A stretch of 64,000 nt of DNA from Candidatus Lustribacter sp. (lineage in GTDB: Bacteria; Vulcanimicrobiota; Vulcanimicrobiia; Vulcanimicrobiales; Vulcanimicrobiaceae). The stretch spans positions 4,928,001 to 4,992,000 of the forward strand of contig OZ255842.1 of assembly GCA_965277805.1 (NCBI GenBank). The letters are read 5' to 3'. Each line of letters starts with the position of its first letter. Within the stretch, counting starts at the first letter, position 1. Under the pieces are notes generated by a model. That model worked only from the letters and a program-made list of their open reading frames with translations, searched no databases and had not been told where the DNA came from. Positions 1-64,000 of the stretch are shown here, in pieces. Made by a program: the position numbers and the translations under genes.

Positions 1-2600
<2,600 letters not shown>

Positions 2601-2628
2601 GGCGACTGCTTTAGGCTATAGTCTATGC

Positions 2629-4704
2629 GTGCTCGCGATCGTAGGTATCGTCGTCGCGCTGGTAGCGATCGTTGCGATCGCGGCTGTTGCCGCGGTCGCA
2701 ATTCACCGGCTCACAGAACAGCGAGAGCGGATCCGGCGTGCCGGGCGCCGCTATCGTCAACTGGTTGAGTCTGCGCGCGTCATCATGTGGCGTAGCGCGA
2801 TCAGCGACGTCCGCGCACCGCAATTCACTTATGTGAATCCTGAGGCGGAGACCGTGCTCGGCTATCCGGTCGAGCAGTGGCTCACCGAGCCCGGCTTTTT
2901 CCAGAATCACATCCATCCCGACGACCGCGAAATGTCCATGCAGCGCGGCCGGGCGGCGGTACTGGGTGAGGATCAGGTTTTCGAGCACCGCATGATTGCA
3001 GCCGACGGCCGGAGCGTCTGGCTGCGTGCTTCCTTGCGCCGCGTCTCGGAAGACAACGTTGCGGAGCTGGTGGGCGTGCTCACCGACATCACCGAGCGCA
3101 AGCACGCCGAGGAAGCGGCCGAGGCCGCAAGTCAGGCCAAGAGCGAGTTTCTCGCATCGATGAGCCATGAGATTCGCACCCCGATGAACGGTGTGATCGG
3201 CATGACCGACCTCGTGCTCGAAACCGAACTCACGCACGAACAGCGCGATTATCTTACGACGGTCAAGAGTTCGGCCGAAGCATTGCTCACCGTGATCAAT
3301 GACATCCTCGACTTCTCGAAGATCGAAGCCGGCAAGTTCGAACTCGACCCCATTGCGTTCGACTTACACGAGACGATCGAAGAAACGATGAAGACGCTGG
3401 CGTATCGCGCGCACGAAAAAGGCCTCGAGCTGGTGTGCGACATCCAGCCCCAGGTACCGATCGCGGCCGTCGGCGATCCGGGCCGCATCCGCCAAGTGAT
3501 CGTGAACCTGATCGGCAACGCGATCAAGTTCACCGATCGCGGTGAAGTCGCGCTGGAAGTATCGCTCGACGAGGGCAACGAGCACGAGTGGATCGTACAC
3601 TTCGTCGTGCGCGATACGGGCATCGGCATCGCGCCGGAAAAGCAAAAGCAGATTTTCGAGGCGTTCTCGCAAGCTGACAATTCGACGACGCGCCGTTTTG
3701 GCGGAACGGGCCTGGGTCTCACGATTTCGGCGCGCTTGGCCGAAGCGATGCGCGGGCGGATTTGGGTCGAGAGCGAACTCGGCAAGGGGAGCGCGTTCCA
3801 CTTCACAACGGCGCTCGGCGTGGCCGATCATGTGGAGCGGGTTGAGATCGACGACGCTTCGCTCGCCGGCATCCCCACGCTGATCGTCGACGACAATGCC
3901 ACCAATCGCCGCATTCTCGTTGAGATGCTGGCCGCGTGGGAGATGCAGCCGACAGCGGTTGCCAGCGCGCGCGAGGGGCTCGATCTGATGCGCAGCGCGG
4001 TGCGGCGCGGACAGCCGTTCGCGCTCGTGATCACCGACATTCACATGCCCGAGATGGACGGCTTCGCTTTTGCCGAGCGCATCCGGCTCACGCCGGAGTT
4101 CGCCGATACGATCGTCATGATGCTCACCTCCGGCGAAAAGCACGGCGACCTCGAACGATGCCGCGCCTTCGGCATCGGAGTCCACCTCATGAAGCCCGTA
4201 CGGCGCAGCGAATTGCGCGCCGCCGTGGTGGGTTCGCTCGTCGACCACGTTCCCGCGCGGAACGTGGCGCGCCCGACACGTGAAACAACACCCGTCGTGA
4301 TTGCACCACTCGGCCCGCCGGCGCGGATCTTACTTGCCGAAGATCACGAAGTGAATCAGCGCCTCGCGGTGCGCATTTTGGAGAAGGGCGGGCATGCGGT
4401 CGTCGCAACGGCGGTGACGGGTATCGAGGCGGTCGACGCCTGGCGCTCCGATACGTTCGATGTGATCCTGATGGACGTGCAAATGCCGGAGATGGACGGC
4501 TTCGAGGCGACGATGAAGATTCGCGAAGAGGAAGGGCCGACGGGGCGGCACGTGCACATCATCGCGATGACGGCGCATGCCATGACCGGCGATCGCGAAC
4601 GCTGCATCGCGGCCGGTATGGACGCCTACATTGCCAAACCGATTCGCGCGACCGACTTGCTCGAGCTCGTTCGAGCTGCGATGATGAAGCCGGTCGCGCC
4701 TTAG
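2629..4704 (+). CDS. Hybrid sensor histidine kinase (TM-PAS-HisKA-HATPase-REC-REC)
   Basis: [16 protein letters not shown]-box, GGTGLGL G2 box and two receiver domains (DIHMP, DVQMP). GTG at 2629 chosen to avoid overlap with clpB. Confidence 0.92.
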
Positions 4705-4707
4705 CTT

Positions 4708-6534
<1,827 letters not shown>

Positions 6535-6581
6535 AACGCCCTATTGTACCATTTTCCGAGCCGTGCCGGAAGTGACGCCCT

Positions 6582-7310
6582 CTATTTACCGAATCGGCGC
6601 TGCCGTTGCGCGTACGATGAGAGCGCGCCGCTGAAGGCGCGAGCGTCAAATTGCGGCCACGGGACCGTGGTGGACCAGAGTTCCGTATACGCGCACTGAT
6701 ACAGAAGGAAATTTGACAGACGTAAGTCGCCGCCGGTGCGGATCATGAGGTCGGGATCGGGCAGGCCCGCGGTCCACAATCGGGCCGCGATCGCGTCTTC
6801 ATCGATCGCATCGGGCTCGAGGCGTCCCGCGGCAACCTCTTCGGCAAGCATCCGGACGGCCGAGGCGAGCTCGGTCCGGGCACCGTAGTCGACCGCCAAA
6901 TTGAGGGTCATGCCGCTACCGCCGGCCGTGCGGGCCTCGAGCATCGCAAATGCTTCACGCAGCGCAACGGGCAAACGGTCGCGCCGGCCGATCAGGCGCA
7001 CGCGCACGCCTTCGCGCGCAAACGCGTCGGCTTCGCGCCGCGCGAACGTTGCGCCGAGGTCCATCAGCGTGCCCACTTCGGCCGCACTGCGGCCCCAGTT
7101 TTCTTCCGAGAACGCGTAGACCGTGAGCACTTCGATGCCGGCTTTAGCCGCGGCGATCACGATGCGCCGCAGCGTCAGCATGCCGCGACGATGGCCTTCG
7201 ATTTGCGGAAGTCCGTTAGCGGCGGCCCAGCGGCGATTGCCGTCCATGATGACGGCAACGTGGCGCGGCGTCGTTGCGAGCGCGGGTACGGCCTCGACGC
7301 GTTCGATCAT
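6582..7310 (-). CDS. uppS: cis-prenyltransferase (UppS family)
   Basis: HVAVIMDGNRRWA, YAFSEENW, IRTGGDLRLSNFLLYQ. May be a secondary paralog. Confidence 0.9.
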   Translation of the reverse strand: MIERVEAVPALATTPRHVAVIMDGNRRWAAANGLPQIEGHRRGMLTLRRIVIAAAKAGIEVLTVYAFSEENWGRSAAEVGTLMDLGATFARREADAFAREGVRVRLIGRRDRLPVALREAFAMLEARTAGGSGMTLNLAVDYGARTELASAVRMLAEEVAAGRLEPDAIDEDAIAARLWTAGLPDPDLMIRTGGDLRLSNFLLYQCAYTELWSTTVPWPQFDARAFSGALSSYAQRQRRFGK

Positions 7311-7675
7311 GATTGCGCCGCCCATCCATCGGTGACCGGCGAGATATCGGCCGAACGTTCGTGCACGTCGCGCACGACCGACTCCAACTCATCGATGTAG
7401 GCGAGAAAACGGCGCCGTCCGTCGGCGGTGATGCGCACGGTCGTGGCGGGGCGGCCACGGCCCGTAACGCGTTCCATTTCCACCACGCCCACTTCGGCTA
7501 GCGCGTGCAGATGGCGGTTCAGATTGCCGTCGGTCAACGCGCACGCTTCCTGCAGTTCGGTGAAACGCATACCGGCCGGATTTGCAACCAGGCATGTACA
7601 AACGGCGAGGCGGCCGCGCTCGTGAAAGATGCGCTCGAGGCCCGAGTAAGCGAAGGGTGCGTCGCCGCCGTTCAT
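7307..7675 (-). CDS. Winged-helix transcriptional regulator (MarR/ArsR-like, HTH_34)
   Basis: FHERGRL...FTELQEACALTDGNLNRHLHAL...TTVRITADGRRRF. ATGA overlaps with both neighbours. Confidence 0.85.
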   Translation of the reverse strand: MNGGDAPFAYSGLERIFHERGRLAVCTCLVANPAGMRFTELQEACALTDGNLNRHLHALAEVGVVEMERVTGRGRPATTVRITADGRRRFLAYIDELESVVRDVHERSADISPVTDGWAAQS

Positions 7676-8277
7676 CGTTCCATCTCCACGGCGGCGCGCG
7701 AAACCAGCACGCCGATGATGATCTGTCCGATGCCGAACGTCGCCGGCATGACCCACCATGCGAGCGCGTTGCTGCCGGGTGCGAATAAGAGGGCGGCGCC
7801 GCTGGCCGCAAAGAGCGCCGCGATCCAACCGATGCCGGGCGGCGCCATGGCGCGCGATGCGATCAAGCCGAGGGCATAACACAAGCACCACATGCCCGGC
7901 AAGAGCCCGAGTTCACCACGTGTGATGAACACCGCGGTGAAGAGTCCGCCCGCCACGATCGACGGCAGAATCGTCATCCCAACCGTCTTCAGCTCGACGC
8001 GCGAGCGAACCGACCAGTGCCGAGCGAGCCACAGCACGATCGCGCCGTAGTTCACCGCGAGCGAACAAACGAGACACGCAATCCAGATCGTCAGATAGCG
8101 GGTATCATCAGCCTGGCTGACCGGGGTCGCGGTGCTGGACGCCTGGATTAGGCCGGCCCCGATCGCGGCGACCCCGCTCGCGAAGGCGGCGCCGCCGGAG
8201 AGTCCGCGGAAGCGCTGCACGGCCGCGAGGCGCGTGCGGACCTCCTCGAGGTCGGCGATGGCGCGGGAAACTTCCAT
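7672..8277 (-). CDS. Integral membrane protein (about 6 TM)
   Basis: MEVSRAIADLEEVR start followed by several hydrophobic helices; translationally coupled to the regulator. Confidence 0.8.
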   Translation of the reverse strand: MEVSRAIADLEEVRTRLAAVQRFRGLSGGAAFASGVAAIGAGLIQASSTATPVSQADDTRYLTIWIACLVCSLAVNYGAIVLWLARHWSVRSRVELKTVGMTILPSIVAGGLFTAVFITRGELGLLPGMWCLCYALGLIASRAMAPPGIGWIAALFAASGAALLFAPGSNALAWWVMPATFGIGQIIIGVLVSRAAVEMER

Positions 8278-8283
8278 TCCTTG

Positions 8284-8298
8284 CTTTGTAACACAAAG
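8284..8298. promoter_or_regulatory. Palindromic operator CTTTGT-AAC-ACAAAG
   Basis: AT-rich perfect inverted repeat 6 nt upstream of the membrane protein/regulator/uppS operon. Confidence 0.6.
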
Positions 8299-8355
8299 TG
8301 AACCCCGTCGCAAGGGCAGCATGATACGTATCGCCCCGCTTGAAATGCTCGGCGG

Positions 8356-9099
8356 ATGAACGGAGTGTTGCTCGTTACCGGAGGCAGCCGGGGCATTGGT
8401 GCTGCCGTGGCGACCCTGGCGGCCCAGCGCGGCTTCGACGTGGCCGTGAACTATCGTGAGGACGAGCGCGCGGCGTCGGCCATCGTTGAGGCGGTCCGGT
8501 CGAGCGGGGTGCGGGCGCTTGCCCTCAAGGGTGACGTCTCGGTCGAGGCCGACGTCGTGCGGATGTTTGAGGCGGTCGACACGTTCGGACCCCTCAAGGC
8601 CTTAATCAACAACGCCGGCGTCACCGGTGGCTTCTCGCGCGTGGCCGACCTCAAGGGGCCGGCGCTCGAGCGTACCTTCGCGGTCAACGTCGTCGGCGCG
8701 ATGCTGTGCGCCCGCGAAGCGGTGCGTCGGCTCTCTACCGTTTGGGGCGGCGACGGGGGTTCGATCGTCAACGTGTCGTCGCTCGCCGCGAAGCTCGGCG
8801 GCGGTGGCGAGTGGGTGCACTACGCGGCGTCCAAAGGCGCGATCAACACGATCACGGTCGGCCTCGCGCGCGAGGTGGCGGCCGAGGGCGTACGCGTGAA
8901 CGCCGTCGCGGCCGGCATCGTCGACACCGAGATGCACCTGGCAGCCGGCGACCCGCACCGCGCGAAACGGACCGGCGCAACCGTACCGATCGGCCGTGCG
9001 GCGACCCCGCTCGAAATCGCCGAGGCGATCCTGTGGCTCACCTCGCCCGCCGCATCCTACATTACGGGGACGATCCTCGAAGCTGGAGGCGGCCGTTGA
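8356..9099 (+). CDS. SDR family oxidoreductase
   Basis: TGGSRGIG, NNAG, YAASK motifs. Confidence 0.95.
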   Translation: MNGVLLVTGGSRGIGAAVATLAAQRGFDVAVNYREDERAASAIVEAVRSSGVRALALKGDVSVEADVVRMFEAVDTFGPLKALINNAGVTGGFSRVADLKGPALERTFAVNVVGAMLCAREAVRRLSTVWGGDGGSIVNVSSLAAKLGGGGEWVHYAASKGAINTITVGLAREVAAEGVRVNAVAAGIVDTEMHLAAGDPHRAKRTGATVPIGRAATPLEIAEAILWLTSPAASYITGTILEAGGGR

Positions 9100-9109
9100 G
9101 CCTACGTTG

Positions 9110-9701
9110 ATGGCTCTTTATCTGTGGCCGACGTGTGTCATCATCGTCGTCGAAGTTTTGGTCGAAAAACACAACGACGTGACGGGCTTCGTGCTGGCGA
9201 TCGTCGGCGTGATCGCTTGAGTAAAACCTTCCGCGAGCCCGAACAAAAGGCGCTGCGCGACGAGCTGATTCATTACGCGCAACTCGTGCGCGATCAGGAG
9301 TGGCCCGCGATTCAAAATGGCGCCGAGTCAGAGGCAGCGGACGAAAGCGCGCACCGGATCAGCGATCTCGCCGTGCGGATGATCAATAGCGATTCGCGCA
9401 ATCACTCGCCGTCGAGGAATCGGTCATGGGCCTCGCGCGCGAGTTTCAGGATGCCCGGCGTACGCGCCTGAACGAGAACGACGAAGGCATCCCGCGGTCG
9501 CTGTGGACGGGGCTCATTCTCGGCGCGATCTGCACCATCGCGTTCACCTCCCTTTTTGGCGTCGAGAACTTCCGCATGCAGCTCGTGATGACGGCGCTGC
9601 TCGCTACGCTGGTCGCGCTGATGCTCTCGATGATCGTCGCGCTGGATTATCCGTATCGCGGCGCAACGAGCATTTCACCGGCGATTTGGAAACTGCCCTG
9701 A
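9110..9701 (+). pseudogene. Fragmented DUF4239/bestrophin-like membrane protein
   Basis: Three pieces separated by stop/frameshifts (HNDVTGFVLAIVGVI*; YAQLVRDQEWPAIQ; RRTRL...LDYPYRG) that match one family architecture. Confidence 0.65.
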
Positions 9702-9761
9702 GCTCCCGGAATTTTCTCCGCTAGGCGGGAGCCGGACGCCGCGGCTTTCAATAGCTTCCGC

Positions 9762-10079
9762 ATGATCGTTGAAGAACGCACCTACACGGCCCTGCCCGGC
9801 AAGGCCAAAGAGTGGCTCGACTATTACGAAAAGAACGGCTTTCCGGTGCAGCAAAAGCATCTTGGCCGCTGCATCGGTTTCTTCACTACCGAACTCGGCA
9901 CGCTCAATCAGATCGTGCACCTGTGGGTTTACGATAGTCTTGCGCACCGTGAAAGCGCTCGCGCGAAAATGGGACAAGATCCGGACTGGCATAAGTTCGT
10001 CGCCGGCTCGCCCTCGCATCTCCTCTTGAACCAAGAAACGCGGATCCTCAACCCGACATCGTTCTCACCGTTGAAGTAA
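9762..10079 (+). CDS. NIPSNAP family protein
   Basis: EERTY...GFFTTELGTLNQIVHLWVYDSLAHRE...PTSFSPLK. Confidence 0.93.
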   Translation: MIVEERTYTALPGKAKEWLDYYEKNGFPVQQKHLGRCIGFFTTELGTLNQIVHLWVYDSLAHRESARAKMGQDPDWHKFVAGSPSHLLLNQETRILNPTSFSPLK

Positions 10080-10083
10080 CGGC

Positions 10084-10725
10084 GTGACATCGAAGGTACG
10101 GGTTAGCTTGAGCATTTCCGTCGACGGATTCGGCGCGGGACCCAATCAGGATATCGACAACCCGATCGGCACCGGCGGCTTGGCCTTGCACGAATGGGCG
10201 TTCGCAACGCGGACGTTCCGCACGATGCACGGTCAGGACGGCGGATCGACGGGCGTCGACGATGAGCTTGCCAAACGCGATTTCACCAACGTCGGCGCGT
10301 GGATCTTGGGGCGTAACATGTTCGGCCCGATTCGCGGTCCGTGGATCGACGATGCGTGGAAAGGCTGGTGGGGCGATACGCCGCCGTATCACGTGCCGGT
10401 CTTCGTGCTCACGCATCACCCGCGCCAACCGATCGTCATGCAGGGCGGCACCACGTTCCACTTCGTGAGCGAAGGCATCGAGGTCGCGTTGGAACGCGCG
10501 CGCGAAGCCGCGGGTGGCCGGGACGTGCGGGTCGGCGGCGGCGTTTTCACCATCCGGCAATATCTCCAGGCGAACGCCATCGACCAAATGCATCTGATCG
10601 TTTCGCCCGTGCTGCTCGGGGCCGGCGAAGCGCTCTTCCCCGGCATCGACACGGCGAAGCTCGGGTTCCGCTGCACCGAGCACGTGCCGTTACCGAACGC
10701 GACCCACTTCGTCTTCACGCGCTAG
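10084..10725 (+). CDS. Dihydrofolate reductase-like (RibD C-terminal) protein
   Basis: SISVDGF, GRNMF, VFVLTH, VGGG, PVLLGAG motifs. Confidence 0.9.
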   Translation: MTSKVRVSLSISVDGFGAGPNQDIDNPIGTGGLALHEWAFATRTFRTMHGQDGGSTGVDDELAKRDFTNVGAWILGRNMFGPIRGPWIDDAWKGWWGDTPPYHVPVFVLTHHPRQPIVMQGGTTFHFVSEGIEVALERAREAAGGRDVRVGGGVFTIRQYLQANAIDQMHLIVSPVLLGAGEALFPGIDTAKLGFRCTEHVPLPNATHFVFTR

Positions 10726-10740
10726 CGACTGGAGTCCGAC

Positions 10741-11685
10741 ATGATCCATCGTATCCGGTGCGACGCGATCTTCTTGATCGGCGCCTTGCTCGTGGGTTCG
10801 ACCGGCGCCGCCGGCTTGGCGGACACGCCGCTCCAGACGATTCGCGTGGCGACGGTTCCGGTGGATGCCGGCGCCGAGGTGTACTACGCCCAGAAGATGG
10901 GCTTCTTCAAGGCCAACGGTCTAGACGTCGAGATCACCGGACTCTCGAATGGCGCGGCCGTCACGGCCGCGGTGATCGGCGGTGCGGCGGACATCGGTCA
11001 ATCGAATGCGGTCTCGATCGCGCAGGCGCACGAGCGCGGGATCCCCGTCGTGATCATCGCGGGTGCGAACCGCTACACGATCCCGGCTGATGAGTCCGGG
11101 CTTGCCGTTCCGCCCGACTCACCGATTCACACGGCGAAAGATCTCACCGGCAAGACGATCGCGATCAGCGGTCTGCGCGGCATCACCGAGATCGGCACGC
11201 GCAATTGGCTCGACAAGAACGGCGGTGATTCGAACTCGGTGAAGTTGCTCGACATGCCGTTCCCGGCAATGGCCGACGCGCTCGTACAACACCGCGTCGA
11301 CGCTGCGCTCATCACGCAGCCGTTTTTGGAAGCCGCGCTCGATCAGAAAAAGATCCGCGTGGTTGCCGACGTCTACGCCGCGATCGCGCCTGACTTTTTG
11401 CTCGGCGGGTGGATTGCGATGACGCCGTGGGTGCAAGCCCACCCGGCCCTCGCCGCGGCCTTCGCCAAGACGATGTATCAAACCGCGAAGTGGGCCAACA
11501 CCCACCAAGCCGAATCGGCCGCGATCCTCGAGGACGCGGCGAAGGTGCACATCGACCGCACCGACCACCGCGTTCCTTACGCCGAGAAGATGGTCCCGAC
11601 CGACCTGCAAAAGCTGATCGACGTCTGCGCGAAATACGGCCTGCTCAAAGCAACGTTCCCCGCGATCGACCTCATCCAGCCATAA
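10741..11685 (+). CDS. ABC substrate-binding protein, SsuA/NMT1 family
   Basis: Signal peptide; GFFKANGLDVEI, DLTGKTIA motifs. Confidence 0.88.
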   Translation: MIHRIRCDAIFLIGALLVGSTGAAGLADTPLQTIRVATVPVDAGAEVYYAQKMGFFKANGLDVEITGLSNGAAVTAAVIGGAADIGQSNAVSIAQAHERGIPVVIIAGANRYTIPADESGLAVPPDSPIHTAKDLTGKTIAISGLRGITEIGTRNWLDKNGGDSNSVKLLDMPFPAMADALVQHRVDAALITQPFLEAALDQKKIRVVADVYAAIAPDFLLGGWIAMTPWVQAHPALAAAFAKTMYQTAKWANTHQAESAAILEDAAKVHIDRTDHRVPYAEKMVPTDLQKLIDVCAKYGLLKATFPAIDLIQP

Positions 11686-11743
11686 CCGTCTGGCGGTAGT
11701 GGGCCTGGTTACGAATCGGGCATTTTGGGGCAAGGACCAGAGG

Positions 11744-12037
11744 ATGAAACGTATTTTGGCTAGCCTTGCGACGCTCGCGTTCCTCGCGGTGTCGGTTCCC
11801 GCCCTCGCGCAGGACCGGGATAACCACGACCATGGCGGTCCGGCCATGGAGCATCACGATCAGTCGATGCAGCATGGCGGACCAGCGATGCAGCATCGCT
11901 ACGCACCGCCTCCGCGCCGGCACGTATATCGTGAAGGCCAGGTCTACAACGGCCATCACCTCACGAATCGCGGCGGCCATTGGGGATACTACCAGCCGCG
12001 GAACGGCGTGAACGTTTTCATCAACATCCCGCTCTGA
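11744..12037 (+). CDS. Small secreted His/Gly-rich protein
   Basis: GAGG RBS, signal peptide MKRILASLATLAFLAVSVPALA, internal HGGPAM repeat. Confidence 0.75.
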   Translation: MKRILASLATLAFLAVSVPALAQDRDNHDHGGPAMEHHDQSMQHGGPAMQHRYAPPPRRHVYREGQVYNGHHLTNRGGHWGYYQPRNGVNVFINIPL

Positions 12038-12126
12038 TTCGGCCAATACGGCCGCTGCGGCATTAGAATTGGGCTCGACTTTGCTCTAAAACGATAGACG
12101 TCGTTTGGAGTGGACACAAGTCGCCC

Positions 12127-12438
12127 ATGAAATTATCACGCATCATCCTACCCGCGCTCAGCGGACTTCTCTTCCTGGGCAGCCTCGGCGGAGCGCCGGC
12201 GCCGGCCAAAGCGGACACCACGTCAACCGCTCTGATTGCTGTCGGCGCTGCCGCCATCGTCGGCGCACTACTCTATGACGGAAACAACCGTCCGTACTAT
12301 GTGCGCGACAACCGTCGCTACTACGTTACGCAAGACGAAGCTCGCTACTATCGTGGACACCACCACATGTACCAACGGCAGGCTTGGGTCCCGGAACGTG
12401 AGTACCCGGTTCAGCGCGACCCCTACTACCGCCACTAA
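12127..12438 (+). CDS. Small secreted Tyr/Arg-rich protein
   Basis: Signal peptide ending APAKA, then a hydrophobic segment; followed by a terminator. Confidence 0.75.
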   Translation: MKLSRIILPALSGLLFLGSLGGAPAPAKADTTSTALIAVGAAAIVGALLYDGNNRPYYVRDNRRYYVTQDEARYYRGHHHMYQRQAWVPEREYPVQRDPYYRH

Positions 12439-12451
12439 CGGTCTGTGAACG

Positions 12452-12493
12452 AATCCGCGTCTAGCGAGTCAGTCGCTCGGCGCGGATTTTTTT
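12452..12493 (+). terminator. Intrinsic terminator
   Basis: AATCCGCG...CGCGGATT stem followed by a T run. Confidence 0.75.
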
Positions 12494-12688
12494 CTAGCGG
12501 CGCAGCCAGATGCTTTGTTCAAATGAAATGTGATGGTGAAGCAGGCAACGCTTCACGAGCATTTTTGCCGAAGTGCGGCCGCTGGCCGTACAGCCGCACG
12601 ACCACCTGATACGCCGGTAGCCGACATCGTATTGCTCACTGATCGGTCTTCCGAGTGAGCGGTAGAGCGTCGCCTGCGAGGCTTCCAT
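12494..12688 (-). CDS. Small Cys/His-containing hypothetical protein
   Basis: 64 aa with WSCGC...C..HHH; converges on the terminator. Confidence 0.5.
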   Translation of the reverse strand: MEASQATLYRSLGRPISEQYDVGYRRIRWSCGCTASGRTSAKMLVKRCLLHHHISFEQSIWLRR

Positions 12689-12762
12689 GTCCGGACGATA
12701 GCATCGCGCCCGGTTCGCATGGCAGAGTCATTTGGGTCAGCCGGATTGGGTAAGTCAGGGGT

Positions 12763-13068
12763 ATGGACACTTATTCGTTCGAGCAGCGCGTCGATCAGAT
12801 TACCGAGCAGATCCGGGCCTCCGATCCCGCGATCGCAGCAGAGATCCAGTGCTCGCGTCAGTCTGACAAGGCCGAATGGGAACGCGGCCCGTTTCGGGCC
12901 ACGCTGGTGCTGCACTCCGGCGAGGCGCCTCCGCGACTCTCGCTGCAACTCTACAACGGTGATGACGAACACCCCGCTCCGCTGCAGATTGGGTTCGACG
13001 ATCCGGATGTCGTGAACATGATCGCGGTGCCGGTTGCCGCCCTTTTAGCCGGTCATGGTGAGGGCTGA
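12763..13068 (+). CDS. Hypothetical protein
   Basis: 101 aa acidic ORF with GGGG RBS-like motif. Confidence 0.65.
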   Translation: MDTYSFEQRVDQITEQIRASDPAIAAEIQCSRQSDKAEWERGPFRATLVLHSGEAPPRLSLQLYNGDDEHPAPLQIGFDDPDVVNMIAVPVAALLAGHGEG

Positions 13069-13253
13069 CCGGTCGTCTGAGTCGGGCAGGCCTTCCTGAA
13101 AGTGCGCGCGTTCAAGCGCCTCAGCCGACGGCGTTGTGGCAACCGCGACCGGCTTTGGACGGGGCGTGGCGAACGTCCCGATCGTGCAGACCCACTGTGC
13201 CGATGGCACGGTGGCCGCGAGCAATACTACGGTCCAATTACGTTATTGAGCAT

Positions 13254-13347
13254 GGGAGCGTACGGGTCTGGTGGCCCGCGCAGTCTTCAAAACTGCTGAG
13301 GCCTCCGCAAGGGGGCTGGTAGGTTCGATTCCTACACGCTCCCGCCA
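13254..13347 (+). tRNA. selC: tRNA-Sec (anticodon TCA)
   Basis: 94 nt; 8-bp acceptor stem GGGAGCGT/ACGCTCCC, anticodon arm GCAGT-CTTCAAA-ACTGC, long variable arm, GGTTCGATTCC T arm, encoded GCCA end. Confidence 0.95.
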
Positions 13348-13350
13348 GAA

Positions 13351-14100
13351 TTAGGCACTGACTCGGAACAACTCGGAACGAATGCCGCTTTCAGCCCTTG
13401 TTTTCGCCGACAGCACGGCCGACTCAACGATCCGTTCTAGCCGGTTAGCAGCACCGTGCGGCATCGCCGGCGATACGTGCGCGTAGGTGTCGGCCGTAAC
13501 GGAGATCGTTGAGTGACCGAGCGCCTGCGAACGGTTTTCAGATTCTCGCCATTCTCCAGAGTTACGAGGCAAACGAATGGCGCAGGTCGGTGCAGGCGCA
13601 CTTTCGGCAGGCCAGCGTCGCGCGCGATCCGCGCAAATGCGAGGCCGAAGGTGTTTGGGTTCCAGGGCTGGCCCTCGCGCTCGAATACGAGTGTATTGCC
13701 GTTGGGTCGGTCAGCGCCGCAGGCTAGGAAACGCTCTCCTTGCGCGATTCGATGCCGCTGGAGACGCGACTACAAAGGGTGGAAGCGCGACCTGCGGCGA
13801 GACTGCTTCGTCTTGGGTTCCTTGAAGCGCAGTTCGTAGCGGACGCGCTTTGCGGTCTTAATCGTAATGCGTTCGAGCGATCGGGCAACGCGGAGCGTCC
13901 CCTTCTCCTAGTCAATGTCCGACCAGCGCAGCGCTAATAACTCGCCCCGCCGGCAACCACTACCGATTGCTGTCGCGATCGCTGCGCCTAGTTCCGTCTT
14001 ATCGAATGTGTCGAGGTACTGCCGGACCTGTTGCGGATCAAGGGACCGCATTTCCCCGCGTTCAGCGCGCGGCGGATCGACAAATTCGCATGGGTTGGGG
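13351..14100 (-). pseudogene. Tyrosine integrase pseudogene
   Basis: GCRRGELLALRWSDID*, KEPKT, RLH/DLRHSFAS and LGHSTISVTADTYAH are spread over several frames. In-frame TAG at 13908-13910; N-terminus missing. Confidence 0.9.
13360..13381 (+). repeat. 22-bp direct repeat GACTCGGAACAACTCGGAACGA (second copy 18302-18323)
   Basis: Exact copies just inside both island ends, each made of tandem ACTCGGAAC units. Confidence 0.85.
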
Positions 14101-14173
14101 CAACTGCGCGTAGGCTAGCCCAAAGCCTCCAGTACCTCAACTGCCATTGGGGCAACGTCGAAGGGCAGGCGCG

Positions 14174-15091
14174 TTACGGTGTTTGATTCTGGTCGATAAG
14201 CCAAGCCGATTTCTCTTGCCGGCCACTGGTCATTTGCAAATCGAAGGTTTCGACGGCCCCTAAATTGGGTGAGCCGAACTGTCGCTCGGCTCTCGTCAGA
14301 AGCTCCCGGCCAAAGGGGCCGACGGCCGTGCTCTTGGCGTTGAAGAACTCGGACAACGCCTGAACCACGTGCTTTAAGCGGAACGGGCGTTCAGGCCAGT
14401 ACGGTGGGAACCAGCGCGCAAAGCTGAAAGGTACGCGCACAGTGTCGTCAAGGGCTATTCCGAAGTAGTCATGTAGCTCCGGCAGCGCGAGCTTGTTTGG
14501 GTGATCTACCAGCAAGAAGCCCACCGGCGGAAACTTGATAACGTGGCCGACGCCGCGCAGCTGCCGGAACTCCGGAGTCCCGACCGAATTCGGATCGAGA
14601 AAACGGAAATCGCGGGCCACCACGATTTCGGGATGCGGGTGGAACCAGCAGAAAAGATTCACATTCGCCGGCATAGGCGCGCCGCCGAAAACGTAGGCGC
14701 GAAGTTGCGGGTCAACGATCGGGTCGGCTTCTCCAAGGCGGGCGGCTACGAAATGACCGACGATTGAGCGCAAAGCTGCCCCCCGCATTGGAACAAGAAT
14801 GTCGGGCTTTTGGAGCAGTAACGCGGCCGCGTTTTGCGCCCGAACGGTATCGCAGAAGTCGGCGAGCGCGGGGTCGTACCGTCCGAGAAGCTCGTTACAT
14901 CGCTCGCACAGCGTCCAGTAGATTAGCCCGTTGCGGGCCTTTGCAGGCAGCGGAAAATTCGGATCAGCGATGAGCGGATTGACGAACAATGGGCCGCTAT
15001 TACCGCAACATTGCGGCGGTATATGATCCTTGGTCATTACGCGCTCTTGCTGGCAAAGATTGCACACACGAGTTCGGCGAACTTTTGGCAT
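14174..15091 (-). CDS. HNH-endonuclease-like zinc-binding protein
   Basis: CNLC...KDHIPP...LCERCNELLG pattern plus an unknown C-terminal domain. Confidence 0.7.
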   Translation of the reverse strand: MPKVRRTRVCNLCQQERVMTKDHIPPQCCGNSGPLFVNPLIADPNFPLPAKARNGLIYWTLCERCNELLGRYDPALADFCDTVRAQNAAALLLQKPDILVPMRGAALRSIVGHFVAARLGEADPIVDPQLRAYVFGGAPMPANVNLFCWFHPHPEIVVARDFRFLDPNSVGTPEFRQLRGVGHVIKFPPVGFLLVDHPNKLALPELHDYFGIALDDTVRVPFSFARWFPPYWPERPFRLKHVVQALSEFFNAKSTAVGPFGRELLTRAERQFGSPNLGAVETFDLQMTSGRQEKSAWLIDQNQTP

Positions 15092-15204
15092 TTTGCTCGA
15101 CCTGCACTTAGTCTATATTGCTAATTCGCAATGTTATTTGCTGAGTCTTGCGGATGCTGCATCGCACTGGTACGCTAAAGCTAGCATAGTCTTAAAAGAC
15201 TGGA

Positions 15205-15411
15205 GTGACACCAATGGCTACGGTCATCGACTTGCTCAAATACCTTGAGAAGCGGGAACCCGCCGCGGGCCTGGCTCTGCGGGCGGCCGTACTTGCGCGC
15301 GAGTTCCAGGACGTTACCGGCCAGCAAAATGCCGAAGCAATGCGATTGGGTAAGTCGGGTAGAGAAGGGCGCGCAATCCACCGCGACCTCCTCGAGGTGC
15401 GGGGACGATGA
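15205..15411 (+). CDS. Small hypothetical protein
   Basis: GGAG RBS; ATGA overlap with the excisionase. Confidence 0.5.
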   Translation: MTPMATVIDLLKYLEKREPAAGLALRAAVLAREFQDVTGQQNAEAMRLGKSGREGRAIHRDLLEVRGR

Positions 15412-15608
15412 CGTTGAACGATCGTCGGGCCCTAGTCGCCGAAGGAGTGCTCGACGTTCGATCCGCCGCCGCATTTCTTGGCATATCTCGTAGCCGGCTT
15501 TACGAGATTATGGGCAGTCGGCTTCTGCCGTATGTCAAGATAGGGCGGCGCGTTTTGATCCCCAGGCGTGCTGCAATCGAATTCTTGGCCCGCCGGGTCG
15601 TCGGATAA
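15408..15608 (+). CDS. Excisionase-like HTH_17 DNA-binding protein
   Basis: LDVRSAAAFLGISRSRLYEIM...LPYVKIGRRVLIP. Confidence 0.88.
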   Translation: MTLNDRRALVAEGVLDVRSAAAFLGISRSRLYEIMGSRLLPYVKIGRRVLIPRRAAIEFLARRVVG

Positions 15609-15622
15609 GTTTGGCGTCGATC

Positions 15623-16387
15623 CTACACAGGATCAAGTTCAGCCGATTCAACGATTCGCAGCAAATGAAGCGCGCTTATGATAATCTCAAGAGCGTCCTG
15701 CGGATCGTCCACATGCGGCGCCTCGTGCACCGCCCTGTTTCGGTACATTCCAAACAGGCCGCGAAACAAGTGTTCCTCATCGGCGAGGTCGCCCTTCCGA
15801 TCTTTGCGCTGCCTGCGCGTACCTGATATCGCCTTAAAGAAGTTCGTAATGAGTACCTGGCCAGAAACGTGCGACGAGAGATTCGCACGTTCGCGCATGC
15901 GCACTTCGACGGCCTTGAACGCGCCCGCAATCGCAAGGTCAAAGTCTCCAGCAACAAGCGGGGGCACGATACGGGACCGCGACGCGACAGGAATCAAGTC
16001 AACCGCTCGCATTGCGAGGGCAATTCCGCCGGCACCATTTGCTGATGCTGCCGCAACCTGCTCGCCGAGACGAGTTGCGACCATTGGCCCACGCGGATTC
16101 GACCCGCCGCCGCGGGAGTGATATTCGGCAATAAGCCCGTGGGCGGTGAGCCAAGCGATGGCATCACCAGCAGCGGCCCGTACAGCCGGAATTTCGACGC
16201 TTTCGGAGGCTACTAGGTCAGTTAGCGCGGTAATTGGCCGCCACTGGGGCTGACGATCCGGGCGAGTCCAGGCGTCACGCGACCCATTGAGCGACACTAT
16301 TTCCCGCAGAATGGCAATGCCCAAGTCCGAAGAGTCTGCTTGCAGCACGGCATCAGCGCTTGGGAAACGCTCGCGGATAATTCCCAT
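15623..16387 (-). CDS. TIGR02391 family protein
   Basis: C-terminal AFKAVEVRMR...LFRGLFGMYRNRAVH...DALEII signature. Confidence 0.75.
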   Translation of the reverse strand: MGIIRERFPSADAVLQADSSDLGIAILREIVSLNGSRDAWTRPDRQPQWRPITALTDLVASESVEIPAVRAAAGDAIAWLTAHGLIAEYHSRGGGSNPRGPMVATRLGEQVAAASANGAGGIALAMRAVDLIPVASRSRIVPPLVAGDFDLAIAGAFKAVEVRMRERANLSSHVSGQVLITNFFKAISGTRRQRKDRKGDLADEEHLFRGLFGMYRNRAVHEAPHVDDPQDALEIIISALHLLRIVESAELDPV

Positions 16388-16424
16388 GTTTAGTTGAAGC
16401 GCCGTTCGGCGCAGTTTTTTTGTG

Positions 16425-16976
16425 TCACTTTTCCATCGAGGAAACGACGTGGCCACAATCTTCGCCGTTTGCCGTCGCACATCGCACAAACCTAGAAACA
16501 TCGACGTTGCTCATTCGCGGGCTGTCGCCAATAGCGGCGTCCAGGTTTGCGACGGTTAGTGCGAAGGACCGGCCCGCTAGAACGGGCTCCGCAGCATGTA
16601 GCGCGCCGCCAATAGTGGCGGTATATGTAAGCGTCAAGCGCTTACCGTTTCGCCGCACCATTTCTTTCAACGCCGTTCGCTGCTCCACTGGCACCCGTTC
16701 CAAATCTCTGCTCCAATCATAACAAAACTGGTCGTAGCAGTGCTCTCCCAGCGCACTTATCATCAATTCGGCGAACGCCGTTCGGGCAGTCTCGTAGCCG
16801 GAGTAAAACCCTACGGACATCCCCTGCACAGCCGCGACCTTTTGGACGTACGTCTGCGTCCGCCACCAGGTGCCGTCAAGTATGACGAGTGTTTTCTCGG
16901 TTGCTTCGGCGATAGCGACACCACCTATGAAAGCGACGCCAGAGATCAGTGCGGTGATCCGTCTAGATATCGTCAT
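16425..16976 (-). CDS. Secreted hypothetical protein
   Basis: N-terminal signal peptide; paired Cys residues. Confidence 0.6.
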   Translation of the reverse strand: MTISRRITALISGVAFIGGVAIAEATEKTLVILDGTWWRTQTYVQKVAAVQGMSVGFYSGYETARTAFAELMISALGEHCYDQFCYDWSRDLERVPVEQRTALKEMVRRNGKRLTLTYTATIGGALHAAEPVLAGRSFALTVANLDAAIGDSPRMSNVDVSRFVRCATANGEDCGHVVSSMEK

Positions 16977-17268
16977 TGCCCGTTCCTCGTATCGCGATCA
17001 CCGGCAGCGTCGGCCTCTTTCTTGCAAACATATGCGCCGTGCTTCGTGCGCCCATACCAGCGCATGCCCTTTTCGTGATAGATGCCGCTTGCCGTATTAA
17101 GCCAACCACGACATCGCGCGGACAGTGCTTCTGTGCAGCAATTTCCGTATCGAACGTCGCTGGCGTTGTGACGACGGCGACGTTAGCTGACGCCGCGAAC
17201 GCGGTTGCCCCAAGGCCGATATATACGGCCAAAATCACGGAGACAATGAAAGCCTGGACGGTCCGCAT
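16973..17268 (-). pseudogene. Small secreted protein with a 1-nt frameshift
   Basis: AQKHCPRDVVV continues in another frame as WLNTASGIYHEKGMRWYGRTKHGAYVCKKEADAAGDRDTRNGQ*, whose stop overlaps the next ATG. Confidence 0.7.
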
Positions 17269-17408
17269 GCGTTAACCCCGGGATTGCTTCGCGGTCCTTC
17301 TCTCTCGCAAGCCTTCGGGCCGTCCGAACGTCACGTCCAGTTCGTACCTAGCGGCGCCATTAGAATTAGGGTAGAGGGCTCGGACCAGGGCAATACAAAG
17401 GCCGCCGC

Positions 17409-18137
17409 ATGGAGCCTGGATTTATCACAGCGCTAGCGCCGTTCGTCCTCGCGTGCGCCTTAGCAATGGCTGCAGTTAGGTGGTCCGACAACGCACGCGC
17501 AAAGCATCTATGCGGTATCGGCGCGGTCGCTTGCGTGTTCCTGACCGCTGCACTCGCCGGATCAGGTATACTCGGGCTCGTGGGGATGAATGTCGTGCAG
17601 CGCATCTGCATCTGCATGGGAATTGCGCTTTTGGCGTTCGGCTTGCTCTATCCGACGATCGAGAGACGCGCCGGCCTTCGAGAGCGAACCACGATGCCCA
17701 CTAAGGTTATGCCGATTCGATTTCTCGCTTCTCAAATCGTCGGCCGACGTGGCGACAAAGACGAGTACCTTCTCGCCGCCCGGCTCCATATTTTTAACGA
17801 CGGGGAAGATGGCGAGGTACAGTTCTCGGCGGCGGAGATGCTCGGACTGTCAGTAAACGACGACGTGAAGCGTGCAGAAAACATCGTTCAAACGCGCGCA
17901 TTAGCAGAGCATTCGACGGACCCAATTGGGAAGTATCGCTTGCAGAGAGGACCGGCTATATTTGAAACGCCACCCCTCACTGTTTCGAAAGAAGAATTCG
18001 AACTCTACTTCGCTGGCAAACGCACGTTCTATTTCGCCGGTAAAATGATCGTGACGACACCCGGCGACACATGGAAGCTGCCTATTTGTGGCTATTCTCC
18101 AGGCGATCCGGCCGTGGTATTGCAGTGCCCAGATTAG
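17409..18137 (+). CDS. Hypothetical membrane protein
   Basis: Three N-terminal hydrophobic helices and a soluble C-terminal domain. Confidence 0.6.
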   Translation: MEPGFITALAPFVLACALAMAAVRWSDNARAKHLCGIGAVACVFLTAALAGSGILGLVGMNVVQRICICMGIALLAFGLLYPTIERRAGLRERTTMPTKVMPIRFLASQIVGRRGDKDEYLLAARLHIFNDGEDGEVQFSAAEMLGLSVNDDVKRAENIVQTRALAEHSTDPIGKYRLQRGPAIFETPPLTVSKEEFELYFAGKRTFYFAGKMIVTTPGDTWKLPICGYSPGDPAVVLQCPD

Positions 18138-18439
18138 ACGCAAGCGTCACTGTGATTTTCTAAAAATTTGGTCGGACGCGAGTCTGGGCAGTCCCTCCTT
18201 AGCCCCTAGCTCCGTCGCTGAGACGTTGCCTTGACACCCTGGCCCCCGGGGCTGGCATATCGCGGGCCAGGGGCCGGGGGCGACTTTCCGGGCATTTTTC
18301 CGACTCGGAACAACTCGGAACGATCGAACGCAACGAAACGACCCGACTCGCATTGAGCCGGGTCATATCGAATAGGTTTTACACGTGAACGGGAATGAGT
18401 TAATAACAGTCAGAGTCAGTCAAAATGACCGTTTAGAGA

Positions 18440-18464
18440 TTCGATTCCTACACGCTCCCGCCAG
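18440..18464 (+). repeat. att site: duplicated tRNA-Sec 3' end
   Basis: Exact copy of 13324-13348. Confidence 0.95.
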
Positions 18465-18529
18465 CACTCGTCAAGCGTTATCAAACGCAGGCAGACACGG
18501 CGTCTTCGCGTGACGCGCGCCCGAAATGG

Positions 18530-18799
18530 TCACGGATCGGTCACGAGGAGCGGCTTTTCAGTAGCCCGCCGATCGCCAAGCCGCTTTCTGAAACGCTTCA
18601 CGTCATTGCCGCAGCGCATGCAGGTTGCGGCCCGCTTATCCCTGACGATGTGCACGCCGCATAGCGCCGCCGCGCACGTTTCGCAACGCCAAGCGGGAAT
18701 CGACCGGCAAAATTTCGGGTTAGTGCTGACATGGGCGCAGTGTGACGTCCGGCGACGACGTTCGCGCGTTCTGAGCTGGATGTTCATGGGCGCGCTCAT
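18530..18799 (-). CDS. Small zinc-finger-like protein
   Basis: GGGAG RBS; C..C, CxxC-x4-CxxH and CxxC pattern. Confidence 0.6.
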   Translation of the reverse strand: MSAPMNIQLRTRERRRRTSHCAHVSTNPKFCRSIPAWRCETCAAALCGVHIVRDKRAATCMRCGNDVKRFRKRLGDRRATEKPLLVTDP

Positions 18800-19077
18800 C
18801 TTACTCCCTTAGCGGTTAAACTAGCGTTAACTTTGCCTTATATGTGCAGTTAAGCTGGACCCCCGCATGCGATGGATTACCCTTTAGTCGGCGGAGACGG
18901 CTCCTGCACGCTTCCGCCAATACATCGCTATGCCTCGGCGCGAGTCATGGTTCAAGGACGAAGCGGTGTTGCGTTGGGACCACAATCCAGAGTGCGAGCA
19001 AGATCAGCCGGCCGGATAGTCCGATGATCATCATCGTCAGATGGAAGACGCGGCTTCGAGCTCGAAGCGCTCGCCGT

Positions 19078-20046
19078 ATGCTGAAGCGTGGACGTCTCTT
19101 GCAGGCCGCTCGCTGGGGCGTTGCAATTGCGACCATATTTGCGCTCGCTTCGACTTTGTCGCGTGCGCAGATCCTCACGGTCATCCGTGCGGCTGCGATC
19201 GCCGACGATGATGCTGCCACGATTCTGTATGCTCAACGTTCGGGCGCATTTCGGCGAGCCGGCCTCGATGTTCAATTTCAGGCACTATCCGGCGGATCGG
19301 CCATCGCTGCAGCGGTGATCGGCGGAGCCGTGGACGTCGGCAAATCGGGCACCGTGACGCTGGTCAACGCACACGATCGCAACGTGCCGGTCACCATCGT
19401 TGCGCCGGCCTCGATCTACGACACCAAGGACTCCCTGTCCGAACTCGTTGTCGCCACCGATTCGCCCGTTCACTCGGCCAAAGACCTCAATGGCCGCACC
19501 GTCGCCGTCGGCTCGCTCAAGGGACTCGAGCAGATCTGTATCTCCGGCTGGGTCGACAACAACGGCGGCGACTCCAAAACGCTGCATTTCCTCGACATGC
19601 CGCTCAACGCGATGCGCGCGGCACTGGAGACGCACCGAGTCGAGACGGCGATGATGACGGATCCGGCCCTTGCCGAGGAGCTCGCGAGCGGAAAAGTGCG
19701 CATTCTCGGTCATGCGACCGATGGCATCGCGCCGCACTTTCTCGGCACGGCGTGGTTCGCGTCTACCGACTGGGCGCGTGCCCATTCCGCCGCAGTCACC
19801 GCATTTTCACGGGTCATGCGCGAGACCTCGATCTACGTGAACGCGCACCCGGCGGACACCGTGCCCATCATCGCGGACCTCACGGGAGTTTCAGCCGACC
19901 GAATTGCAAATATGCCGCGTAATGCCGGCGGGAGCGTCCTCAATGCGAGTGACCTGCAGCCCGTCATCAATGCCGCCGCTAAATATGGGACGATCAGCAA
20001 AGTCTTTCCGGCATCCGAGCTGATTTTCGCGGCAGGCGTGCACTAA
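19078..20046 (+). CDS. ABC substrate-binding protein, SsuA/NMT1 family
   Basis: Paralog of 10741-11685 (AAVIGGAVDVG, DLNGRTVA, GGDS). Confidence 0.87.
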   Translation: MLKRGRLLQAARWGVAIATIFALASTLSRAQILTVIRAAAIADDDAATILYAQRSGAFRRAGLDVQFQALSGGSAIAAAVIGGAVDVGKSGTVTLVNAHDRNVPVTIVAPASIYDTKDSLSELVVATDSPVHSAKDLNGRTVAVGSLKGLEQICISGWVDNNGGDSKTLHFLDMPLNAMRAALETHRVETAMMTDPALAEELASGKVRILGHATDGIAPHFLGTAWFASTDWARAHSAAVTAFSRVMRETSIYVNAHPADTVPIIADLTGVSADRIANMPRNAGGSVLNASDLQPVINAAAKYGTISKVFPASELIFAAGVH

Positions 20047-21158
20047 TGGCCGTCATTTCCCGGCTGCTCGTCACGGCCGCAGCAATCGCCTTGCTTGCCG
20101 CGTCGCCTGCGAAGCCCCTAGTACTGGCGCAAGATACATATTTCTTCGTCGGTGGTCAGTACGTGAAGACGCCTGACGGGGACGTCATGGATGGGCAGAT
20201 GTACGTCCACGCGCTGATCCCGTGGAAGGTGACACATCGCTACGGTATCGTGTTCGTCACGGGCCGAAATTCGACCGGGACCTACTACGAGGGTACGCCG
20301 GATGGCCGTGAAGGCTGGGCGCAATTCTTCGTGCGTCGCGGGTACCGGGTTTACGTCACCGATCAGCCGGCGCGCGGCCGCTCTGTCTATCACCCCGATC
20401 TCGACGGCAAGCTCGCCGGTGGCCGCGCCGTGACTGCACAATCGATGGAACGCACGAAGACCGATCAGCAAGATCTCAACCCCACGGCGCTCACCAAACT
20501 TCACACGCAATGGCCAGGCAGGGGCGTCGAGGGCGATCCAACGTTCGATCAATTCTACGCCTCCATCGTTGAGTCGGTTCCGAGTTCGAGCGATTGGACC
20601 GAGATCCACGAGCGTGCAGCTTCCGCGGCATTGCTCGACCGTATCGGGCCTGCGATCCTCATCACGCACTCTCAAGGCGGCGCCCTCGGGTGGCAAATCG
20701 CGGATGCGCGGCCGAAACTCGTCAAAGCGGTGATTGCGGTTGAACCGGCGCTGAGTCCGACGGTGACGACGACCAGCGAAGAAGCGCCTTATTACGGCAT
20801 CACGATGACGCCGATTACGTACGATCCGCCGGTGAGCGATCCGTCCCAGATCGTGCATGTGCCCCAGTCGGCTCCCGATCGCCCGGACGTGCTCGCGTGT
20901 TGGCTGCAAGCGCCGCCGGTGCGCACGCTGCCGACGCTGAAGGGCATTGCGATTCTTGTCGTTGCATCACAAGCGTCGACGCAAAGTCCGGATCACTACT
21001 GCGTTTCGCGTTATCTCACGCAGGCGGGCGTCCCGAATCAATATGTCTCACTCCCAAGCGTCGGCATCACGGGAAATGCGCACATGATGATGCTCGAGAA
21101 AAATAGCGATCGGATCGCAGCCTTTTTCGCCCGTTGGCTCGCGGCGAGGCACTTCTAA
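20046..21158 (+). CDS. Secreted alpha/beta hydrolase
   Basis: TPDGREGW, THSQGG nucleophile elbow, GNAHMMMLEKN. Confidence 0.85.
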   Translation: MAVISRLLVTAAAIALLAASPAKPLVLAQDTYFFVGGQYVKTPDGDVMDGQMYVHALIPWKVTHRYGIVFVTGRNSTGTYYEGTPDGREGWAQFFVRRGYRVYVTDQPARGRSVYHPDLDGKLAGGRAVTAQSMERTKTDQQDLNPTALTKLHTQWPGRGVEGDPTFDQFYASIVESVPSSSDWTEIHERAASAALLDRIGPAILITHSQGGALGWQIADARPKLVKAVIAVEPALSPTVTTTSEEAPYYGITMTPITYDPPVSDPSQIVHVPQSAPDRPDVLACWLQAPPVRTLPTLKGIAILVVASQASTQSPDHYCVSRYLTQAGVPNQYVSLPSVGITGNAHMMMLEKNSDRIAAFFARWLAARHF

Positions 21159-21315
21159 CAGCAAGCAGAAGAGCGCCGGCTAGCGTCGCATCGGCATCAA
21201 TCGCAAGCGAGGGCATCGTCGAGCGACCTATAATGCGAGCGGCACGCAAGGACGAGCAAACGTTTACTTTGCGTAATGGTATCCCAGATGCGATTCATGT
21301 ACCACGTCACGGTGA

Positions 21316-21552
21316 ATGATGGTCCTCATGATTCGATGGGTAAAAGCACAGACGGGACGCGCTCACCTCGACCTGGGTCAACGTTCGAGTGAAAGCTTAC
21401 GAGTACGAGCCAAACATGTGATCGTCACCGCCTGCCGCGCACACGTCAACGGCGACTCCGTTGAGGCCCTGCTGAGCGACGGCACGATCTGCTCGAATTG
21501 CCTGCGGATCTACCGCTCATTGTCGTGCGAACCGGAAGAGCTGAGCGCGTAA
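21316..21552 (+). CDS. Small hypothetical protein (H/C...CxxC)
   Basis: 78 aa with TAC and CSNC motifs. Confidence 0.45.
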   Translation: MMVLMIRWVKAQTGRAHLDLGQRSSESLRVRAKHVIVTACRAHVNGDSVEALLSDGTICSNCLRIYRSLSCEPEELSA

Positions 21553-21606
21553 CCGCCGCTCAGACAAGGGTCTATTAACCGTAGCGCGCCTACATTTCAG
21601 TTGATA

Positions 21607-22002
21607 ATGAAGCAGAAGAGCGCCGGCCTTACCATCACCGAACTCCAGAATCAGATCGCGTCGGTCGAGGGGTTTCGCATTTCGTTCGAGCGGTTCGGGG
21701 CTGCGGATACGCCGATCGACCCGTATCCGTACGACGTGATGGCGCCGAGTAAGTGGCGCATCTCGGATTGGAAACGCGTTCGGTTGGCGTCGTATATCGG
21801 TACGTTCAAGTCGGTCACGGTGTTTCAGGGAGATGATACGCCGGTGAAGTCCGACATCAAGCTCGTCGGTCTGCGTGATTCGTATTATCAGGCGCGCTAT
21901 GGGACGCTCGAGCCGGAAGAACGGCCGATCCTTTCGGAGATCGAAGTGGCGCGCGAGAAAAGGAACGCCGCTGCGGCGCCCCCGGAGCGCAAGCGCCGCT
22001 GA
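21607..22002 (+). CDS. Hypothetical protein
   Basis: Globular-looking ORF with host-like codon usage. Confidence 0.65.
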   Translation: MKQKSAGLTITELQNQIASVEGFRISFERFGAADTPIDPYPYDVMAPSKWRISDWKRVRLASYIGTFKSVTVFQGDDTPVKSDIKLVGLRDSYYQARYGTLEPEERPILSEIEVAREKRNAAAAPPERKRR

Positions 22003-22008
22003 TTGCGG

Positions 22009-22983
22009 TTATTGTGGCAGTAGCTGTGCTATTCGGTTGAGGATGTTTTGGGGGAGGGGGTCTTTGGCTTCGGCTGCTGCGGCGACTTCAACTTGGGGGA
22101 GGTCGGAAAAGCCGATGAGCGCTGATGAAATCGTGGGATTCGTTATTGCGAAACGTAGGGCGGCCTCGGCTAGCGTTGCCACGTGGCCTTCGGTTACGAG
22201 CGGTGTTAAGCGCGCTGCGCGCTCGACATCGCCGCGATAGTCGGCGCTCGTGCCCATCGGCACGACGTTCTGCGAGCTGATAGCATGGCGTGTCGCCTCG
22301 CTGCTTAGCGCACCGCCTGCCAAGACGCGAATGCCGACGGCCCCCATGTGTTGTTCGGCCGCGCGCGCGAGAACGTTCTCGTAGTTCGCTCCTGTGAAGG
22401 CGAATGGACCCTCACCCGCGCTGGGGTTGAGGATATTGTAGATCACCTGGAAGACGTCGAATGCGCCGGTTGCGATGAGCTGCGGAATTGCGGCGGCTTC
22501 GCCGGTTCCGGAGAAGCCGTAGAAGCCGATCTTGCCTTGCCGGCGCAGCGCTTCGAAGGCCGGGACGACCTCCTCGATCACCGTCGCAACGTCGAGCGTG
22601 CCGTTGCCGCCGGCGAGCGTCACCGCGGTGTGAAGCTGAAACACGTCGACGCGCTCGCGCTGCAGGCGGCGCAGGCTCGCCTCACACGATTCGGCGATTG
22701 CTGCGCCGAGCTTTCCGCGTTTCTCCGGTGGGGCCGGCGACTTGGTGGCGAGGACGATGTCGGGTCGCAGCGTCGCCAATACGCGGCCGAGATTCGTTTC
22801 CGACACGGTGTCGCCGTACATCGGCGCCGTATCGAAGTAGTTGATGCCGAGTTCGAGGGCCCGCGCGACGGCGCGCTCTTGATCGGCGGCGGTGCCGCGC
22901 ACCATCAAGCCGCCGATGTTGCCGCAACCGAAGCCGAGCCGCGATACGCGTAGTCCGGTGCGGCCGAGGACGCGATACTCCAC
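22009..22983 (-). CDS. Aldo/keto reductase
   Basis: YRVLGRTGLRVSRLGFG, FDTAPMYG, SLRRLQ, FQLH. Confidence 0.94.
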   Translation of the reverse strand: MEYRVLGRTGLRVSRLGFGCGNIGGLMVRGTAADQERAVARALELGINYFDTAPMYGDTVSETNLGRVLATLRPDIVLATKSPAPPEKRGKLGAAIAESCEASLRRLQRERVDVFQLHTAVTLAGGNGTLDVATVIEEVVPAFEALRRQGKIGFYGFSGTGEAAAIPQLIATGAFDVFQVIYNILNPSAGEGPFAFTGANYENVLARAAEQHMGAVGIRVLAGGALSSEATRHAISSQNVVPMGTSADYRGDVERAARLTPLVTEGHVATLAEAALRFAITNPTISSALIGFSDLPQVEVAAAAEAKDPLPQNILNRIAQLLPQ

Positions 22984-23164
22984 GCCTCAGAACCTCGCTA
23001 AGCGCGCTTCACGCAGTTCATCTTGCCGTACGGTTGCCGCGCGGAGTAGCGCCGCGAAAGCGAAGGGCGTGGCTCCCAGAATGCCCAGCATCCGGGCGCG
23101 CGTTAGCTGCATGGGGCCGAGTTCGCCACAGGCGCCGAAGTCCTCTCGGGCGTAGACGCAACGC

Positions 23165-24259
23165 ATGCGCATGCAATTCACCGCCGCACTCCTCGCGTTT
23201 GCGATGCTGCTGTTGCTGACGCCGGGCAGTACCCGCGCGGCCGGCACAGGCGATGCGTTTGCCGCGCTCGTCGCGGCGGCGAAAGCGGAAGGCTCGGTGG
23301 TCGTCGATGGGCCGCCGAACGATGCGGTGCGCACGGCGCTGACCACGGGATTCCAGGACAAGTACGGCATCCCCGTGTCGTATATCAGTTCGGGCAGCGG
23401 CCCGTCGGCTGCGCGCGTGCGCGCCGAACGCGCGGCGGGGAAATATCTGCTCGACGTGTTCGTGAGCGGCAGCGACACACCGATCATGTCGTTTCTCCCG
23501 AGCGGCTGGCTCGATCGTATCGAGCCGGCGCTGATCGAGCCCGACGTCGTGAACGCCAAGGATTGGAAAGACGGCCACCTGTGGTACGCCGATCCGAACC
23601 ACACGATTTTGCGTGTTCTCCAATACGTGTCGGTCGAGCTGATGATCAATACCAAGCTCGCCTCGCCGAAAGAAGTCACGACGTGGAAATCGCTGCTCGA
23701 GCCGAAGTGGAAGGGCAAGCTGCTGATCAAAGACCCGCGCCTGCCGGGAGCCGGACAATCGCTCAACAGCTACTTCTACATTCATTTCGGGCCCGATTTC
23801 GTAAAGAAGCTCTACATCGATCAGCAGCCGACGTTCTCGGGTGATGCGCGTCAGGGTGCGCAGATGCTCGCGCAAGGCAGCTATCCGATTTGGGTCGGCG
23901 GCGAATGGGGTCAAGCCGACTCGTTCCGCAAACTCGGCTACCCGCTCGCGCCGGTGATGCCGACCGACGGCCCGGGAATCCTCACCGGCAGCTTCGGCCT
24001 GATCAACCTGATGAACAAAGCACCGCATCCGAACGCGGCCAAATTGTTCGTCAATTGGATCGCGGGCCGCGAGGGCGGCGCGATCTTCGCCAAGGCGATG
24101 CTGGCCGGCACCCTGCGCACCGACGTCAAGCAAGACTGGATGCCGTCGTTTGAGCTGACCCAGCCGGGCCGTCAGTACTACGACGCCTACGACTACAAGT
24201 TCATCACGGTCGACCGCGACGCGGCACTGACCAAATTCAAGGCGCTTTTGGGTCTCTGA
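23165..24259 (+). CDS. ABC substrate-binding protein (Fe3+/thiamine-like family)
   Basis: Signal peptide; AAAKAEGSVVV, LLEPKWKGK, APHPNAAKLFVNW. Confidence 0.87.
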   Translation: MRMQFTAALLAFAMLLLLTPGSTRAAGTGDAFAALVAAAKAEGSVVVDGPPNDAVRTALTTGFQDKYGIPVSYISSGSGPSAARVRAERAAGKYLLDVFVSGSDTPIMSFLPSGWLDRIEPALIEPDVVNAKDWKDGHLWYADPNHTILRVLQYVSVELMINTKLASPKEVTTWKSLLEPKWKGKLLIKDPRLPGAGQSLNSYFYIHFGPDFVKKLYIDQQPTFSGDARQGAQMLAQGSYPIWVGGEWGQADSFRKLGYPLAPVMPTDGPGILTGSFGLINLMNKAPHPNAAKLFVNWIAGREGGAIFAKAMLAGTLRTDVKQDWMPSFELTQPGRQYYDAYDYKFITVDRDAALTKFKALLGL

Positions 24260-24416
24260 CCTGCCAGGCGGTCCCCAGCCTCGAGCCGGCTGTGTATTTT
24301 CTTCGTAATCTTTGTTATCCGGGTCACAGGAACGGCCGTTTGTGCTCCTAGCGGGGGATGGGCAGCCAGGAAGCTCGCCGAAAGAAGGGGGGCCTGCCTA
24401 GAGACAAAGGAGTGTC

Positions 24417-25565
24417 ATGTCAGTCGCCGTGTCCGGTTCCAATCCCGCCTACTCCCTGCAGTCGGTCCTCTCGGCGCAAATCGCGCTTTTGACGGCGACC
24501 GAGCAGGCTTCGAGCGGCTCGCGAGTGACGAGCGCCGCGATCGACCCTTCCGGTTTGGCGATCTACAACAACCTTGAGACGCAGTCGCAAGGCGCGGATA
24601 CCGCCAACGAAAACGTCACCGGAGCCTCCGACGCGGTCAACGTCGCGCAGGGCGCGACCAGCACCATTCAAACCTCGCTGAGCCAAATCAACAGCTTAGC
24701 GATCGAGGCCAATAACGGCTTCAATTCACCCTCGGATGATGCCGCGCTGCAAGCGGAAGCGACGCAACTCACGCAAGGCATCAACCAGATCGCCGGCGAG
24801 ACGAACTTCAACGGCGCGGCATTGACGAACGGCACGAACTCGGGCAGTACGCCCCCCACGGCCGCCACCGCGCAAGTCACCAACGACGATGCGACCAACG
24901 CCGGCGGCGGCGTCGTGACGAGCGTTGCGGCTTCCGCCGCGACGACCAGCGGCACGTTCAGCGTTTCGGTCGATTCGAGCGGCAACGCCGACGTGACGTT
25001 CACCGACAACACCACGCAAGCAACGACCGCGGTCGGCAGCTTCGCGGCAAACTCGTCGACGACGTTCAACGGCACGACGATCAACTTCGGCAACTTCTCG
25101 GCGAGCGACGCCGGCTCGTCGGCGACCGTGCAGACGACGGCGGCGACGGCGGGTTCGACGCAACCGGCCGTCAGCGTGCAGTCGGGTGCGAGCGCGGGAC
25201 AAACGACCACAATCTCGTTCGCCAACGCGAGCACGACGGGGCTCGGCATCTCGAACATCGACCTCTCGAACCCGGCCAGCGCCACCAACGCCGAGGGCCA
25301 AATCGGCAACGCCATCACGAGCCTCGGCTCGGATCAAGCGCAATTGGGCGCCGAGACGAATTCGCTCGCCAACCAATTCAGCAACAACAATATCTACTCG
25401 AACAACTTGGCGAGTGCGGCCTCGTCGATCGGCGACGACAACGAAGCGAAATCGGCCTCGACGATCCAGCAATCGACGCTGCAGCAGCAGATCTCGATCG
25501 CGGTGCTGGCGCGCGCCAACACCGACGCCGGCCACCTGAACAGCTTCCTCAGCGTCTTCGCCTAA
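24417..25565 (+). CDS. Divergent flagellin-like protein
   Basis: N-terminal SSGSRVTSAAIDPSGLAI...TNFNG and C-terminal QLGAETN...LQQQISIAVLARAN align with flagellin D0/D1. Confidence 0.8.
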   Translation: MSVAVSGSNPAYSLQSVLSAQIALLTATEQASSGSRVTSAAIDPSGLAIYNNLETQSQGADTANENVTGASDAVNVAQGATSTIQTSLSQINSLAIEANNGFNSPSDDAALQAEATQLTQGINQIAGETNFNGAALTNGTNSGSTPPTAATAQVTNDDATNAGGGVVTSVAASAATTSGTFSVSVDSSGNADVTFTDNTTQATTAVGSFAANSSTTFNGTTINFGNFSASDAGSSATVQTTAATAGSTQPAVSVQSGASAGQTTTISFANASTTGLGISNIDLSNPASATNAEGQIGNAITSLGSDQAQLGAETNSLANQFSNNNIYSNNLASAASSIGDDNEAKSASTIQQSTLQQQISIAVLARANTDAGHLNSFLSVFA

Positions 25566-25567
25566 CT

Positions 25568-26824
25568 TCAGCGAATCCGGCAGCGCTCCGCGCGTTCGTG
25601 CAGCAACGCGCGGTCGCGCGCGTTTTGCGAGAGCGCTGCCGCGCGGTCGTACTCTTCGACCGCTTCGCTGAAGCGGCCGAGCTTCTCGAGTAAGTCCGCG
25701 CGCATGCTCGGCAGCAGATGGTACGATTTCAGCGCCGGTTCCGCGGTGAGCGCGTCAACCAGTTCGAGTCCGGCCGCCGGGCCATAGGCCATGCCGATCG
25801 CGACCGCGCGATTGAGCGCCACCACGGGTGTGGGCACGAGCTGCGCGAGCGCGTCGTAGAGAGCGGCGATGCGCTCCCAATCCGTTGCTTCCGGCGTGCG
25901 CGCGCGACCGTGGCAGGCAGCGATCGCCGCCTGCAGCGCGTAGGGGCCGAGGGCCCCGCCCAGCGCCTCGGCACGCGCGAGCGCTGCAAGACCGCGACGG
26001 ATGAGCAGATGATCCCACTTACCGCGATCCTGTTCGAGCAGCAGAATCGGTTCGCCCGATGGACCGACGCGTGCGCGCGTGCGCGATGCTTGAATTTCCA
26101 TCAGCGCGACGAGCCCGTGCACTTCGGGTTCATCCGGGGCGAGTTCGGCCAGTACGCGCCCGAGCCGCAGCGCGTCTTCGCATAGCGCCGGACGCATCAC
26201 GTCGTCGCCGGCGCTCGCGGCATAGCCCTCGTTGAAGATGAGATAGAGCACTTCGAGCACGGAGGCGAGGCGTTCACCGCGCTCGGCCTTGGCCGGCACT
26301 TCGAACGGCACGTTCGCTTCGGCGAGCGTGCGTTTGGCGCGCACGATGCGCTGCGCGACTGCCGGTTCGCTCGTGAGAAAGGCGCGGGCGATTTCGACCG
26401 TCGTCAGCCCGCCGAGCAATCGCAGCGTCAGCGCAACGCGGGCGTCCATCGAGAGCACCGGATGGCAGGCGATGAAGATCAAGCGCAGCAGGTCGTCGCC
26501 GATGTCGTCTTCGTCAAGCGCGGCGAGCGCCGCGGCATCGGCACCTTCCGCGTTGGTGAGCTCGCGCGCGAGGAGTTCGCTTTTGCGCGCCAGCACGTCG
26601 TCGCGGCGAAAGCGGTCGATCGCGCGGCGCTTGGCAATCGACATCAGCCAGGCGCCGGGATTGCGCGGGATGCCTTCGCCGGGCCACTGCGTGAGTGCCG
26701 CGACGAACGCATCCTGCGCGAGTTCCTCAGCGGCGCCGATGTCGCGCACCATGCGCGTCAAACCGGCGATAAGCTTCGGCGCTTCGATGCGCCAGATCGC
26801 CTCGAACGTCCGTTGTGCGTCTAT
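25568..26824 (-). CDS. ECF sigma factor with C-terminal TPR/DUF6596 extension (ECF42-like)
   Basis: AEELAQDA, LRLIFIACHP, YLIFNEGY, LNRAVA motifs. Homology extends to an ATA codon at 26824. Confidence 0.9.
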   Translation of the reverse strand: MDAQRTFEAIWRIEAPKLIAGLTRMVRDIGAAEELAQDAFVAALTQWPGEGIPRNPGAWLMSIAKRRAIDRFRRDDVLARKSELLARELTNAEGADAAALAALDEDDIGDDLLRLIFIACHPVLSMDARVALTLRLLGGLTTVEIARAFLTSEPAVAQRIVRAKRTLAEANVPFEVPAKAERGERLASVLEVLYLIFNEGYAASAGDDVMRPALCEDALRLGRVLAELAPDEPEVHGLVALMEIQASRTRARVGPSGEPILLLEQDRGKWDHLLIRRGLAALARAEALGGALGPYALQAAIAACHGRARTPEATDWERIAALYDALAQLVPTPVVALNRAVAIGMAYGPAAGLELVDALTAEPALKSYHLLPSMRADLLEKLGRFSEAVEEYDRAAALSQNARDRALLHERAERCRIR

Positions 26825-27177
26825 TGGTCGAAGTCTTCCGGTTCGAAGAGGCGCCGGATCTCGATTTGCTCGTTGCCTTCGAATGGCGCGCGCGAGAGAC
26901 GCGCGACGATCTCTTCCTTCGACTTGCCTTGCAATAGCCAGAAGCCGGCCACCAGCTCCTTGGTTTCGGTGAACGGGCCGTCGATGACGGTCGGCTTGCC
27001 GCCGGACCAGCTGATGCGCGCGCTGCGCGACGTCGGTTCAAGGCCGCCGGCGTCCAGGATCACGCCGTCCTGTGCCAGTTCTTGATTGAATTTGCCCATT
27101 TTGGCGAGCATGCCGGGGGTCGGCATTGCGCCCGCTTCGCTTTCGGGTGAGGCTTTGACCATGACCAGGAATCGCAT
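26821..27177 (-). CDS. YCII/DGPF domain protein
   Basis: DGPFTETKELVAGFW; the usual ECF42 partner; GAAGGAG RBS. Confidence 0.92.
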   Translation of the reverse strand: MRFLVMVKASPESEAGAMPTPGMLAKMGKFNQELAQDGVILDAGGLEPTSRSARISWSGGKPTVIDGPFTETKELVAGFWLLQGKSKEEIVARLSRAPFEGNEQIEIRRLFEPEDFDQ

Positions 27178-27203
27178 TGGGGTCTCCTTCGGTAGGCGGT
27201 GTT

Positions 27204-28343
27204 CTATCTACGCGTCGAGCGGGAGACCCCGAGATCGACATTTCGCACGCCGGCCCGTTCCAGCCGCGGAATCACCTCGTCGCGAAAGTACGGAAACTCG
27301 GCCAGATAGTTGACGAACCCCATGGCGATCCCGCTGAACCCCGCCTTCGCGATCGCGACGAACCCGGCGGCGACGGTATCGGGATCGCCGACCACGGGCC
27401 ACCCGCCGTAGCCGGCGGCGAATCGAACTTTCATGCGCTGGTAGTGATCGGGCTGCATCGTGGTCGACGAACCGCGCGAGCCGATGTCGACCATGCGCTC
27501 GACGGCGTCCCAATCGGCCTGCTCGTCGGCATAGTAGCGGTAGTATTCTTCCGCTTCGCGCTGGGTCGGGCGGCACACGACGCTGGCCGTCGTCATCACG
27601 CCGAGGCGTTTGCCGAGCGCGGCCGCGCGCTGATGCGCATCCGCCACGTTCTCGGCCGCCTGCTCGACGCTCATGCGAATCGTCGAGAGCAGATACTGGC
27701 AGTTGGCGATCGCAAAGCCTTTGCCGGTATCCGAACTGCCGGCGTTCATGATTACCGGCTGCGTTCCGCCGTAAGGCTTGGGCTGCGACTCGACGCCGTG
27801 AAAGGTGAGGAACTCGCCGTCGAAGTCGAACGTGCCCGCGCTCTCCCACATCATGCGCACCACGCGCAGCCATTCCGCGCCGTACACGTAGCGCGTCTCG
27901 TGATCGCGCTGCGAGACGTTGAACATCTCGAACTCGTCTTGGTTCCAGCCGCAGACGAGGTTGAGTCCGAAGCGGCCGCGCGCGGCATGGTCGACCGTGA
28001 CGAACTGCTTCGCGGCGAAAATCGGATGAACGAGGGGCGCGTGAACGGTGCCGAAGACGGTGAGGTTTTTGGTGGCGCCGAGCGTTCCGCAGGCCCAGGT
28101 GACGGTTTCGAAGCCGGCCCCTTCGAAATTGGTCGCCCCGCCGAAGCCCTTCCAGCGTGACACCGGCAGCATGAACTCAACGCCGGCGTCGTCGAGCATC
28201 TGCGCCAACGCGATGTTCTCATCCCACGATGCGGACCAGCGTTCGGGCACCTTCGTAGCGGCGATGCCGGAGGACATGTTTGCGCCGAAAATGCCCAGCT
28301 TGAGAGCGTTGCCGCTGCCGAGCTCGGTGCGATCGAGTGCCAT
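27204..28343 (-). CDS. LLM-class flavin-dependent monooxygenase
   Basis: RWKGFGG, GRFGLNLVCGWN, NAGSSDTG. Confidence 0.9.
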   Translation of the reverse strand: MALDRTELGSGNALKLGIFGANMSSGIAATKVPERWSASWDENIALAQMLDDAGVEFMLPVSRWKGFGGATNFEGAGFETVTWACGTLGATKNLTVFGTVHAPLVHPIFAAKQFVTVDHAARGRFGLNLVCGWNQDEFEMFNVSQRDHETRYVYGAEWLRVVRMMWESAGTFDFDGEFLTFHGVESQPKPYGGTQPVIMNAGSSDTGKGFAIANCQYLLSTIRMSVEQAAENVADAHQRAAALGKRLGVMTTASVVCRPTQREAEEYYRYYADEQADWDAVERMVDIGSRGSSTTMQPDHYQRMKVRFAAGYGGWPVVGDPDTVAAGFVAIAKAGFSGIAMGFVNYLAEFPYFRDEVIPRLERAGVRNVDLGVSRSTRR

Positions 28344-28383
28344 GGCGCATGTGATACGCTGGCTTGCCGCAAACGTCCGTCCG

Positions 28384-28848
28384 GTGACTCCCCGATTCTG
28401 GCGCATCTTCCTGGCCGTCGCAGCCGTCGTGCTCTACGCGATCGCGGTGAGCGGGCCCGCGTATAACGCGACCACCCCGGTCACGCTGCCCCACCACGAG
28501 CTAGTGCGGAAAATCTACGCGTTGCTCGCGTTCGCGCTGCTCGCCTTTGCGCTCGAACGCTCGAACCTGCGGCGAGTGCACGGCGTGGCGCTGGCGGCGA
28601 TCGCGATCGGTCTCTATTCGTGGGCCATCGAGCTCGGCCAGATTTTCATCGCGCACTCAACCGAAACGTTCGCCGATCATTCGTTCGACGTCGCCAGCGG
28701 TCTCGCCGGCGGCGCGCTCGGCGCGTTCGTTGCGCTGCTCATCAGCGCACCGTCCGCGCGAGCCCGCCGCGTCGAGGGCGCGATCGTGGTGGCGTTGCTG
28801 GCGGCGATCGCATGGGCGTTCACCGTGACCTACGCGCGCCTCGATTGA
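28384..28848 (+). CDS. VanZ-like membrane protein
   Basis: TM helices; RK, YSWAIELGQ, FDV motifs. Confidence 0.6.
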   Translation: MTPRFWRIFLAVAAVVLYAIAVSGPAYNATTPVTLPHHELVRKIYALLAFALLAFALERSNLRRVHGVALAAIAIGLYSWAIELGQIFIAHSTETFADHSFDVASGLAGGALGAFVALLISAPSARARRVEGAIVVALLAAIAWAFTVTYARLD

Positions 28849-28854
28849 GGCTGC

Positions 28855-29046
28855 TTACGGCATCGGGCTAACGAGTGGTCCGGTCGGCGGCAACGAACTG
28901 GGAATCGAGATCGGTGTTGCGGCCGGTGCCGGCGTTGGAGCGGTGATCGGCGGCGGCACCTGCGGTGTCGTTTGCGCGAACGCAAGAGCAGAGGCAGCGA
29001 GTGCTAGCACGGTGCCGGCGAGTGCGGCGAAGAGCGATTTTTTCAT
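28855..29046 (-). CDS. Small secreted Pro-rich protein
   Basis: Signal peptide MKKSLFAALAG...AFA. Confidence 0.6.
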   Translation of the reverse strand: MKKSLFAALAGTVLALAASALAFAQTTPQVPPPITAPTPAPAATPISIPSSLPPTGPLVSPMP

Positions 29047-29924
29047 AATGCTGCGGCTATACCCATTTGTTCGAGTGCCGCGCGTCCCAGCAAACCATAA
29101 GGATTACCGTATGTTTCCGCAATTTCAAAATGGTTGTACGCCGTCCCGACAAGCAGCGTGACGTTTTTCCCGGCCGCGTCGAGTGCGGTCGCGAACTCGC
29201 GCGTCTGGCGTTGAAATTCCGGCGACTCTTCGGTGCCGTACGCAAGCACGATCGGCACCGTGATACGATCGATGTTCTGCATTGCGCTGAGCGCGGCGAC
29301 CGTTTCATCGTCGAAGTGCACGTAGGAACTGCGTGCCGACAATCGCACCGGCGTGAGGTCGAACATGCCGCTGCAGCACAACGCGCCCGCGATGACCGTA
29401 TCGGGCACGCCGTAGTCGCTCCAGTTCGTGATGAGCGTGCACCCGGTCAGGTGCGCGCCCGATGAGTGGCCGGCGAGATGAATGCGCTGCGGATCGCCGC
29501 CGAAGGACGCGGCATGCTCGTACACCCACGCCACCGCACGGCGGACTTGATCGACGATCGGCTCCAAGCGCGAACCGGTATTTTCCACGCCGTCGAAATC
29601 GAGTAACACGCAGTGCGCGCCGGCGCGGACGAACATTTCGGCGATGAAGGCGAACCGCTCAGAGGAGTTCGTCCGCCACGCGCCGCCGTGCACGAACACG
29701 AAGACCGGTGCGTTCGCGCGCGGCGTGCGGTAGATGTCGAGGTGCTCGAGCGCGCCCGGACCGTAGGCGCAGCGCGTCGCCGGGGCTAGCCGTTTGCGCG
29801 CGTCATCGCTGAGCGCATTTTGCCGCTGATGCATCAGCTGGGCGTTCGGCGCCCAGACCATCTGGTCGTAGCACGCATCGAGCTGGGCTTGATCGTAATC
29901 GAGAAAAACGCGCATGTCCCGCAT
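29043..29924 (-). CDS. Alpha/beta hydrolase (arylformamidase-like)
   Basis: HGGAW, GHSSGAHL, NHFE. Confidence 0.88.
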   Translation of the reverse strand: MRDMRVFLDYDQAQLDACYDQMVWAPNAQLMHQRQNALSDDARKRLAPATRCAYGPGALEHLDIYRTPRANAPVFVFVHGGAWRTNSSERFAFIAEMFVRAGAHCVLLDFDGVENTGSRLEPIVDQVRRAVAWVYEHAASFGGDPQRIHLAGHSSGAHLTGCTLITNWSDYGVPDTVIAGALCCSGMFDLTPVRLSARSSYVHFDDETVAALSAMQNIDRITVPIVLAYGTEESPEFQRQTREFATALDAAGKNVTLLVGTAYNHFEIAETYGNPYGLLGRAALEQMGIAAAL

Positions 29925-29972
29925 TTCGTTGCTATAGATGATCGCACCGGCAAGGTCAAGAACGAATGAACG

Positions 29973-31607
29973 GTGACCGACGTCCTCGCGCACGACCCGG
30001 CGATTCTGATCGTCGGCGATGATCTGTTGGCCGAACGCGTCTGCGACGAGCTCGCCGCTGCCGGCGGAGCGCGCGTGCACGTCGTTGCGCCGAAGGTCGC
30101 CGACGACGACGAGGTGCTGCTCGACGCCGGCGTGACGTCCGCGGTCGCGATCCTGACGCTCTCCAGCGACGACGAGCGGAACCTTTCGATCGCGTTGCGC
30201 GCGCGCATGCTCAACCCGCACATTCGTGTCGTGCTGCGCCAGTTCGGCACGAAGATCGGCCGCAAGATCGAGCAGAACCTGCCCGACTCGACCGTGCTCT
30301 CGCCGGCCGCTCACTCGGCCGCAACCTATGCCGGCGCGGCCCTGGACCCGGGCTGCTTTTTCGCACTGCGCTTTCCCGACATGGTGGCGGGCGCGTTCGT
30401 CGGCTTTACGTTCGGGTTTGCGAACGAGCTCGATGTCGCGCACATCACCGTGGCCGAGGCCGAGCAGAAGCTGGGCTTGCGCATCGTCGCGCTCGGCAAC
30501 CGGCGCGAGCCGGTTCCGGATTCGCTGATCGACGCGAACGACCCGATCGTGGCCTTCGGCCGGGTGATCGAGCGCCGCACCGAAGCGCGGCGCGAACGCG
30601 AGCCGGCCCCAACGCGGACGTACACGCGCCGCACGCTCGCCGCGTCATCGATCGAAACGCTGGCTCGCACCAACCCGATCCTGCGCACGATCGCCGTGAG
30701 CGCGGTCGTGTTCTATGCGGTCGCGGCGGTGTTCTTTCACTTTGCCCTGCACCTGAGCTGGCCCGGTTCGGCCTTCGACGTCGTCCAGGCGATGACGAGC
30801 ACCGGTTTCGGCGACACGTCGGTCGCGCGGCGTGGAACGGCGATCGTGCTCGGTGCGATCGTCGTGATGATCGGCGGCACGATCTTCACCAGCATCTTCA
30901 TCGGTTACGTCAGCGCCGCGATCACGCGCGCGCAGTGGACCGCGCAACAGGGTTTGCGCCGCATCCGCGGCCGCGGCCACTACGTCGTGTGCGGCGGCGG
31001 ACGCATCGGCGGCGCCGTCGTGAATTTTCTGATCGAAGCCGGCAAACACGTCGTGGTGATCGACTCGCATCCCGACCCGACGCTCGTGCGGCGCGCGCGT
31101 GAAAGCCGGCTCGATCTTCTGACCGGCGACGCGACGAATGAAGACGTGCTCGCGCTGTGCGACGTCACGCATGCGGCGGCGGTCGTCGTGCTGACGAACA
31201 GCGACCCCGGCAATCTCGAAATCGCGCTAGGCGCGCGCGCCATGCGGGCCGACGTGCCGCTCGTGGTGCGGATGGAAGACCGCACGTTTGCGCAGGCGAC
31301 GGCTAGCCTCTTCGGCATCGCCACGTTCTCGCCGGCGGCGTTGACGGCGCCCGCCTTCGCCGGGCTCGCCCGGTTTCCGGGGACCCTCGGGCGCGTCCGG
31401 ATTGCGGGCAAGGAGCATACGATCGTGCAGCTTTGGGGCGGCGGGGGCGCCCACGTGCCGGAAGGCGCGCTGCCGCTCTGCGCGTGGCAAACGGGGCGCG
31501 GCATCGTGCTCATTCACAGCCTCGAGGAAATCGGCGCCGGCGACACCGTGATCTACGCCGTTCCCCTCGGGCAGCGGGCCCCCCAACCCGGGATTGTCTC
31601 GCCGTAG
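29973..31607 (+). CDS. TrkA-N/RCK-domain potassium-channel-like protein
   Basis: RCK domains flank a 2-TM pore with MTSTGFGD; VCGGGRIG Rossmann motif. Confidence 0.8.
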   Translation: MTDVLAHDPAILIVGDDLLAERVCDELAAAGGARVHVVAPKVADDDEVLLDAGVTSAVAILTLSSDDERNLSIALRARMLNPHIRVVLRQFGTKIGRKIEQNLPDSTVLSPAAHSAATYAGAALDPGCFFALRFPDMVAGAFVGFTFGFANELDVAHITVAEAEQKLGLRIVALGNRREPVPDSLIDANDPIVAFGRVIERRTEARREREPAPTRTYTRRTLAASSIETLARTNPILRTIAVSAVVFYAVAAVFFHFALHLSWPGSAFDVVQAMTSTGFGDTSVARRGTAIVLGAIVVMIGGTIFTSIFIGYVSAAITRAQWTAQQGLRRIRGRGHYVVCGGGRIGGAVVNFLIEAGKHVVVIDSHPDPTLVRRARESRLDLLTGDATNEDVLALCDVTHAAAVVVLTNSDPGNLEIALGARAMRADVPLVVRMEDRTFAQATASLFGIATFSPAALTAPAFAGLARFPGTLGRVRIAGKEHTIVQLWGGGGAHVPEGALPLCAWQTGRGIVLIHSLEEIGAGDTVIYAVPLGQRAPQPGIVSP

Positions 31608-31622
31608 GCCGAACAAATCACC

Positions 31623-32402
31623 ATGGAGACTGTAGCATCTTCGACGATGACGCTCTCTGAGCGCGCCGACGCGCTCGAGAAGCAGCTGAGCGACGAACTC
31701 GACGATCGTTTCGTTCCGGTTCGCGCGCCGCTCTACACCTCCGGCGACCGCGATCCGCGCCTCCCGTTGGAAGTCAAATCCGACGAGGACAAGTACAAGG
31801 GCAAGCTTTTCAACATGGGGCACGACAAGCGGTTGCCCAAGATGCCCGATAAGCCGACGCTGCTCGACTTTTTCGAATACCGCATGGCTCCCGCAACCCA
31901 CTTGCTGCAGAGCGCAACGCACGCGCTCAAGGCCGGCTGCGAAGAGAAGATCATCATGGCGTGCCTCGTGCACGACATGGCCGTGTCGATGTTCATTCGC
32001 GGCGATCACGGCTACTGGGGCGCGCAACTGCTCGAGCCCTACGTCGACGAAGAAGTGAGCTGGTCGATCCGCGCGCATCAGGTGCTGCGGTTCTATCCCG
32101 ACGAGCAGTACGGCTACAAGTATCCGGATCTCTACATCAAGTTCTTCGGCGCCGATTACAAGCCCGAACCCTACATCGAACGCGCCTACCAGAAAATCAA
32201 AAACCATAAGTGGTATGAAACCGCGCGCCTGATCACCGTCAACGACATCTACTCGTTCGATCCGAACATGTCGGTGAGCCTCGACCCGTTCCGCGACATC
32301 GTCGCGCGCAATTTCCGTCAGCCCGAAGAAGGTTTGGGCTGGGACGATTCCCCGTCGTCGCACATGTGGCGCACGATCAACTGGCCGACCCGCTTCTTAT
32401 AG
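31623..32402 (+). CDS. HD-domain metalloprotein
   Basis: HLLQSAT...LVHD...DHG...RAH motif series. Confidence 0.75.
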   Translation: METVASSTMTLSERADALEKQLSDELDDRFVPVRAPLYTSGDRDPRLPLEVKSDEDKYKGKLFNMGHDKRLPKMPDKPTLLDFFEYRMAPATHLLQSATHALKAGCEEKIIMACLVHDMAVSMFIRGDHGYWGAQLLEPYVDEEVSWSIRAHQVLRFYPDEQYGYKYPDLYIKFFGADYKPEPYIERAYQKIKNHKWYETARLITVNDIYSFDPNMSVSLDPFRDIVARNFRQPEEGLGWDDSPSSHMWRTINWPTRFL

Positions 32403-33444
32403 GCAATCCGGCGGCGTCGAACGACGTCCCGACGAGTAGCTGCAGGTAACGGCTGTAACTGACCACGCCGCCCGCGACGCCGTTGGCGCGCAGGTAGCGA
32501 TCGTACACGCTCCAACTGAACGAGAAGAGCCGCGGGTTGTAGTAGCGCTCGAAGCGTTCGCGGCCGGCGGCGAAGTCGGCCAGCACCGCCGGCGCGAGAT
32601 GCAGGCGCTTGCGGTCGCTCTCGGGGAGCTCGCCGTAGGTCCAGTACGCGCCGGAGTAGCGGATCAACGGATCCGGCGAACGCAGGCACGTCAGCGTGCC
32701 GATTAGGTTCGCGTCGCCCTCGTCGCCGAAGCCGGCCGCGTGCGACCACTCGTGCGCCAGCGCGCGCGGAACTTCAAACGGCAGAAACGAGGCGTTGAGC
32801 AGCGTTTCGAACGCGAACGGATCGTACTGGCCGCCGACGCCGGCCATTTCATACAGCCGTTCGGCGACGGTCGTTTTCGGCACGGTGACGGCGGGCGTCC
32901 AGGTGTCGCCGAGCCGCGCGACGACCGGCAAGAAGTCGCGCGCTAATTCGGCGCGCATCGCTGCCGAACTCTCCGTGCGCATGCGTTCGTGGGCGGGACC
33001 GGCATCGGTGTTGAGGATCGCTGCAATCCGGTCGGCGAAGGCCGAGACGCTCGCGGGCGTTACGCGCGCGGCAACGTAGTCGACGCGCGCGGCAACCGGC
33101 GCGCGCCGGTAATTCCAGCCCCACAAGAGGTTGAAGGCGATGACGATCGCGGCTGCGAGTGCGGCGGTATGCGCGCATAAGACGAGCACGGTGCGCAGGC
33201 GCGGTGCCTGCGCCCGCCGCAGCGCAATCGTCCAGCCCGCGATGACGGCCACGGCGACGAGCGCCACCTCGAGATCGCTGACCGCAAACGGAACCGCGTT
33301 CGAGAGCGGTACGAACGCCGTGTTCAACGCGGCGTAGAATCCGTTCGCGTACACATGCTCGAGCGTTGCCGGCGGAATCGGCAGGCCGGCCACGACGAAG
33401 GCGAGCGCGATCAGCCCGGCGTCGAGGGCGAGCCCGCGTTTCAC
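32377..33444 (-). CDS. DUF3810 family zincin-like membrane protein
   Basis: WGWNYRR, YDPFAFE, AHEWSHAAGFGDEGDAN. Confidence 0.82.
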   Translation of the reverse strand: MKRGLALDAGLIALAFVVAGLPIPPATLEHVYANGFYAALNTAFVPLSNAVPFAVSDLEVALVAVAVIAGWTIALRRAQAPRLRTVLVLCAHTAALAAAIVIAFNLLWGWNYRRAPVAARVDYVAARVTPASVSAFADRIAAILNTDAGPAHERMRTESSAAMRAELARDFLPVVARLGDTWTPAVTVPKTTVAERLYEMAGVGGQYDPFAFETLLNASFLPFEVPRALAHEWSHAAGFGDEGDANLIGTLTCLRSPDPLIRYSGAYWTYGELPESDRKRLHLAPAVLADFAAGRERFERYYNPRLFSFSWSVYDRYLRANGVAGGVVSYSRYLQLLVGTSFDAAGLPIRSGSAS

Positions 33445-34259
33445 GGAAAGAGATACGTCGAGAGTTCGCCCACGCGCGTGAAGCCGATGCGGTCGTACAA
33501 CCGGAGCGCTTCGGTGTTGAAGTCGTTCACGTACAGCGAGACCGTCGGATTGGACGCGAGCAGCCGTCGAGCCGTTGCAGCGAGGGCGCGCGTTGCATAG
33601 CCGTTACCGCGCAGCTTCGCCGGCGTCCAGACGCCCTGGATCTGCGCCGTCACCGGCGTGCGGGCGCCGATGTTGCATTGAAAGCGCAGCTCGTTGTCGA
33701 CGATCCACACCCACCAGCATCCGAGCTCGATCGCATGGCGCACCCCGGCCACAAACGTCGAGCGTTGCGCGCGCGGATCGTAACCCAATTCGCCGAGGAT
33801 CATGCGCGCCGAATGGTCGGCCACGAGTTCGGTCTCATCGCTGCGCGCCTGCCGCACCTCGACATCTTCGAATTCGCCCAAGCCTTGCGGCCACAGCGCG
33901 TAGAGCGGCTGCCGCTCGCGCACGATCACCGGCGGCCGGTGCCAGGTCTTGACGCGATTCCAGATGCCGTCGACCGCGCGCTTGGGCCCGACGAAGCTGC
34001 GCAAGCCCGGATACTTGCGCGTTTCGACGGCGAACGCATCGAGCGCGGCCGCGTCGTCAGCCGCCACCACGAGCTGCGAACCGAAGTAGATCACGCCGCG
34101 CACGCTGCCGTCGCGTTTGCGATCGAGCGCCATCTCGTCGGGCGCGTAGGGTCCGTGGCCGCCGTCGAGGACCCAGTGCAGGAAGGCATTCTCAAACGGA
34201 CGCGCCGCCACGAAGGCCAGCGCGTCACGTCGATTGTAACGGTTTACGGATTCAAGCAG
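33441..34259 (-). CDS. GNAT acetyltransferase (DUF4081-like)
   Basis: GVWTPAKLRGNGYA, LYVNDFN, YDRIGF. Start uncertain (GTG 34211 or CTG 34259). Confidence 0.85.
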   Translation of the reverse strand: MLESVNRYNRRDALAFVAARPFENAFLHWVLDGGHGPYAPDEMALDRKRDGSVRGVIYFGSQLVVAADDAAALDAFAVETRKYPGLRSFVGPKRAVDGIWNRVKTWHRPPVIVRERQPLYALWPQGLGEFEDVEVRQARSDETELVADHSARMILGELGYDPRAQRSTFVAGVRHAIELGCWWVWIVDNELRFQCNIGARTPVTAQIQGVWTPAKLRGNGYATRALAATARRLLASNPTVSLYVNDFNTEALRLYDRIGFTRVGELSTYLFP

Positions 34260-34263
34260 AGTG

Positions 34264-35037
34264 TCAGCTAAGCGGTTGAACGAATGCCGGCTTCGTCGTC
34301 GGCTGGCGGCTACCGCCCTCCGGTTCGACGGTTATCGCGACCGCTGACAAGTTCCCGGCATCTTGGGGAATCGGCACGAGCGTGATGCCATTTTGGCTCG
34401 GCGAGAAGGTAACGCTGGGCGCCATGTTCTTTGCGCCGCGTGACTGCGTCCACGCTTGGTACACTTTGCCGCGCGGCGGCGGCGGCAGCGAACTGAGCGC
34501 GAGGTAGATGTTGGCGCCGCGCACGACGACGGTTCCATAAGCGACCGTATACCGCTTGGAGTCGCTCGCGGTGAGGTCGGTCAGCATCCGCCGGTCGAGT
34601 GCCACGGTTCGCCGGTCGGCATCGAGGCGCGTTTGCAGCGTCGCAACGCGCGTTTGGGCATCGTGCAGATCCGACCGCAAACCGAAGTTCTGAATCACGC
34701 TGACGAGCGCAAACACCACCGCTGCCGCGGCAGCGAGCGTGGTGCCCCACATTGCGCTCGAGCGCGTTGCGCTGGCCGGCGTGCGCGGCGCCGCGTCCTC
34801 CCGCACCGTGGCCAACAAGCGTTCTTTCATCCGTGCCGCGCGATTGCTGTCGACGGGTTCTTCGGCCGAAAGACCGACCATATTCGCGGTTGCGCGCAAT
34901 TCGTCGAACTCGCGACGCGCTTCGGGATCGGCTAGGATGAACGCCGCCACCTGGCCGACCTGTGCTGCGGGCAACACGCCGAGCGCGTAAGCAGCGACCA
35001 AATCGAGCAGCCCCTCGCGATCCGACGATTCGCTCAT
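34264..35037 (-). CDS. Anti-sigma factor (RskA family)
   Basis: AAYALGVL, one TM, YQAW, AITVEPEGGSRQPT. Confidence 0.9.
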   Translation of the reverse strand: MSESSDREGLLDLVAAYALGVLPAAQVGQVAAFILADPEARREFDELRATANMVGLSAEEPVDSNRAARMKERLLATVREDAAPRTPASATRSSAMWGTTLAAAAAVVFALVSVIQNFGLRSDLHDAQTRVATLQTRLDADRRTVALDRRMLTDLTASDSKRYTVAYGTVVVRGANIYLALSSLPPPPRGKVYQAWTQSRGAKNMAPSVTFSPSQNGITLVPIPQDAGNLSAVAITVEPEGGSRQPTTKPAFVQPLS

Positions 35038-35570
35038 CGTGAGACCGCCTCGCTCAGGGCTTCGCGCAGGCGGCGTAAGCCGGTGCGGATGCGCGTTTTG
35101 ATCGTGCCCAGCGGAATGCCGGTCCGCTGCGCGATCTCTTCGTGAGTGATGCCGGCAAAGAAGCCCATTTCGATCGGTGTTCGCTGTTCCTCGCTAAGCG
35201 CCGAGAGGGCCCCGCGTACCCGCTGTGCGTCGATGTTGGCAAAGACGGTGGCGTCGGTCGATGCTTCGGCCGGAATGTCGGCCGGGATCTCGTCCGACGG
35301 ACGGTTGGCGCGGCTGCGCATCACGTCGAGCGCGCGATTGCGCGTGACGCGGCTCAGCCAGCCGGCGAAGTTGCCCTCGCGGAACGTTTCGGGCGAGGTC
35401 CAGAGTTTGAGGAAGATCGACTGGGTGACGTCTTCGGCCACGCCGGCGTCGGCTGCGACGCGCAGCGCGATGCCGAACACCAGGCGATGATAGCCGTCGT
35501 AGAGGTGCTCGAACGCATCGACATCTCGTGCGCGCACTCGCTCCATCAGGCGTGCACCGTCTTCCACCAC
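35034..35570 (-). CDS. ECF sigma factor (SigK-like)
   Basis: AEDVTQ, RNRALD, THEEIA...PLGTIKTRIR. Confidence 0.92.
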   Translation of the reverse strand: MVEDGARLMERVRARDVDAFEHLYDGYHRLVFGIALRVAADAGVAEDVTQSIFLKLWTSPETFREGNFAGWLSRVTRNRALDVMRSRANRPSDEIPADIPAEASTDATVFANIDAQRVRGALSALSEEQRTPIEMGFFAGITHEEIAQRTGIPLGTIKTRIRTGLRRLREALSEAVSR

Positions 35571-35656
35571 TTCATTCCAGTTCGTGCGGTCAATCTCGGA
35601 ACCCCGTAAACCAAACGGCGAGCCGGACGCGGCGGATGGGGGTCGAAGGCGCCAGT

Positions 35657-36844
35657 GTGACCGGCATTGCAGGCACCGCCACCCTCTTGGTCGGCCTCTT
35701 GGGGGTTGCGCTGCTGGTCGCCCTCGTTGCCGAGCGGATCCGGGTGCCGAGCGCGGTCGCCCTGGTCGCCTTCGGGGCCGGCACTGCCGCCGTTCACCCC
35801 GTGGCGCTGCCGTTTCACTTCGGGGATGCGCTGCTTTTCATTTTCCTACCGCCGCTGATCTTCGAGGCGGCGTGGTCGATCGATCCGGGGGCGCTGAGCC
35901 GCACGGCGTTGCGCATCGCGCTGCTGGCGTTGCCCGGGGTCGTGCTTGTGGCGGGCACGATCGGCTTCGGGATCGCGCTCTCCGGCCAGCTCCCGCTGGC
36001 TTCGGCAATCGTGCTCGGCGCGATTGTCTCGGCGACCGACCCCGTCGCGGTGATCGCGATCTTCCGGCGCTTGCACGTGCCGGTCGATCTGCTGACGATC
36101 GTCGAGGGCGAGTCGATCGCCAACGACGGCGTTGCAATCGTGCTCTACGCGCTCGCGCTGGCGTTTGCATCCGGCGGCGCGACGGGCTCGCTCGTGGTCG
36201 CAAGCGAGCACGCCGTGACCGCGATCGCGGGCGGCATCGTCATCGGAGTTGCGTGCGCGTTCGTCGTGGCTTTCGTCATGGGCCGCACGCGTTCGGGGCC
36301 GCTGGAGATTTCGGCAACGGTCGTCCTGGCATTCCTCGCCTACCTCGGCGCCGATGCGCTGCATTGCTCGGGCGTGTTCGCAACCGCCGCGGCGGGAATC
36401 GCGCTGCGCGGCTTCGCGCACATCGCGCCGGTCACCGAAAATGCCGACGACGTTGATACGTTCTGGAGCGCGATCGCGTTCATCGTGAACGCGATGGTGT
36501 TTCTGGCCACCGGCCTCGTCGTGCAAGTCGCGCGCATCGCCGACCACCCGCTGCTCGTGATCGTCGCGATCGTCGCCGCGGTGCTCTCGCGCGTCGTGCT
36601 GGCGCGATTGATCATCCGCCCGGCGTCGTGGCGCATTACGGTTGTGTTTGCGGGCATGCGCGGCGGCTTGTCGCTGGCACTTGCACTCGCGCTGCCGGCG
36701 GCGTTACCGTTTCGTGACGAAATCGTCGATGCGGTGTTCGGCGTCGTGCTGTTCACCCTGATCGTGCAGGGCATCGCGCTCGAACCGGTGTTGCGCCGCT
36801 TAGGTTTTCAGAGCGGGAGCGGCGGCCCGTCGTTGTCCTCGTAG
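35657..36844 (+). CDS. CPA1 Na+/H+ antiporter
   Basis: FLPPLIFEA, ATDPVAV, EGESIANDG, GMRGG. Confidence 0.92.
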   Translation: MTGIAGTATLLVGLLGVALLVALVAERIRVPSAVALVAFGAGTAAVHPVALPFHFGDALLFIFLPPLIFEAAWSIDPGALSRTALRIALLALPGVVLVAGTIGFGIALSGQLPLASAIVLGAIVSATDPVAVIAIFRRLHVPVDLLTIVEGESIANDGVAIVLYALALAFASGGATGSLVVASEHAVTAIAGGIVIGVACAFVVAFVMGRTRSGPLEISATVVLAFLAYLGADALHCSGVFATAAAGIALRGFAHIAPVTENADDVDTFWSAIAFIVNAMVFLATGLVVQVARIADHPLLVIVAIVAAVLSRVVLARLIIRPASWRITVVFAGMRGGLSLALALALPAALPFRDEIVDAVFGVVLFTLIVQGIALEPVLRRLGFQSGSGGPSLSS

Positions 36845-37920
36845 GTCGCGCGCGGCGGCGGCGGATCGGGCATCGCCGGCCCTTCCTCGTGCCCGAGCGA
36901 GACCGGCATCCGCAGTTCGGGCAGATCAAAGCCGAAGCTCGACATGTCTTCGGGCGGCCGCGGACGGCGCCGCGTTTTCAGCGGCGGCGAATCGGATGGC
37001 GGCGGCGGGGCCATGACGGGCGGGGGGGCGGCCGGTCCCGGCGGCGGCGCAGCCATCTTCGCCTGTTCTTCGAACGGCACGATCTCTTTCGGCTCGAGGA
37101 AATCGTCGCTGGCCTCGTCGATGATCGTGTTGGCGAACGCTTCGGCCTTCGGCAGCATCAGGCTGTCGTTGCGTTTACGGCCGCGGACGATCGAGGCATC
37201 GAGCAGCGCGCGGACGCCGTTGAGCGGAATACCGGAGATCGGGACGAGGTTGTAGAGATCCTCGATCGGTTCGACCGTGGCGCGTGAGGCCACGATGTAG
37301 GCGTTGAGGTCGAAGGTGGCGGCCTGCAAGCGATGCGCGAGCGTCACGTCCGGTCCGACGACCGTGTATTCGCGGCGGTTGGCGAAGCCCGCGTCGCCCG
37401 CGATCACGATCCCGGAGTTCACGCCGACCCCAACGCGCAGAGCGCGGCGTCCCTGCTGGGCCCATTTCTGCTGCATCACGTTGACCAGCCGTACGATGTT
37501 GATGGCGGCCCGCAATGCGTGGTCTTCCTGCTGGTGGTCTTCGAGCGGGACGCCGAAGATGCCGACGACGCCGTCTTCAAGAAAGCGGTGCAGCACTCCG
37601 TGCTGGCGTTCGATGGACGATCCGGCCATCGCATAAAACTCGTTGAGATAACGCAGGGTCTGTTCGGGAGTGAGGTCCTCCATGAAGTGCGAAAAGTTCC
37701 AGATGCGGCACACCAAGATCGTCGCCCGCAAGTCGCGGCCGGTGAAAATGCGCTCGTCTTTCCGGTTGAGGAGCTCTTCGACGATCGACGGCGGCACGTA
37801 TCGTGAGAAGGTCGAGCGGACGCGCCGAACCTCAGCCTGCTCGGTGCGCCAGCGGCGGATGAGGACCACGCAAACCACCAGCGCGGCGAGGAACGCCACG
37901 CTTACCAGGGCGACCGCCAT
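36808..37920 (-). CDS. Class III adenylate/guanylate cyclase-like protein with Pro-rich tail
   Basis: TM, FSRYVP, RVGVGVNSG, EYTVVG; catalytic residues degenerate. Confidence 0.82.
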   Translation of the reverse strand: MAVALVSVAFLAALVVCVVLIRRWRTEQAEVRRVRSTFSRYVPPSIVEELLNRKDERIFTGRDLRATILVCRIWNFSHFMEDLTPEQTLRYLNEFYAMAGSSIERQHGVLHRFLEDGVVGIFGVPLEDHQQEDHALRAAINIVRLVNVMQQKWAQQGRRALRVGVGVNSGIVIAGDAGFANRREYTVVGPDVTLAHRLQAATFDLNAYIVASRATVEPIEDLYNLVPISGIPLNGVRALLDASIVRGRKRNDSLMLPKAEAFANTIIDEASDDFLEPKEIVPFEEQAKMAAPPPGPAAPPPVMAPPPPSDSPPLKTRRRPRPPEDMSSFGFDLPELRMPVSLGHEEGPAMPDPPPPRATYEDNDGPPLPL

Positions 37921-37959
37921 TCAGGCCTCCTTCGACCTCGGCGTGGTAAACCCGGCGCG

Positions 37960-38367
37960 ATGAGTGAGGGTACGGGTGAGACAGGCGGTACCGCGATCGT
38001 CCCCGGCTATGCCGGCCACGCCGATGCGCGGGCGCGCCGGCTGAGCGATCAGCAAGTCCGGGCCTGGGTGGGCGAGATGCTGGCCGATCTCCAGGAGCGC
38101 GTGCCGCCCGACGGGTACGGCGACCGGCTCGACGCGTTGCTGATGCAGTGCGAGTTCGGCGACCAGCACGTGATCAAGGCGGTCGAAGACGATCGGTTCG
38201 GGGAGCCGGAGCTGGTGGAATTGGTTGAGGCGTGCGACCGCAAACTCATTGCGGCGGCGAGTCCCGGCCCGAACATCGGCCCCGACGGGATCCCCGCCCT
38301 GCTCGATGCGCTGGAGACCGCCTTCAAGGAGCGGTCAGCGGCGATCGAAGCGCGGTTAAAACGGTAG
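37960..38367 (+). CDS. Hypothetical protein
   Basis: 135 aa acidic helical ORF filling the gap between neighbours. Confidence 0.6.
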   Translation: MSEGTGETGGTAIVPGYAGHADARARRLSDQQVRAWVGEMLADLQERVPPDGYGDRLDALLMQCEFGDQHVIKAVEDDRFGEPELVELVEACDRKLIAAASPGPNIGPDGIPALLDALETAFKERSAAIEARLKR

Positions 38368-40824
38368 CTTGATCGCCCCGCGGACTTTGTTGATCACGGT
38401 GTTCTCCACGCTCTGAACGTTGGTCGGAACGCCGAGCTCGGAAAACTTGTCGATCGCGGCCTGCGTGAGTTTGTTGACTTGCGCGTTGATGATGCCGTTG
38501 ACCAAGTTCGCGACCAGCGATTGGCCGGGGAGCACCTTCACCGTTTGGCCCGCGAGGTTACCCGCGGTGTACGTGACCTGGACGCCGTCGGATTGGCTCG
38601 AGTTGTAGACGTTGAGCGTGAGGTTGTTGTCCTCGACGTCGATGTCGCCTTCGGTTCCGCGGACGGCAATCTGGGTCGTCGGCGTCACGAACGTGTAGTT
38701 CGCCTTGCCGCCTTGCGGGTGCTCGACTTGAAACCGCGTCTTCCCCTGATAGACGACGAACTTCGCGCTCGCGATATCGGTTTGGTTGAAGAACGCGAGC
38801 TGAACGCGCGTCATCTCGCCGAGCGTGACGATTGAGGAATCGGGCAGCGCGACTTGCGCCTGCGAAGCGGTTTGCGTAACGGCGGTGTCGCTGTCGGTGA
38901 GCAGCTGCTTCACTTTCGGCACCAGCGAATGCGGAGTGCCGTCGCGTTCGTAGGAGACGGCGCCCTTTACGTTGGTGAGCACCTTATCGTTGTCGCTGCG
39001 CGCGGCGAGCGGAAGGATCGCGAGCATCAGCGCCAGCGCGGTGGCCGCGGCCGTGCGGACCGTGGGCGAGTTGAGGCTGCGCGCGATCACCGCGCCGCAC
39101 ACCAGCGCGAGGACCGCGAAGCCCGTCCCCGGCAACGGTTCGGCCAGCACGAAGTCGCCGATCGCAAACAGCGTGCCGAAAACGAGGCCGAGTCCGGCCA
39201 GCCAATCGATCAGCGCGAGCCCGAGTGATTCGCCGGGCGGCGCGGGTGGAGCGAGACGGGCTATTCGTTTCCAGCCGAAATCGTCAGGTCGCACGCGTTC
39301 AAAAAAACGGAGCAAGGTGGCCTCGGTTTCAGGCTGGGTCGCGTATGTGACGGCGATCCAACCAACGGTGGTTATTGCGACGGTGATCAGCAATCGCTTC
39401 GCCGTGGCGTTCGGATCATCTCCCGAGACCGCGTTGAACGAGTAGATCGCGGTGCCCACGACCGCCGAGATCGCTAAGGCCGAAATCTCGCTCCAGGCAT
39501 TGATGCGCCACCAGTACCAGCGCAGGATCATCACGAGACCGACGCCGGCCGTAATCGTGAACATGTACTTCCAGGCATCGCCGACCGAGTGCATCAGCGG
39601 CGTGATCGCCGCGGCCAACACGAGGCACACGCCGGTCATCACCCGCGAGATCATCACGTAGTGACGTTCGTTCGCTTCTTTGCGGATGAAGCGCCGGTAG
39701 AGGTCGTTGGTGAGGTAGGAGGCGCCGAGGTTGAGCTGCGTGCCGATCGTCGACATGTATGCGGCCGCAAAGCCGGCCAGCATCAGTCCGCGCAGCGCCG
39801 GCGGCAAGTAGTCGACCAGCGTTTGCACGTAACCCAGCTCGGGATCGATCTTGCCGTCCGGGCCGGCGACGCCGTGCGGATAGAGGACCAGAGCGCATAG
39901 CGCGACGAGGATCCACGGCCACGGCCGGAGCGCGTAGTGCGCGACGTTGAAGAAGAGCGTTGCCAGCACGGCGTTCTTCTCGTCTTTGGATGCGAAGATG
40001 CGCTGTGCGATGTAGCTGCCGCCGCCGGGTTCGGAACCCGGATACGACGACGCCCACCATGCGACGCCGATGAACACGAGGAACGTGGTGAGAGGCATCC
40101 AGCCGGCGTCACCGGTGGGGAAAAACGATAACAGCGACCCGCCGCCCGAGGCTTGATGAGCGGCATCGAGCACGCTCAGCTTGGCCTTGAGCGCGACGAT
40201 CCCGCCGCAGGCGGCGACCGCGGCGACGGCGAGCACGATCGCCATCGACATCTTCACGATGAACTGCAGCATGTCGGTAACCAGCACCGACCACAGGCCG
40301 CCGATCGTTACGTATAACGCGGTCAGCACGAGGCAGATGTAGAGTGCCGGCAGCGTCGGCACGTGCAACGTCAGCGAGAGCACCTTCACCATCGCGACGT
40401 TGACCCAGCCCATGACGATTGTGTTGATCAGCACGCCCTGGTAGACGGCGCGCACGCCGCGCAGCCACGCCGCGGCCTTGCCGCCGTAGCGCAGTTCGAT
40501 GAACTCGACGTCGGTCAGCACGCCCGAACGGCGCCACAGCGCGGCAAAGAAGAACACCGTCAGCAGGCCGCTCGCCGCCATGTCCCACCACAGCCAGTTG
40601 CCCGCGATGCCGTTGGCGGCAACGAGACCGGTGACCGCCAGCGGCGTATCGACCGCGAACGTCGTTGCGACCATCGACGTGCCGGTGAGCCACCACGGCG
40701 CCTTGCCGCCAGAGACGAAGAACTCGCCGACGTTTTGCGTGCGCGCCGCGAAGTACACGCCGATCCCGAGGTTGACTGCGAAAAACGCAGCGATCACGAA
40801 GATGTCGAGACCGGTCAAGTGCAT
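38356..40824 (-). CDS. Sodium:solute symporter fused to a C-terminal FecR domain
   Basis: SSS motifs (SMVATTFAVDTPL, AAYMST, LRWYWWRINAW), then an extra TM and a FecR pattern (LPDSSIVTLGE, TPTTQIAVRGT) in one uninterrupted frame. Confidence 0.85.
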   Translation of the reverse strand: MHLTGLDIFVIAAFFAVNLGIGVYFAARTQNVGEFFVSGGKAPWWLTGTSMVATTFAVDTPLAVTGLVAANGIAGNWLWWDMAASGLLTVFFFAALWRRSGVLTDVEFIELRYGGKAAAWLRGVRAVYQGVLINTIVMGWVNVAMVKVLSLTLHVPTLPALYICLVLTALYVTIGGLWSVLVTDMLQFIVKMSMAIVLAVAAVAACGGIVALKAKLSVLDAAHQASGGGSLLSFFPTGDAGWMPLTTFLVFIGVAWWASSYPGSEPGGGSYIAQRIFASKDEKNAVLATLFFNVAHYALRPWPWILVALCALVLYPHGVAGPDGKIDPELGYVQTLVDYLPPALRGLMLAGFAAAYMSTIGTQLNLGASYLTNDLYRRFIRKEANERHYVMISRVMTGVCLVLAAAITPLMHSVGDAWKYMFTITAGVGLVMILRWYWWRINAWSEISALAISAVVGTAIYSFNAVSGDDPNATAKRLLITVAITTVGWIAVTYATQPETEATLLRFFERVRPDDFGWKRIARLAPPAPPGESLGLALIDWLAGLGLVFGTLFAIGDFVLAEPLPGTGFAVLALVCGAVIARSLNSPTVRTAAATALALMLAILPLAARSDNDKVLTNVKGAVSYERDGTPHSLVPKVKQLLTDSDTAVTQTASQAQVALPDSSIVTLGEMTRVQLAFFNQTDIASAKFVVYQGKTRFQVEHPQGGKANYTFVTPTTQIAVRGTEGDIDVEDNNLTLNVYNSSQSDGVQVTYTAGNLAGQTVKVLPGQSLVANLVNGIINAQVNKLTQAAIDKFSELGVPTNVQSVENTVINKVRGAIKLPF

Positions 40825-40884
40825 GGGTGGGCGTTGCGGATTGAATGCGGGCGTTCCCGCCGCGCGCCGAGGTTCGGCCCCGGC

Positions 40885-42882
40885 ATGACGGGAAAGCGCC
40901 ACAGCGTGCGCCGGTTTTTGCTTGCGGTCGTCCTCTTCGTCGCCGCCGCGCGTGCGAGCGATGCGGAACCGGCCTTGGTGCCGAAGCCGCTACAGCAGAC
41001 CGTGCTTGCCTGCCGCGCGCCGCTTGCGCTTTCCCGGCCGCTGACGTTTCCGGCCGGTGTCGATCCGGGCGGCTTCGCGATCGTCCGCGAACGCTGGACG
41101 GCGCTGGGAATGCCGGCGCCGGTCATCGCGAAGCGTGCGGCGCCGGCGGTCGTGACGGACGGTTCCCAACACGGCGCGACGATGTACGATCTCCAGGTGA
41201 CCGCCGCCGGCGTCCGCATCCGGTCCACGCCGGATGAGGGTGCGTTTGACGCGCTCGCGACGCTGGCGCAACTGCCGGAGCGTGACGCGCGCGGCTGGCA
41301 CATCGCCTGCACGCAGATCCATGACGCGCCCGCATTGCGCTGGCGCATCGTTTCCGACGACATCTCGCGCGGGCCGTTCCCGACGATGGCCTACTTCAAA
41401 ACGCGCATCCGCACGCTGGCCGGGCTGAAGATCAACGGCTATTCGCCGTACATGGAATCGGTGTTCGACGACCCGGCGCATCCGTACGTTGCGTTTCCCG
41501 AGCGCCTCACCGCGGCCGAACTGCACGAACTCGCGACCTACGCCCGGACGTTTCACGTCGCGCTGATCCCCGAGCAGCAGACGTTCGCACACATGCACGA
41601 GACGCTGAAGTGGGAGGCGCTCGCGCCGCTTGCGGAGCTCCCGCACGGTTATCTGATGGCGGAATCGGATCCGCGCACGTATACCTATCTCGCACCGCTG
41701 GTGCGCGCCGAACTCGCGGCGACCGGCCCCACGCCGTTCTTTCATATCGGCGCCGACGAACCGCTCGATCTCGGCCGCGGCCGCACGCCGCGCTCGCCGC
41801 AAGTGTTTGCCGCCCACGTCAATCGTGTCGCAGCGATGGTGACCGGAACGGTGCGACCGATGATCTGGGACGACGCGGTCCAAGCCGATCCCTCGATCCT
41901 CGGCCTGCTCGCGAAGCGGACCGTCATCGTCACCTTCCACTACGGCGCCGAACCCTCGTTTGCGAAATACATCGCGACGATCGACCGCGCCGGCTTCGAT
42001 CAGCTCGTCTCGCCCGGCGCCAATAATTGGAACGAGATCTATGCCGATCTCGACACGGCGTATGCCAACGAAGCGCAGTTTCTCGCCGATGCCAAAGCGG
42101 CGCACAGCCCGCACGTCCTCGGCATGTTCGAGACCGTCTGGCACGACGACGGCGAATCGCTTTATGAAGCGACGTGGGCGCCGGTGGCGTTCGCGGCGGC
42201 GTCGGCCTGGCAAGTTGCGCCGGTCGATCGCGCGACTTGGCACCGTACGTTCGCGCAAATGTTCTTCGGCGGCGATGCGGATGAATTCGCGGCCGATCTC
42301 GACAACCTCGCCGCGATTCGCGCTACGCTGGTGATGAAGCCGGAAACCGATCCGCCAGACTATTCGTTCTGGTCGGACCCGTTCGATCCGCGTATCCAGG
42401 CGCGTATGCAGACCCTCGACTTAGCCGGGATGCGCCTGCGCGCCGAACGTATTCTCACGCACCTGATGGGCGCCCATCCGCCGCTGAACGCGCACGCCGC
42501 GGCCGTGATGCGCCTGGCGGCATTGCGCTACGACACGCTTGCGCGCCGCTATCAGATCGGCAAAGAGGCCCGCGACTACTATGACGATGCGCGCGCGCAC
42601 GCGCCGGCGCACGACGACGGCATCGTGTACCGCAGCCTCAACGTCGCAAAATACCTGTGCTGGGAGCTGCGCGATGAGATGACGGCGCTCGCGCCGCTCT
42701 ACGCGTCCGCGTGGAACTACGAGAGCCGGCCGGCCGGACGCGATCGCGTCATGGTGCGTTACACGGCGGCGGCCGAGAAAGCCGTCGCACAGGCCGACCG
42801 TTTGTATGCCGCCGCGCGCGAGGATTATCTGCGCGGTGGAACGCTGCCCTCGTTCGACGACGCGCTCGGCCCCACGCGATGA
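40885..42882 (+). CDS. Secreted GH20 beta-N-acetylhexosaminidase
   Basis: Signal peptide, DAPALRWR, DDISRG, catalytic FHIGADE, MIWDD. Confidence 0.88.
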   Translation: MTGKRHSVRRFLLAVVLFVAAARASDAEPALVPKPLQQTVLACRAPLALSRPLTFPAGVDPGGFAIVRERWTALGMPAPVIAKRAAPAVVTDGSQHGATMYDLQVTAAGVRIRSTPDEGAFDALATLAQLPERDARGWHIACTQIHDAPALRWRIVSDDISRGPFPTMAYFKTRIRTLAGLKINGYSPYMESVFDDPAHPYVAFPERLTAAELHELATYARTFHVALIPEQQTFAHMHETLKWEALAPLAELPHGYLMAESDPRTYTYLAPLVRAELAATGPTPFFHIGADEPLDLGRGRTPRSPQVFAAHVNRVAAMVTGTVRPMIWDDAVQADPSILGLLAKRTVIVTFHYGAEPSFAKYIATIDRAGFDQLVSPGANNWNEIYADLDTAYANEAQFLADAKAAHSPHVLGMFETVWHDDGESLYEATWAPVAFAAASAWQVAPVDRATWHRTFAQMFFGGDADEFAADLDNLAAIRATLVMKPETDPPDYSFWSDPFDPRIQARMQTLDLAGMRLRAERILTHLMGAHPPLNAHAAAVMRLAALRYDTLARRYQIGKEARDYYDDARAHAPAHDDGIVYRSLNVAKYLCWELRDEMTALAPLYASAWNYESRPAGRDRVMVRYTAAAEKAVAQADRLYAAAREDYLRGGTLPSFDDALGPTR

Positions 42883-44837
42883 GCGGCATCGCGATCGTCC
42901 TCGTCTTCCTGCTGCTCGCGGGCTTGATGGTGGCGCGCAAGCTGCCGGCGCTCTTGGCGGTGCCGCTGATGGCGATCGCGATGGCAGCCCTCGCGGGTAA
43001 CGCGCCCACCGCGATCGCCGATGTTATCGTGCGCGGTGCCGTGCAGCTCGCGCCGGTCTATGCGACCGTGATCTTCGGCGCGCTGCTGAGCCGCGTCGTG
43101 CTCGCCACCGGCATCGCCGAAACGATCGTCACCTATGCGGCGGAATTCGGCGGCGACCAGCCGCTCGTGCTCGCGCTGCTCTTGTGCGCGGCGGTCGCGC
43201 TGTTATTCACCTCGGTGACGGGCCTCGGCGCGATCATCATGATCGGAACGATCGTGCTGCCCGTGATGATGACGGTCGGCGTGCCGCGCGTCACGGCGGC
43301 GACGCTGTTTCTGCTCGCATTCGGCCTCGGCTATATTCTCAACATCGCGCAGTGGACGTTCTACCGCCAGACGTTCGGTGTCGATCAGTCGCAGCTGCAG
43401 AACTACATCTTCGCGCTCTTCGCGATCGACGCGCTCGTGCTGATCCTCTTCGCGATCGTGCGCGGCCGCAGCACGCGCGACTACGCCACGTTCGCCGTCG
43501 CGGGAACGCCGCCGCGCAAACGGGTCGCGCCGTGGGCGCTGCTCACGCCGGTGCTGCCGCTCGTGCTCTACGCCGGTTTCCACGTCGATGCGCTGGTGGC
43601 GTTTCTGATCGCGGCCCTCTACGGCGTGCTCGCGACGCGGCCGCGCGAGATCGCGGCCACCTTGAGCGCGGCGTGGATTCGCGGTGTCGAAGACGTTGCG
43701 CCGGCGGTCATCTTGATGATGGGCATCGGCATGCTGCTGGTCGCCGTTAAGACGCCGGCCGTGCAGGATGCGGTGACGCCGGTCATCGCTGCGCTCGCGC
43801 CGCGCACGCCGCTCGCCTACATCATTGCGTTCGGTTTGCTCAGCCCGCTCGCGCTCTATCGTGGCCCGCTCAACCCGTTCGGCGTCGGCATCGGCGTCTA
43901 CACCGTGCTGGCCGCGCTGCACGTTTTGCCGCCGGTGGCGCTGGTGGCGGCGGTTATGGCGGTCGTGCAAGTGCAGAACGTCTGCGACCCGACGAACACG
44001 CAGAACGTCTGGGTGGCCAACTTCACCGGCGTTGCGGTCGAGCGCATCACGCGCCTCGTGCTGCCGTATCAAGTCAGCGTGGCGACGCTGGGCGTCGCGA
44101 GCGTCGTCGTCTTCGGCCGCGCACTCCTCGGCGTCGCGCCGTTTGCGACGGCGGCGGCGGCAGCGGCGGGCTTGCCGAGTATCGGTGCGCCGGCGGCGAA
44201 CGACGGCGTGATCGCCGTGGTCGCGGGGTCGCCGGCGGCAAGCGCGGCTGCGAGCGGAGTGACGGCGGCCATCGCACGCGGCTGGAAACCGCTGCGCGCG
44301 TTACCGGAGCCGGCCGTCGATACGCAGCACGATTGTGCGTCGCTCCCATACGCGAGCATCATGCGCGTGTCGGTGACCACCGGCGCCGCGACGCAAGACA
44401 TCGGGCTCGAACTGTTCGATTGCGCGGGCTGGAGTGTCGATCAATGGCACGCGCAAGGGAGCGATACGCGCGTTGCCGCGCTCGGCGATCTCGACCGCGT
44501 GCGCGTGTGGATGCACGAACATCCGCAACTGGCCGCTAACGTGCTCGGACGCGGCATCGCGTTCGACCCGGCGACCGGCCGTCCGACGTACTTCTTCACG
44601 CTTTACAAAACGAACGACGGCATCATGCGCGCGCTCGTGCGCACCGGCGGTCCCGCGTGGACGGCCGGCTTACGCACCGGCGACGTCGTCGACAAAGTCG
44701 ACGGAAAATTCTGGTGGGAGTACGGCACGTATCAAACGCAGTTGCGCGCGTACGACGGCCGCCCGCACACGTTCGAAGTAACGCGCGGCGCTCAGCACGG
44801 CATCCGCGTCGCGCTAGGAGAACCGTTTACGGGTTAG
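42879..44837 (+). CDS. GntP/citrate-transporter-like permease with C-terminal soluble and PDZ-like domain
   Basis: About 12 TM (LYRGPLNPFG, CDPTNTQNVW), then GGPAWTAGLRTGDVVDKVDG. ATGA-coupled to GH20. Confidence 0.78.
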   Translation: MSGIAIVLVFLLLAGLMVARKLPALLAVPLMAIAMAALAGNAPTAIADVIVRGAVQLAPVYATVIFGALLSRVVLATGIAETIVTYAAEFGGDQPLVLALLLCAAVALLFTSVTGLGAIIMIGTIVLPVMMTVGVPRVTAATLFLLAFGLGYILNIAQWTFYRQTFGVDQSQLQNYIFALFAIDALVLILFAIVRGRSTRDYATFAVAGTPPRKRVAPWALLTPVLPLVLYAGFHVDALVAFLIAALYGVLATRPREIAATLSAAWIRGVEDVAPAVILMMGIGMLLVAVKTPAVQDAVTPVIAALAPRTPLAYIIAFGLLSPLALYRGPLNPFGVGIGVYTVLAALHVLPPVALVAAVMAVVQVQNVCDPTNTQNVWVANFTGVAVERITRLVLPYQVSVATLGVASVVVFGRALLGVAPFATAAAAAAGLPSIGAPAANDGVIAVVAGSPAASAAASGVTAAIARGWKPLRALPEPAVDTQHDCASLPYASIMRVSVTTGAATQDIGLELFDCAGWSVDQWHAQGSDTRVAALGDLDRVRVWMHEHPQLAANVLGRGIAFDPATGRPTYFFTLYKTNDGIMRALVRTGGPAWTAGLRTGDVVDKVDGKFWWEYGTYQTQLRAYDGRPHTFEVTRGAQHGIRVALGEPFTG

Positions 44838-45772
44838 GACGCGATGTTCAGGAAGACGGTTGGAATTTCGGGCCGCTGGAACGACGGCGGCGGGAAGGTA
44901 CCGACGCCGGCAAACGTTTGTCCCTGAATCTCGCCGGTTAGCTTCTGTTGCGCCGGTTCGAGTTGCGCTACCGCAGCTTCGTTGTCGGCCGCGCGCGCGG
45001 CGGCGATGCGGAAATCCACCGCTTGCAGTTGCTGTTGTGCGGCGGCCTGCGCTGCGGCTTGGGCGTCGGCCGCCTCGGCGGCGGCTTGCGACGCTTGTGC
45101 TTCCTGCTTCTCGGCTTGAATGACGATCGGGTTCGTCGCCGGCGCGCCGAGCAATCCGAGTGCCGGATTATTTTCCACGGCGGTGCCGCCCGGAATCGGC
45201 GGCGGACCGCCGGCTCCCAATAAGCCGGTGGGCGGCGGCGGTTGCTGGTTGCTGCCGCTGGTATTTTGGCTCGTGTCGCTCTGCGTCGCGTCGGTCTTCG
45301 CGAGGGTGTCGCTCTCGTTCGCGACCTTCTGATCGGTGGCGTCGGATTTCGATAACGTCGGCGGCGGCTGCGAGGTCGTAGTGGTGGGTGCAGCATCGCC
45401 CGAATTCGTGCCAGCGGCGGGTGGTTGTGTTTGCGCCGCGCCGGTGGTTGCCGCTGCAGCGGCGCCTTTGACCGCGGCGGCTTCATCGCCCGCGCCTGGA
45501 TCCGCGGGCGGTGCCGGCGTCGGCGGCGGTGCTGCCACGATCGAGAGCCGGCCGTTCACCACGCCGGGCGTGCCGTAGGTTGAACCGTTGGTTCCGAAGC
45601 CTGCATACGACGACGGGAACGCGGTGAAGTTTTTCGCCTCGGGCGGTGGGCTTGGGGGCGGCGGCGGGGGCGCAGGCGCGGGCGTGGTTGCGCCGGGCAC
45701 GGCAGCGCCGGCGCCAGTGAGCTGCCGCGTGGTGGTCGCCGGCGAAGCGCCGAGCGGAGCGAGCCCAGCCAT
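44834..45772 (-). CDS. Low-complexity Pro/Ala/Thr/Gln-rich protein
   Basis: 312 aa ORF; TATGAT 6 nt upstream of the ATG. Confidence 0.6.
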   Translation of the reverse strand: MAGLAPLGASPATTTRQLTGAGAAVPGATTPAPAPPPPPPSPPPEAKNFTAFPSSYAGFGTNGSTYGTPGVVNGRLSIVAAPPPTPAPPADPGAGDEAAAVKGAAAAATTGAAQTQPPAAGTNSGDAAPTTTTSQPPPTLSKSDATDQKVANESDTLAKTDATQSDTSQNTSGSNQQPPPPTGLLGAGGPPPIPGGTAVENNPALGLLGAPATNPIVIQAEKQEAQASQAAAEAADAQAAAQAAAQQQLQAVDFRIAAARAADNEAAVAQLEPAQQKLTGEIQGQTFAGVGTFPPPSFQRPEIPTVFLNIAS

Positions 45773-45837
45773 GCTTCTATCATACCCGGATCAAGCGCTC
45801 CCTTGAAGCGCTCCGGCCGGGAATTTTCAAAAAATGC

Positions 45838-45890
45838 TTGACGGACATCGTCGGGAGAGCTATTGTACTAATACAACAGTACGACAGTAC
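45838..45890 (+). promoter_or_regulatory. Sigma70 promoter overlapped by a YtrA-type operator
   Basis: TTGACG-17nt-TATTGT; GTACT-N8-AGTAC palindrome at 45865-45882 plus an extra CAGTAC. Confidence 0.75.
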
Positions 45891-45917
45891 GTTGGTTGAT
45901 TAGCAAAGGAGCCCACG

Positions 45918-46064
45918 ATGACCAACCTGAGCCGTCCTAGCCACCCGAGCCGTCCCTTGAACTCGATCGTCCCGGCGCTGCTCGAGAGCGACCGTCGCCC
46001 GACCCTCATCCGTCCCGCCGGCGACCGCGGCACGATCTTCAGCGGCTGGGGCCCGAAGCTCTAA
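45918..46064 (+). CDS. 48-aa small protein, not in the ORF track
   Basis: AAAGGAG RBS; MTNLSRPSHPSRPLNSIVPALLESDRRPTLIRPAGDRGTIFSGWGPKL; stop 1 nt before the gntR TTG. Confidence 0.65.
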   Translation: MTNLSRPSHPSRPLNSIVPALLESDRRPTLIRPAGDRGTIFSGWGPKL

Positions 46065-46065
46065 C

Positions 46066-46470
46066 TTGCCCCCCACGATTTTCACGGTCGATCCGCGGAG
46101 CGGTGTCCCGCTCTACCTGCAGCTGACCGAACAGATCAAGCGCGCGATCGCGCTCGGCACGCTCGCCCCCGGCGAGCAGTTGCCGACGGTGAAAGCGCTG
46201 GCGCTCGAACTGACCGTCAATCCGAATACCGTGGCACGCGTGTATCGCGAGCTCGAGCGGGACGGCGTGATCGATACGAGCCCCGGCCGCGGATCGTTCG
46301 TCAGCGCGGGCAAAGCCGGCGCGGAAGCGCGCCGCGCGGTCGCCGACGTGGCGCGCGCTGCGTTCGAAGGTGCCGTGCGCGAAGCGAAGTCGCTCGGACT
46401 TACGCGTGAAGAAACACACGAACTCATGACGCGCACGATCGCGCGCTGGTACGAAACGGAGAACGAATGA
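46066..46470 (+). CDS. GntR family (YtrA subfamily) regulator
   Basis: PLYLQL...LPTVKALALELTVNPNTVARVYRELE; short C-terminus. Confidence 0.93.
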   Translation: MPPTIFTVDPRSGVPLYLQLTEQIKRAIALGTLAPGEQLPTVKALALELTVNPNTVARVYRELERDGVIDTSPGRGSFVSAGKAGAEARRAVADVARAAFEGAVREAKSLGLTREETHELMTRTIARWYETENE

Positions 46471-47354
46471 CTGCGCCGCTGATTGCCCTGAACGGTTTGA
46501 CGAAGCGCTACGGCAGCTTCACGGCGGTCGACGACGTCACGCTCGAGGTCCCCGAGGGTTCGATCTGCGGTTTGCTCGGGCCGAACGGCGCGGGTAAGAC
46601 GACGACGTTCAAGTGCATGCTCGCGTTCGTGAAGCCGAGTGCCGGAACGATTCTGATCGAGGGCGCGCCGGTGACGCCGGCGACGTTTGAAACGATGGCC
46701 TACGTGCCGGAGCGCGCGTCGCTCTACGATAACCTCACGATCGGCGATCACCTCGCGCTCTACCGGCGTTCGTACAAACGCTTCGACGCGGCCCGCGCGA
46801 ACGAGTTGCTCGCGCTCTTCAGCTTGGAAGCGAAGCAGAAAGCGCAGCGCCTTTCCAAGGGAATGCGCACCGCCGTCGCGCTCGTGCTGGCGTTTTCGAT
46901 CCGGCCGCGCGTTTTGATTCTCGACGAACCTTCGAGCGGGCTCGATCCGATCCACCAGCGTCACGTGCTCGATTTGATGATTGAAGCGGCCGCGAACGGT
47001 GCGGCGGTACTGTTCTCCTCGCATCAAGTCGGACAAGTCGAACGGGCCGCCGATTCGGTCGCGATCATGAAGCGCGGCAAGCTGATCGTGAACAGCGTGA
47101 TCGACGACTTGAAGAGCGGCGAGAAGATCATTGAAGCGGTGTTTGCCGGACCGGTGCCCGATCTCGGCGACCTCGCCGGCGATCCGCGCATCTTGCGTAC
47201 GGAACAAGCCGGTTCGCTGCTGCGCGTCGTCACGCGCGACGACAATGACGCGATCGCGCAGCGCGTCTTCGCCCTCCATCCCAAGAGCATTCGCACCATC
47301 GACCTCAACCTCGAGGAGATCTTCATGAACGCCGTCAGCGGAGACCAGCACTAA
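46467..47354 (+). CDS. ABC transporter ATP-binding protein
   Basis: GPNGAGKT, LSKGM, LDEP, SSH. Confidence 0.94.
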   Translation: MTAPLIALNGLTKRYGSFTAVDDVTLEVPEGSICGLLGPNGAGKTTTFKCMLAFVKPSAGTILIEGAPVTPATFETMAYVPERASLYDNLTIGDHLALYRRSYKRFDAARANELLALFSLEAKQKAQRLSKGMRTAVALVLAFSIRPRVLILDEPSSGLDPIHQRHVLDLMIEAAANGAAVLFSSHQVGQVERAADSVAIMKRGKLIVNSVIDDLKSGEKIIEAVFAGPVPDLGDLAGDPRILRTEQAGSLLRVVTRDDNDAIAQRVFALHPKSIRTIDLNLEEIFMNAVSGDQH

Positions 47355-48073
47355 TGGAATACGTCGAACTGCTGCGCGTCCGCCGCTCGCTCATCTGGAA
47401 CGCCGGTATCTTGGCCGTCGTCGTTCTCGGCATCCTCGCCCTCGGTAACCATTCGACGATTAACGTCAACGGCGGCACCACCAGTCTCGCGGCAGGCGCC
47501 GCGCTGCCGGCCGGCGTGCTTGCAACGATCGGAGCGTTCCTCGCGGCGATCTACGCATCGTCGATCGGCACATCGCTCAACCGCGAGAGTTCGACCCGCG
47601 ACATCTCGTGGACGAAGCCGGTATCGCGCACGATGCTCGCGATCCGCTTCATCTGCATCGACCTGGCCGGGGTCGTCATCGCCTACGCGGTCGCGCTCAT
47701 CCTCGTTTATCTTACGCTGTCGTATTTGCACATCTCGATTACAGACGACGGTCACGGCACCGCCGAGTACGTTCTTGGGTGCGGCGTAGGTCTGATGTGG
47801 TATGGACTGCTGCAATTGGTGACGTGCGGCTTCGGCCCCGGCGGGCGCTCCATGTCCGGCATCCTATGGCCGATCGCACTGCTCTGCCAAGGGCTGGCAC
47901 ATCTCGGCGGACCGGCCGGCCAAGTCATCCGCGCGATCGACCTCTTCAATCCGCTCTCGTACATGGACAACATCACGCACGGGGGAGCCGAAACGGCAGC
48001 CGTCACCGTCTGGCTGTTTGCGCTCGTATACTGCGTTCTCGCGGTCGTCATCTGGCCGCGGCGGGAGGCGTAA
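47354..48073 (+). CDS. ABC-2 type permease
   Basis: About 6 TM; coupled to the ATPase. Confidence 0.78.
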   Translation: MEYVELLRVRRSLIWNAGILAVVVLGILALGNHSTINVNGGTTSLAAGAALPAGVLATIGAFLAAIYASSIGTSLNRESSTRDISWTKPVSRTMLAIRFICIDLAGVVIAYAVALILVYLTLSYLHISITDDGHGTAEYVLGCGVGLMWYGLLQLVTCGFGPGGRSMSGILWPIALLCQGLAHLGGPAGQVIRAIDLFNPLSYMDNITHGGAETAAVTVWLFALVYCVLAVVIWPRREA

Positions 48074-48077
48074 ACTG

Positions 48078-48257
48078 ATGGAATTCATCGGCTCCGGTTT
48101 CGTGCTCACGATCGGCAGCATGCGGCTGCGCGTGCGCATCGCGCTCGAAGAGACGCCGCACGAATGCGCTGCGCACGGGAAGGCACCGGCGTTCGCCCGC
48201 GAAGAGCGGGATGATGACCGCCCCGCCCGACGCTCGTATCGCATTCATCCGCGCTAA
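48078..48257 (+). CDS. Possible small hypothetical protein
   Basis: GGAGG upstream; MEFIGSGFVLTIG...; overlaps the next gene. Confidence 0.4.
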   Translation: MEFIGSGFVLTIGSMRLRVRIALEETPHECAAHGKAPAFAREERDDDRPARRSYRIHPR

Positions 48258-49599
48258 CCGCGATCGCTATCTCAGCGAACTGACGGCCTGGATCGCGAAC
48301 CCGTCGATCTCGGCCGATCCGGCGTACGACGCAAACGTACGCGCGTCGGCCGAAACCGCCGCCGCCCGCATGCGCGCCGCCGGCCTCACCGGCGACGTGC
48401 TCGAGACCGCGGGGCATCCGGTCGCCTACGGTGAGTGGCTCGGGGCACCGGGCGCGCCGACGATCCTGATCTACGGCCATCACGACGTGCAGCCCGCCGA
48501 TCCGCTCGAGCTCTGGACGTCGCCGCCGTTCGAAGCGGCCGTGCGCGACGGCAAGATCTACGGCCGCGGTTCGGTCGACGACAAAGGCCAGGTGCTGATG
48601 CATCTGGCCGCGATCGAAGCGCATCTGCGCGTGAACGGCAAACTGCCGCTCAACGTCAAGGTCATCGTCGAAGGCGAAGAAGAGATCGGTTCGCCGAACT
48701 TCGAGGCGTTTCTCGCGCGCGAATCCGCGCGGCTGGCGTGCGACGTCGTCGTTGTTTCCGACACGGCGGTGTTCGCCGAAGACGTGCCGTCCTTGACGGT
48801 GTCGCTGCGTGGCTTGGTGCACTGGGAAGTCACCGTGCATGGCCCGGCAAGCGATTTGCACTCGGGCTACTATGGCGGCGTCGTGCGCAATCCGCTCGAA
48901 GCGCTGGCCCAAATGCTCGCCTCGCTCAAAGACGGTGAAGGCCGCGTTGCGGTGCCCGGCTTTTACGACGGCGTGCGCGCGTTGACGGCCGCCGAACATG
49001 CCGAGTATGCGAACCTGCCGTTCGATGCTGCGCGCGAAGCCGCAGCGCTCGGCGTTTCCGCGCTCGCGGGCGAAGCGGGCTATACGCCGCTCGAGCGGAT
49101 GTGGCGCCGGCCGACGCTCGAGCTCAACGGAATGTACGGCGGCTATCAAGGCCCCGGCGGAAAGACGATCGTGCCGTCGTTCGCGCGGGCCAAGATTTCG
49201 GCGCGGCTCGTGCCGGCGCAGGATCCGGCGCACGTGAAGCAGGCCGTAAGCGAACATCTCCAGCGCGTCGCACCGAACGGCGTGCGCGTGGAGGTCGAGG
49301 CGCACGGTGACGTGCGCGCGGTCGAAACGTCACGCGATCACCCGGCCGTGCTGGCCGCTGCACGCGCGATGGAACGCGGCTTCGGCAAGCCGCCGGTTTT
49401 TATCGGTACGGGCGGCACGATCGGACCGGTTTCATCCTTCGATCGCATCCTTGGTTTGCCCCAAGTACTAATCGGCGTCGGTCTCCCCGACGATGCGATT
49501 CACGCACCGAACGAGAAGTTCGACCTCGGACAATTTTACGGAGGTATCGAAACGATGGCATACCTCTACGACGAATTAGCAGCGGAGCTTCACCCTTGA
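48211..49599 (+). CDS. M20 family dipeptidase
   Basis: YGHHDVQP, GRGSVDDKGQ, EGEEEIGS, HAPNEK. Confidence 0.93.
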   Translation: MMTAPPDARIAFIRANRDRYLSELTAWIANPSISADPAYDANVRASAETAAARMRAAGLTGDVLETAGHPVAYGEWLGAPGAPTILIYGHHDVQPADPLELWTSPPFEAAVRDGKIYGRGSVDDKGQVLMHLAAIEAHLRVNGKLPLNVKVIVEGEEEIGSPNFEAFLARESARLACDVVVVSDTAVFAEDVPSLTVSLRGLVHWEVTVHGPASDLHSGYYGGVVRNPLEALAQMLASLKDGEGRVAVPGFYDGVRALTAAEHAEYANLPFDAAREAAALGVSALAGEAGYTPLERMWRRPTLELNGMYGGYQGPGGKTIVPSFARAKISARLVPAQDPAHVKQAVSEHLQRVAPNGVRVEVEAHGDVRAVETSRDHPAVLAAARAMERGFGKPPVFIGTGGTIGPVSSFDRILGLPQVLIGVGLPDDAIHAPNEKFDLGQFYGGIETMAYLYDELAAELHP

Positions 49600-50327
49600 G
49601 TTTTACCGAACGTTTCAGCGACCTTGCCGGCGCGTATGTGGCGGCGCGGCCGTCGTATCCCGTCGAGTCGGTCGACATCCTCCTCGACGGACTCGGAGAT
49701 CCGGCCTCGCTCGCCGTCGCCGACATCGGTGCCGGCACCGGCATCTCGGCCCGTGTCATTGCGGCTCGCGGACCGCTCGTGTACGCGATCGAGCCCAACG
49801 CCAAGATGCGTGAAGCCGCTGCGGCCGATCCGCGCGTGAAATGGATCAACGGCACCGCCGAAGCGACGACGCTACCGGATGCTTCGGTCAACGTCATCGC
49901 GGCTTTCCAAGCCTGGCACTGGGTCGAACATCCGGCCGGCGTCGCCGAAGCGCGGCGCATCCTGCGTCCGCACGGCCGTCTCGCCGCAATCTATAACGAA
50001 CGCGATGAGCGCGATGAGTTCACGGCCGGCTACGGCGAGATCATCATGAAGTATGCGACCGACGCGACCGAGCAGCGCCGGGCCGATGCGCTCGCGGCCT
50101 TCACCACGATCGATCCCGCGCGCACGCAGCGCTTCGAGTACGTAAACATCCACCACCTCGACCGCGCCGGCTTGCACAAGCGTGCCGAGAGTTCGTCGTA
50201 TCTTCCACAGACGGGTGAAGACGCCGAGGCGATGCACGCCGAGATCGATGATCTCTTCACCGAGTACGAAAAGAACGACAACGTGGACATGCACTTAGTC
50301 ACGCTGGTGGTGCGCGTCGACACCTAG
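49596..50327 (+). CDS. Class I SAM-dependent methyltransferase
   Basis: RPSYP, DIGAGTG, QAWHW. Confidence 0.9.
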   Translation: MSFTERFSDLAGAYVAARPSYPVESVDILLDGLGDPASLAVADIGAGTGISARVIAARGPLVYAIEPNAKMREAAAADPRVKWINGTAEATTLPDASVNVIAAFQAWHWVEHPAGVAEARRILRPHGRLAAIYNERDERDEFTAGYGEIIMKYATDATEQRRADALAAFTTIDPARTQRFEYVNIHHLDRAGLHKRAESSSYLPQTGEDAEAMHAEIDDLFTEYEKNDNVDMHLVTLVVRVDT

Positions 50328-50406
50328 AACCGCCTCAGCCGACGGCCGTAAGAAAAGTAAACGCCTCGCGCCTTCGCGCTCGGCTTCTCGAGCCGTGTTC
50401 TTGCGC

Positions 50407-50540
50407 TGTCATTCCGAGCGGAGCGCCGTCGGGCGCGCAGTCGAGGAACCAGCCGTAACCGCGGCGATCAGCGGGGCAACTCCACTCACCGTGCGCGGCG
50501 ACGGCGATTGCGGCGGTCCCTCGACAAGCTCGGGGTGACA
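50407..50540. repeat. REP/MITE-like inverted-repeat element
   Basis: TGTCATTCCGAGC...GTCGAGGAACC left arm pairs with GGTCCCTCGACAAGCTCGGGGTGACA right arm. Confidence 0.72.
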
Positions 50541-50545
50541 GGGGG

Positions 50546-52615
50546 ATGATGGATCCGGCCGCTCGGGTTCGAATTGGGATCGATGTCGGCGGTACGTTCA
50601 CCGACGTCGTGGCCGTCGATGCGGATACGCGCGCGATGCTGGCGTCGGTCAAGGTGCCGACGACGCACGATCATGCCGACGGCGTCGCGGCCGGTATCGT
50701 GGCCGGCCTCGAACGGATGCTGCGCGAGCACGACATCGATCCGGGCGCGGTGACGTTCATCGCCCACTCGACGACGCAGGCCACGAACGCGTTGCTCGAA
50801 GGCGACGTCGCGCGGGTCGGCGTCGTCCGCTTTGGTTCGGCGTTCGCGCGCGCATCGATGCGTTTCAAGCCGATTCCGCTGGCCGCCGGCATCGCGCTCG
50901 CGCCGGCCTTTCTCGATGCGACCGCGAGCGCGGACGATGCGTGGTTCGAGCGCGCGCGTTCGAGCGGTATCGATGCGTTCGTGGCGAGCGAGGCCTTTGC
51001 GGTCGACCGTCCTGAACGCGAGGAGGCCTTCGTCGGCGCGGCGCGCGCCCGCGGTTTTGCCGCCACCAGCGGCAGCGAGGTCTCGACGATGTACGGCCTG
51101 CGCGCGCGCACGCGCACCGCGGCACTCAACGCCGCGATCTTGCCGCGCATGCTGCGCACCGCGCGGATGACGCGCCGCGCGGTTGCCGACGCGCACATCG
51201 GCGCGCCGCTGATGATCATGCGCTCCGACGGCGGCGTGATGGACGTCGGTGAGGTCGAACGCCGCCCGATTCTCACGATGCTTTCGGGACCCGCCGCGGG
51301 AATTGCCGGCGCACTCTTCCACGAAAACGTCACCGACGGCATCTTCATCGAAGTCGGCGGCACGAGCGCCGACTGCTCGGTGATCCGCCGCGGCCGGCCG
51401 CAACTGCGTCCCGCGCGCATCGGCGGCCACCGCACGCTGTTGCGCACGCTCGACGTGCGCACGCTCGGCGTCGCGGGCGGCTCGCTCGCGCACGTCTCCG
51501 CGGGTGCGGTCAGGGCGGTCGGCCCGCGCTCGGCGCACATCGCCGGCTACCGCTACGCGTCGTTTTGCGACGTGGAAACGATCGCGGCCGCGCGGCCGGC
51601 GGTCGAAGACGGTATCGCGGCGCTCGCGGATGACGCCGGCCGCATCGCGATCACGCCGACGTGTGCGGCCAACGTGCTCGGCTTCGTGCCGGCGACCGCA
51701 TTCGCGCACGGCAATGCGGCCGCCGCGCGCTTAGCGTGCGAGCGCGTGGGCGAAGCGCTGGGTCTCACTGCAGACGCGCTGGCGCGCGCGATCCTCGAAC
51801 GGTCGACCGCGACGCTGAAGGGCGCGATCGACGAGTTGATCGCCGATTACGAACTCGATCGCGCGACGGTCGTGCTGGTCGGCGGCGGTGGTGGTGCGGC
51901 CGCGCTGATTCCGTTTGCCGCGCAAGCGCTCGGCTTCGAGCACCGCATCGCGCGCGATGCCGAGGTGATCTCGCCGCTCGGTGTGGCGCTCGCGCTCGTG
52001 CGCGACGTCGTCGAGCGCACGATCGTCGATCCGGCGCCGGCCGATCTCGTGCGCATCCGCCGCGAAGCCGTCGACGCCGCGATTCGCGCCGGGGCCGCGC
52101 CCGGCGGCATCGAAGTGGTCATCGATATCGACCGCTCGCGCAACCGCGTGCGTGCTTCGGCCTCCGGCGCAACGGCGCTCGTCGGCGGTCCCAACGCTGC
52201 GGCGAGCGCGAGTGCCGAAGAGCGCATCGCCGCCGCCGTGCGCGCGTTGCGCGTCGAGCCGGCGGCCGCCCACGTGATCGCGCAGACGCCCGGCTTCATC
52301 GCCGTTGAAGCAAAGAACAGCGTTGCGATCGTCGACGAGCGCGCGGTCGTGCGGCTGATCGTACCGCGCGCGATCGTCGTGCCGGCGACGGCCGCCGGAA
52401 CGGCCGCCGCGATCGCGTCGACGATCGAAGAGCACACATCCTACGGCGACGTCGGCCGCGCGCTGCCCGATCTGTGGCTCTTGGCCGGAGCGCGCATCGT
52501 CGAACTCGCCGGTCTCACCGATGCCGAAAGCGCCGTTGCGCTTGCCGCCGACGAAATCACCGGCCTGCCCGATACGACGGCGATCGCCATCGTCGCCGCG
52601 GCGAAGCGCGCCTAA
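50546..52615 (+). CDS. Hydantoinase/oxoprolinase A-like protein
   Basis: GIDVGGTFTD, HSTTQATNALLEG, SGPAAG, EVGGTS. Confidence 0.87.
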   Translation: MMDPAARVRIGIDVGGTFTDVVAVDADTRAMLASVKVPTTHDHADGVAAGIVAGLERMLREHDIDPGAVTFIAHSTTQATNALLEGDVARVGVVRFGSAFARASMRFKPIPLAAGIALAPAFLDATASADDAWFERARSSGIDAFVASEAFAVDRPEREEAFVGAARARGFAATSGSEVSTMYGLRARTRTAALNAAILPRMLRTARMTRRAVADAHIGAPLMIMRSDGGVMDVGEVERRPILTMLSGPAAGIAGALFHENVTDGIFIEVGGTSADCSVIRRGRPQLRPARIGGHRTLLRTLDVRTLGVAGGSLAHVSAGAVRAVGPRSAHIAGYRYASFCDVETIAAARPAVEDGIAALADDAGRIAITPTCAANVLGFVPATAFAHGNAAAARLACERVGEALGLTADALARAILERSTATLKGAIDELIADYELDRATVVLVGGGGGAAALIPFAAQALGFEHRIARDAEVISPLGVALALVRDVVERTIVDPAPADLVRIRREAVDAAIRAGAAPGGIEVVIDIDRSRNRVRASASGATALVGGPNAAASASAEERIAAAVRALRVEPAAAHVIAQTPGFIAVEAKNSVAIVDERAVVRLIVPRAIVVPATAAGTAAAIASTIEEHTSYGDVGRALPDLWLLAGARIVELAGLTDAESAVALAADEITGLPDTTAIAIVAAAKRA

Positions 52616-53703
52616 GCGCCGAGTTCGGCTGCGGCGATCGTGTAGCGAAACGCGGCGGCATCGGTGCCGTCGCGATGCGCGGTGCCGCTTTCGGCTTGCG
52701 GGTAGAGCAGAAACGGCAACGCGCCGATCGTTGCGCCCGGCAGCTGCACGTTCCGGCCGTCGTTGTAGGCGATCCAGTTCGTCTCCCACGCGCCGAAGAG
52801 CGTGCCGCGCGCGTCGATCACCACCTGATCGTCCAGGGTGAGCCGGCCCGGCGGTTCGGCGGCGATGACGTGACGCACGTCGGCCGGATCGGCCGGCACC
52901 CAGCCGAAGCCGCCGAGAAACACTTCGGCGCGCACGTGCTGCGCGTGCGTCACGTCGGGCGCGTTCGCACCGAGGCTCGTGTAGCCGAACTGCGAGGGCG
53001 CAACGCGGATGCCGTACAGCATGCGCGCAGGCAAGCCCGCCGCGCGCGCGAGCGCGACGAAGAGCCCGTTGATGTCGGCGCTCTTTCCGCCGAGCTTGCC
53101 GCTGGTGAGCATGGCCGCAGCGTCACCCGTTCCGCAGCCGGCGACCTTCGGATCTTCGAACGTGTTGGTGACGACCCACTCGTAGATCGCGCGCGCTTTA
53201 TCGACGTCGTTCGTCAGGCCGGCGGTGATTTTGCCGGCCGTACCGGCGACGATGCCGGCGGCCGCCGCGCTATAGCGCAGGCGGTCAGCCGCAGGCAGAT
53301 CGGGCGGCGTTGCGGGCTTCGCGAAGTTGGTCGTGCGATCGCGCGTCGCAACGCGGCTCACGATCGCGATGGCCGGCGCCGCCGCGGCGCTCGTCCATTG
53401 CGCGTAGACCATCGACGTGCCCGACGCCGGATCGCGCACGAGCTTCACGCTCGTGGCGTTGGTTTTCCAGCGGCTCGCGGCCGGTTTGATCCAACTCGCC
53501 GCGCTCAGCGCCGGCACGGGGACCCACGCTGCCGCCGGACCGGTAACGCCGGCGAGTTCGATCGTGGTGGTCAGGTCGAAGGTGCGCCAGCGATCGGGCT
53601 GCGGCGAGAACGGATCGAGCATCGGCAGCGCCCCGGCCACGCGCGGTAGCGCGAACGCAGCGGTAGCCGCGAACGCCGAGCCCCAAAAATGCCGTCGCCG
53701 CAC
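52612..53703 (-). CDS. Tat-exported transglutaminase-like protein
   Basis: RRRHF twin-Arg signal; GGKSADINGLF, QHVRAEV, WVPADPAD. Confidence 0.85.
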   Translation of the reverse strand: MRRRHFWGSAFAATAAFALPRVAGALPMLDPFSPQPDRWRTFDLTTTIELAGVTGPAAAWVPVPALSAASWIKPAASRWKTNATSVKLVRDPASGTSMVYAQWTSAAAAPAIAIVSRVATRDRTTNFAKPATPPDLPAADRLRYSAAAAGIVAGTAGKITAGLTNDVDKARAIYEWVVTNTFEDPKVAGCGTGDAAAMLTSGKLGGKSADINGLFVALARAAGLPARMLYGIRVAPSQFGYTSLGANAPDVTHAQHVRAEVFLGGFGWVPADPADVRHVIAAEPPGRLTLDDQVVIDARGTLFGAWETNWIAYNDGRNVQLPGATIGALPFLLYPQAESGTAHRDGTDAAAFRYTIAAAELGA

Positions 53704-53715
53704 GTCTCGAACCGC

Positions 53716-54417
53716 TTACTGCTTAGCTGCGATGTACAACCCGTGCGGGAACAAATCGGAGCGTTCGCTGCGCGCTTTGAGACCGGCAGCATCGAAAGCC
53801 AAACGGTACTGTGCGTCGGTGAAGAGCTGCTGCACGTGCGTTTCGCTGAAGCCCGACATGCCGGTCGTTTCGCCGACCAGGTACTCATAGCGCGTCACCG
53901 AGGTCGTGCCGTAGCGTTCGCTCGCGCCGATGCGCGCGATCTTCAACTGCGGCTGGTCGACGAACGTTCCTTCGATCGTGTTGTCGCGCCATTCGTCGGG
54001 GCCGATCCACGGCTCGATGATCACGAGGCCGCCGGTGGTCACGGCGTTCGCGAAGCGCACGATCGTGCTGCGCAGCTCCGATTCGTCGGCCAGATAGGCG
54101 ATCGAGCCGAAGAGGCACATGGCGACGTCGTACGGCCGTTCGACCGTGAGATCTTGCATCCGGCCCACGCGAAACGGCACGCCGGGCAGCCGTTCCTTGG
54201 CGATCTCGATCATCGTAGCGTCGGCGTCCTCGCCGGCGACTTCGAACTGCTTGTGCATGAACCGCAAGTGCGCGCCGGTGCCGCAGGCCACGTCGAGCAC
54301 GCGATGCGCGCCGGGATTGGCCACGCCGATCGCGGCGCGCAGCCAGGCCGCCTCGGCGGCGTAATCCTTACCCCGCGCGTTGATCGCCTCGTAAAACGCT
54401 TGCGACTTATTGAACAC
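53716..54417 (-). CDS. SAM methyltransferase resembling TylM1/DesVI amino-sugar N-methyltransferases
   Basis: GKDYAAEA, LDVACGTG, CLFGSIAY, IEPW. Confidence 0.8.
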   Translation of the reverse strand: MFNKSQAFYEAINARGKDYAAEAAWLRAAIGVANPGAHRVLDVACGTGAHLRFMHKQFEVAGEDADATMIEIAKERLPGVPFRVGRMQDLTVERPYDVAMCLFGSIAYLADESELRSTIVRFANAVTTGGLVIIEPWIGPDEWRDNTIEGTFVDQPQLKIARIGASERYGTTSVTRYEYLVGETTGMSGFSETHVQQLFTDAQYRLAFDAAGLKARSERSDLFPHGLYIAAKQ

Positions 54418-54466
54418 CCCGCGTCCCTTCGGCGGTGGAGCGAGCCCGGCCCGCGAAGGCGAGCGC

Positions 54467-55828
54467 GTGGAAGAGTACGACGTTCTGGTCGTGGGTGGCG
54501 GCAACGCCGGCTGCGCTGCGGCGTTGGCGGCGGCCCGTACCGGCGCGCGCACGCTCTTGGTCGAACGCTACGGCTTCCTGGGCGGGACGGCCACCGCTGC
54601 AATGGTCGGGCCGTGGATGACCTTTCATTCCGGGAGCGACCGGATCGTGGGCGGGATCGCGCAAGAGATCGTGGAGCGGCTGATCGCGCTCGGCGGCTCG
54701 CCCGGACACATTCCCGATTCGTCGGACTACGTGCCGACGATCACGCCGTTCGATCCCGAGATCCACAAGGCGCTGCTGTTCGACCTGATGCACGAATCCG
54801 GCGTGCAGCTGCTGTTGCACGCGCTGGTGGTCGATGCCGTGCGCGACGAGCGCGGTACGGTGCGAGGGGCGGCGTTCGCAACCGTCGGCGGGATGCGCAC
54901 GTATTTCGCCAAGCGCACAATCGACGCGACCGCCGATGCGTTCGTGGCCGCCGCCGCGGGTTGCGCGATGCAGCAAGGCGACGAGCGCGGGCGCGTGCAG
55001 CCGTCGAGCCTGATGTTCCGGCTCAGCCACGTCGACATGGACGCCGTCGCGGAATACGTGCGCGACCATCCCGATCAGATGCGCTCTTCGCTCGCGCCTG
55101 CGCAGCGCAACGCAGCGGCGCTGACGGCCGTCGCGGGATTGTACGAGCTGTGGCAAGGCGCGCAGGCCGACGGCATCCGCGTACCGCGCGAACTCGTGTC
55201 GTTCTTCATATCACCATATCCGGACGAGGTGACGGTGAACATGACGCGCGTCACCGACATCGATCCGCTCGATCCCGACGACCTCACGCGCGCCGAGATC
55301 GAAGCGCGCGGGCAAGCGATGCGGCTGGTCACGTTCTTTCGCGAACGCGTGCCGGGGTTTGCGCACGCGCGCATCGCTGCGACCGCGACGCAGATCGGCG
55401 TGCGTGAGTCGCGCCGCATCGAAGGCGTCTACACGCTCACGCGCGAGGATATTCTCGAGCGTCACACGTTCGACGATGCGGTGGCGCGCAGCGCGTATCC
55501 GATCGACATCCACAACCCTTCGGGCAGCGGAACGACGACGCACCGGCTGCCGCCCGGAACGTCGTACGAGATTCCCTACCGCTGCCTCGTGCCGCGCACC
55601 GTCGACGATCTGCTCGTTGCAGGGCGCTGCATTTCCACCACGCACGAAGCGCTCGCGTCGACGCGGCTGACGCCGACCGTGATGACGCTCGGCCAAGCCG
55701 CGGGAACGGCGGCTGCGCTCTCGTTGCAAACGAACGTGCTGCCGCGCGCGCTCGACGTGCAGGCGTTGCGCGAAAAGCTCGTTGCAGACGGCGTCGATCT
55801 GCGCCGGCCGGCGGTGGCCCGTGCCTGA
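54467..55828 (+). CDS. FAD-dependent oxidoreductase (FAD_oxidored family)
   Basis: VVGGGNAG, IDATAD, GVRESRRI, YPIDIH, AGRCIS, GQAAG. Confidence 0.9.
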   Translation: MEEYDVLVVGGGNAGCAAALAAARTGARTLLVERYGFLGGTATAAMVGPWMTFHSGSDRIVGGIAQEIVERLIALGGSPGHIPDSSDYVPTITPFDPEIHKALLFDLMHESGVQLLLHALVVDAVRDERGTVRGAAFATVGGMRTYFAKRTIDATADAFVAAAAGCAMQQGDERGRVQPSSLMFRLSHVDMDAVAEYVRDHPDQMRSSLAPAQRNAAALTAVAGLYELWQGAQADGIRVPRELVSFFISPYPDEVTVNMTRVTDIDPLDPDDLTRAEIEARGQAMRLVTFFRERVPGFAHARIAATATQIGVRESRRIEGVYTLTREDILERHTFDDAVARSAYPIDIHNPSGSGTTTHRLPPGTSYEIPYRCLVPRTVDDLLVAGRCISTTHEALASTRLTPTVMTLGQAAGTAAALSLQTNVLPRALDVQALREKLVADGVDLRRPAVARA

Positions 55829-56105
55829 TCCGCGCACGGTCGCGCGCGAGCGCGGGATCGCGATCGAACTCGCCGATCTCGGTTCGTGGGGCGATGCGAC
55901 GCTCGTTTCGGAATACGATCCGGCGGGACCGGTGATCCGCATCAACACGCGCGCGATCCCGCCCGGCTCGTCGTGCGACGTGCGCGAGCACATCGACCGC
56001 GCGGTGACGCACGAACTCTACCATCATGCCGAAGCGACGGGCGAGGTGGACAAAATCGCGAGCCATAGAGCGCGCGAACGTGCGGCCGGCGAACACACGC
56101 TCTGA
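55821..56105 (+). CDS. Small HExxH (ImmA/IrrE-like) protein
   Basis: IRIN...THELYHH...RERAA; overlaps both neighbours. Confidence 0.65.
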   Translation: MPDPRTVARERGIAIELADLGSWGDATLVSEYDPAGPVIRINTRAIPPGSSCDVREHIDRAVTHELYHHAEATGEVDKIASHRARERAAGEHTL

Positions 56106-57034
56106 TGCCAGCGCTCTATGCCGGAATCGACGGCGGCCAATCTTCGACGATCGCCGTGGTGCTCGATGCGCGCGGAACGGTGCTGGGCCGCGGCACGGCC
56201 GGTCCGAGCGATCACGTCGACGAGCCGAAGAATACGCAGCGCGCAGCGCAGGCGTGCGAATCGGCGCTCGCGGCCGCGCTGGCCGCGGCGAACTTGCCGC
56301 ACGATACGGAGCCGGCGGCGGTCGTCATCGGGCTCTCGGGCTACGACGGTGACTGGTACGGGCGCGAACCCGTCTTCGGCCAGGCGATCGTGCGCTACAA
56401 GCACGACTCCGTCATCGCGCTCGCCGGTGCGATCCGCGAGCGGCCGGCGGCGGTCGTCATTGCCGGCACCGGCTCCGTCGCCTACGGCGAATCGGCGCAA
56501 CGCGATCCGGTCCGGGCCGGCGGTTTCGGCTACCTGTTCGGCGACGAGGGTAGCAGCTTCGCGATCGCGCGCACGGCCCTGGCGTCGGCGATGCGCTTGA
56601 GCGACCGCGGCGTGCGGACCGACTTGGGCCTCGCCGCCCTCGCGTTCTTCGACTGTCCGGATTTGCGCGCGTTCGCCCGGGCCGTGGCGCTGCGCGAAAT
56701 CGGCCGCCCCCAAGTGGCCACTTTTGCCCGGGTCGTCTTCGATGCCGCGCGGCTCGGCGACCCGGAAGCGGGCAAGATCGTCGAGGACGCGGCCGCGGCG
56801 CTGGCCGGCCTCGCTCAGCTGGTCGTCGAGCAGCTCGGGCACGTCGACATGCCGGCCGTGCCGGTCGCGTTCGTCGGCGGCGCGATGGACAATCCCGAGC
56901 TGCGTCTCGCGGCCGCGCGGCGGCTGGAAGCCGCGACTTCCTTAGGCCGCGTGGTCGCGCCGGCGTTCGAGCCGGCGGTCGGCGCGGCGTTCCTGGCTTT
57001 CGATGCCGCCGGGGTGGCGCGGCCGGCGCCATGA
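56105..57034 (+). CDS. BadF/BadG/BcrA/BcrD-type sugar (GlcNAc-like) kinase
   Basis: GIDGGQSST, IAGTGS, GGFGYLFGDEGS. Confidence 0.88.
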   Translation: MPALYAGIDGGQSSTIAVVLDARGTVLGRGTAGPSDHVDEPKNTQRAAQACESALAAALAAANLPHDTEPAAVVIGLSGYDGDWYGREPVFGQAIVRYKHDSVIALAGAIRERPAAVVIAGTGSVAYGESAQRDPVRAGGFGYLFGDEGSSFAIARTALASAMRLSDRGVRTDLGLAALAFFDCPDLRAFARAVALREIGRPQVATFARVVFDAARLGDPEAGKIVEDAAAALAGLAQLVVEQLGHVDMPAVPVAFVGGAMDNPELRLAAARRLEAATSLGRVVAPAFEPAVGAAFLAFDAAGVARPAP

Positions 57035-57732
57035 ACCTCGAACGGCTGCGCGGGCTGATCGTCTCGATTCAGCCCGAGCCGGACTCCGTCCTCAACCGCC
57101 CCGAAATCGTGGCGCTGCTGGCGCGGGCCGTGGTGGCCAATGGCGCGGCGGGCGTCCGCATCGAGGGCGCGGAGCGGATCGCAGCGGTCCGGGCCGCGGT
57201 CGACGTTCCGATCGTCGGCCTCATTAAACGAAGCTTTCCGGGCTTCGCCCCCTACATCACCCCGACCGCGGAAGAGATCGACGCGATCGTTGCGGCCGGC
57301 GCCGAGATCGTTGCCTTCGATGCCACCCCGCGAGCACGTCCGCACGGCGATGACGTGCCCGCCATGGCCGGCCGGATTCACGCTCGCGGCGCCGTCGCGA
57401 TGGCTGACTGCGCCACCAGTGCGGAGGTGCGCGCGGCCGCTGCGGCCGGCGCAGAGATCGTTGCCACGACGCTCAGCGGCTACACCGACGATACCCGCGG
57501 CCGGCACCTGCCCGCGCTCGACGTGTTGCGCGACGCCGTAGCGACCGGGGCGTTCGCGATCCTCGAGGGCGGCGTGGCGATGCCCGATGAGGTGGCCGCC
57601 GCGATCGCCGCCGGCGCCGGGGCCGTTGTGGTCGGGACCGCGCTGACGAACCTGGATGCGCGCGTGCGTACGTTCGCTACGGCTGCTCGACAGAAGTCCG
57701 CGCCGGAAAATCGTTTGCCCCGTACTGTGTGA
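57031..57732 (+). CDS. nanE: N-acetylmannosamine-6-phosphate 2-epimerase
   Basis: LIVSIQ, PIVGLIK, YITPT, TTLSGYT, EG, VVVGTALT. Confidence 0.9.
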   Translation: MNLERLRGLIVSIQPEPDSVLNRPEIVALLARAVVANGAAGVRIEGAERIAAVRAAVDVPIVGLIKRSFPGFAPYITPTAEEIDAIVAAGAEIVAFDATPRARPHGDDVPAMAGRIHARGAVAMADCATSAEVRAAAAAGAEIVATTLSGYTDDTRGRHLPALDVLRDAVATGAFAILEGGVAMPDEVAAAIAAGAGAVVVGTALTNLDARVRTFATAARQKSAPENRLPRTV

Positions 57733-57761
57733 AAAAGTGGTACGCACCTCGATGGAGAACG

Positions 57762-57777
57762 CGTGACCGATATCACC
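57762..57777. promoter_or_regulatory. Possible CRP/FNR-family box upstream of the oxidase operon
   Basis: cGTGA-ccgata-TCACc matches GTGA-N6-TCAC. Confidence 0.35.
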
Positions 57778-57811
57778 GTCCGACAGATGGTGACGTGTTG
57801 AGAGGACGTTC

Positions 57812-58927
57812 GTGGCACATCAGGTCACCAAGACCAAAGTCAGTTTAGGTCCCGGTTTCTGGATCGTTACCGCGGTCATTGCGGTCGCCTCGGCGATCAT
57901 GAGTTACTTCGTCTACGCCAGCGCCTGGCCGATCGGACTGCCCGAGGCCGCGGAGCCCGCCGGTGCCATCGACGACCTCTTCAAATTCCTCGGCGCGGTC
58001 GGCGGCACGATCTTCAACATCGTCACCGGCTACATCATCTACTTCGCGATCGTCTTCCGGCGTAAGAAAAGCGACCCGCCCGACGTCATCGGCGTGCAAG
58101 TGCACGACAATCCGGTCCTCGAGTTCTGGTGGACCGTCATCCCGACGATCCTCGTCGTGATCCTCGCCATCTACTCGGTCGTGATCTGGTCGAGCTTGCA
58201 GAATACCGCAGGCGACGTGCTTACGATGGAAGCGATCGGGCACCAATACTATTTCAGCTTCCGCTATCCGAAGCTGGCCAACCCGGTGAACAACGAGATG
58301 CACCTGCCGGTCAACGTGCCGGTCACGCTGCACGTCACCGCCGACTCGCCGGGCTTTCCGCCGGTCAACCATGGCTTCTGGGTGCCGGAAGTGCGGCTCA
58401 AGGCCGACATGGTTCCGGGCCTGATCAACACGTTGCGCTTCACGCCGCAAACGATCGGCAAGTACCGCATCATCTGCACCGAGTTCTGCGGCGCGCTGCA
58501 CGGCACGATGCGTGCGGTGCTCTACATCGACTCGCAAAAAGATTTCGACGCGTGGTTTGCCAAGCAGGGCGGCGCGGCGGGCGGCGCAACGGCCGGAGCC
58601 GCGGCTTCCGCCGGAGCGGGCATCCCCTTGGCCGGAGGAACGGCCGCTGCCGGCGCAACTCTCTTCGCAGCGAAGTGCAGCGCCTGTCACGCCACCGATG
58701 CCTTCACCGACAAGAAAGTCGGCCCGGGCCTCGGCCACATCTTCGACGATCCGGCGCACCCGAAACTCGTCGACGGCAGCGCCCCGACCCCTGAAGATGC
58801 GGCAAACATCATGAAGAAGGGCTATACCGGCGACATCGGCCAGATGCCCGACGCCACCACGAATCAGATCAGCGACGCGGACATCGCGAACCTCGTCGCT
58901 TACCTCCAAAGCCTCTCGAAGAAATAA
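57812..58927 (+). CDS. coxB: Cytochrome c oxidase subunit II with fused cytochrome c
   Basis: LEFWWTVIP, CuA motif H...CTEFCGALHGTM, heme motif CSACH...MP. Confidence 0.95.
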   Translation: MAHQVTKTKVSLGPGFWIVTAVIAVASAIMSYFVYASAWPIGLPEAAEPAGAIDDLFKFLGAVGGTIFNIVTGYIIYFAIVFRRKKSDPPDVIGVQVHDNPVLEFWWTVIPTILVVILAIYSVVIWSSLQNTAGDVLTMEAIGHQYYFSFRYPKLANPVNNEMHLPVNVPVTLHVTADSPGFPPVNHGFWVPEVRLKADMVPGLINTLRFTPQTIGKYRIICTEFCGALHGTMRAVLYIDSQKDFDAWFAKQGGAAGGATAGAAASAGAGIPLAGGTAAAGATLFAAKCSACHATDAFTDKKVGPGLGHIFDDPAHPKLVDGSAPTPEDAANIMKKGYTGDIGQMPDATTNQISDADIANLVAYLQSLSKK

Positions 58928-58942
58928 CGGAGCCGTAGTTCG

Positions 58943-60646
58943 ATGGCAGTAGCAGCACCCACAACACCGGCGGTCCCGCACGTCGTTCTGGATCACGTCC
59001 ATCCGGAACCGACGGGATTTATCCGCAAGTACATCTTCTCGATCGATCACAAGATCATCGCGTATCAGTACTTCATCACCGCGGGGATTTTCTTCGTCAT
59101 CGCCGGCCTCTTGGCCGAGATGATCCGCATCGATCTGCTCAAACACACCGGCGTTTTGACGCCCAACGTCTACAACCAGGTGTACTCGGTTCACGGTTCG
59201 ATGATGGTGTGGCTGGTGATCATCCCGTTCGTTTCCGGCGCGTTCGGAAACTTCGTGATGCCGCTGCAAATCGGGGCGCGCGACGTCGCCTTCCCCTGGC
59301 TGAACCTCGCTGCGTTTTGGATGTTCCCGCCGGCCGGTTTGATTCTGCTCGCGTCGTTTGCGTTCGGAGCGCCGGACGCCGGCTGGACGGAATACCCGCC
59401 GATTTCGCTGCAGGCGCCGTACGGTACGTCGATGTGGTGCATGGCGATCTTCCTGATCGGCATCAGCTCGACGCTCACCGGCATCAACTTCCTCGTCACG
59501 ATTTTCAAGATGCGCGCGCCCGGCATGACGTTCACGCGCATGCCGCTGTTCGTGTGGGCCTCGGCGGCGACCGCCGGCCTGAACATGGTGGCGACGACTG
59601 CGCTCGCGGCCGCGCTGCTCGCGCTCTTCCTCGAGCGCCAATTCGGCGTGCCGTTCTACGATCCGACCAAGGGCGGATCGCCAATCCTTTGGCAGCACAT
59701 GTTCTGGTTCTATTCGCATCCGGCCGTCTACATCATGATCTTGCCGGCGTTCGGCATCATCTCCGAAGTGCTGCCGACGTTCTCGCGTAAGCCGATCTTC
59801 GGCTACAAGATGATCGCGTTCTCATCGGTCGCGATCGCGCTGCTCGGCTTCATGGTCTGGGCGCATCACATGTTCACCTCGGGCATGGCGCCGTGGCTCC
59901 AGCTCCCGTTCATGATCATCACGATGCTGATCGCGATCCCGACCGGCATCAAGGTGTTCTCGTGGATGGCGACGCTCTGGGGCGGCTCGATCGAGTTTTC
60001 CGCCGCGTGTCTGTTTGCGCTCGGCTTCTTGATCACGTTCAGCCTCGGCGGCGTGACCGGATTCTTCTTGGCGGCGGTTCCCGCCGATCTGCACGAACAC
60101 GGCACGTACTTCGTGGTCGGGCACATTCACTACGTGCTCTACGGCGGTTCCGTGTTCGGGATCTTCGCCGGCCTCTATTATTGGTGGCCGAAGATGACCG
60201 GACGCATGATGAACGAGCGCGTCGGACAGTGGCACGCCTGGATCACGTTCGTGGCGTTCAACTGCACGTTCTTGCCGATGCATTGGCTCGGGCTGCTCGG
60301 CATGCCGCGGCGCGTCGCGATGTACGACGTGGAGTACGAGTTCTGGAACCAGGTCATCTCGATCTCGTCGTTCTTCCTCGCCGCCTCGACGCTCTTGATC
60401 ATGGGCAACATGCTCTGGAGCTTCAAGAACGGCAAGAAGGCCGGCCCCAATCCGTGGGGCGCGCGCACGCTCGAGTGGATGATCTCCTCGCCCCCGCCGT
60501 ACTACAACTTCAAGAAGGTCCCGGCCGTGCTCGCCGCGCCGTACGACTTCGGTAACCCGCTCCCGTACATCGGGCTCGAAGCCGAGCCCGGTGCGATGGA
60601 AGCGACGCCGCAACACACTACCGGCCTCGTGCCCGCGCACCACTAA
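58943..60646 (+). CDS. coxA: Cytochrome c oxidase subunit I
   Basis: DHK, GWTEYPP, WFYSHPAVY, WAHHM, HIHY, GMPRR. Confidence 0.97.
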   Translation: MAVAAPTTPAVPHVVLDHVHPEPTGFIRKYIFSIDHKIIAYQYFITAGIFFVIAGLLAEMIRIDLLKHTGVLTPNVYNQVYSVHGSMMVWLVIIPFVSGAFGNFVMPLQIGARDVAFPWLNLAAFWMFPPAGLILLASFAFGAPDAGWTEYPPISLQAPYGTSMWCMAIFLIGISSTLTGINFLVTIFKMRAPGMTFTRMPLFVWASAATAGLNMVATTALAAALLALFLERQFGVPFYDPTKGGSPILWQHMFWFYSHPAVYIMILPAFGIISEVLPTFSRKPIFGYKMIAFSSVAIALLGFMVWAHHMFTSGMAPWLQLPFMIITMLIAIPTGIKVFSWMATLWGGSIEFSAACLFALGFLITFSLGGVTGFFLAAVPADLHEHGTYFVVGHIHYVLYGGSVFGIFAGLYYWWPKMTGRMMNERVGQWHAWITFVAFNCTFLPMHWLGLLGMPRRVAMYDVEYEFWNQVISISSFFLAASTLLIMGNMLWSFKNGKKAGPNPWGARTLEWMISSPPPYYNFKKVPAVLAAPYDFGNPLPYIGLEAEPGAMEATPQHTTGLVPAHH

Positions 60647-60658
60647 AGGACGTAGAAC

Positions 60659-61291
60659 TTGACGACAGCAGCCGTCGAACACGGCCACGGCGACGCCCAC
60701 GGACACGCAGACCACGATGAGGTGATCTACCAAGAGACGCGCGACATGCGTCTCTTGGGGTTCGTCCTCTTCCTGTGCTCGGACGTCGTGCTGTTCTCGG
60801 CCTTCGTGTTCGCGTATCTGTACTTACGCGGCACGATCGATGAATGGCCGCCGATCCTCAACGGGCACCAGCTGCCGCGCCTCGATCTTCCGTTCGCCGA
60901 GTTCAACTCGATCGTGCTGTTCGGTTCGGGTGTCACGATGCATCACGCGCTCGAGAACTGGAAGCACGGGAAGAAGGGCCTCTTCGACGTCTTCATGGGC
61001 GCGACGATCGTGCTCGGCATCATGTTCCTCTGCGGTCAGGCTTACGAATATTCACACGCCGCAATCGGCGGCTGGAGCGGCTCGATCTTCGGCGCGTCGT
61101 TCTTCACGCTCACCGGCATGCACGGTTTCCACGTCTTCTGCGGCGTCGTATACCTCGCGATTCTGTGGTGGCAAACGAAGCAGGGTCATTACGACCAGAC
61201 CCACTACTTCGGCCTTACCGCCGGCACGCTGTACTGGCATTTCGTCGACGTGATCTGGGTCGGTCTCTTCTTCCTGTTCTATATTTTCTAG
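60659..61291 (+). CDS. coxC: Cytochrome c oxidase subunit III
   Basis: GQAYEY, TGMHGFHV, YWHFVDVIW. Confidence 0.95.
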   Translation: MTTAAVEHGHGDAHGHADHDEVIYQETRDMRLLGFVLFLCSDVVLFSAFVFAYLYLRGTIDEWPPILNGHQLPRLDLPFAEFNSIVLFGSGVTMHHALENWKHGKKGLFDVFMGATIVLGIMFLCGQAYEYSHAAIGGWSGSIFGASFFTLTGMHGFHVFCGVVYLAILWWQTKQGHYDQTHYFGLTAGTLYWHFVDVIWVGLFFLFYIF

Positions 61292-61303
61292 GAGCACGCA
61301 ACG

Positions 61304-61504
61304 ATGGATTTAGCAGTAATCGAGCGCGGGACCGCGCTGATCGGAGCGATCGTCGTCGGTGTGTTCGCATCGATCGCGCTCAAGGATGACTGGAACGCGA
61401 AAGGGCTCGACAACAGCACCACCAAGTTGCTGCTCGGCCTGATGGCGTTCGGCTGCCTCATGGTGCTGGCGGCCGCGGTCGGCCTCATCGGACCGAAGGG
61501 CTAA
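61304..61504 (+). CDS. Small 2-TM protein
   Basis: AGGAG RBS; continues the oxidase operon. Confidence 0.7.
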   Translation: MDLAVIERGTALIGAIVVGVFASIALKDDWNAKGLDNSTTKLLLGLMAFGCLMVLAAAVGLIGPKG

Positions 61505-61509
61505 GGCGT

Positions 61510-61707
61510 ATGTACGATCCGAATCCCTACAAACACGGCATCCCGGTTTCGGCCGGCATTCCGCCGCTCATCCGCTGGTCGGGCATCATCGGTTTCGTGG
61601 TGATCCTGTGCGTGGTCGGCATCGTGATCGGCTCCTCGCGCTACGGCCACGTCTGGCCCTCGGCCGACTCCGCCAAGATCAAGTTATCCGGAGCCGGCGC
61701 TCACTAA
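61510..61707 (+). CDS. Small 1-TM protein
   Basis: AAGG RBS; 5 nt after the previous stop. Confidence 0.68.
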   Translation: MYDPNPYKHGIPVSAGIPPLIRWSGIIGFVVILCVVGIVIGSSRYGHVWPSADSAKIKLSGAGAH

Positions 61708-62288
61708 GGAATAATTTCGCGGCGTTTGATGATGCCCACGCCCAGCCGCGCGATGCGGTCGGGCAGAACGCCGGTCGGGCGTCCGTCGATGCGATGCACG
61801 CCGCCGTACTCGCTGAATTCGGCCAGCGACGGGATCGTCACCGCGCGTAGCGGTACGTCTCCGATCGTAGGCCATTCACAGGCCACGCTGCTATCTTCAG
61901 TGAGCACCGCGACGTAGCCGTTCGAGTCGACCGGGGATTCCGCATCCGGCGGACGATAACGAACGTAACCGTCGACGATGAAAATCGGTCGGAACGTTTG
62001 GAGCAACGCACGCGTCGGCGCGAGCATGAGGGCCAGCGCATAGCAGATGCAGGCGACGACGCCCAGCGCGAAGACCGGTGAGAGAATCACCATGTTGTGG
62101 TCGTCGGGATGGGTCGGGTCGGTGCGCACGATCAGCATCCCGATCGTCAGGGCGAGGAACATCGTCCCGCACAGAATAGGTTCAATCGCAATGCACAGCC
62201 GGCCGAAGAATCCATGCAACACGACTAGCCGCTCGCTGCGGCGCCAGTTCCGGCGAATCAGCAGCGAGCTGCGCTCGTCGGCCGTCAT
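61704..62288 (-). CDS. Hypothetical 2-TM membrane protein
   Basis: MTADERSSLL...; the upstream part of the track ORF is a shadow of the SCO gene. Confidence 0.65.
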   Translation of the reverse strand: MTADERSSLLIRRNWRRSERLVVLHGFFGRLCIAIEPILCGTMFLALTIGMLIVRTDPTHPDDHNMVILSPVFALGVVACICYALALMLAPTRALLQTFRPIFIVDGYVRYRPPDAESPVDSNGYVAVLTEDSSVACEWPTIGDVPLRAVTIPSLAEFSEYGGVHRIDGRPTGVLPDRIARLGVGIIKRREIIP

Positions 62289-62310
62289 ACGCCCGGCCTT
62301 GTATCCCTGG

Positions 62311-63303
62311 ATGGTCGGCGTTTTAGCCGCGTTCGTCATGCTGCTCGGTCCCGGAACGGTAAGTGCGAAGGCGCTGGTACGTGTCCACGGTCTCGTCCTG
62401 GCGCTGACGCCGCAGAACGGAGAGGCGATCATTCGCCACGATGCCTTCGGTTCGATGCCGGCCATGACGATGCCGTTCAAGATCGTCCCCAAAGCGCAAG
62501 TCGCCACGCTGCAAGTCGGAAACGCGATCGACGGCACCGTCGACACGGCAACCGACCCCTGGACGCTGCGCGACGTGAAGGTCAGCACCACCCAGATGGT
62601 GACCTCCGATCCGGGCATCACCCGCCGGGTCGTCCCGCTGCACGTCGGCGACGTCATTCCCGATACGCCGTTCACCGATCAGACGGGGAAGCCGTTCCGC
62701 TTCTCGCAACTGCGGGGTGAAGACGCCGTGCTCGCATTCGTCTACACGCGCTGCCAAGACCCGCGCATGTGCCCGCTGATCTCATCGAAGTTCCACGCGC
62801 TGCAGCAACGGATCGGTTCGCGCCCGATGCATCTGGTCGAGGTGACGCTCGATCCGTCGTACGACCGTCCGCGCGTGCTCGCGCGTTACGGCAAGCTGTT
62901 CGGCGCGAACCCGAGTCGCTGGACGCTCGCCGTCGGCGATGCGGATCCCACGCTCAACTTCGCCGCGCAATTCGGTATCACGGCGTTCCCCGATCCGAGC
63001 GTCGGCCTCATCCACGCCGAGAACACGGTCGAGATCGGACCCGACGGCCGCATTCGCAACATGATCACCGACACGTCGTGGCAGCCCGACGAAATCATCG
63101 CCGACGTCGACAACAGTCACGGCGAAGCCTCGAACCCGTTCGAACGTCTGAACCTCTGGCTCTCGCGCGCCGCCGTCGCGATCTGCGGCAACAACGTCGC
63201 CGCCTTCAGCGGCCTCGGCGACCTCGGCGTCGTCATCCTCATCTTCGCCGCCTTCGGCTATCTCCTATTCCGCCTCGCAAGAGGCATAGCCAAAAGCGCG
63301 TAG
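62311..63303 (+). CDS. SCO family protein with N-terminal CusF-like copper-binding domain
   Basis: IRHDAFGSMPAMTMPF; FVYTRCQDPRMCP; TLDPSYD; IH; C-terminal TM. Confidence 0.87.
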   Translation: MVGVLAAFVMLLGPGTVSAKALVRVHGLVLALTPQNGEAIIRHDAFGSMPAMTMPFKIVPKAQVATLQVGNAIDGTVDTATDPWTLRDVKVSTTQMVTSDPGITRRVVPLHVGDVIPDTPFTDQTGKPFRFSQLRGEDAVLAFVYTRCQDPRMCPLISSKFHALQQRIGSRPMHLVEVTLDPSYDRPRVLARYGKLFGANPSRWTLAVGDADPTLNFAAQFGITAFPDPSVGLIHAENTVEIGPDGRIRNMITDTSWQPDEIIADVDNSHGEASNPFERLNLWLSRAAVAICGNNVAAFSGLGDLGVVILIFAAFGYLLFRLARGIAKSA

Positions 63304-63344
63304 GGTGGTGCAAGAAGTAGGAGTGGGGAATGATCGTCGATAGT

Positions 63345-63373
63345 GGCGGTCCCTCGTCAAGCTCGGGATGACA
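63345..63373 (+). repeat. Solo right arm of the REP-like element
   Basis: GGCGGTCCCTCGTCAAGCTCGGGATGACA, 27/29 identical to 50512-50540. Confidence 0.75.
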
Positions 63374-63394
63374 AAAGAGACACGACGTCGTGAG

Positions 63395-64000
63395 TTAGAC
63401 TGTCATTTCTCCCGTTGCGATTGGGACGACGGAGCCGCCTACTTCGATTACGGGGATCGCGTTGGGGTCTTCGCTGTTGACGTGGATGAGGACGTGCAGG
63501 AGGCTGCGGCGGCCCATTTTTGTGCCTTGTTCGCTCACCATGTGCAGGCCGTTTTCGATCGGCAGGAGGCCGCGGCGCATCATTAGTGCGGCGAGCGGGC
63601 CGGTGGCGCTGCCGGTCGCGGGATCCTCGTTGATGCCGATCTCCGGTGCGAACATGCGCGAGTAGACGGCGTAGGTGTCGCCGTCTTGCTCGTCGCTCTC
63701 CTCGAGGCGCGCGAAGACGAACACCTCGGTCGGCGCGTTCGGAACCGCGGCGCGCAGCGCGCGGTAGTCTAGCATCTCGATGCGGTCGACGACGTCGCGG
63801 TTCTTCACCGCGACGAAGAGAAATGCCGGACCGGCGCCGGCGATTTCGGGCTGCACGTCGACGAGCAAGTCGTTCGGCTGCAAGCCCAGCGCCGCCGCGA
63901 CGGGCTTGGGATCGATGCGCGCACCGAACGTGATCGGCGGCGTGGTAAGCCAGAACTGCACGGCGCCGTCGCTGCCGGTCGCGACGCGCACCGGAATGGG
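63395..64000 (-). CDS. PhzF family protein (start beyond the window)
   Basis: SRMFAP, EDPATGSA, EQGTKMGRRS. Confidence 0.92.
   Translation of the reverse strand, partial: PIPVRVATGSDGAVQFWLTTPPITFGARIDPKPVAAALGLQPNDLLVDVQPEIAGAGPAFLFVAVKNRDVVDRIEMLDYRALRAAVPNAPTEVFVFARLEESDEQDGDTYAVYSRMFAPEIGINEDPATGSATGPLAALMMRRGLLPIENGLHMVSEQGTKMGRRSLLHVLIHVNSEDPNAIPVIEVGGSVVPIATGEMTV

Follow-up and report, generated by a model that had tools for sequence, protein, structure and literature searches.

The region between positions 38356 and 57732 of the window, the whole 64,000-nucleotide stretch of Candidatus Lustribacter DNA analysed here, is on balance read as one functionally linked, order-wide uptake-and-catabolism (or salvage) cluster that probably acts on an amino-sugar conjugate. 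The cluster is conserved across one order of soil bacteria in the Eremiobacterota (Vulcanimicrobiota). Its core, comprising a permease, a solo HyuA-like ATPase and an HExxH mini-zincin, usually together with a PF12831 flavoprotein, is common to two phyla. As part of the same reading, lineage-specific insertions would have separated the cluster genes in this large genome. All genes listed in the original prediction, which had proposed an N-acetylhexosamine or glycoconjugate sensing and catabolism system, lie where it placed them.

Genes of the cluster

At the left end two genes start divergently, separated by the 60 bp that the original prediction had claimed (40825..40884, read from the sequence). 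The leftward gene encodes SSS::FecR (38356..40824, minus strand), an accessory member. It is an SGLT-like sodium:solute symporter (PF00474, 117 bits) extended by two C-terminal membrane segments and a FecR-like domain (PF04773, 42 bits). The start at ATG 40824 is preferred over the GTG at 40902 that opens the reading frame, since alignments with orthologs begin at residue 1 of the 822-aa form. The nearest solved chains are vSGLT (2.7e-24), SGLT1/2 and SiaT (5e-11). In 14 relatives an SSS ortholog lies 10-18 kb from the flavoprotein gene on the same contig; eight family genomes have no ortholog and hold only a 42-44% SSS paralog elsewhere. The FecR part occurs in genus g1 and G020 only and is missing from most relatives' SSS orthologs. 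With the fusion limited to two genera, the proposed sensing function is doubtful.

The rightward gene encodes a divergent GH20-like glycosidase (40885..42882, plus strand; PF02838, 35 bits). Its catalytic domain is borderline, with PF00728 at 22.2 bits, just below the cut-off of 22.3. It aligns with solved GH20 enzymes at up to E 1.3e-8, placing HIGADE against HIGGDE, and residues H287, G289, D291 and E292 are invariant in all seven orthologs. A putative N-terminal signal peptide suggests a secreted or periplasmic enzyme. The "GH20-permease::PDZ" gene of the original prediction resolves into two genes, since permease::PDZ (42879..44837, plus strand) shares 4 bp (ATGA) with the end of the GH20-like gene. 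In it an ion-transporter-superfamily permease of about 420 aa is fused with a further domain, membrane-anchored and roughly 240 aa long, that has a PDZ at its end (PDZ_6, 29-33 bits), and two Cys are invariant in 10/10 sequences. In sister family f2 the permease, which has weak GntP and CitMHS matches, and a 258-aa PDZ protein are separate genes. The permease part is 27-48% identical to Bacillota homologs.

The HyuA-like (hydantoinase A/oxoprolinase) ATPase (50546..52615, plus strand; PF01968, 193 bits; PF05378, 85 bits) matches solved N-methylhydantoinase at 2.4e-30 and 5-oxoprolinase at 3.9e-15. Its description as solo is borne out: all 15 HyuB matches of the genome fall outside the window, and no HyuB adjoins the gene here or at any related Eremiobacterota or Bacillota locus examined. 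Full-length identity to the Bacillota orthologs is 37-41%. The HExxH mini-zincin (55821..56105, plus strand, in an open reading frame of 55782-56105) has 94 aa and carries HExxH with a Glu further downstream; across 15 homologs spanning two phyla, H, E, H, E and A never vary. Homologs of 94-230 aa are unannotated. The protein belongs to no Pfam family, and among the 120 relatives listed none has a Pfam domain and all are named "hypothetical". Its AF2 model (pLDDT 85.8) finds PprI/IrrE, minigluzincins and SprT as best Foldseek matches (E 0.01-0.05, TM about 0.5). The ATPase and the mini-zincin, treated as side items in the original prediction, form with the permease the conserved core.

The core-associated PF12831 FAD-dependent oxidoreductase (54467..55828, plus strand; 426 bits; 453 aa) lies in a reading frame that opens at 54410. 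Its AF2 model is confident (pLDDT 95.5) and resembles no solved fold above a TM of about 0.5. It forms an order-specific subfamily, with one representative at 78% identity and the next at 48% or less. The overlapping operon that had been described from this gene to nanE is present, the BadF/NAGK-type kinase gene (56105..57034, plus strand; PF01869, 98 bits) overlapping the HExxH gene by 1 bp and the NanE gene (57031..57732, plus strand) overlapping the kinase gene by 4 bp. Among solved proteins the kinase is nearest to S. tokodaii hexokinase (2.5e-20) and MurK (1.7e-19). NanE, of the N-acetylmannosamine-6-phosphate 2-epimerase family (PF04131, 169 bits; NCBIfam PRK01130, 235 bits against a cut-off of 189), is the only match in the genome.

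NagA, NagB and NanA are absent from the window, as had been stated. Genome-wide the best NagA match, at 2924631, reaches 219 bits, under the cut-off of 225.65, and the best NanA match 130 bits against 382. The sole PF01182 match (2536714) was rejected as NagB; it is a lactonase, because OpcA and transaldolase adjoin it.

Ordinary chitobiose/GlcNAc utilisation, in which GH20 would free GlcNAc, a NagK-type kinase would phosphorylate it and the remaining genes would be bystanders, is distinctly unlikely. The HxGxDE motif is retained in the GH20-like protein, the kinase matches NagK_SO3507 (87 bits against a cut-off of 370) and GH18 chitinases adjoin two Bacillota modules. However, the cluster has neither NagA nor NagB, GlcNAc use needs no NanE, the GH20 catalytic domain is borderline, and the most conserved members (permease, HyuA-like ATPase and HExxH protein) belong to no known GlcNAc pathway.

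Accessory and inserted genes

Counts over related loci refer to 20 loci around the flavoprotein gene. Four genes of the region were missed by the original prediction. A small GntR/YtrA-like regulator (46066..46470) heads an ABC pair. An M20 dipeptidase (48211..49599, plus strand; NCBIfam PRK08201, 536 bits, cut-off 441) is a frequent accessory found at 11/20 loci, and lies on the same strand between permease-PDZ and HyuA-like genes in L018, L020 and L026. An accessory class I SAM methyltransferase (Methyltransf_11, MT11; 49596..50327, plus strand; PF08241, 59 bits) overlaps the M20 stop; in L014, L018, L021 and L033 the HyuA-like gene follows it directly. Both lie inside the operon run in L018 and L020, and M20 without MT11 in L026. 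The transglutaminase-like protein (52612..53703, minus strand; PF01841, 74 bits), with a twin-arginine-type N-terminus, is a genus-level insertion seen only in L014, L021, L022 and L032.

The TylM1-like methyltransferase (53716..54417, minus strand), a frequent accessory, is correctly named: solved TylM1, DesVI and CalS10, which are amino-sugar N-methyltransferases, match at E about 1e-35 (8e-36 to 2e-34). Its gene is divergent from that of the flavoprotein and adjoins it in 10/20 loci and in L090. This recurrent neighbour would suit a biosynthetic cluster in which the kinase and NanE yield ManNAc-6-P and methyltransferases modify the amino sugar for a cell-surface glycoconjugate, and the NanE reaction is reversible. 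Such a role is highly improbable, however: the cluster has no nucleotide-sugar enzymes or glycosyltransferases, and the secreted glycosidase, the importers and the catabolic-type regulators beside Bacillota homologs indicate uptake.

Conservation in Eremiobacterota

Linkage of these genes, which the original prediction left unproven, is supported by a compact run in family f2, by loss of the whole block in one genome and by a common distribution. In f2 (L028) nine genes share a strand, and neighbours overlap or stand no more than 7 bp apart: aminotransferase (2039-3238), GH20-like (3231-5267), permease (5264-6532), PDZ protein (6514-7290), HyuA-like (7297-9390), PF12831 flavoprotein (9387-10748), HExxH (10748-11074), BadF (11071-11982) and NanE (11975-12661). 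The suggested comparison of gene neighbourhoods across genomes finds the genes together, in the sister family as a single same-strand run. G019 (L024), the smallest genome at 1.9 Mb, is arranged just as compactly in the same order; its SSS and GH20-like genes are divergent and 75 bp apart. BadF is next to the flavoprotein in 20/20 loci, NanE is present in 19/20, HExxH was detected in 16/20 and HyuA-like lies inside the 20-kb locus in 18/20.

Among 300 phylum genomes sampled, the flavoprotein ortholog occurs in 200/206 family genomes and in all three of the sister family. The distribution of GH20-like, flavoprotein and NanE is the same and lies within the order; they were not found in 11/11 genomes of sister family f3 or in 7/7 of other classes. 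In G110 (96% complete) the entire block from SSS to NanE is gone between a cyclase homolog and COX2. This loss is a single event on physically linked genes, which weakens it as a sign of a functional link.

Members can nevertheless part company. In G020, GH20-like, flavoprotein, BadF and NanE occupy a single locus, and the HyuA-like/HExxH/permease trio lies at another. G084 has retained the cluster, but its flavoprotein gene is truncated. The separability seen in G084, G020 and the eight family genomes lacking SSS counts against a single functional cluster.

The cytochrome oxidase genes COX2 and COX1 next to the cluster are equally syntenic, in 19/20 loci, so some of the gene-order conservation within the order is due to descent and not to function. 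Taken further, the region would be a mosaic by descent, an unrearranged part of the chromosome with genes of several unrelated functions. The insertions do differ from locus to locus (ABC pair, M20, methyltransferases, transglutaminase-like gene), and there are genomes in which SSS, the flavoprotein or the trio is missing or sits elsewhere. Such a mosaic is improbable, given the overlapping starts and stops of the f2 run, the retained flanks around the missing block of G110 and the joint recurrence of four cluster genes in Bacillota at 33-45% identity.

A core shared with Bacillota

Four Clostridia loci, among 78 non-Eremiobacterota loci with flavoprotein relatives, hold the flavoprotein, permease, HyuA-like and HExxH homologs, and three of these four include an RpiR regulator. 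A HyuA-like ortholog occurs in 18/401 sampled Bacillota genomes. Neighbourhoods were compared at 18 loci from 16 of these 18 genomes (two contributing two loci each), leaving out the contig-end match of G713 and the own locus of G311 (L072). The permease is adjacent in 17/18; HExxH was detected in 12/18 and the flavoprotein in 10/18, with several contigs ending early. In the Eremiobacterota genus g14 the HyuA-like, HExxH and permease genes likewise form an overlapping three-gene operon of their own. No GH20-like, BadF or NanE gene lies near the Bacillota modules, and NanE occurs anywhere in only one of the four such genomes; the substrate of the core thus need not be a HexNAc conjugate. The Bacillota loci also contain M81 peptidases, an S11 carboxypeptidase, GH18 enzymes and GntR/UTRA, ROK and RpiR regulators.

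Proposed route and substrate

In the preferred reading of one linked cluster, the secreted GH20-like enzyme would strip a terminal beta-HexNAc off an extracellular two-part substrate, and the SGLT-like SSS would import the neutral sugar. The extracytoplasmic PDZ domain may bind the remaining acidic, probably peptide-bearing part for import by the ion-transporter-type permease. In the cytoplasm the HyuA-like ATPase, HExxH mini-zincin and PF12831 flavoprotein, acting as a trio or quartet, would process the imported part, assisted in many relatives by dipeptidases. BadF kinase and NanE would then turn the released N-acetylhexosamine into GlcNAc-6-phosphate, which would reach a NagA-like deacetylase encoded elsewhere.

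Of the modified amino-sugar pathway originally proposed, the amino-sugar flavour stands, on account of the GH20-like enzyme, the hexokinase/MurK-like kinase, NanE, the TylM1-type methyltransferase and the GntR/UTRA, ROK and RpiR regulators beside Bacillota homologs; a specific substrate does not. Peptidases, the PDZ domain, amino-sugar-type regulators and the sugar-type SSS hint at an amino sugar that is acidic or peptide-bearing and capped by HexNAc. Proposed substrates are a peptidoglycan-derived muropeptide or muramic-lactam fragment, or an oxidised chito-oligosaccharide. Within the Eremiobacterota cluster the hints come from the PDZ domain, the M20 dipeptidase and HExxH. The role of NanE is hard to reconcile with the muropeptide or oxidised-chitin candidates.

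Salvage of peptidoglycan fragments is a possible but unlikely alternative. Here the GH20-like enzyme would free GlcNAc from muropeptides, PDZ and permease would import MurNAc-peptide or muramic delta-lactam, the HyuA-like ATPase and zincin would open or cleave the amide with ATP, the flavoprotein would remove the lactyl ether, and the kinase (and NanE) would finish. Characterised HyuA/B enzymes such as oxoprolinase and caprolactamase open lactams with ATP. The kinase is near solved MurK, and peptide-handling parts (PDZ, M20, HExxH; M81 and S11 in Bacillota) recur. Flavoprotein relatives adjoin NamZ, an S41-PDZ peptidase, YfhO and DUF4127, and DUF4127 also lies within the genome's own AnmK-MurQ locus. 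The named Bacillota carriers, Clostridium, Paenibacillus and Sporomusa, belong to spore-forming groups. Against this, NanE has no obvious role, the cluster lacks any amidase or etherase family, the flavoprotein chemistry is speculation, and a canonical recycling locus already exists elsewhere in the genome (L050: GH3, a beta-lactamase-family gene, AnmK, BadF, a MurQ-like gene and DUF4127).

Relation to known systems

Standard peptidoglycan recycling (NagZ, AnmK, MurK/NagK, MurQ) resembles the cluster in its BadF-type kinase and in a glycosidase that would free GlcNAc, but is encoded separately here, and the cluster has no AnmK, MurQ or GH3. The canonical nan cluster for sialic acid and ManNAc catabolism (NanT or SiaT, NanA, NanK, NanE) likewise brings together an SSS-family transporter, a sugar kinase and NanE. 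In contrast, this genome has no NanA lyase above cut-off, the cluster has no sialidase, its kinase is BadF-type rather than ROK, and its SSS is nearer to solved SGLT than to solved SiaT.

The ong cluster of Pseudoalteromonas prydzensis mediates oxidative chitin utilisation and includes the GH20 OngA, the SSS OngIT, KdgK and OngB/C/D (PMC9537276). Both systems pair a GH20 of an atypical clade (periplasmic and in a separate clade in ong), with a signal peptide that is putative here, with a sugar-type SSS, a likeness at the level of protein family, and the substrate, here only proposed, is a disaccharide of HexNAc and an acidic amino sugar (PMC9537276). An ong-like route, with the GH20-like enzyme splitting GlcNAc-GlcNAc1A, SSS and a GntP-like permease importing the products, and the HyuA-like ATPase, zincin and flavoprotein standing in for OngB and OngC, is quite improbable. 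The weak GntP and CitMHS similarity of the permease fits it, and in Bacillota L143 and L144 the module lies amid a PfkB (KdgK-like) kinase, KDPG aldolase, a PLP enzyme, amidohydrolases and IclR. However, the Eremiobacterota cluster lacks homologs of the D-aminoacylase OngB, the PLP deaminase OngC, OngD, RidA and KdgK, having the HyuA-like ATPase, mini-zincin, PF12831 flavoprotein, BadF kinase and NanE instead, and NanE with a HexNAc kinase misfits GlcNAc1A catabolism.

The HyuA-like protein is full-length, with Hydant_A_N and Hydantoinase_A domains as in HyuA/HyuB enzymes (ATP-dependent hydantoinase, oxoprolinase, caprolactamase, acetone carboxylase), but its conserved neighbours are the 94-230 aa HExxH protein and the permease in place of HyuB. 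The modelled mini-zincin appears to have the same kind of small alpha/beta fold as ImmA/IrrE (M78) and the minigluzincins abylysin and selecase, a zincin fold bearing HExxH and, downstream of it, a Glu. It differs from ImmA/IrrE in having no Pfam M78 match (TM about 0.5, E 0.01-0.05) and no partner XRE repressor, its gene being always translationally coupled to metabolic genes.

Gene organisation and protein identity

The source genome is a single contig of 5.53 Mb, in which the window spans positions 4928001-4992000. Its proteins have near-identical counterparts under the names Candidatus Lustribacter, Velthaea and Eremiobacteraeota; in the protein atlas the phylum is Vulcanimicrobiota. Eremiobacterota are widespread in soil and peat and have seldom been brought into culture. 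An ORF listing combined with Pfam/NCBIfam scans finds the genes of the proposed amino-sugar cluster where the original prediction placed them. The upstream flank consists of a Na+/H+ exchanger (35528-36844, + strand) and an adenylate/guanylate cyclase-domain protein (36808-37920, - strand). The SSS::FecR gene (38356-40824, - strand) follows, and 60 bp from its start lies the GH20-like gene (40885-42882, + strand), which the permease::PDZ gene (42879-44837, + strand) overlaps by 4 bp. What had been described as one GH20-permease::PDZ gene contains the parts claimed but is in fact two overlapping genes. A Pro/Ala/Gln-rich low-complexity ORF of 312 aa (44834-45772, - strand) overlaps the permease::PDZ stop; it belongs to no family, has no homolog in 20 related loci and is rejected as a cluster member, and it may be spurious or lineage-specific. 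At 46066-48073 (+ strand) sits a self-contained insertion, made up of a small GntR/YtrA-like regulator, an ABC ATPase and an ABC-2-type permease in that order; the two ABC genes are found again in several relatives at the genus level.

The + strand continues with an M20 dipeptidase (48211-49599), the methyltransferase MT11 (49596-50327) and the HyuA-like ATPase (50546-52615). On the - strand lie a transglutaminase-like protein (52612-53703), which has a twin-arginine-type N-terminus (MRRRHFWGSAFAATAAFALP) and is present only in the close relatives L014, L021, L022 and L032, and a TylM1-type methyltransferase (53716-54417). The PF12831 flavoprotein (54467-55828), the HExxH protein (55821-56105), the BadF kinase (56105-57034) and NanE (57031-57732) complete the + strand run, after which COX2 and then COX1 start from 57812 on the same strand. 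A promoter and terminator scan returns weak consensus matches only. Five sequencing runs contain the stretch or part of it, and none of them is recorded as RNA.

For PF00728, the GH20 catalytic (beta/alpha)8 domain, the GH20-like protein is a borderline case: it scores 22.2 bits where the cut-off is 22.3, and it covers profile positions 75-227 of 348. Its N-terminal GH20b domain (PF02838) is above threshold at 35 bits (cut-off 26.1), and its HIGADE segment aligns with HIGGDE of the solved GH20 enzyme 6yhh, with H287, G289, D291 and E292 invariant in all seven orthologs compared. The H-x-G-x-D-E motif is the site of the GH20 catalytic Asp-Glu pair. The GH20 label is therefore held on the strength of the GH20b domain, the matches to solved GH20 enzymes and the invariant motif. 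NanE is clear (PF04131 at 168.8 bits; PRK01130 at 234.6 against a cut-off of 189) and is the sole copy in the genome. The kinase belongs to the BadF/BcrAD family (PF01869) and not to the ROK-type NanK group; its nearest solved chains are Sulfolobus hexokinase and MurK. The SSS transporter is nearest to the solved vSGLT and SGLT1/2, ahead of SiaT. The methyltransferase at 53716-54417 matches the solved CalS10, DesVI and TylM1 with E values of 8e-36 to 2e-34 over residues 8-233, so that its predicted identity as a TylM1/DesVI amino-sugar N-methyltransferase holds, but it lies on the strand opposite to that of the neighbouring cluster genes.

The sensing function that had been proposed is weak. 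The FecR domain on the SSS protein scores 42 bits, and neither a sigma factor nor a TonB-dependent receptor occurs among the scanned neighbours (cyclase, exchanger and small ORF). FecR is fused to SSS only in genus g1 (G001, G004, G006, G007) and in G020, in a tally that includes the unpublished genomes G015 and G036; most SSS orthologs carry no FecR domain.

Linkage, distribution and loss within Eremiobacterota

The linkage of these genes had been left unproven, with gene-neighbourhood co-occurrence across genomes suggested as a check. This check bears the linkage out through the counts in 20 loci, a compact gene run in a sister family and the absence of the block from one genome. The loci span 20 kb around the flavoprotein ortholog in 20 relatives, and the window proteins were located in each. 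BadF is adjacent in all 20, NanE is present in 19, the HyuA-like gene lies within the locus in 18 and HExxH is detected in 16. The interrupting genes vanish in small genomes. The 1.9-Mb genome G019 (L024) has a divergent SSS gene and, on one strand, GH20-like, permease-PDZ, HyuA-like, flavoprotein, HExxH, BadF, NanE, COX2 and COX1. The run is tighter still in sister family f2 (L027-L030). By its ORF coordinates L028 holds nine genes that overlap or lie no more than 7 bp apart, in the order aminotransferase, GH20-like, permease, PDZ protein, HyuA-like, flavoprotein, HExxH, BadF and NanE. The PDZ protein of L028 is a separate, membrane-anchored gene product of 258 aa, and because permease and PDZ are still separate in f2, the permease::PDZ gene of the window is read as a fusion of two genes.

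M20 and MT11 are more than mere intruders. L018 and L020 have the two on the same strand in the space from permease-PDZ to HyuA-like, M20 alone occupies this place in L026, and M20 is present in 11 of the 20 related loci. In 14 relatives the SSS ortholog and the flavoprotein share a contig, 10-18 kb apart; eight genomes of the own family (f1) have only a 42-44% paralog elsewhere, and G036 is the single genome of sister family f3 that carries the ortholog. COX2 and COX1 show just as much synteny, so that descent has a part in the gene order conserved within this bacterial order.

The flavoprotein ortholog (E < 1e-176) occurs in 200 of 206 f1 genomes and in all three f2 genomes, among 300 genomes of the phylum sampled, eight unpublished ones included. 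Against 1.84 billion representatives it finds one cluster at 78% identity and the next at no more than 48%, which marks it as an order-specific subfamily; the protein atlas returns generic PF12831 clusters only. Many of its matches in relatives list one TGA within the matched stretch, and these stops appear to lie in an extension upstream of the true start, outside the gene. Homologs in other classes of the phylum are 36-46% identical, and they are treated as paralogs because no other cluster gene lies within 20 kb in any of ten loci. A panel of 28 genomes has GH20-like and NanE only within the order; both are absent from all 11 f3 genomes and all seven genomes of other classes. The cluster is nearly universal within one order of Eremiobacterota, for which it is probably a major nutrient or recycling route. 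NanE is confined to the cluster and to genomes that have it, which argues for a pathway ending in an N-acetylhexosamine 6-phosphate that needs C2 epimerisation.

Loss of the whole block is seen in G110 (96% complete), where homoserine dehydrogenase comes next after COX3-COX1-COX2, and after it the homolog of the cyclase that flanks SSS in the window. The entire SSS-to-NanE block is gone from between its usual flanks, with the cyclase homolog as the deletion boundary. G012 lacks the flavoprotein, GH20-like, NanE and SSS but also COX2, and it is not counted as an independent loss because this may be an assembly gap. The flavoprotein of G084 is a truncated C-terminal remnant of 168 aa (L046:8720-9226) beside an inserted DUF4870 gene and an amino-acid permease; HExxH, BadF, NanE, HyuA-like, permease-PDZ and GH20-like are kept.

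A core common to Eremiobacterota and Bacillota

Twelve representatives 40-48% identical to the flavoprotein were aligned, and a scan of one genome per species yielded 80 loci. Two of these are from Eremiobacterota, one of them (L110) with the whole cluster. Four of the remaining 78, all from Clostridia, combine the flavoprotein with a permease (32-40% identical to the window permease domain) as well as a full-length HyuA-like protein (37-41%). The carriers are a Lachnospiraceae MAG, Clostridium intestinale, a Bacillota MAG and Pseudoflavonifractor. Each has, immediately downstream of the HyuA-like gene, an ORF of 217-230 aa without a Pfam family that contains the motif HE[LFI][YF]H..E and a downstream Glu-x-x-Ala ((S/R)E.AA.AFA), as in the HExxH protein of the window. 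An RpiR regulator is present in three of the four.

With the Clostridium HyuA-like protein as query, an ortholog is found in 18 of 401 Bacillota genomes sampled. From 16 of these genomes 18 loci were taken, two of the genomes giving two loci each; the genomes left out are G713, where the match is at a contig end, and G311, which has its own locus (L072). The permease is adjacent in 17 of the 18 loci, an HExxH homolog is detected in 12 and the flavoprotein in ten, with several contigs ending inside the module; L139 is nearly identical to L075 and is not independent. This recurrence is evidence for the core that is independent of descent. The linkage is thus shown, as is a core common to two phyla, and a vague list of neighbouring genes becomes a defined, testable four-gene core (permease, solo HyuA-like, HExxH and flavoprotein) conserved between two distant phyla.

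Within this core the permease, HyuA-like and HExxH genes form a separable trio, with the flavoprotein as a frequent companion. This follows from the Bacillota loci and from genus g14, whose main locus (L019) keeps a fused SSS::FecR, GH20-like, flavoprotein, BadF and NanE without permease, HyuA-like or HExxH. Elsewhere in the g14 genome HyuA-like, a 118-aa HExxH homolog and the permease form an overlapping three-gene operon. GH20-like, PDZ, BadF, NanE and SSS are an Eremiobacterota-specific shell around the trio. The named cultured carriers are Clostridium intestinale, of which strain DSM 6191 is the source of L072, and Clostridium tertium, both linked to the HExxH family, which makes experiments in Clostridium strains feasible. 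Matches in Paenibacillus and Neobacillus are more distant; their loci contain a flavoprotein relative only, with further matches to the HExxH family among Paenibacillus proteins.

The HyuA-like, HExxH and flavoprotein families

The HyuA-like protein has both domains of a HyuA subunit, PF05378 (85 bits) and PF01968 (193 bits). HyuB (PF02538) is neither adjacent nor fused among the neighbour ORFs scanned around the Eremiobacterota and Bacillota homologs. To our knowledge every characterised HyuA-type ATPase works with a HyuB partner, so that a conserved non-HyuB partner would be new enzymology.

The HExxH protein is predicted to be zincin-like. Its AF2 model (pLDDT 85.8) finds as best Foldseek matches the minimal zincins PprI/IrrE, abylysin, selecase and SprT (E 0.01-0.05, the lowest about 0.013; TM about 0.5), and the H, E, H, downstream E and A residues are invariant across 15 homologs from two phyla. 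It has no match at E 0.05 in Pfam, including PF06114 (ImmA/IrrE Peptidase_M78), and a profile search of solved chains gives nothing credible; these searches do not bear out membership of the ImmA/IrrE or minigluzincin group. A profile search yields 223 relatives; the 120 listed are without exception named 'hypothetical' and lack any Pfam domain. The flavoprotein model (pLDDT 95.5) retrieves generic two-domain FAD folds from solved structures (TM at most 0.5). PF12831 is a large family, and a full-text literature search on the accession found no characterised member. The four-gene core thereby unites a mini-zincin without a Pfam family and a flavoprotein without a close solved structure.

A complex prediction for HyuA-like and HExxH gives a score of 0.00, which counts neither for nor against binding. 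We entertain as a speculative and rather unlikely possibility that the two proteins are a new two-component, HyuB-independent, ATP-dependent amidohydrolase, fed by the permease and often assisted by the flavoprotein, that would open or cleave a stable amide or lactam of an acidic amino-sugar derivative (e.g., a peptidoglycan fragment or the muramic delta-lactam of spore cortex). In Eremiobacterota this enzyme would be joined to the GH20-like glycosidase, the HexNAc kinase, NanE and a PDZ receptor, together a complete amino-sugar pathway not described before.

Substrate clues and relation to known systems

The best-supported reading is a single cluster that would handle a two-part amino-sugar conjugate, with a step order and a substrate that we infer. 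Peptide-handling parts accompany it in both phyla: the PDZ domain, M20 and the zincin in Eremiobacterota, and M81 (MlrC-like) peptidases (two loci), an S11 D-Ala-D-Ala carboxypeptidase and an S33/S9 hydrolase in Bacillota. The regulators beside the Bacillota modules are of the GntR/UTRA (3), ROK (3-4), RpiR (3), IclR and GntR/FCD types, of which GntR/UTRA, ROK and RpiR are often in control of amino-sugar genes. Two Bacillota loci have GH18 enzymes at their flanks, and in L143 and L144 the module is surrounded by a PfkB kinase, KDPG aldolase, a PLP enzyme, amidohydrolases and IclR. Flavoprotein homologs of 39-42% identity from two other classes of the phylum adjoin a YfhO-family membrane protein (L037 in G075) or the same together with NamZ, an S41-PDZ protease and UDP-GlcNAc 2-epimerase (L040 in G054). 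Other flavoprotein relatives lie beside sugar ABC transporters, a ROK protein and DUF4127.

The characterised oxidative chitin pathway ong uses an atypical periplasmic GH20, OngA, and the SSS transporter OngIT to split and import GlcNAc-GlcNAc1A (PMC9537276), and it is the closest described analogue of the divergent SSS/GH20-like pair. None of the later ong enzymes accompanies the pair here; Pfam/NCBIfam scans of the ORFs in 38356-57732 find no amidohydrolase (OngB), PLP deaminase (OngC) or PfkB kinase (KdgK). Compared with a nan cluster, NanE is present here while NanA and a ROK-type NanK are not found. Literature searches gave no report on a hydantoinase with an FAD-dependent oxidoreductase and RpiR and, among the matches listed, none on muramic-lactam recycling with a hydantoinase. 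Titles and abstract openings on Eremiobacterota and N-acetylglucosamine make no connection to the cluster, and the part of PMC13691567 consulted names no relevant enzyme. Within the literature searched the system is not described in print; its parts come from known families, newly combined, apart from one family that is unannotated. The original observation is confirmed and its interpretation partly supported, with the linkage shown but the case for sensing weak.

Related functions elsewhere in the genome

The best TIGR00683 match to NanA anywhere in the genome reaches 129.7 bits against a cut-off of 382 and is far from the window. At a distance of 2 Mb, a CitMHS transporter and a phosphohexomutase accompany a NagA-like gene (219 bits, cut-off 225.65). 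The sole PF01182 protein adjoins OpcA and transaldolase, and it is rejected as NagB in favour of 6-phosphogluconolactonase.

A further locus of the genome (L050, G000:C1:2596000-2612000) contains GH3, a beta-lactamase-family gene, AnmK, a second BadF kinase, a MurQ-like SIS gene, a 300-aa gene and DUF4127, and looks like a canonical peptidoglycan sugar recycling operon. The idea of a MurQ replacement is weakened by the presence of the MurQ-like gene (264 bits, cut-off 302) and AnmK together at this other place. The similarity between the two BadF kinases is local only. DUF4127 also follows a flavoprotein relative in Neobacillus (L052). The genome has an unusually large hydantoinase/oxoprolinase complement, with fifteen HyuB (PF02538) genes in 5.5 Mb, all of them outside the window.
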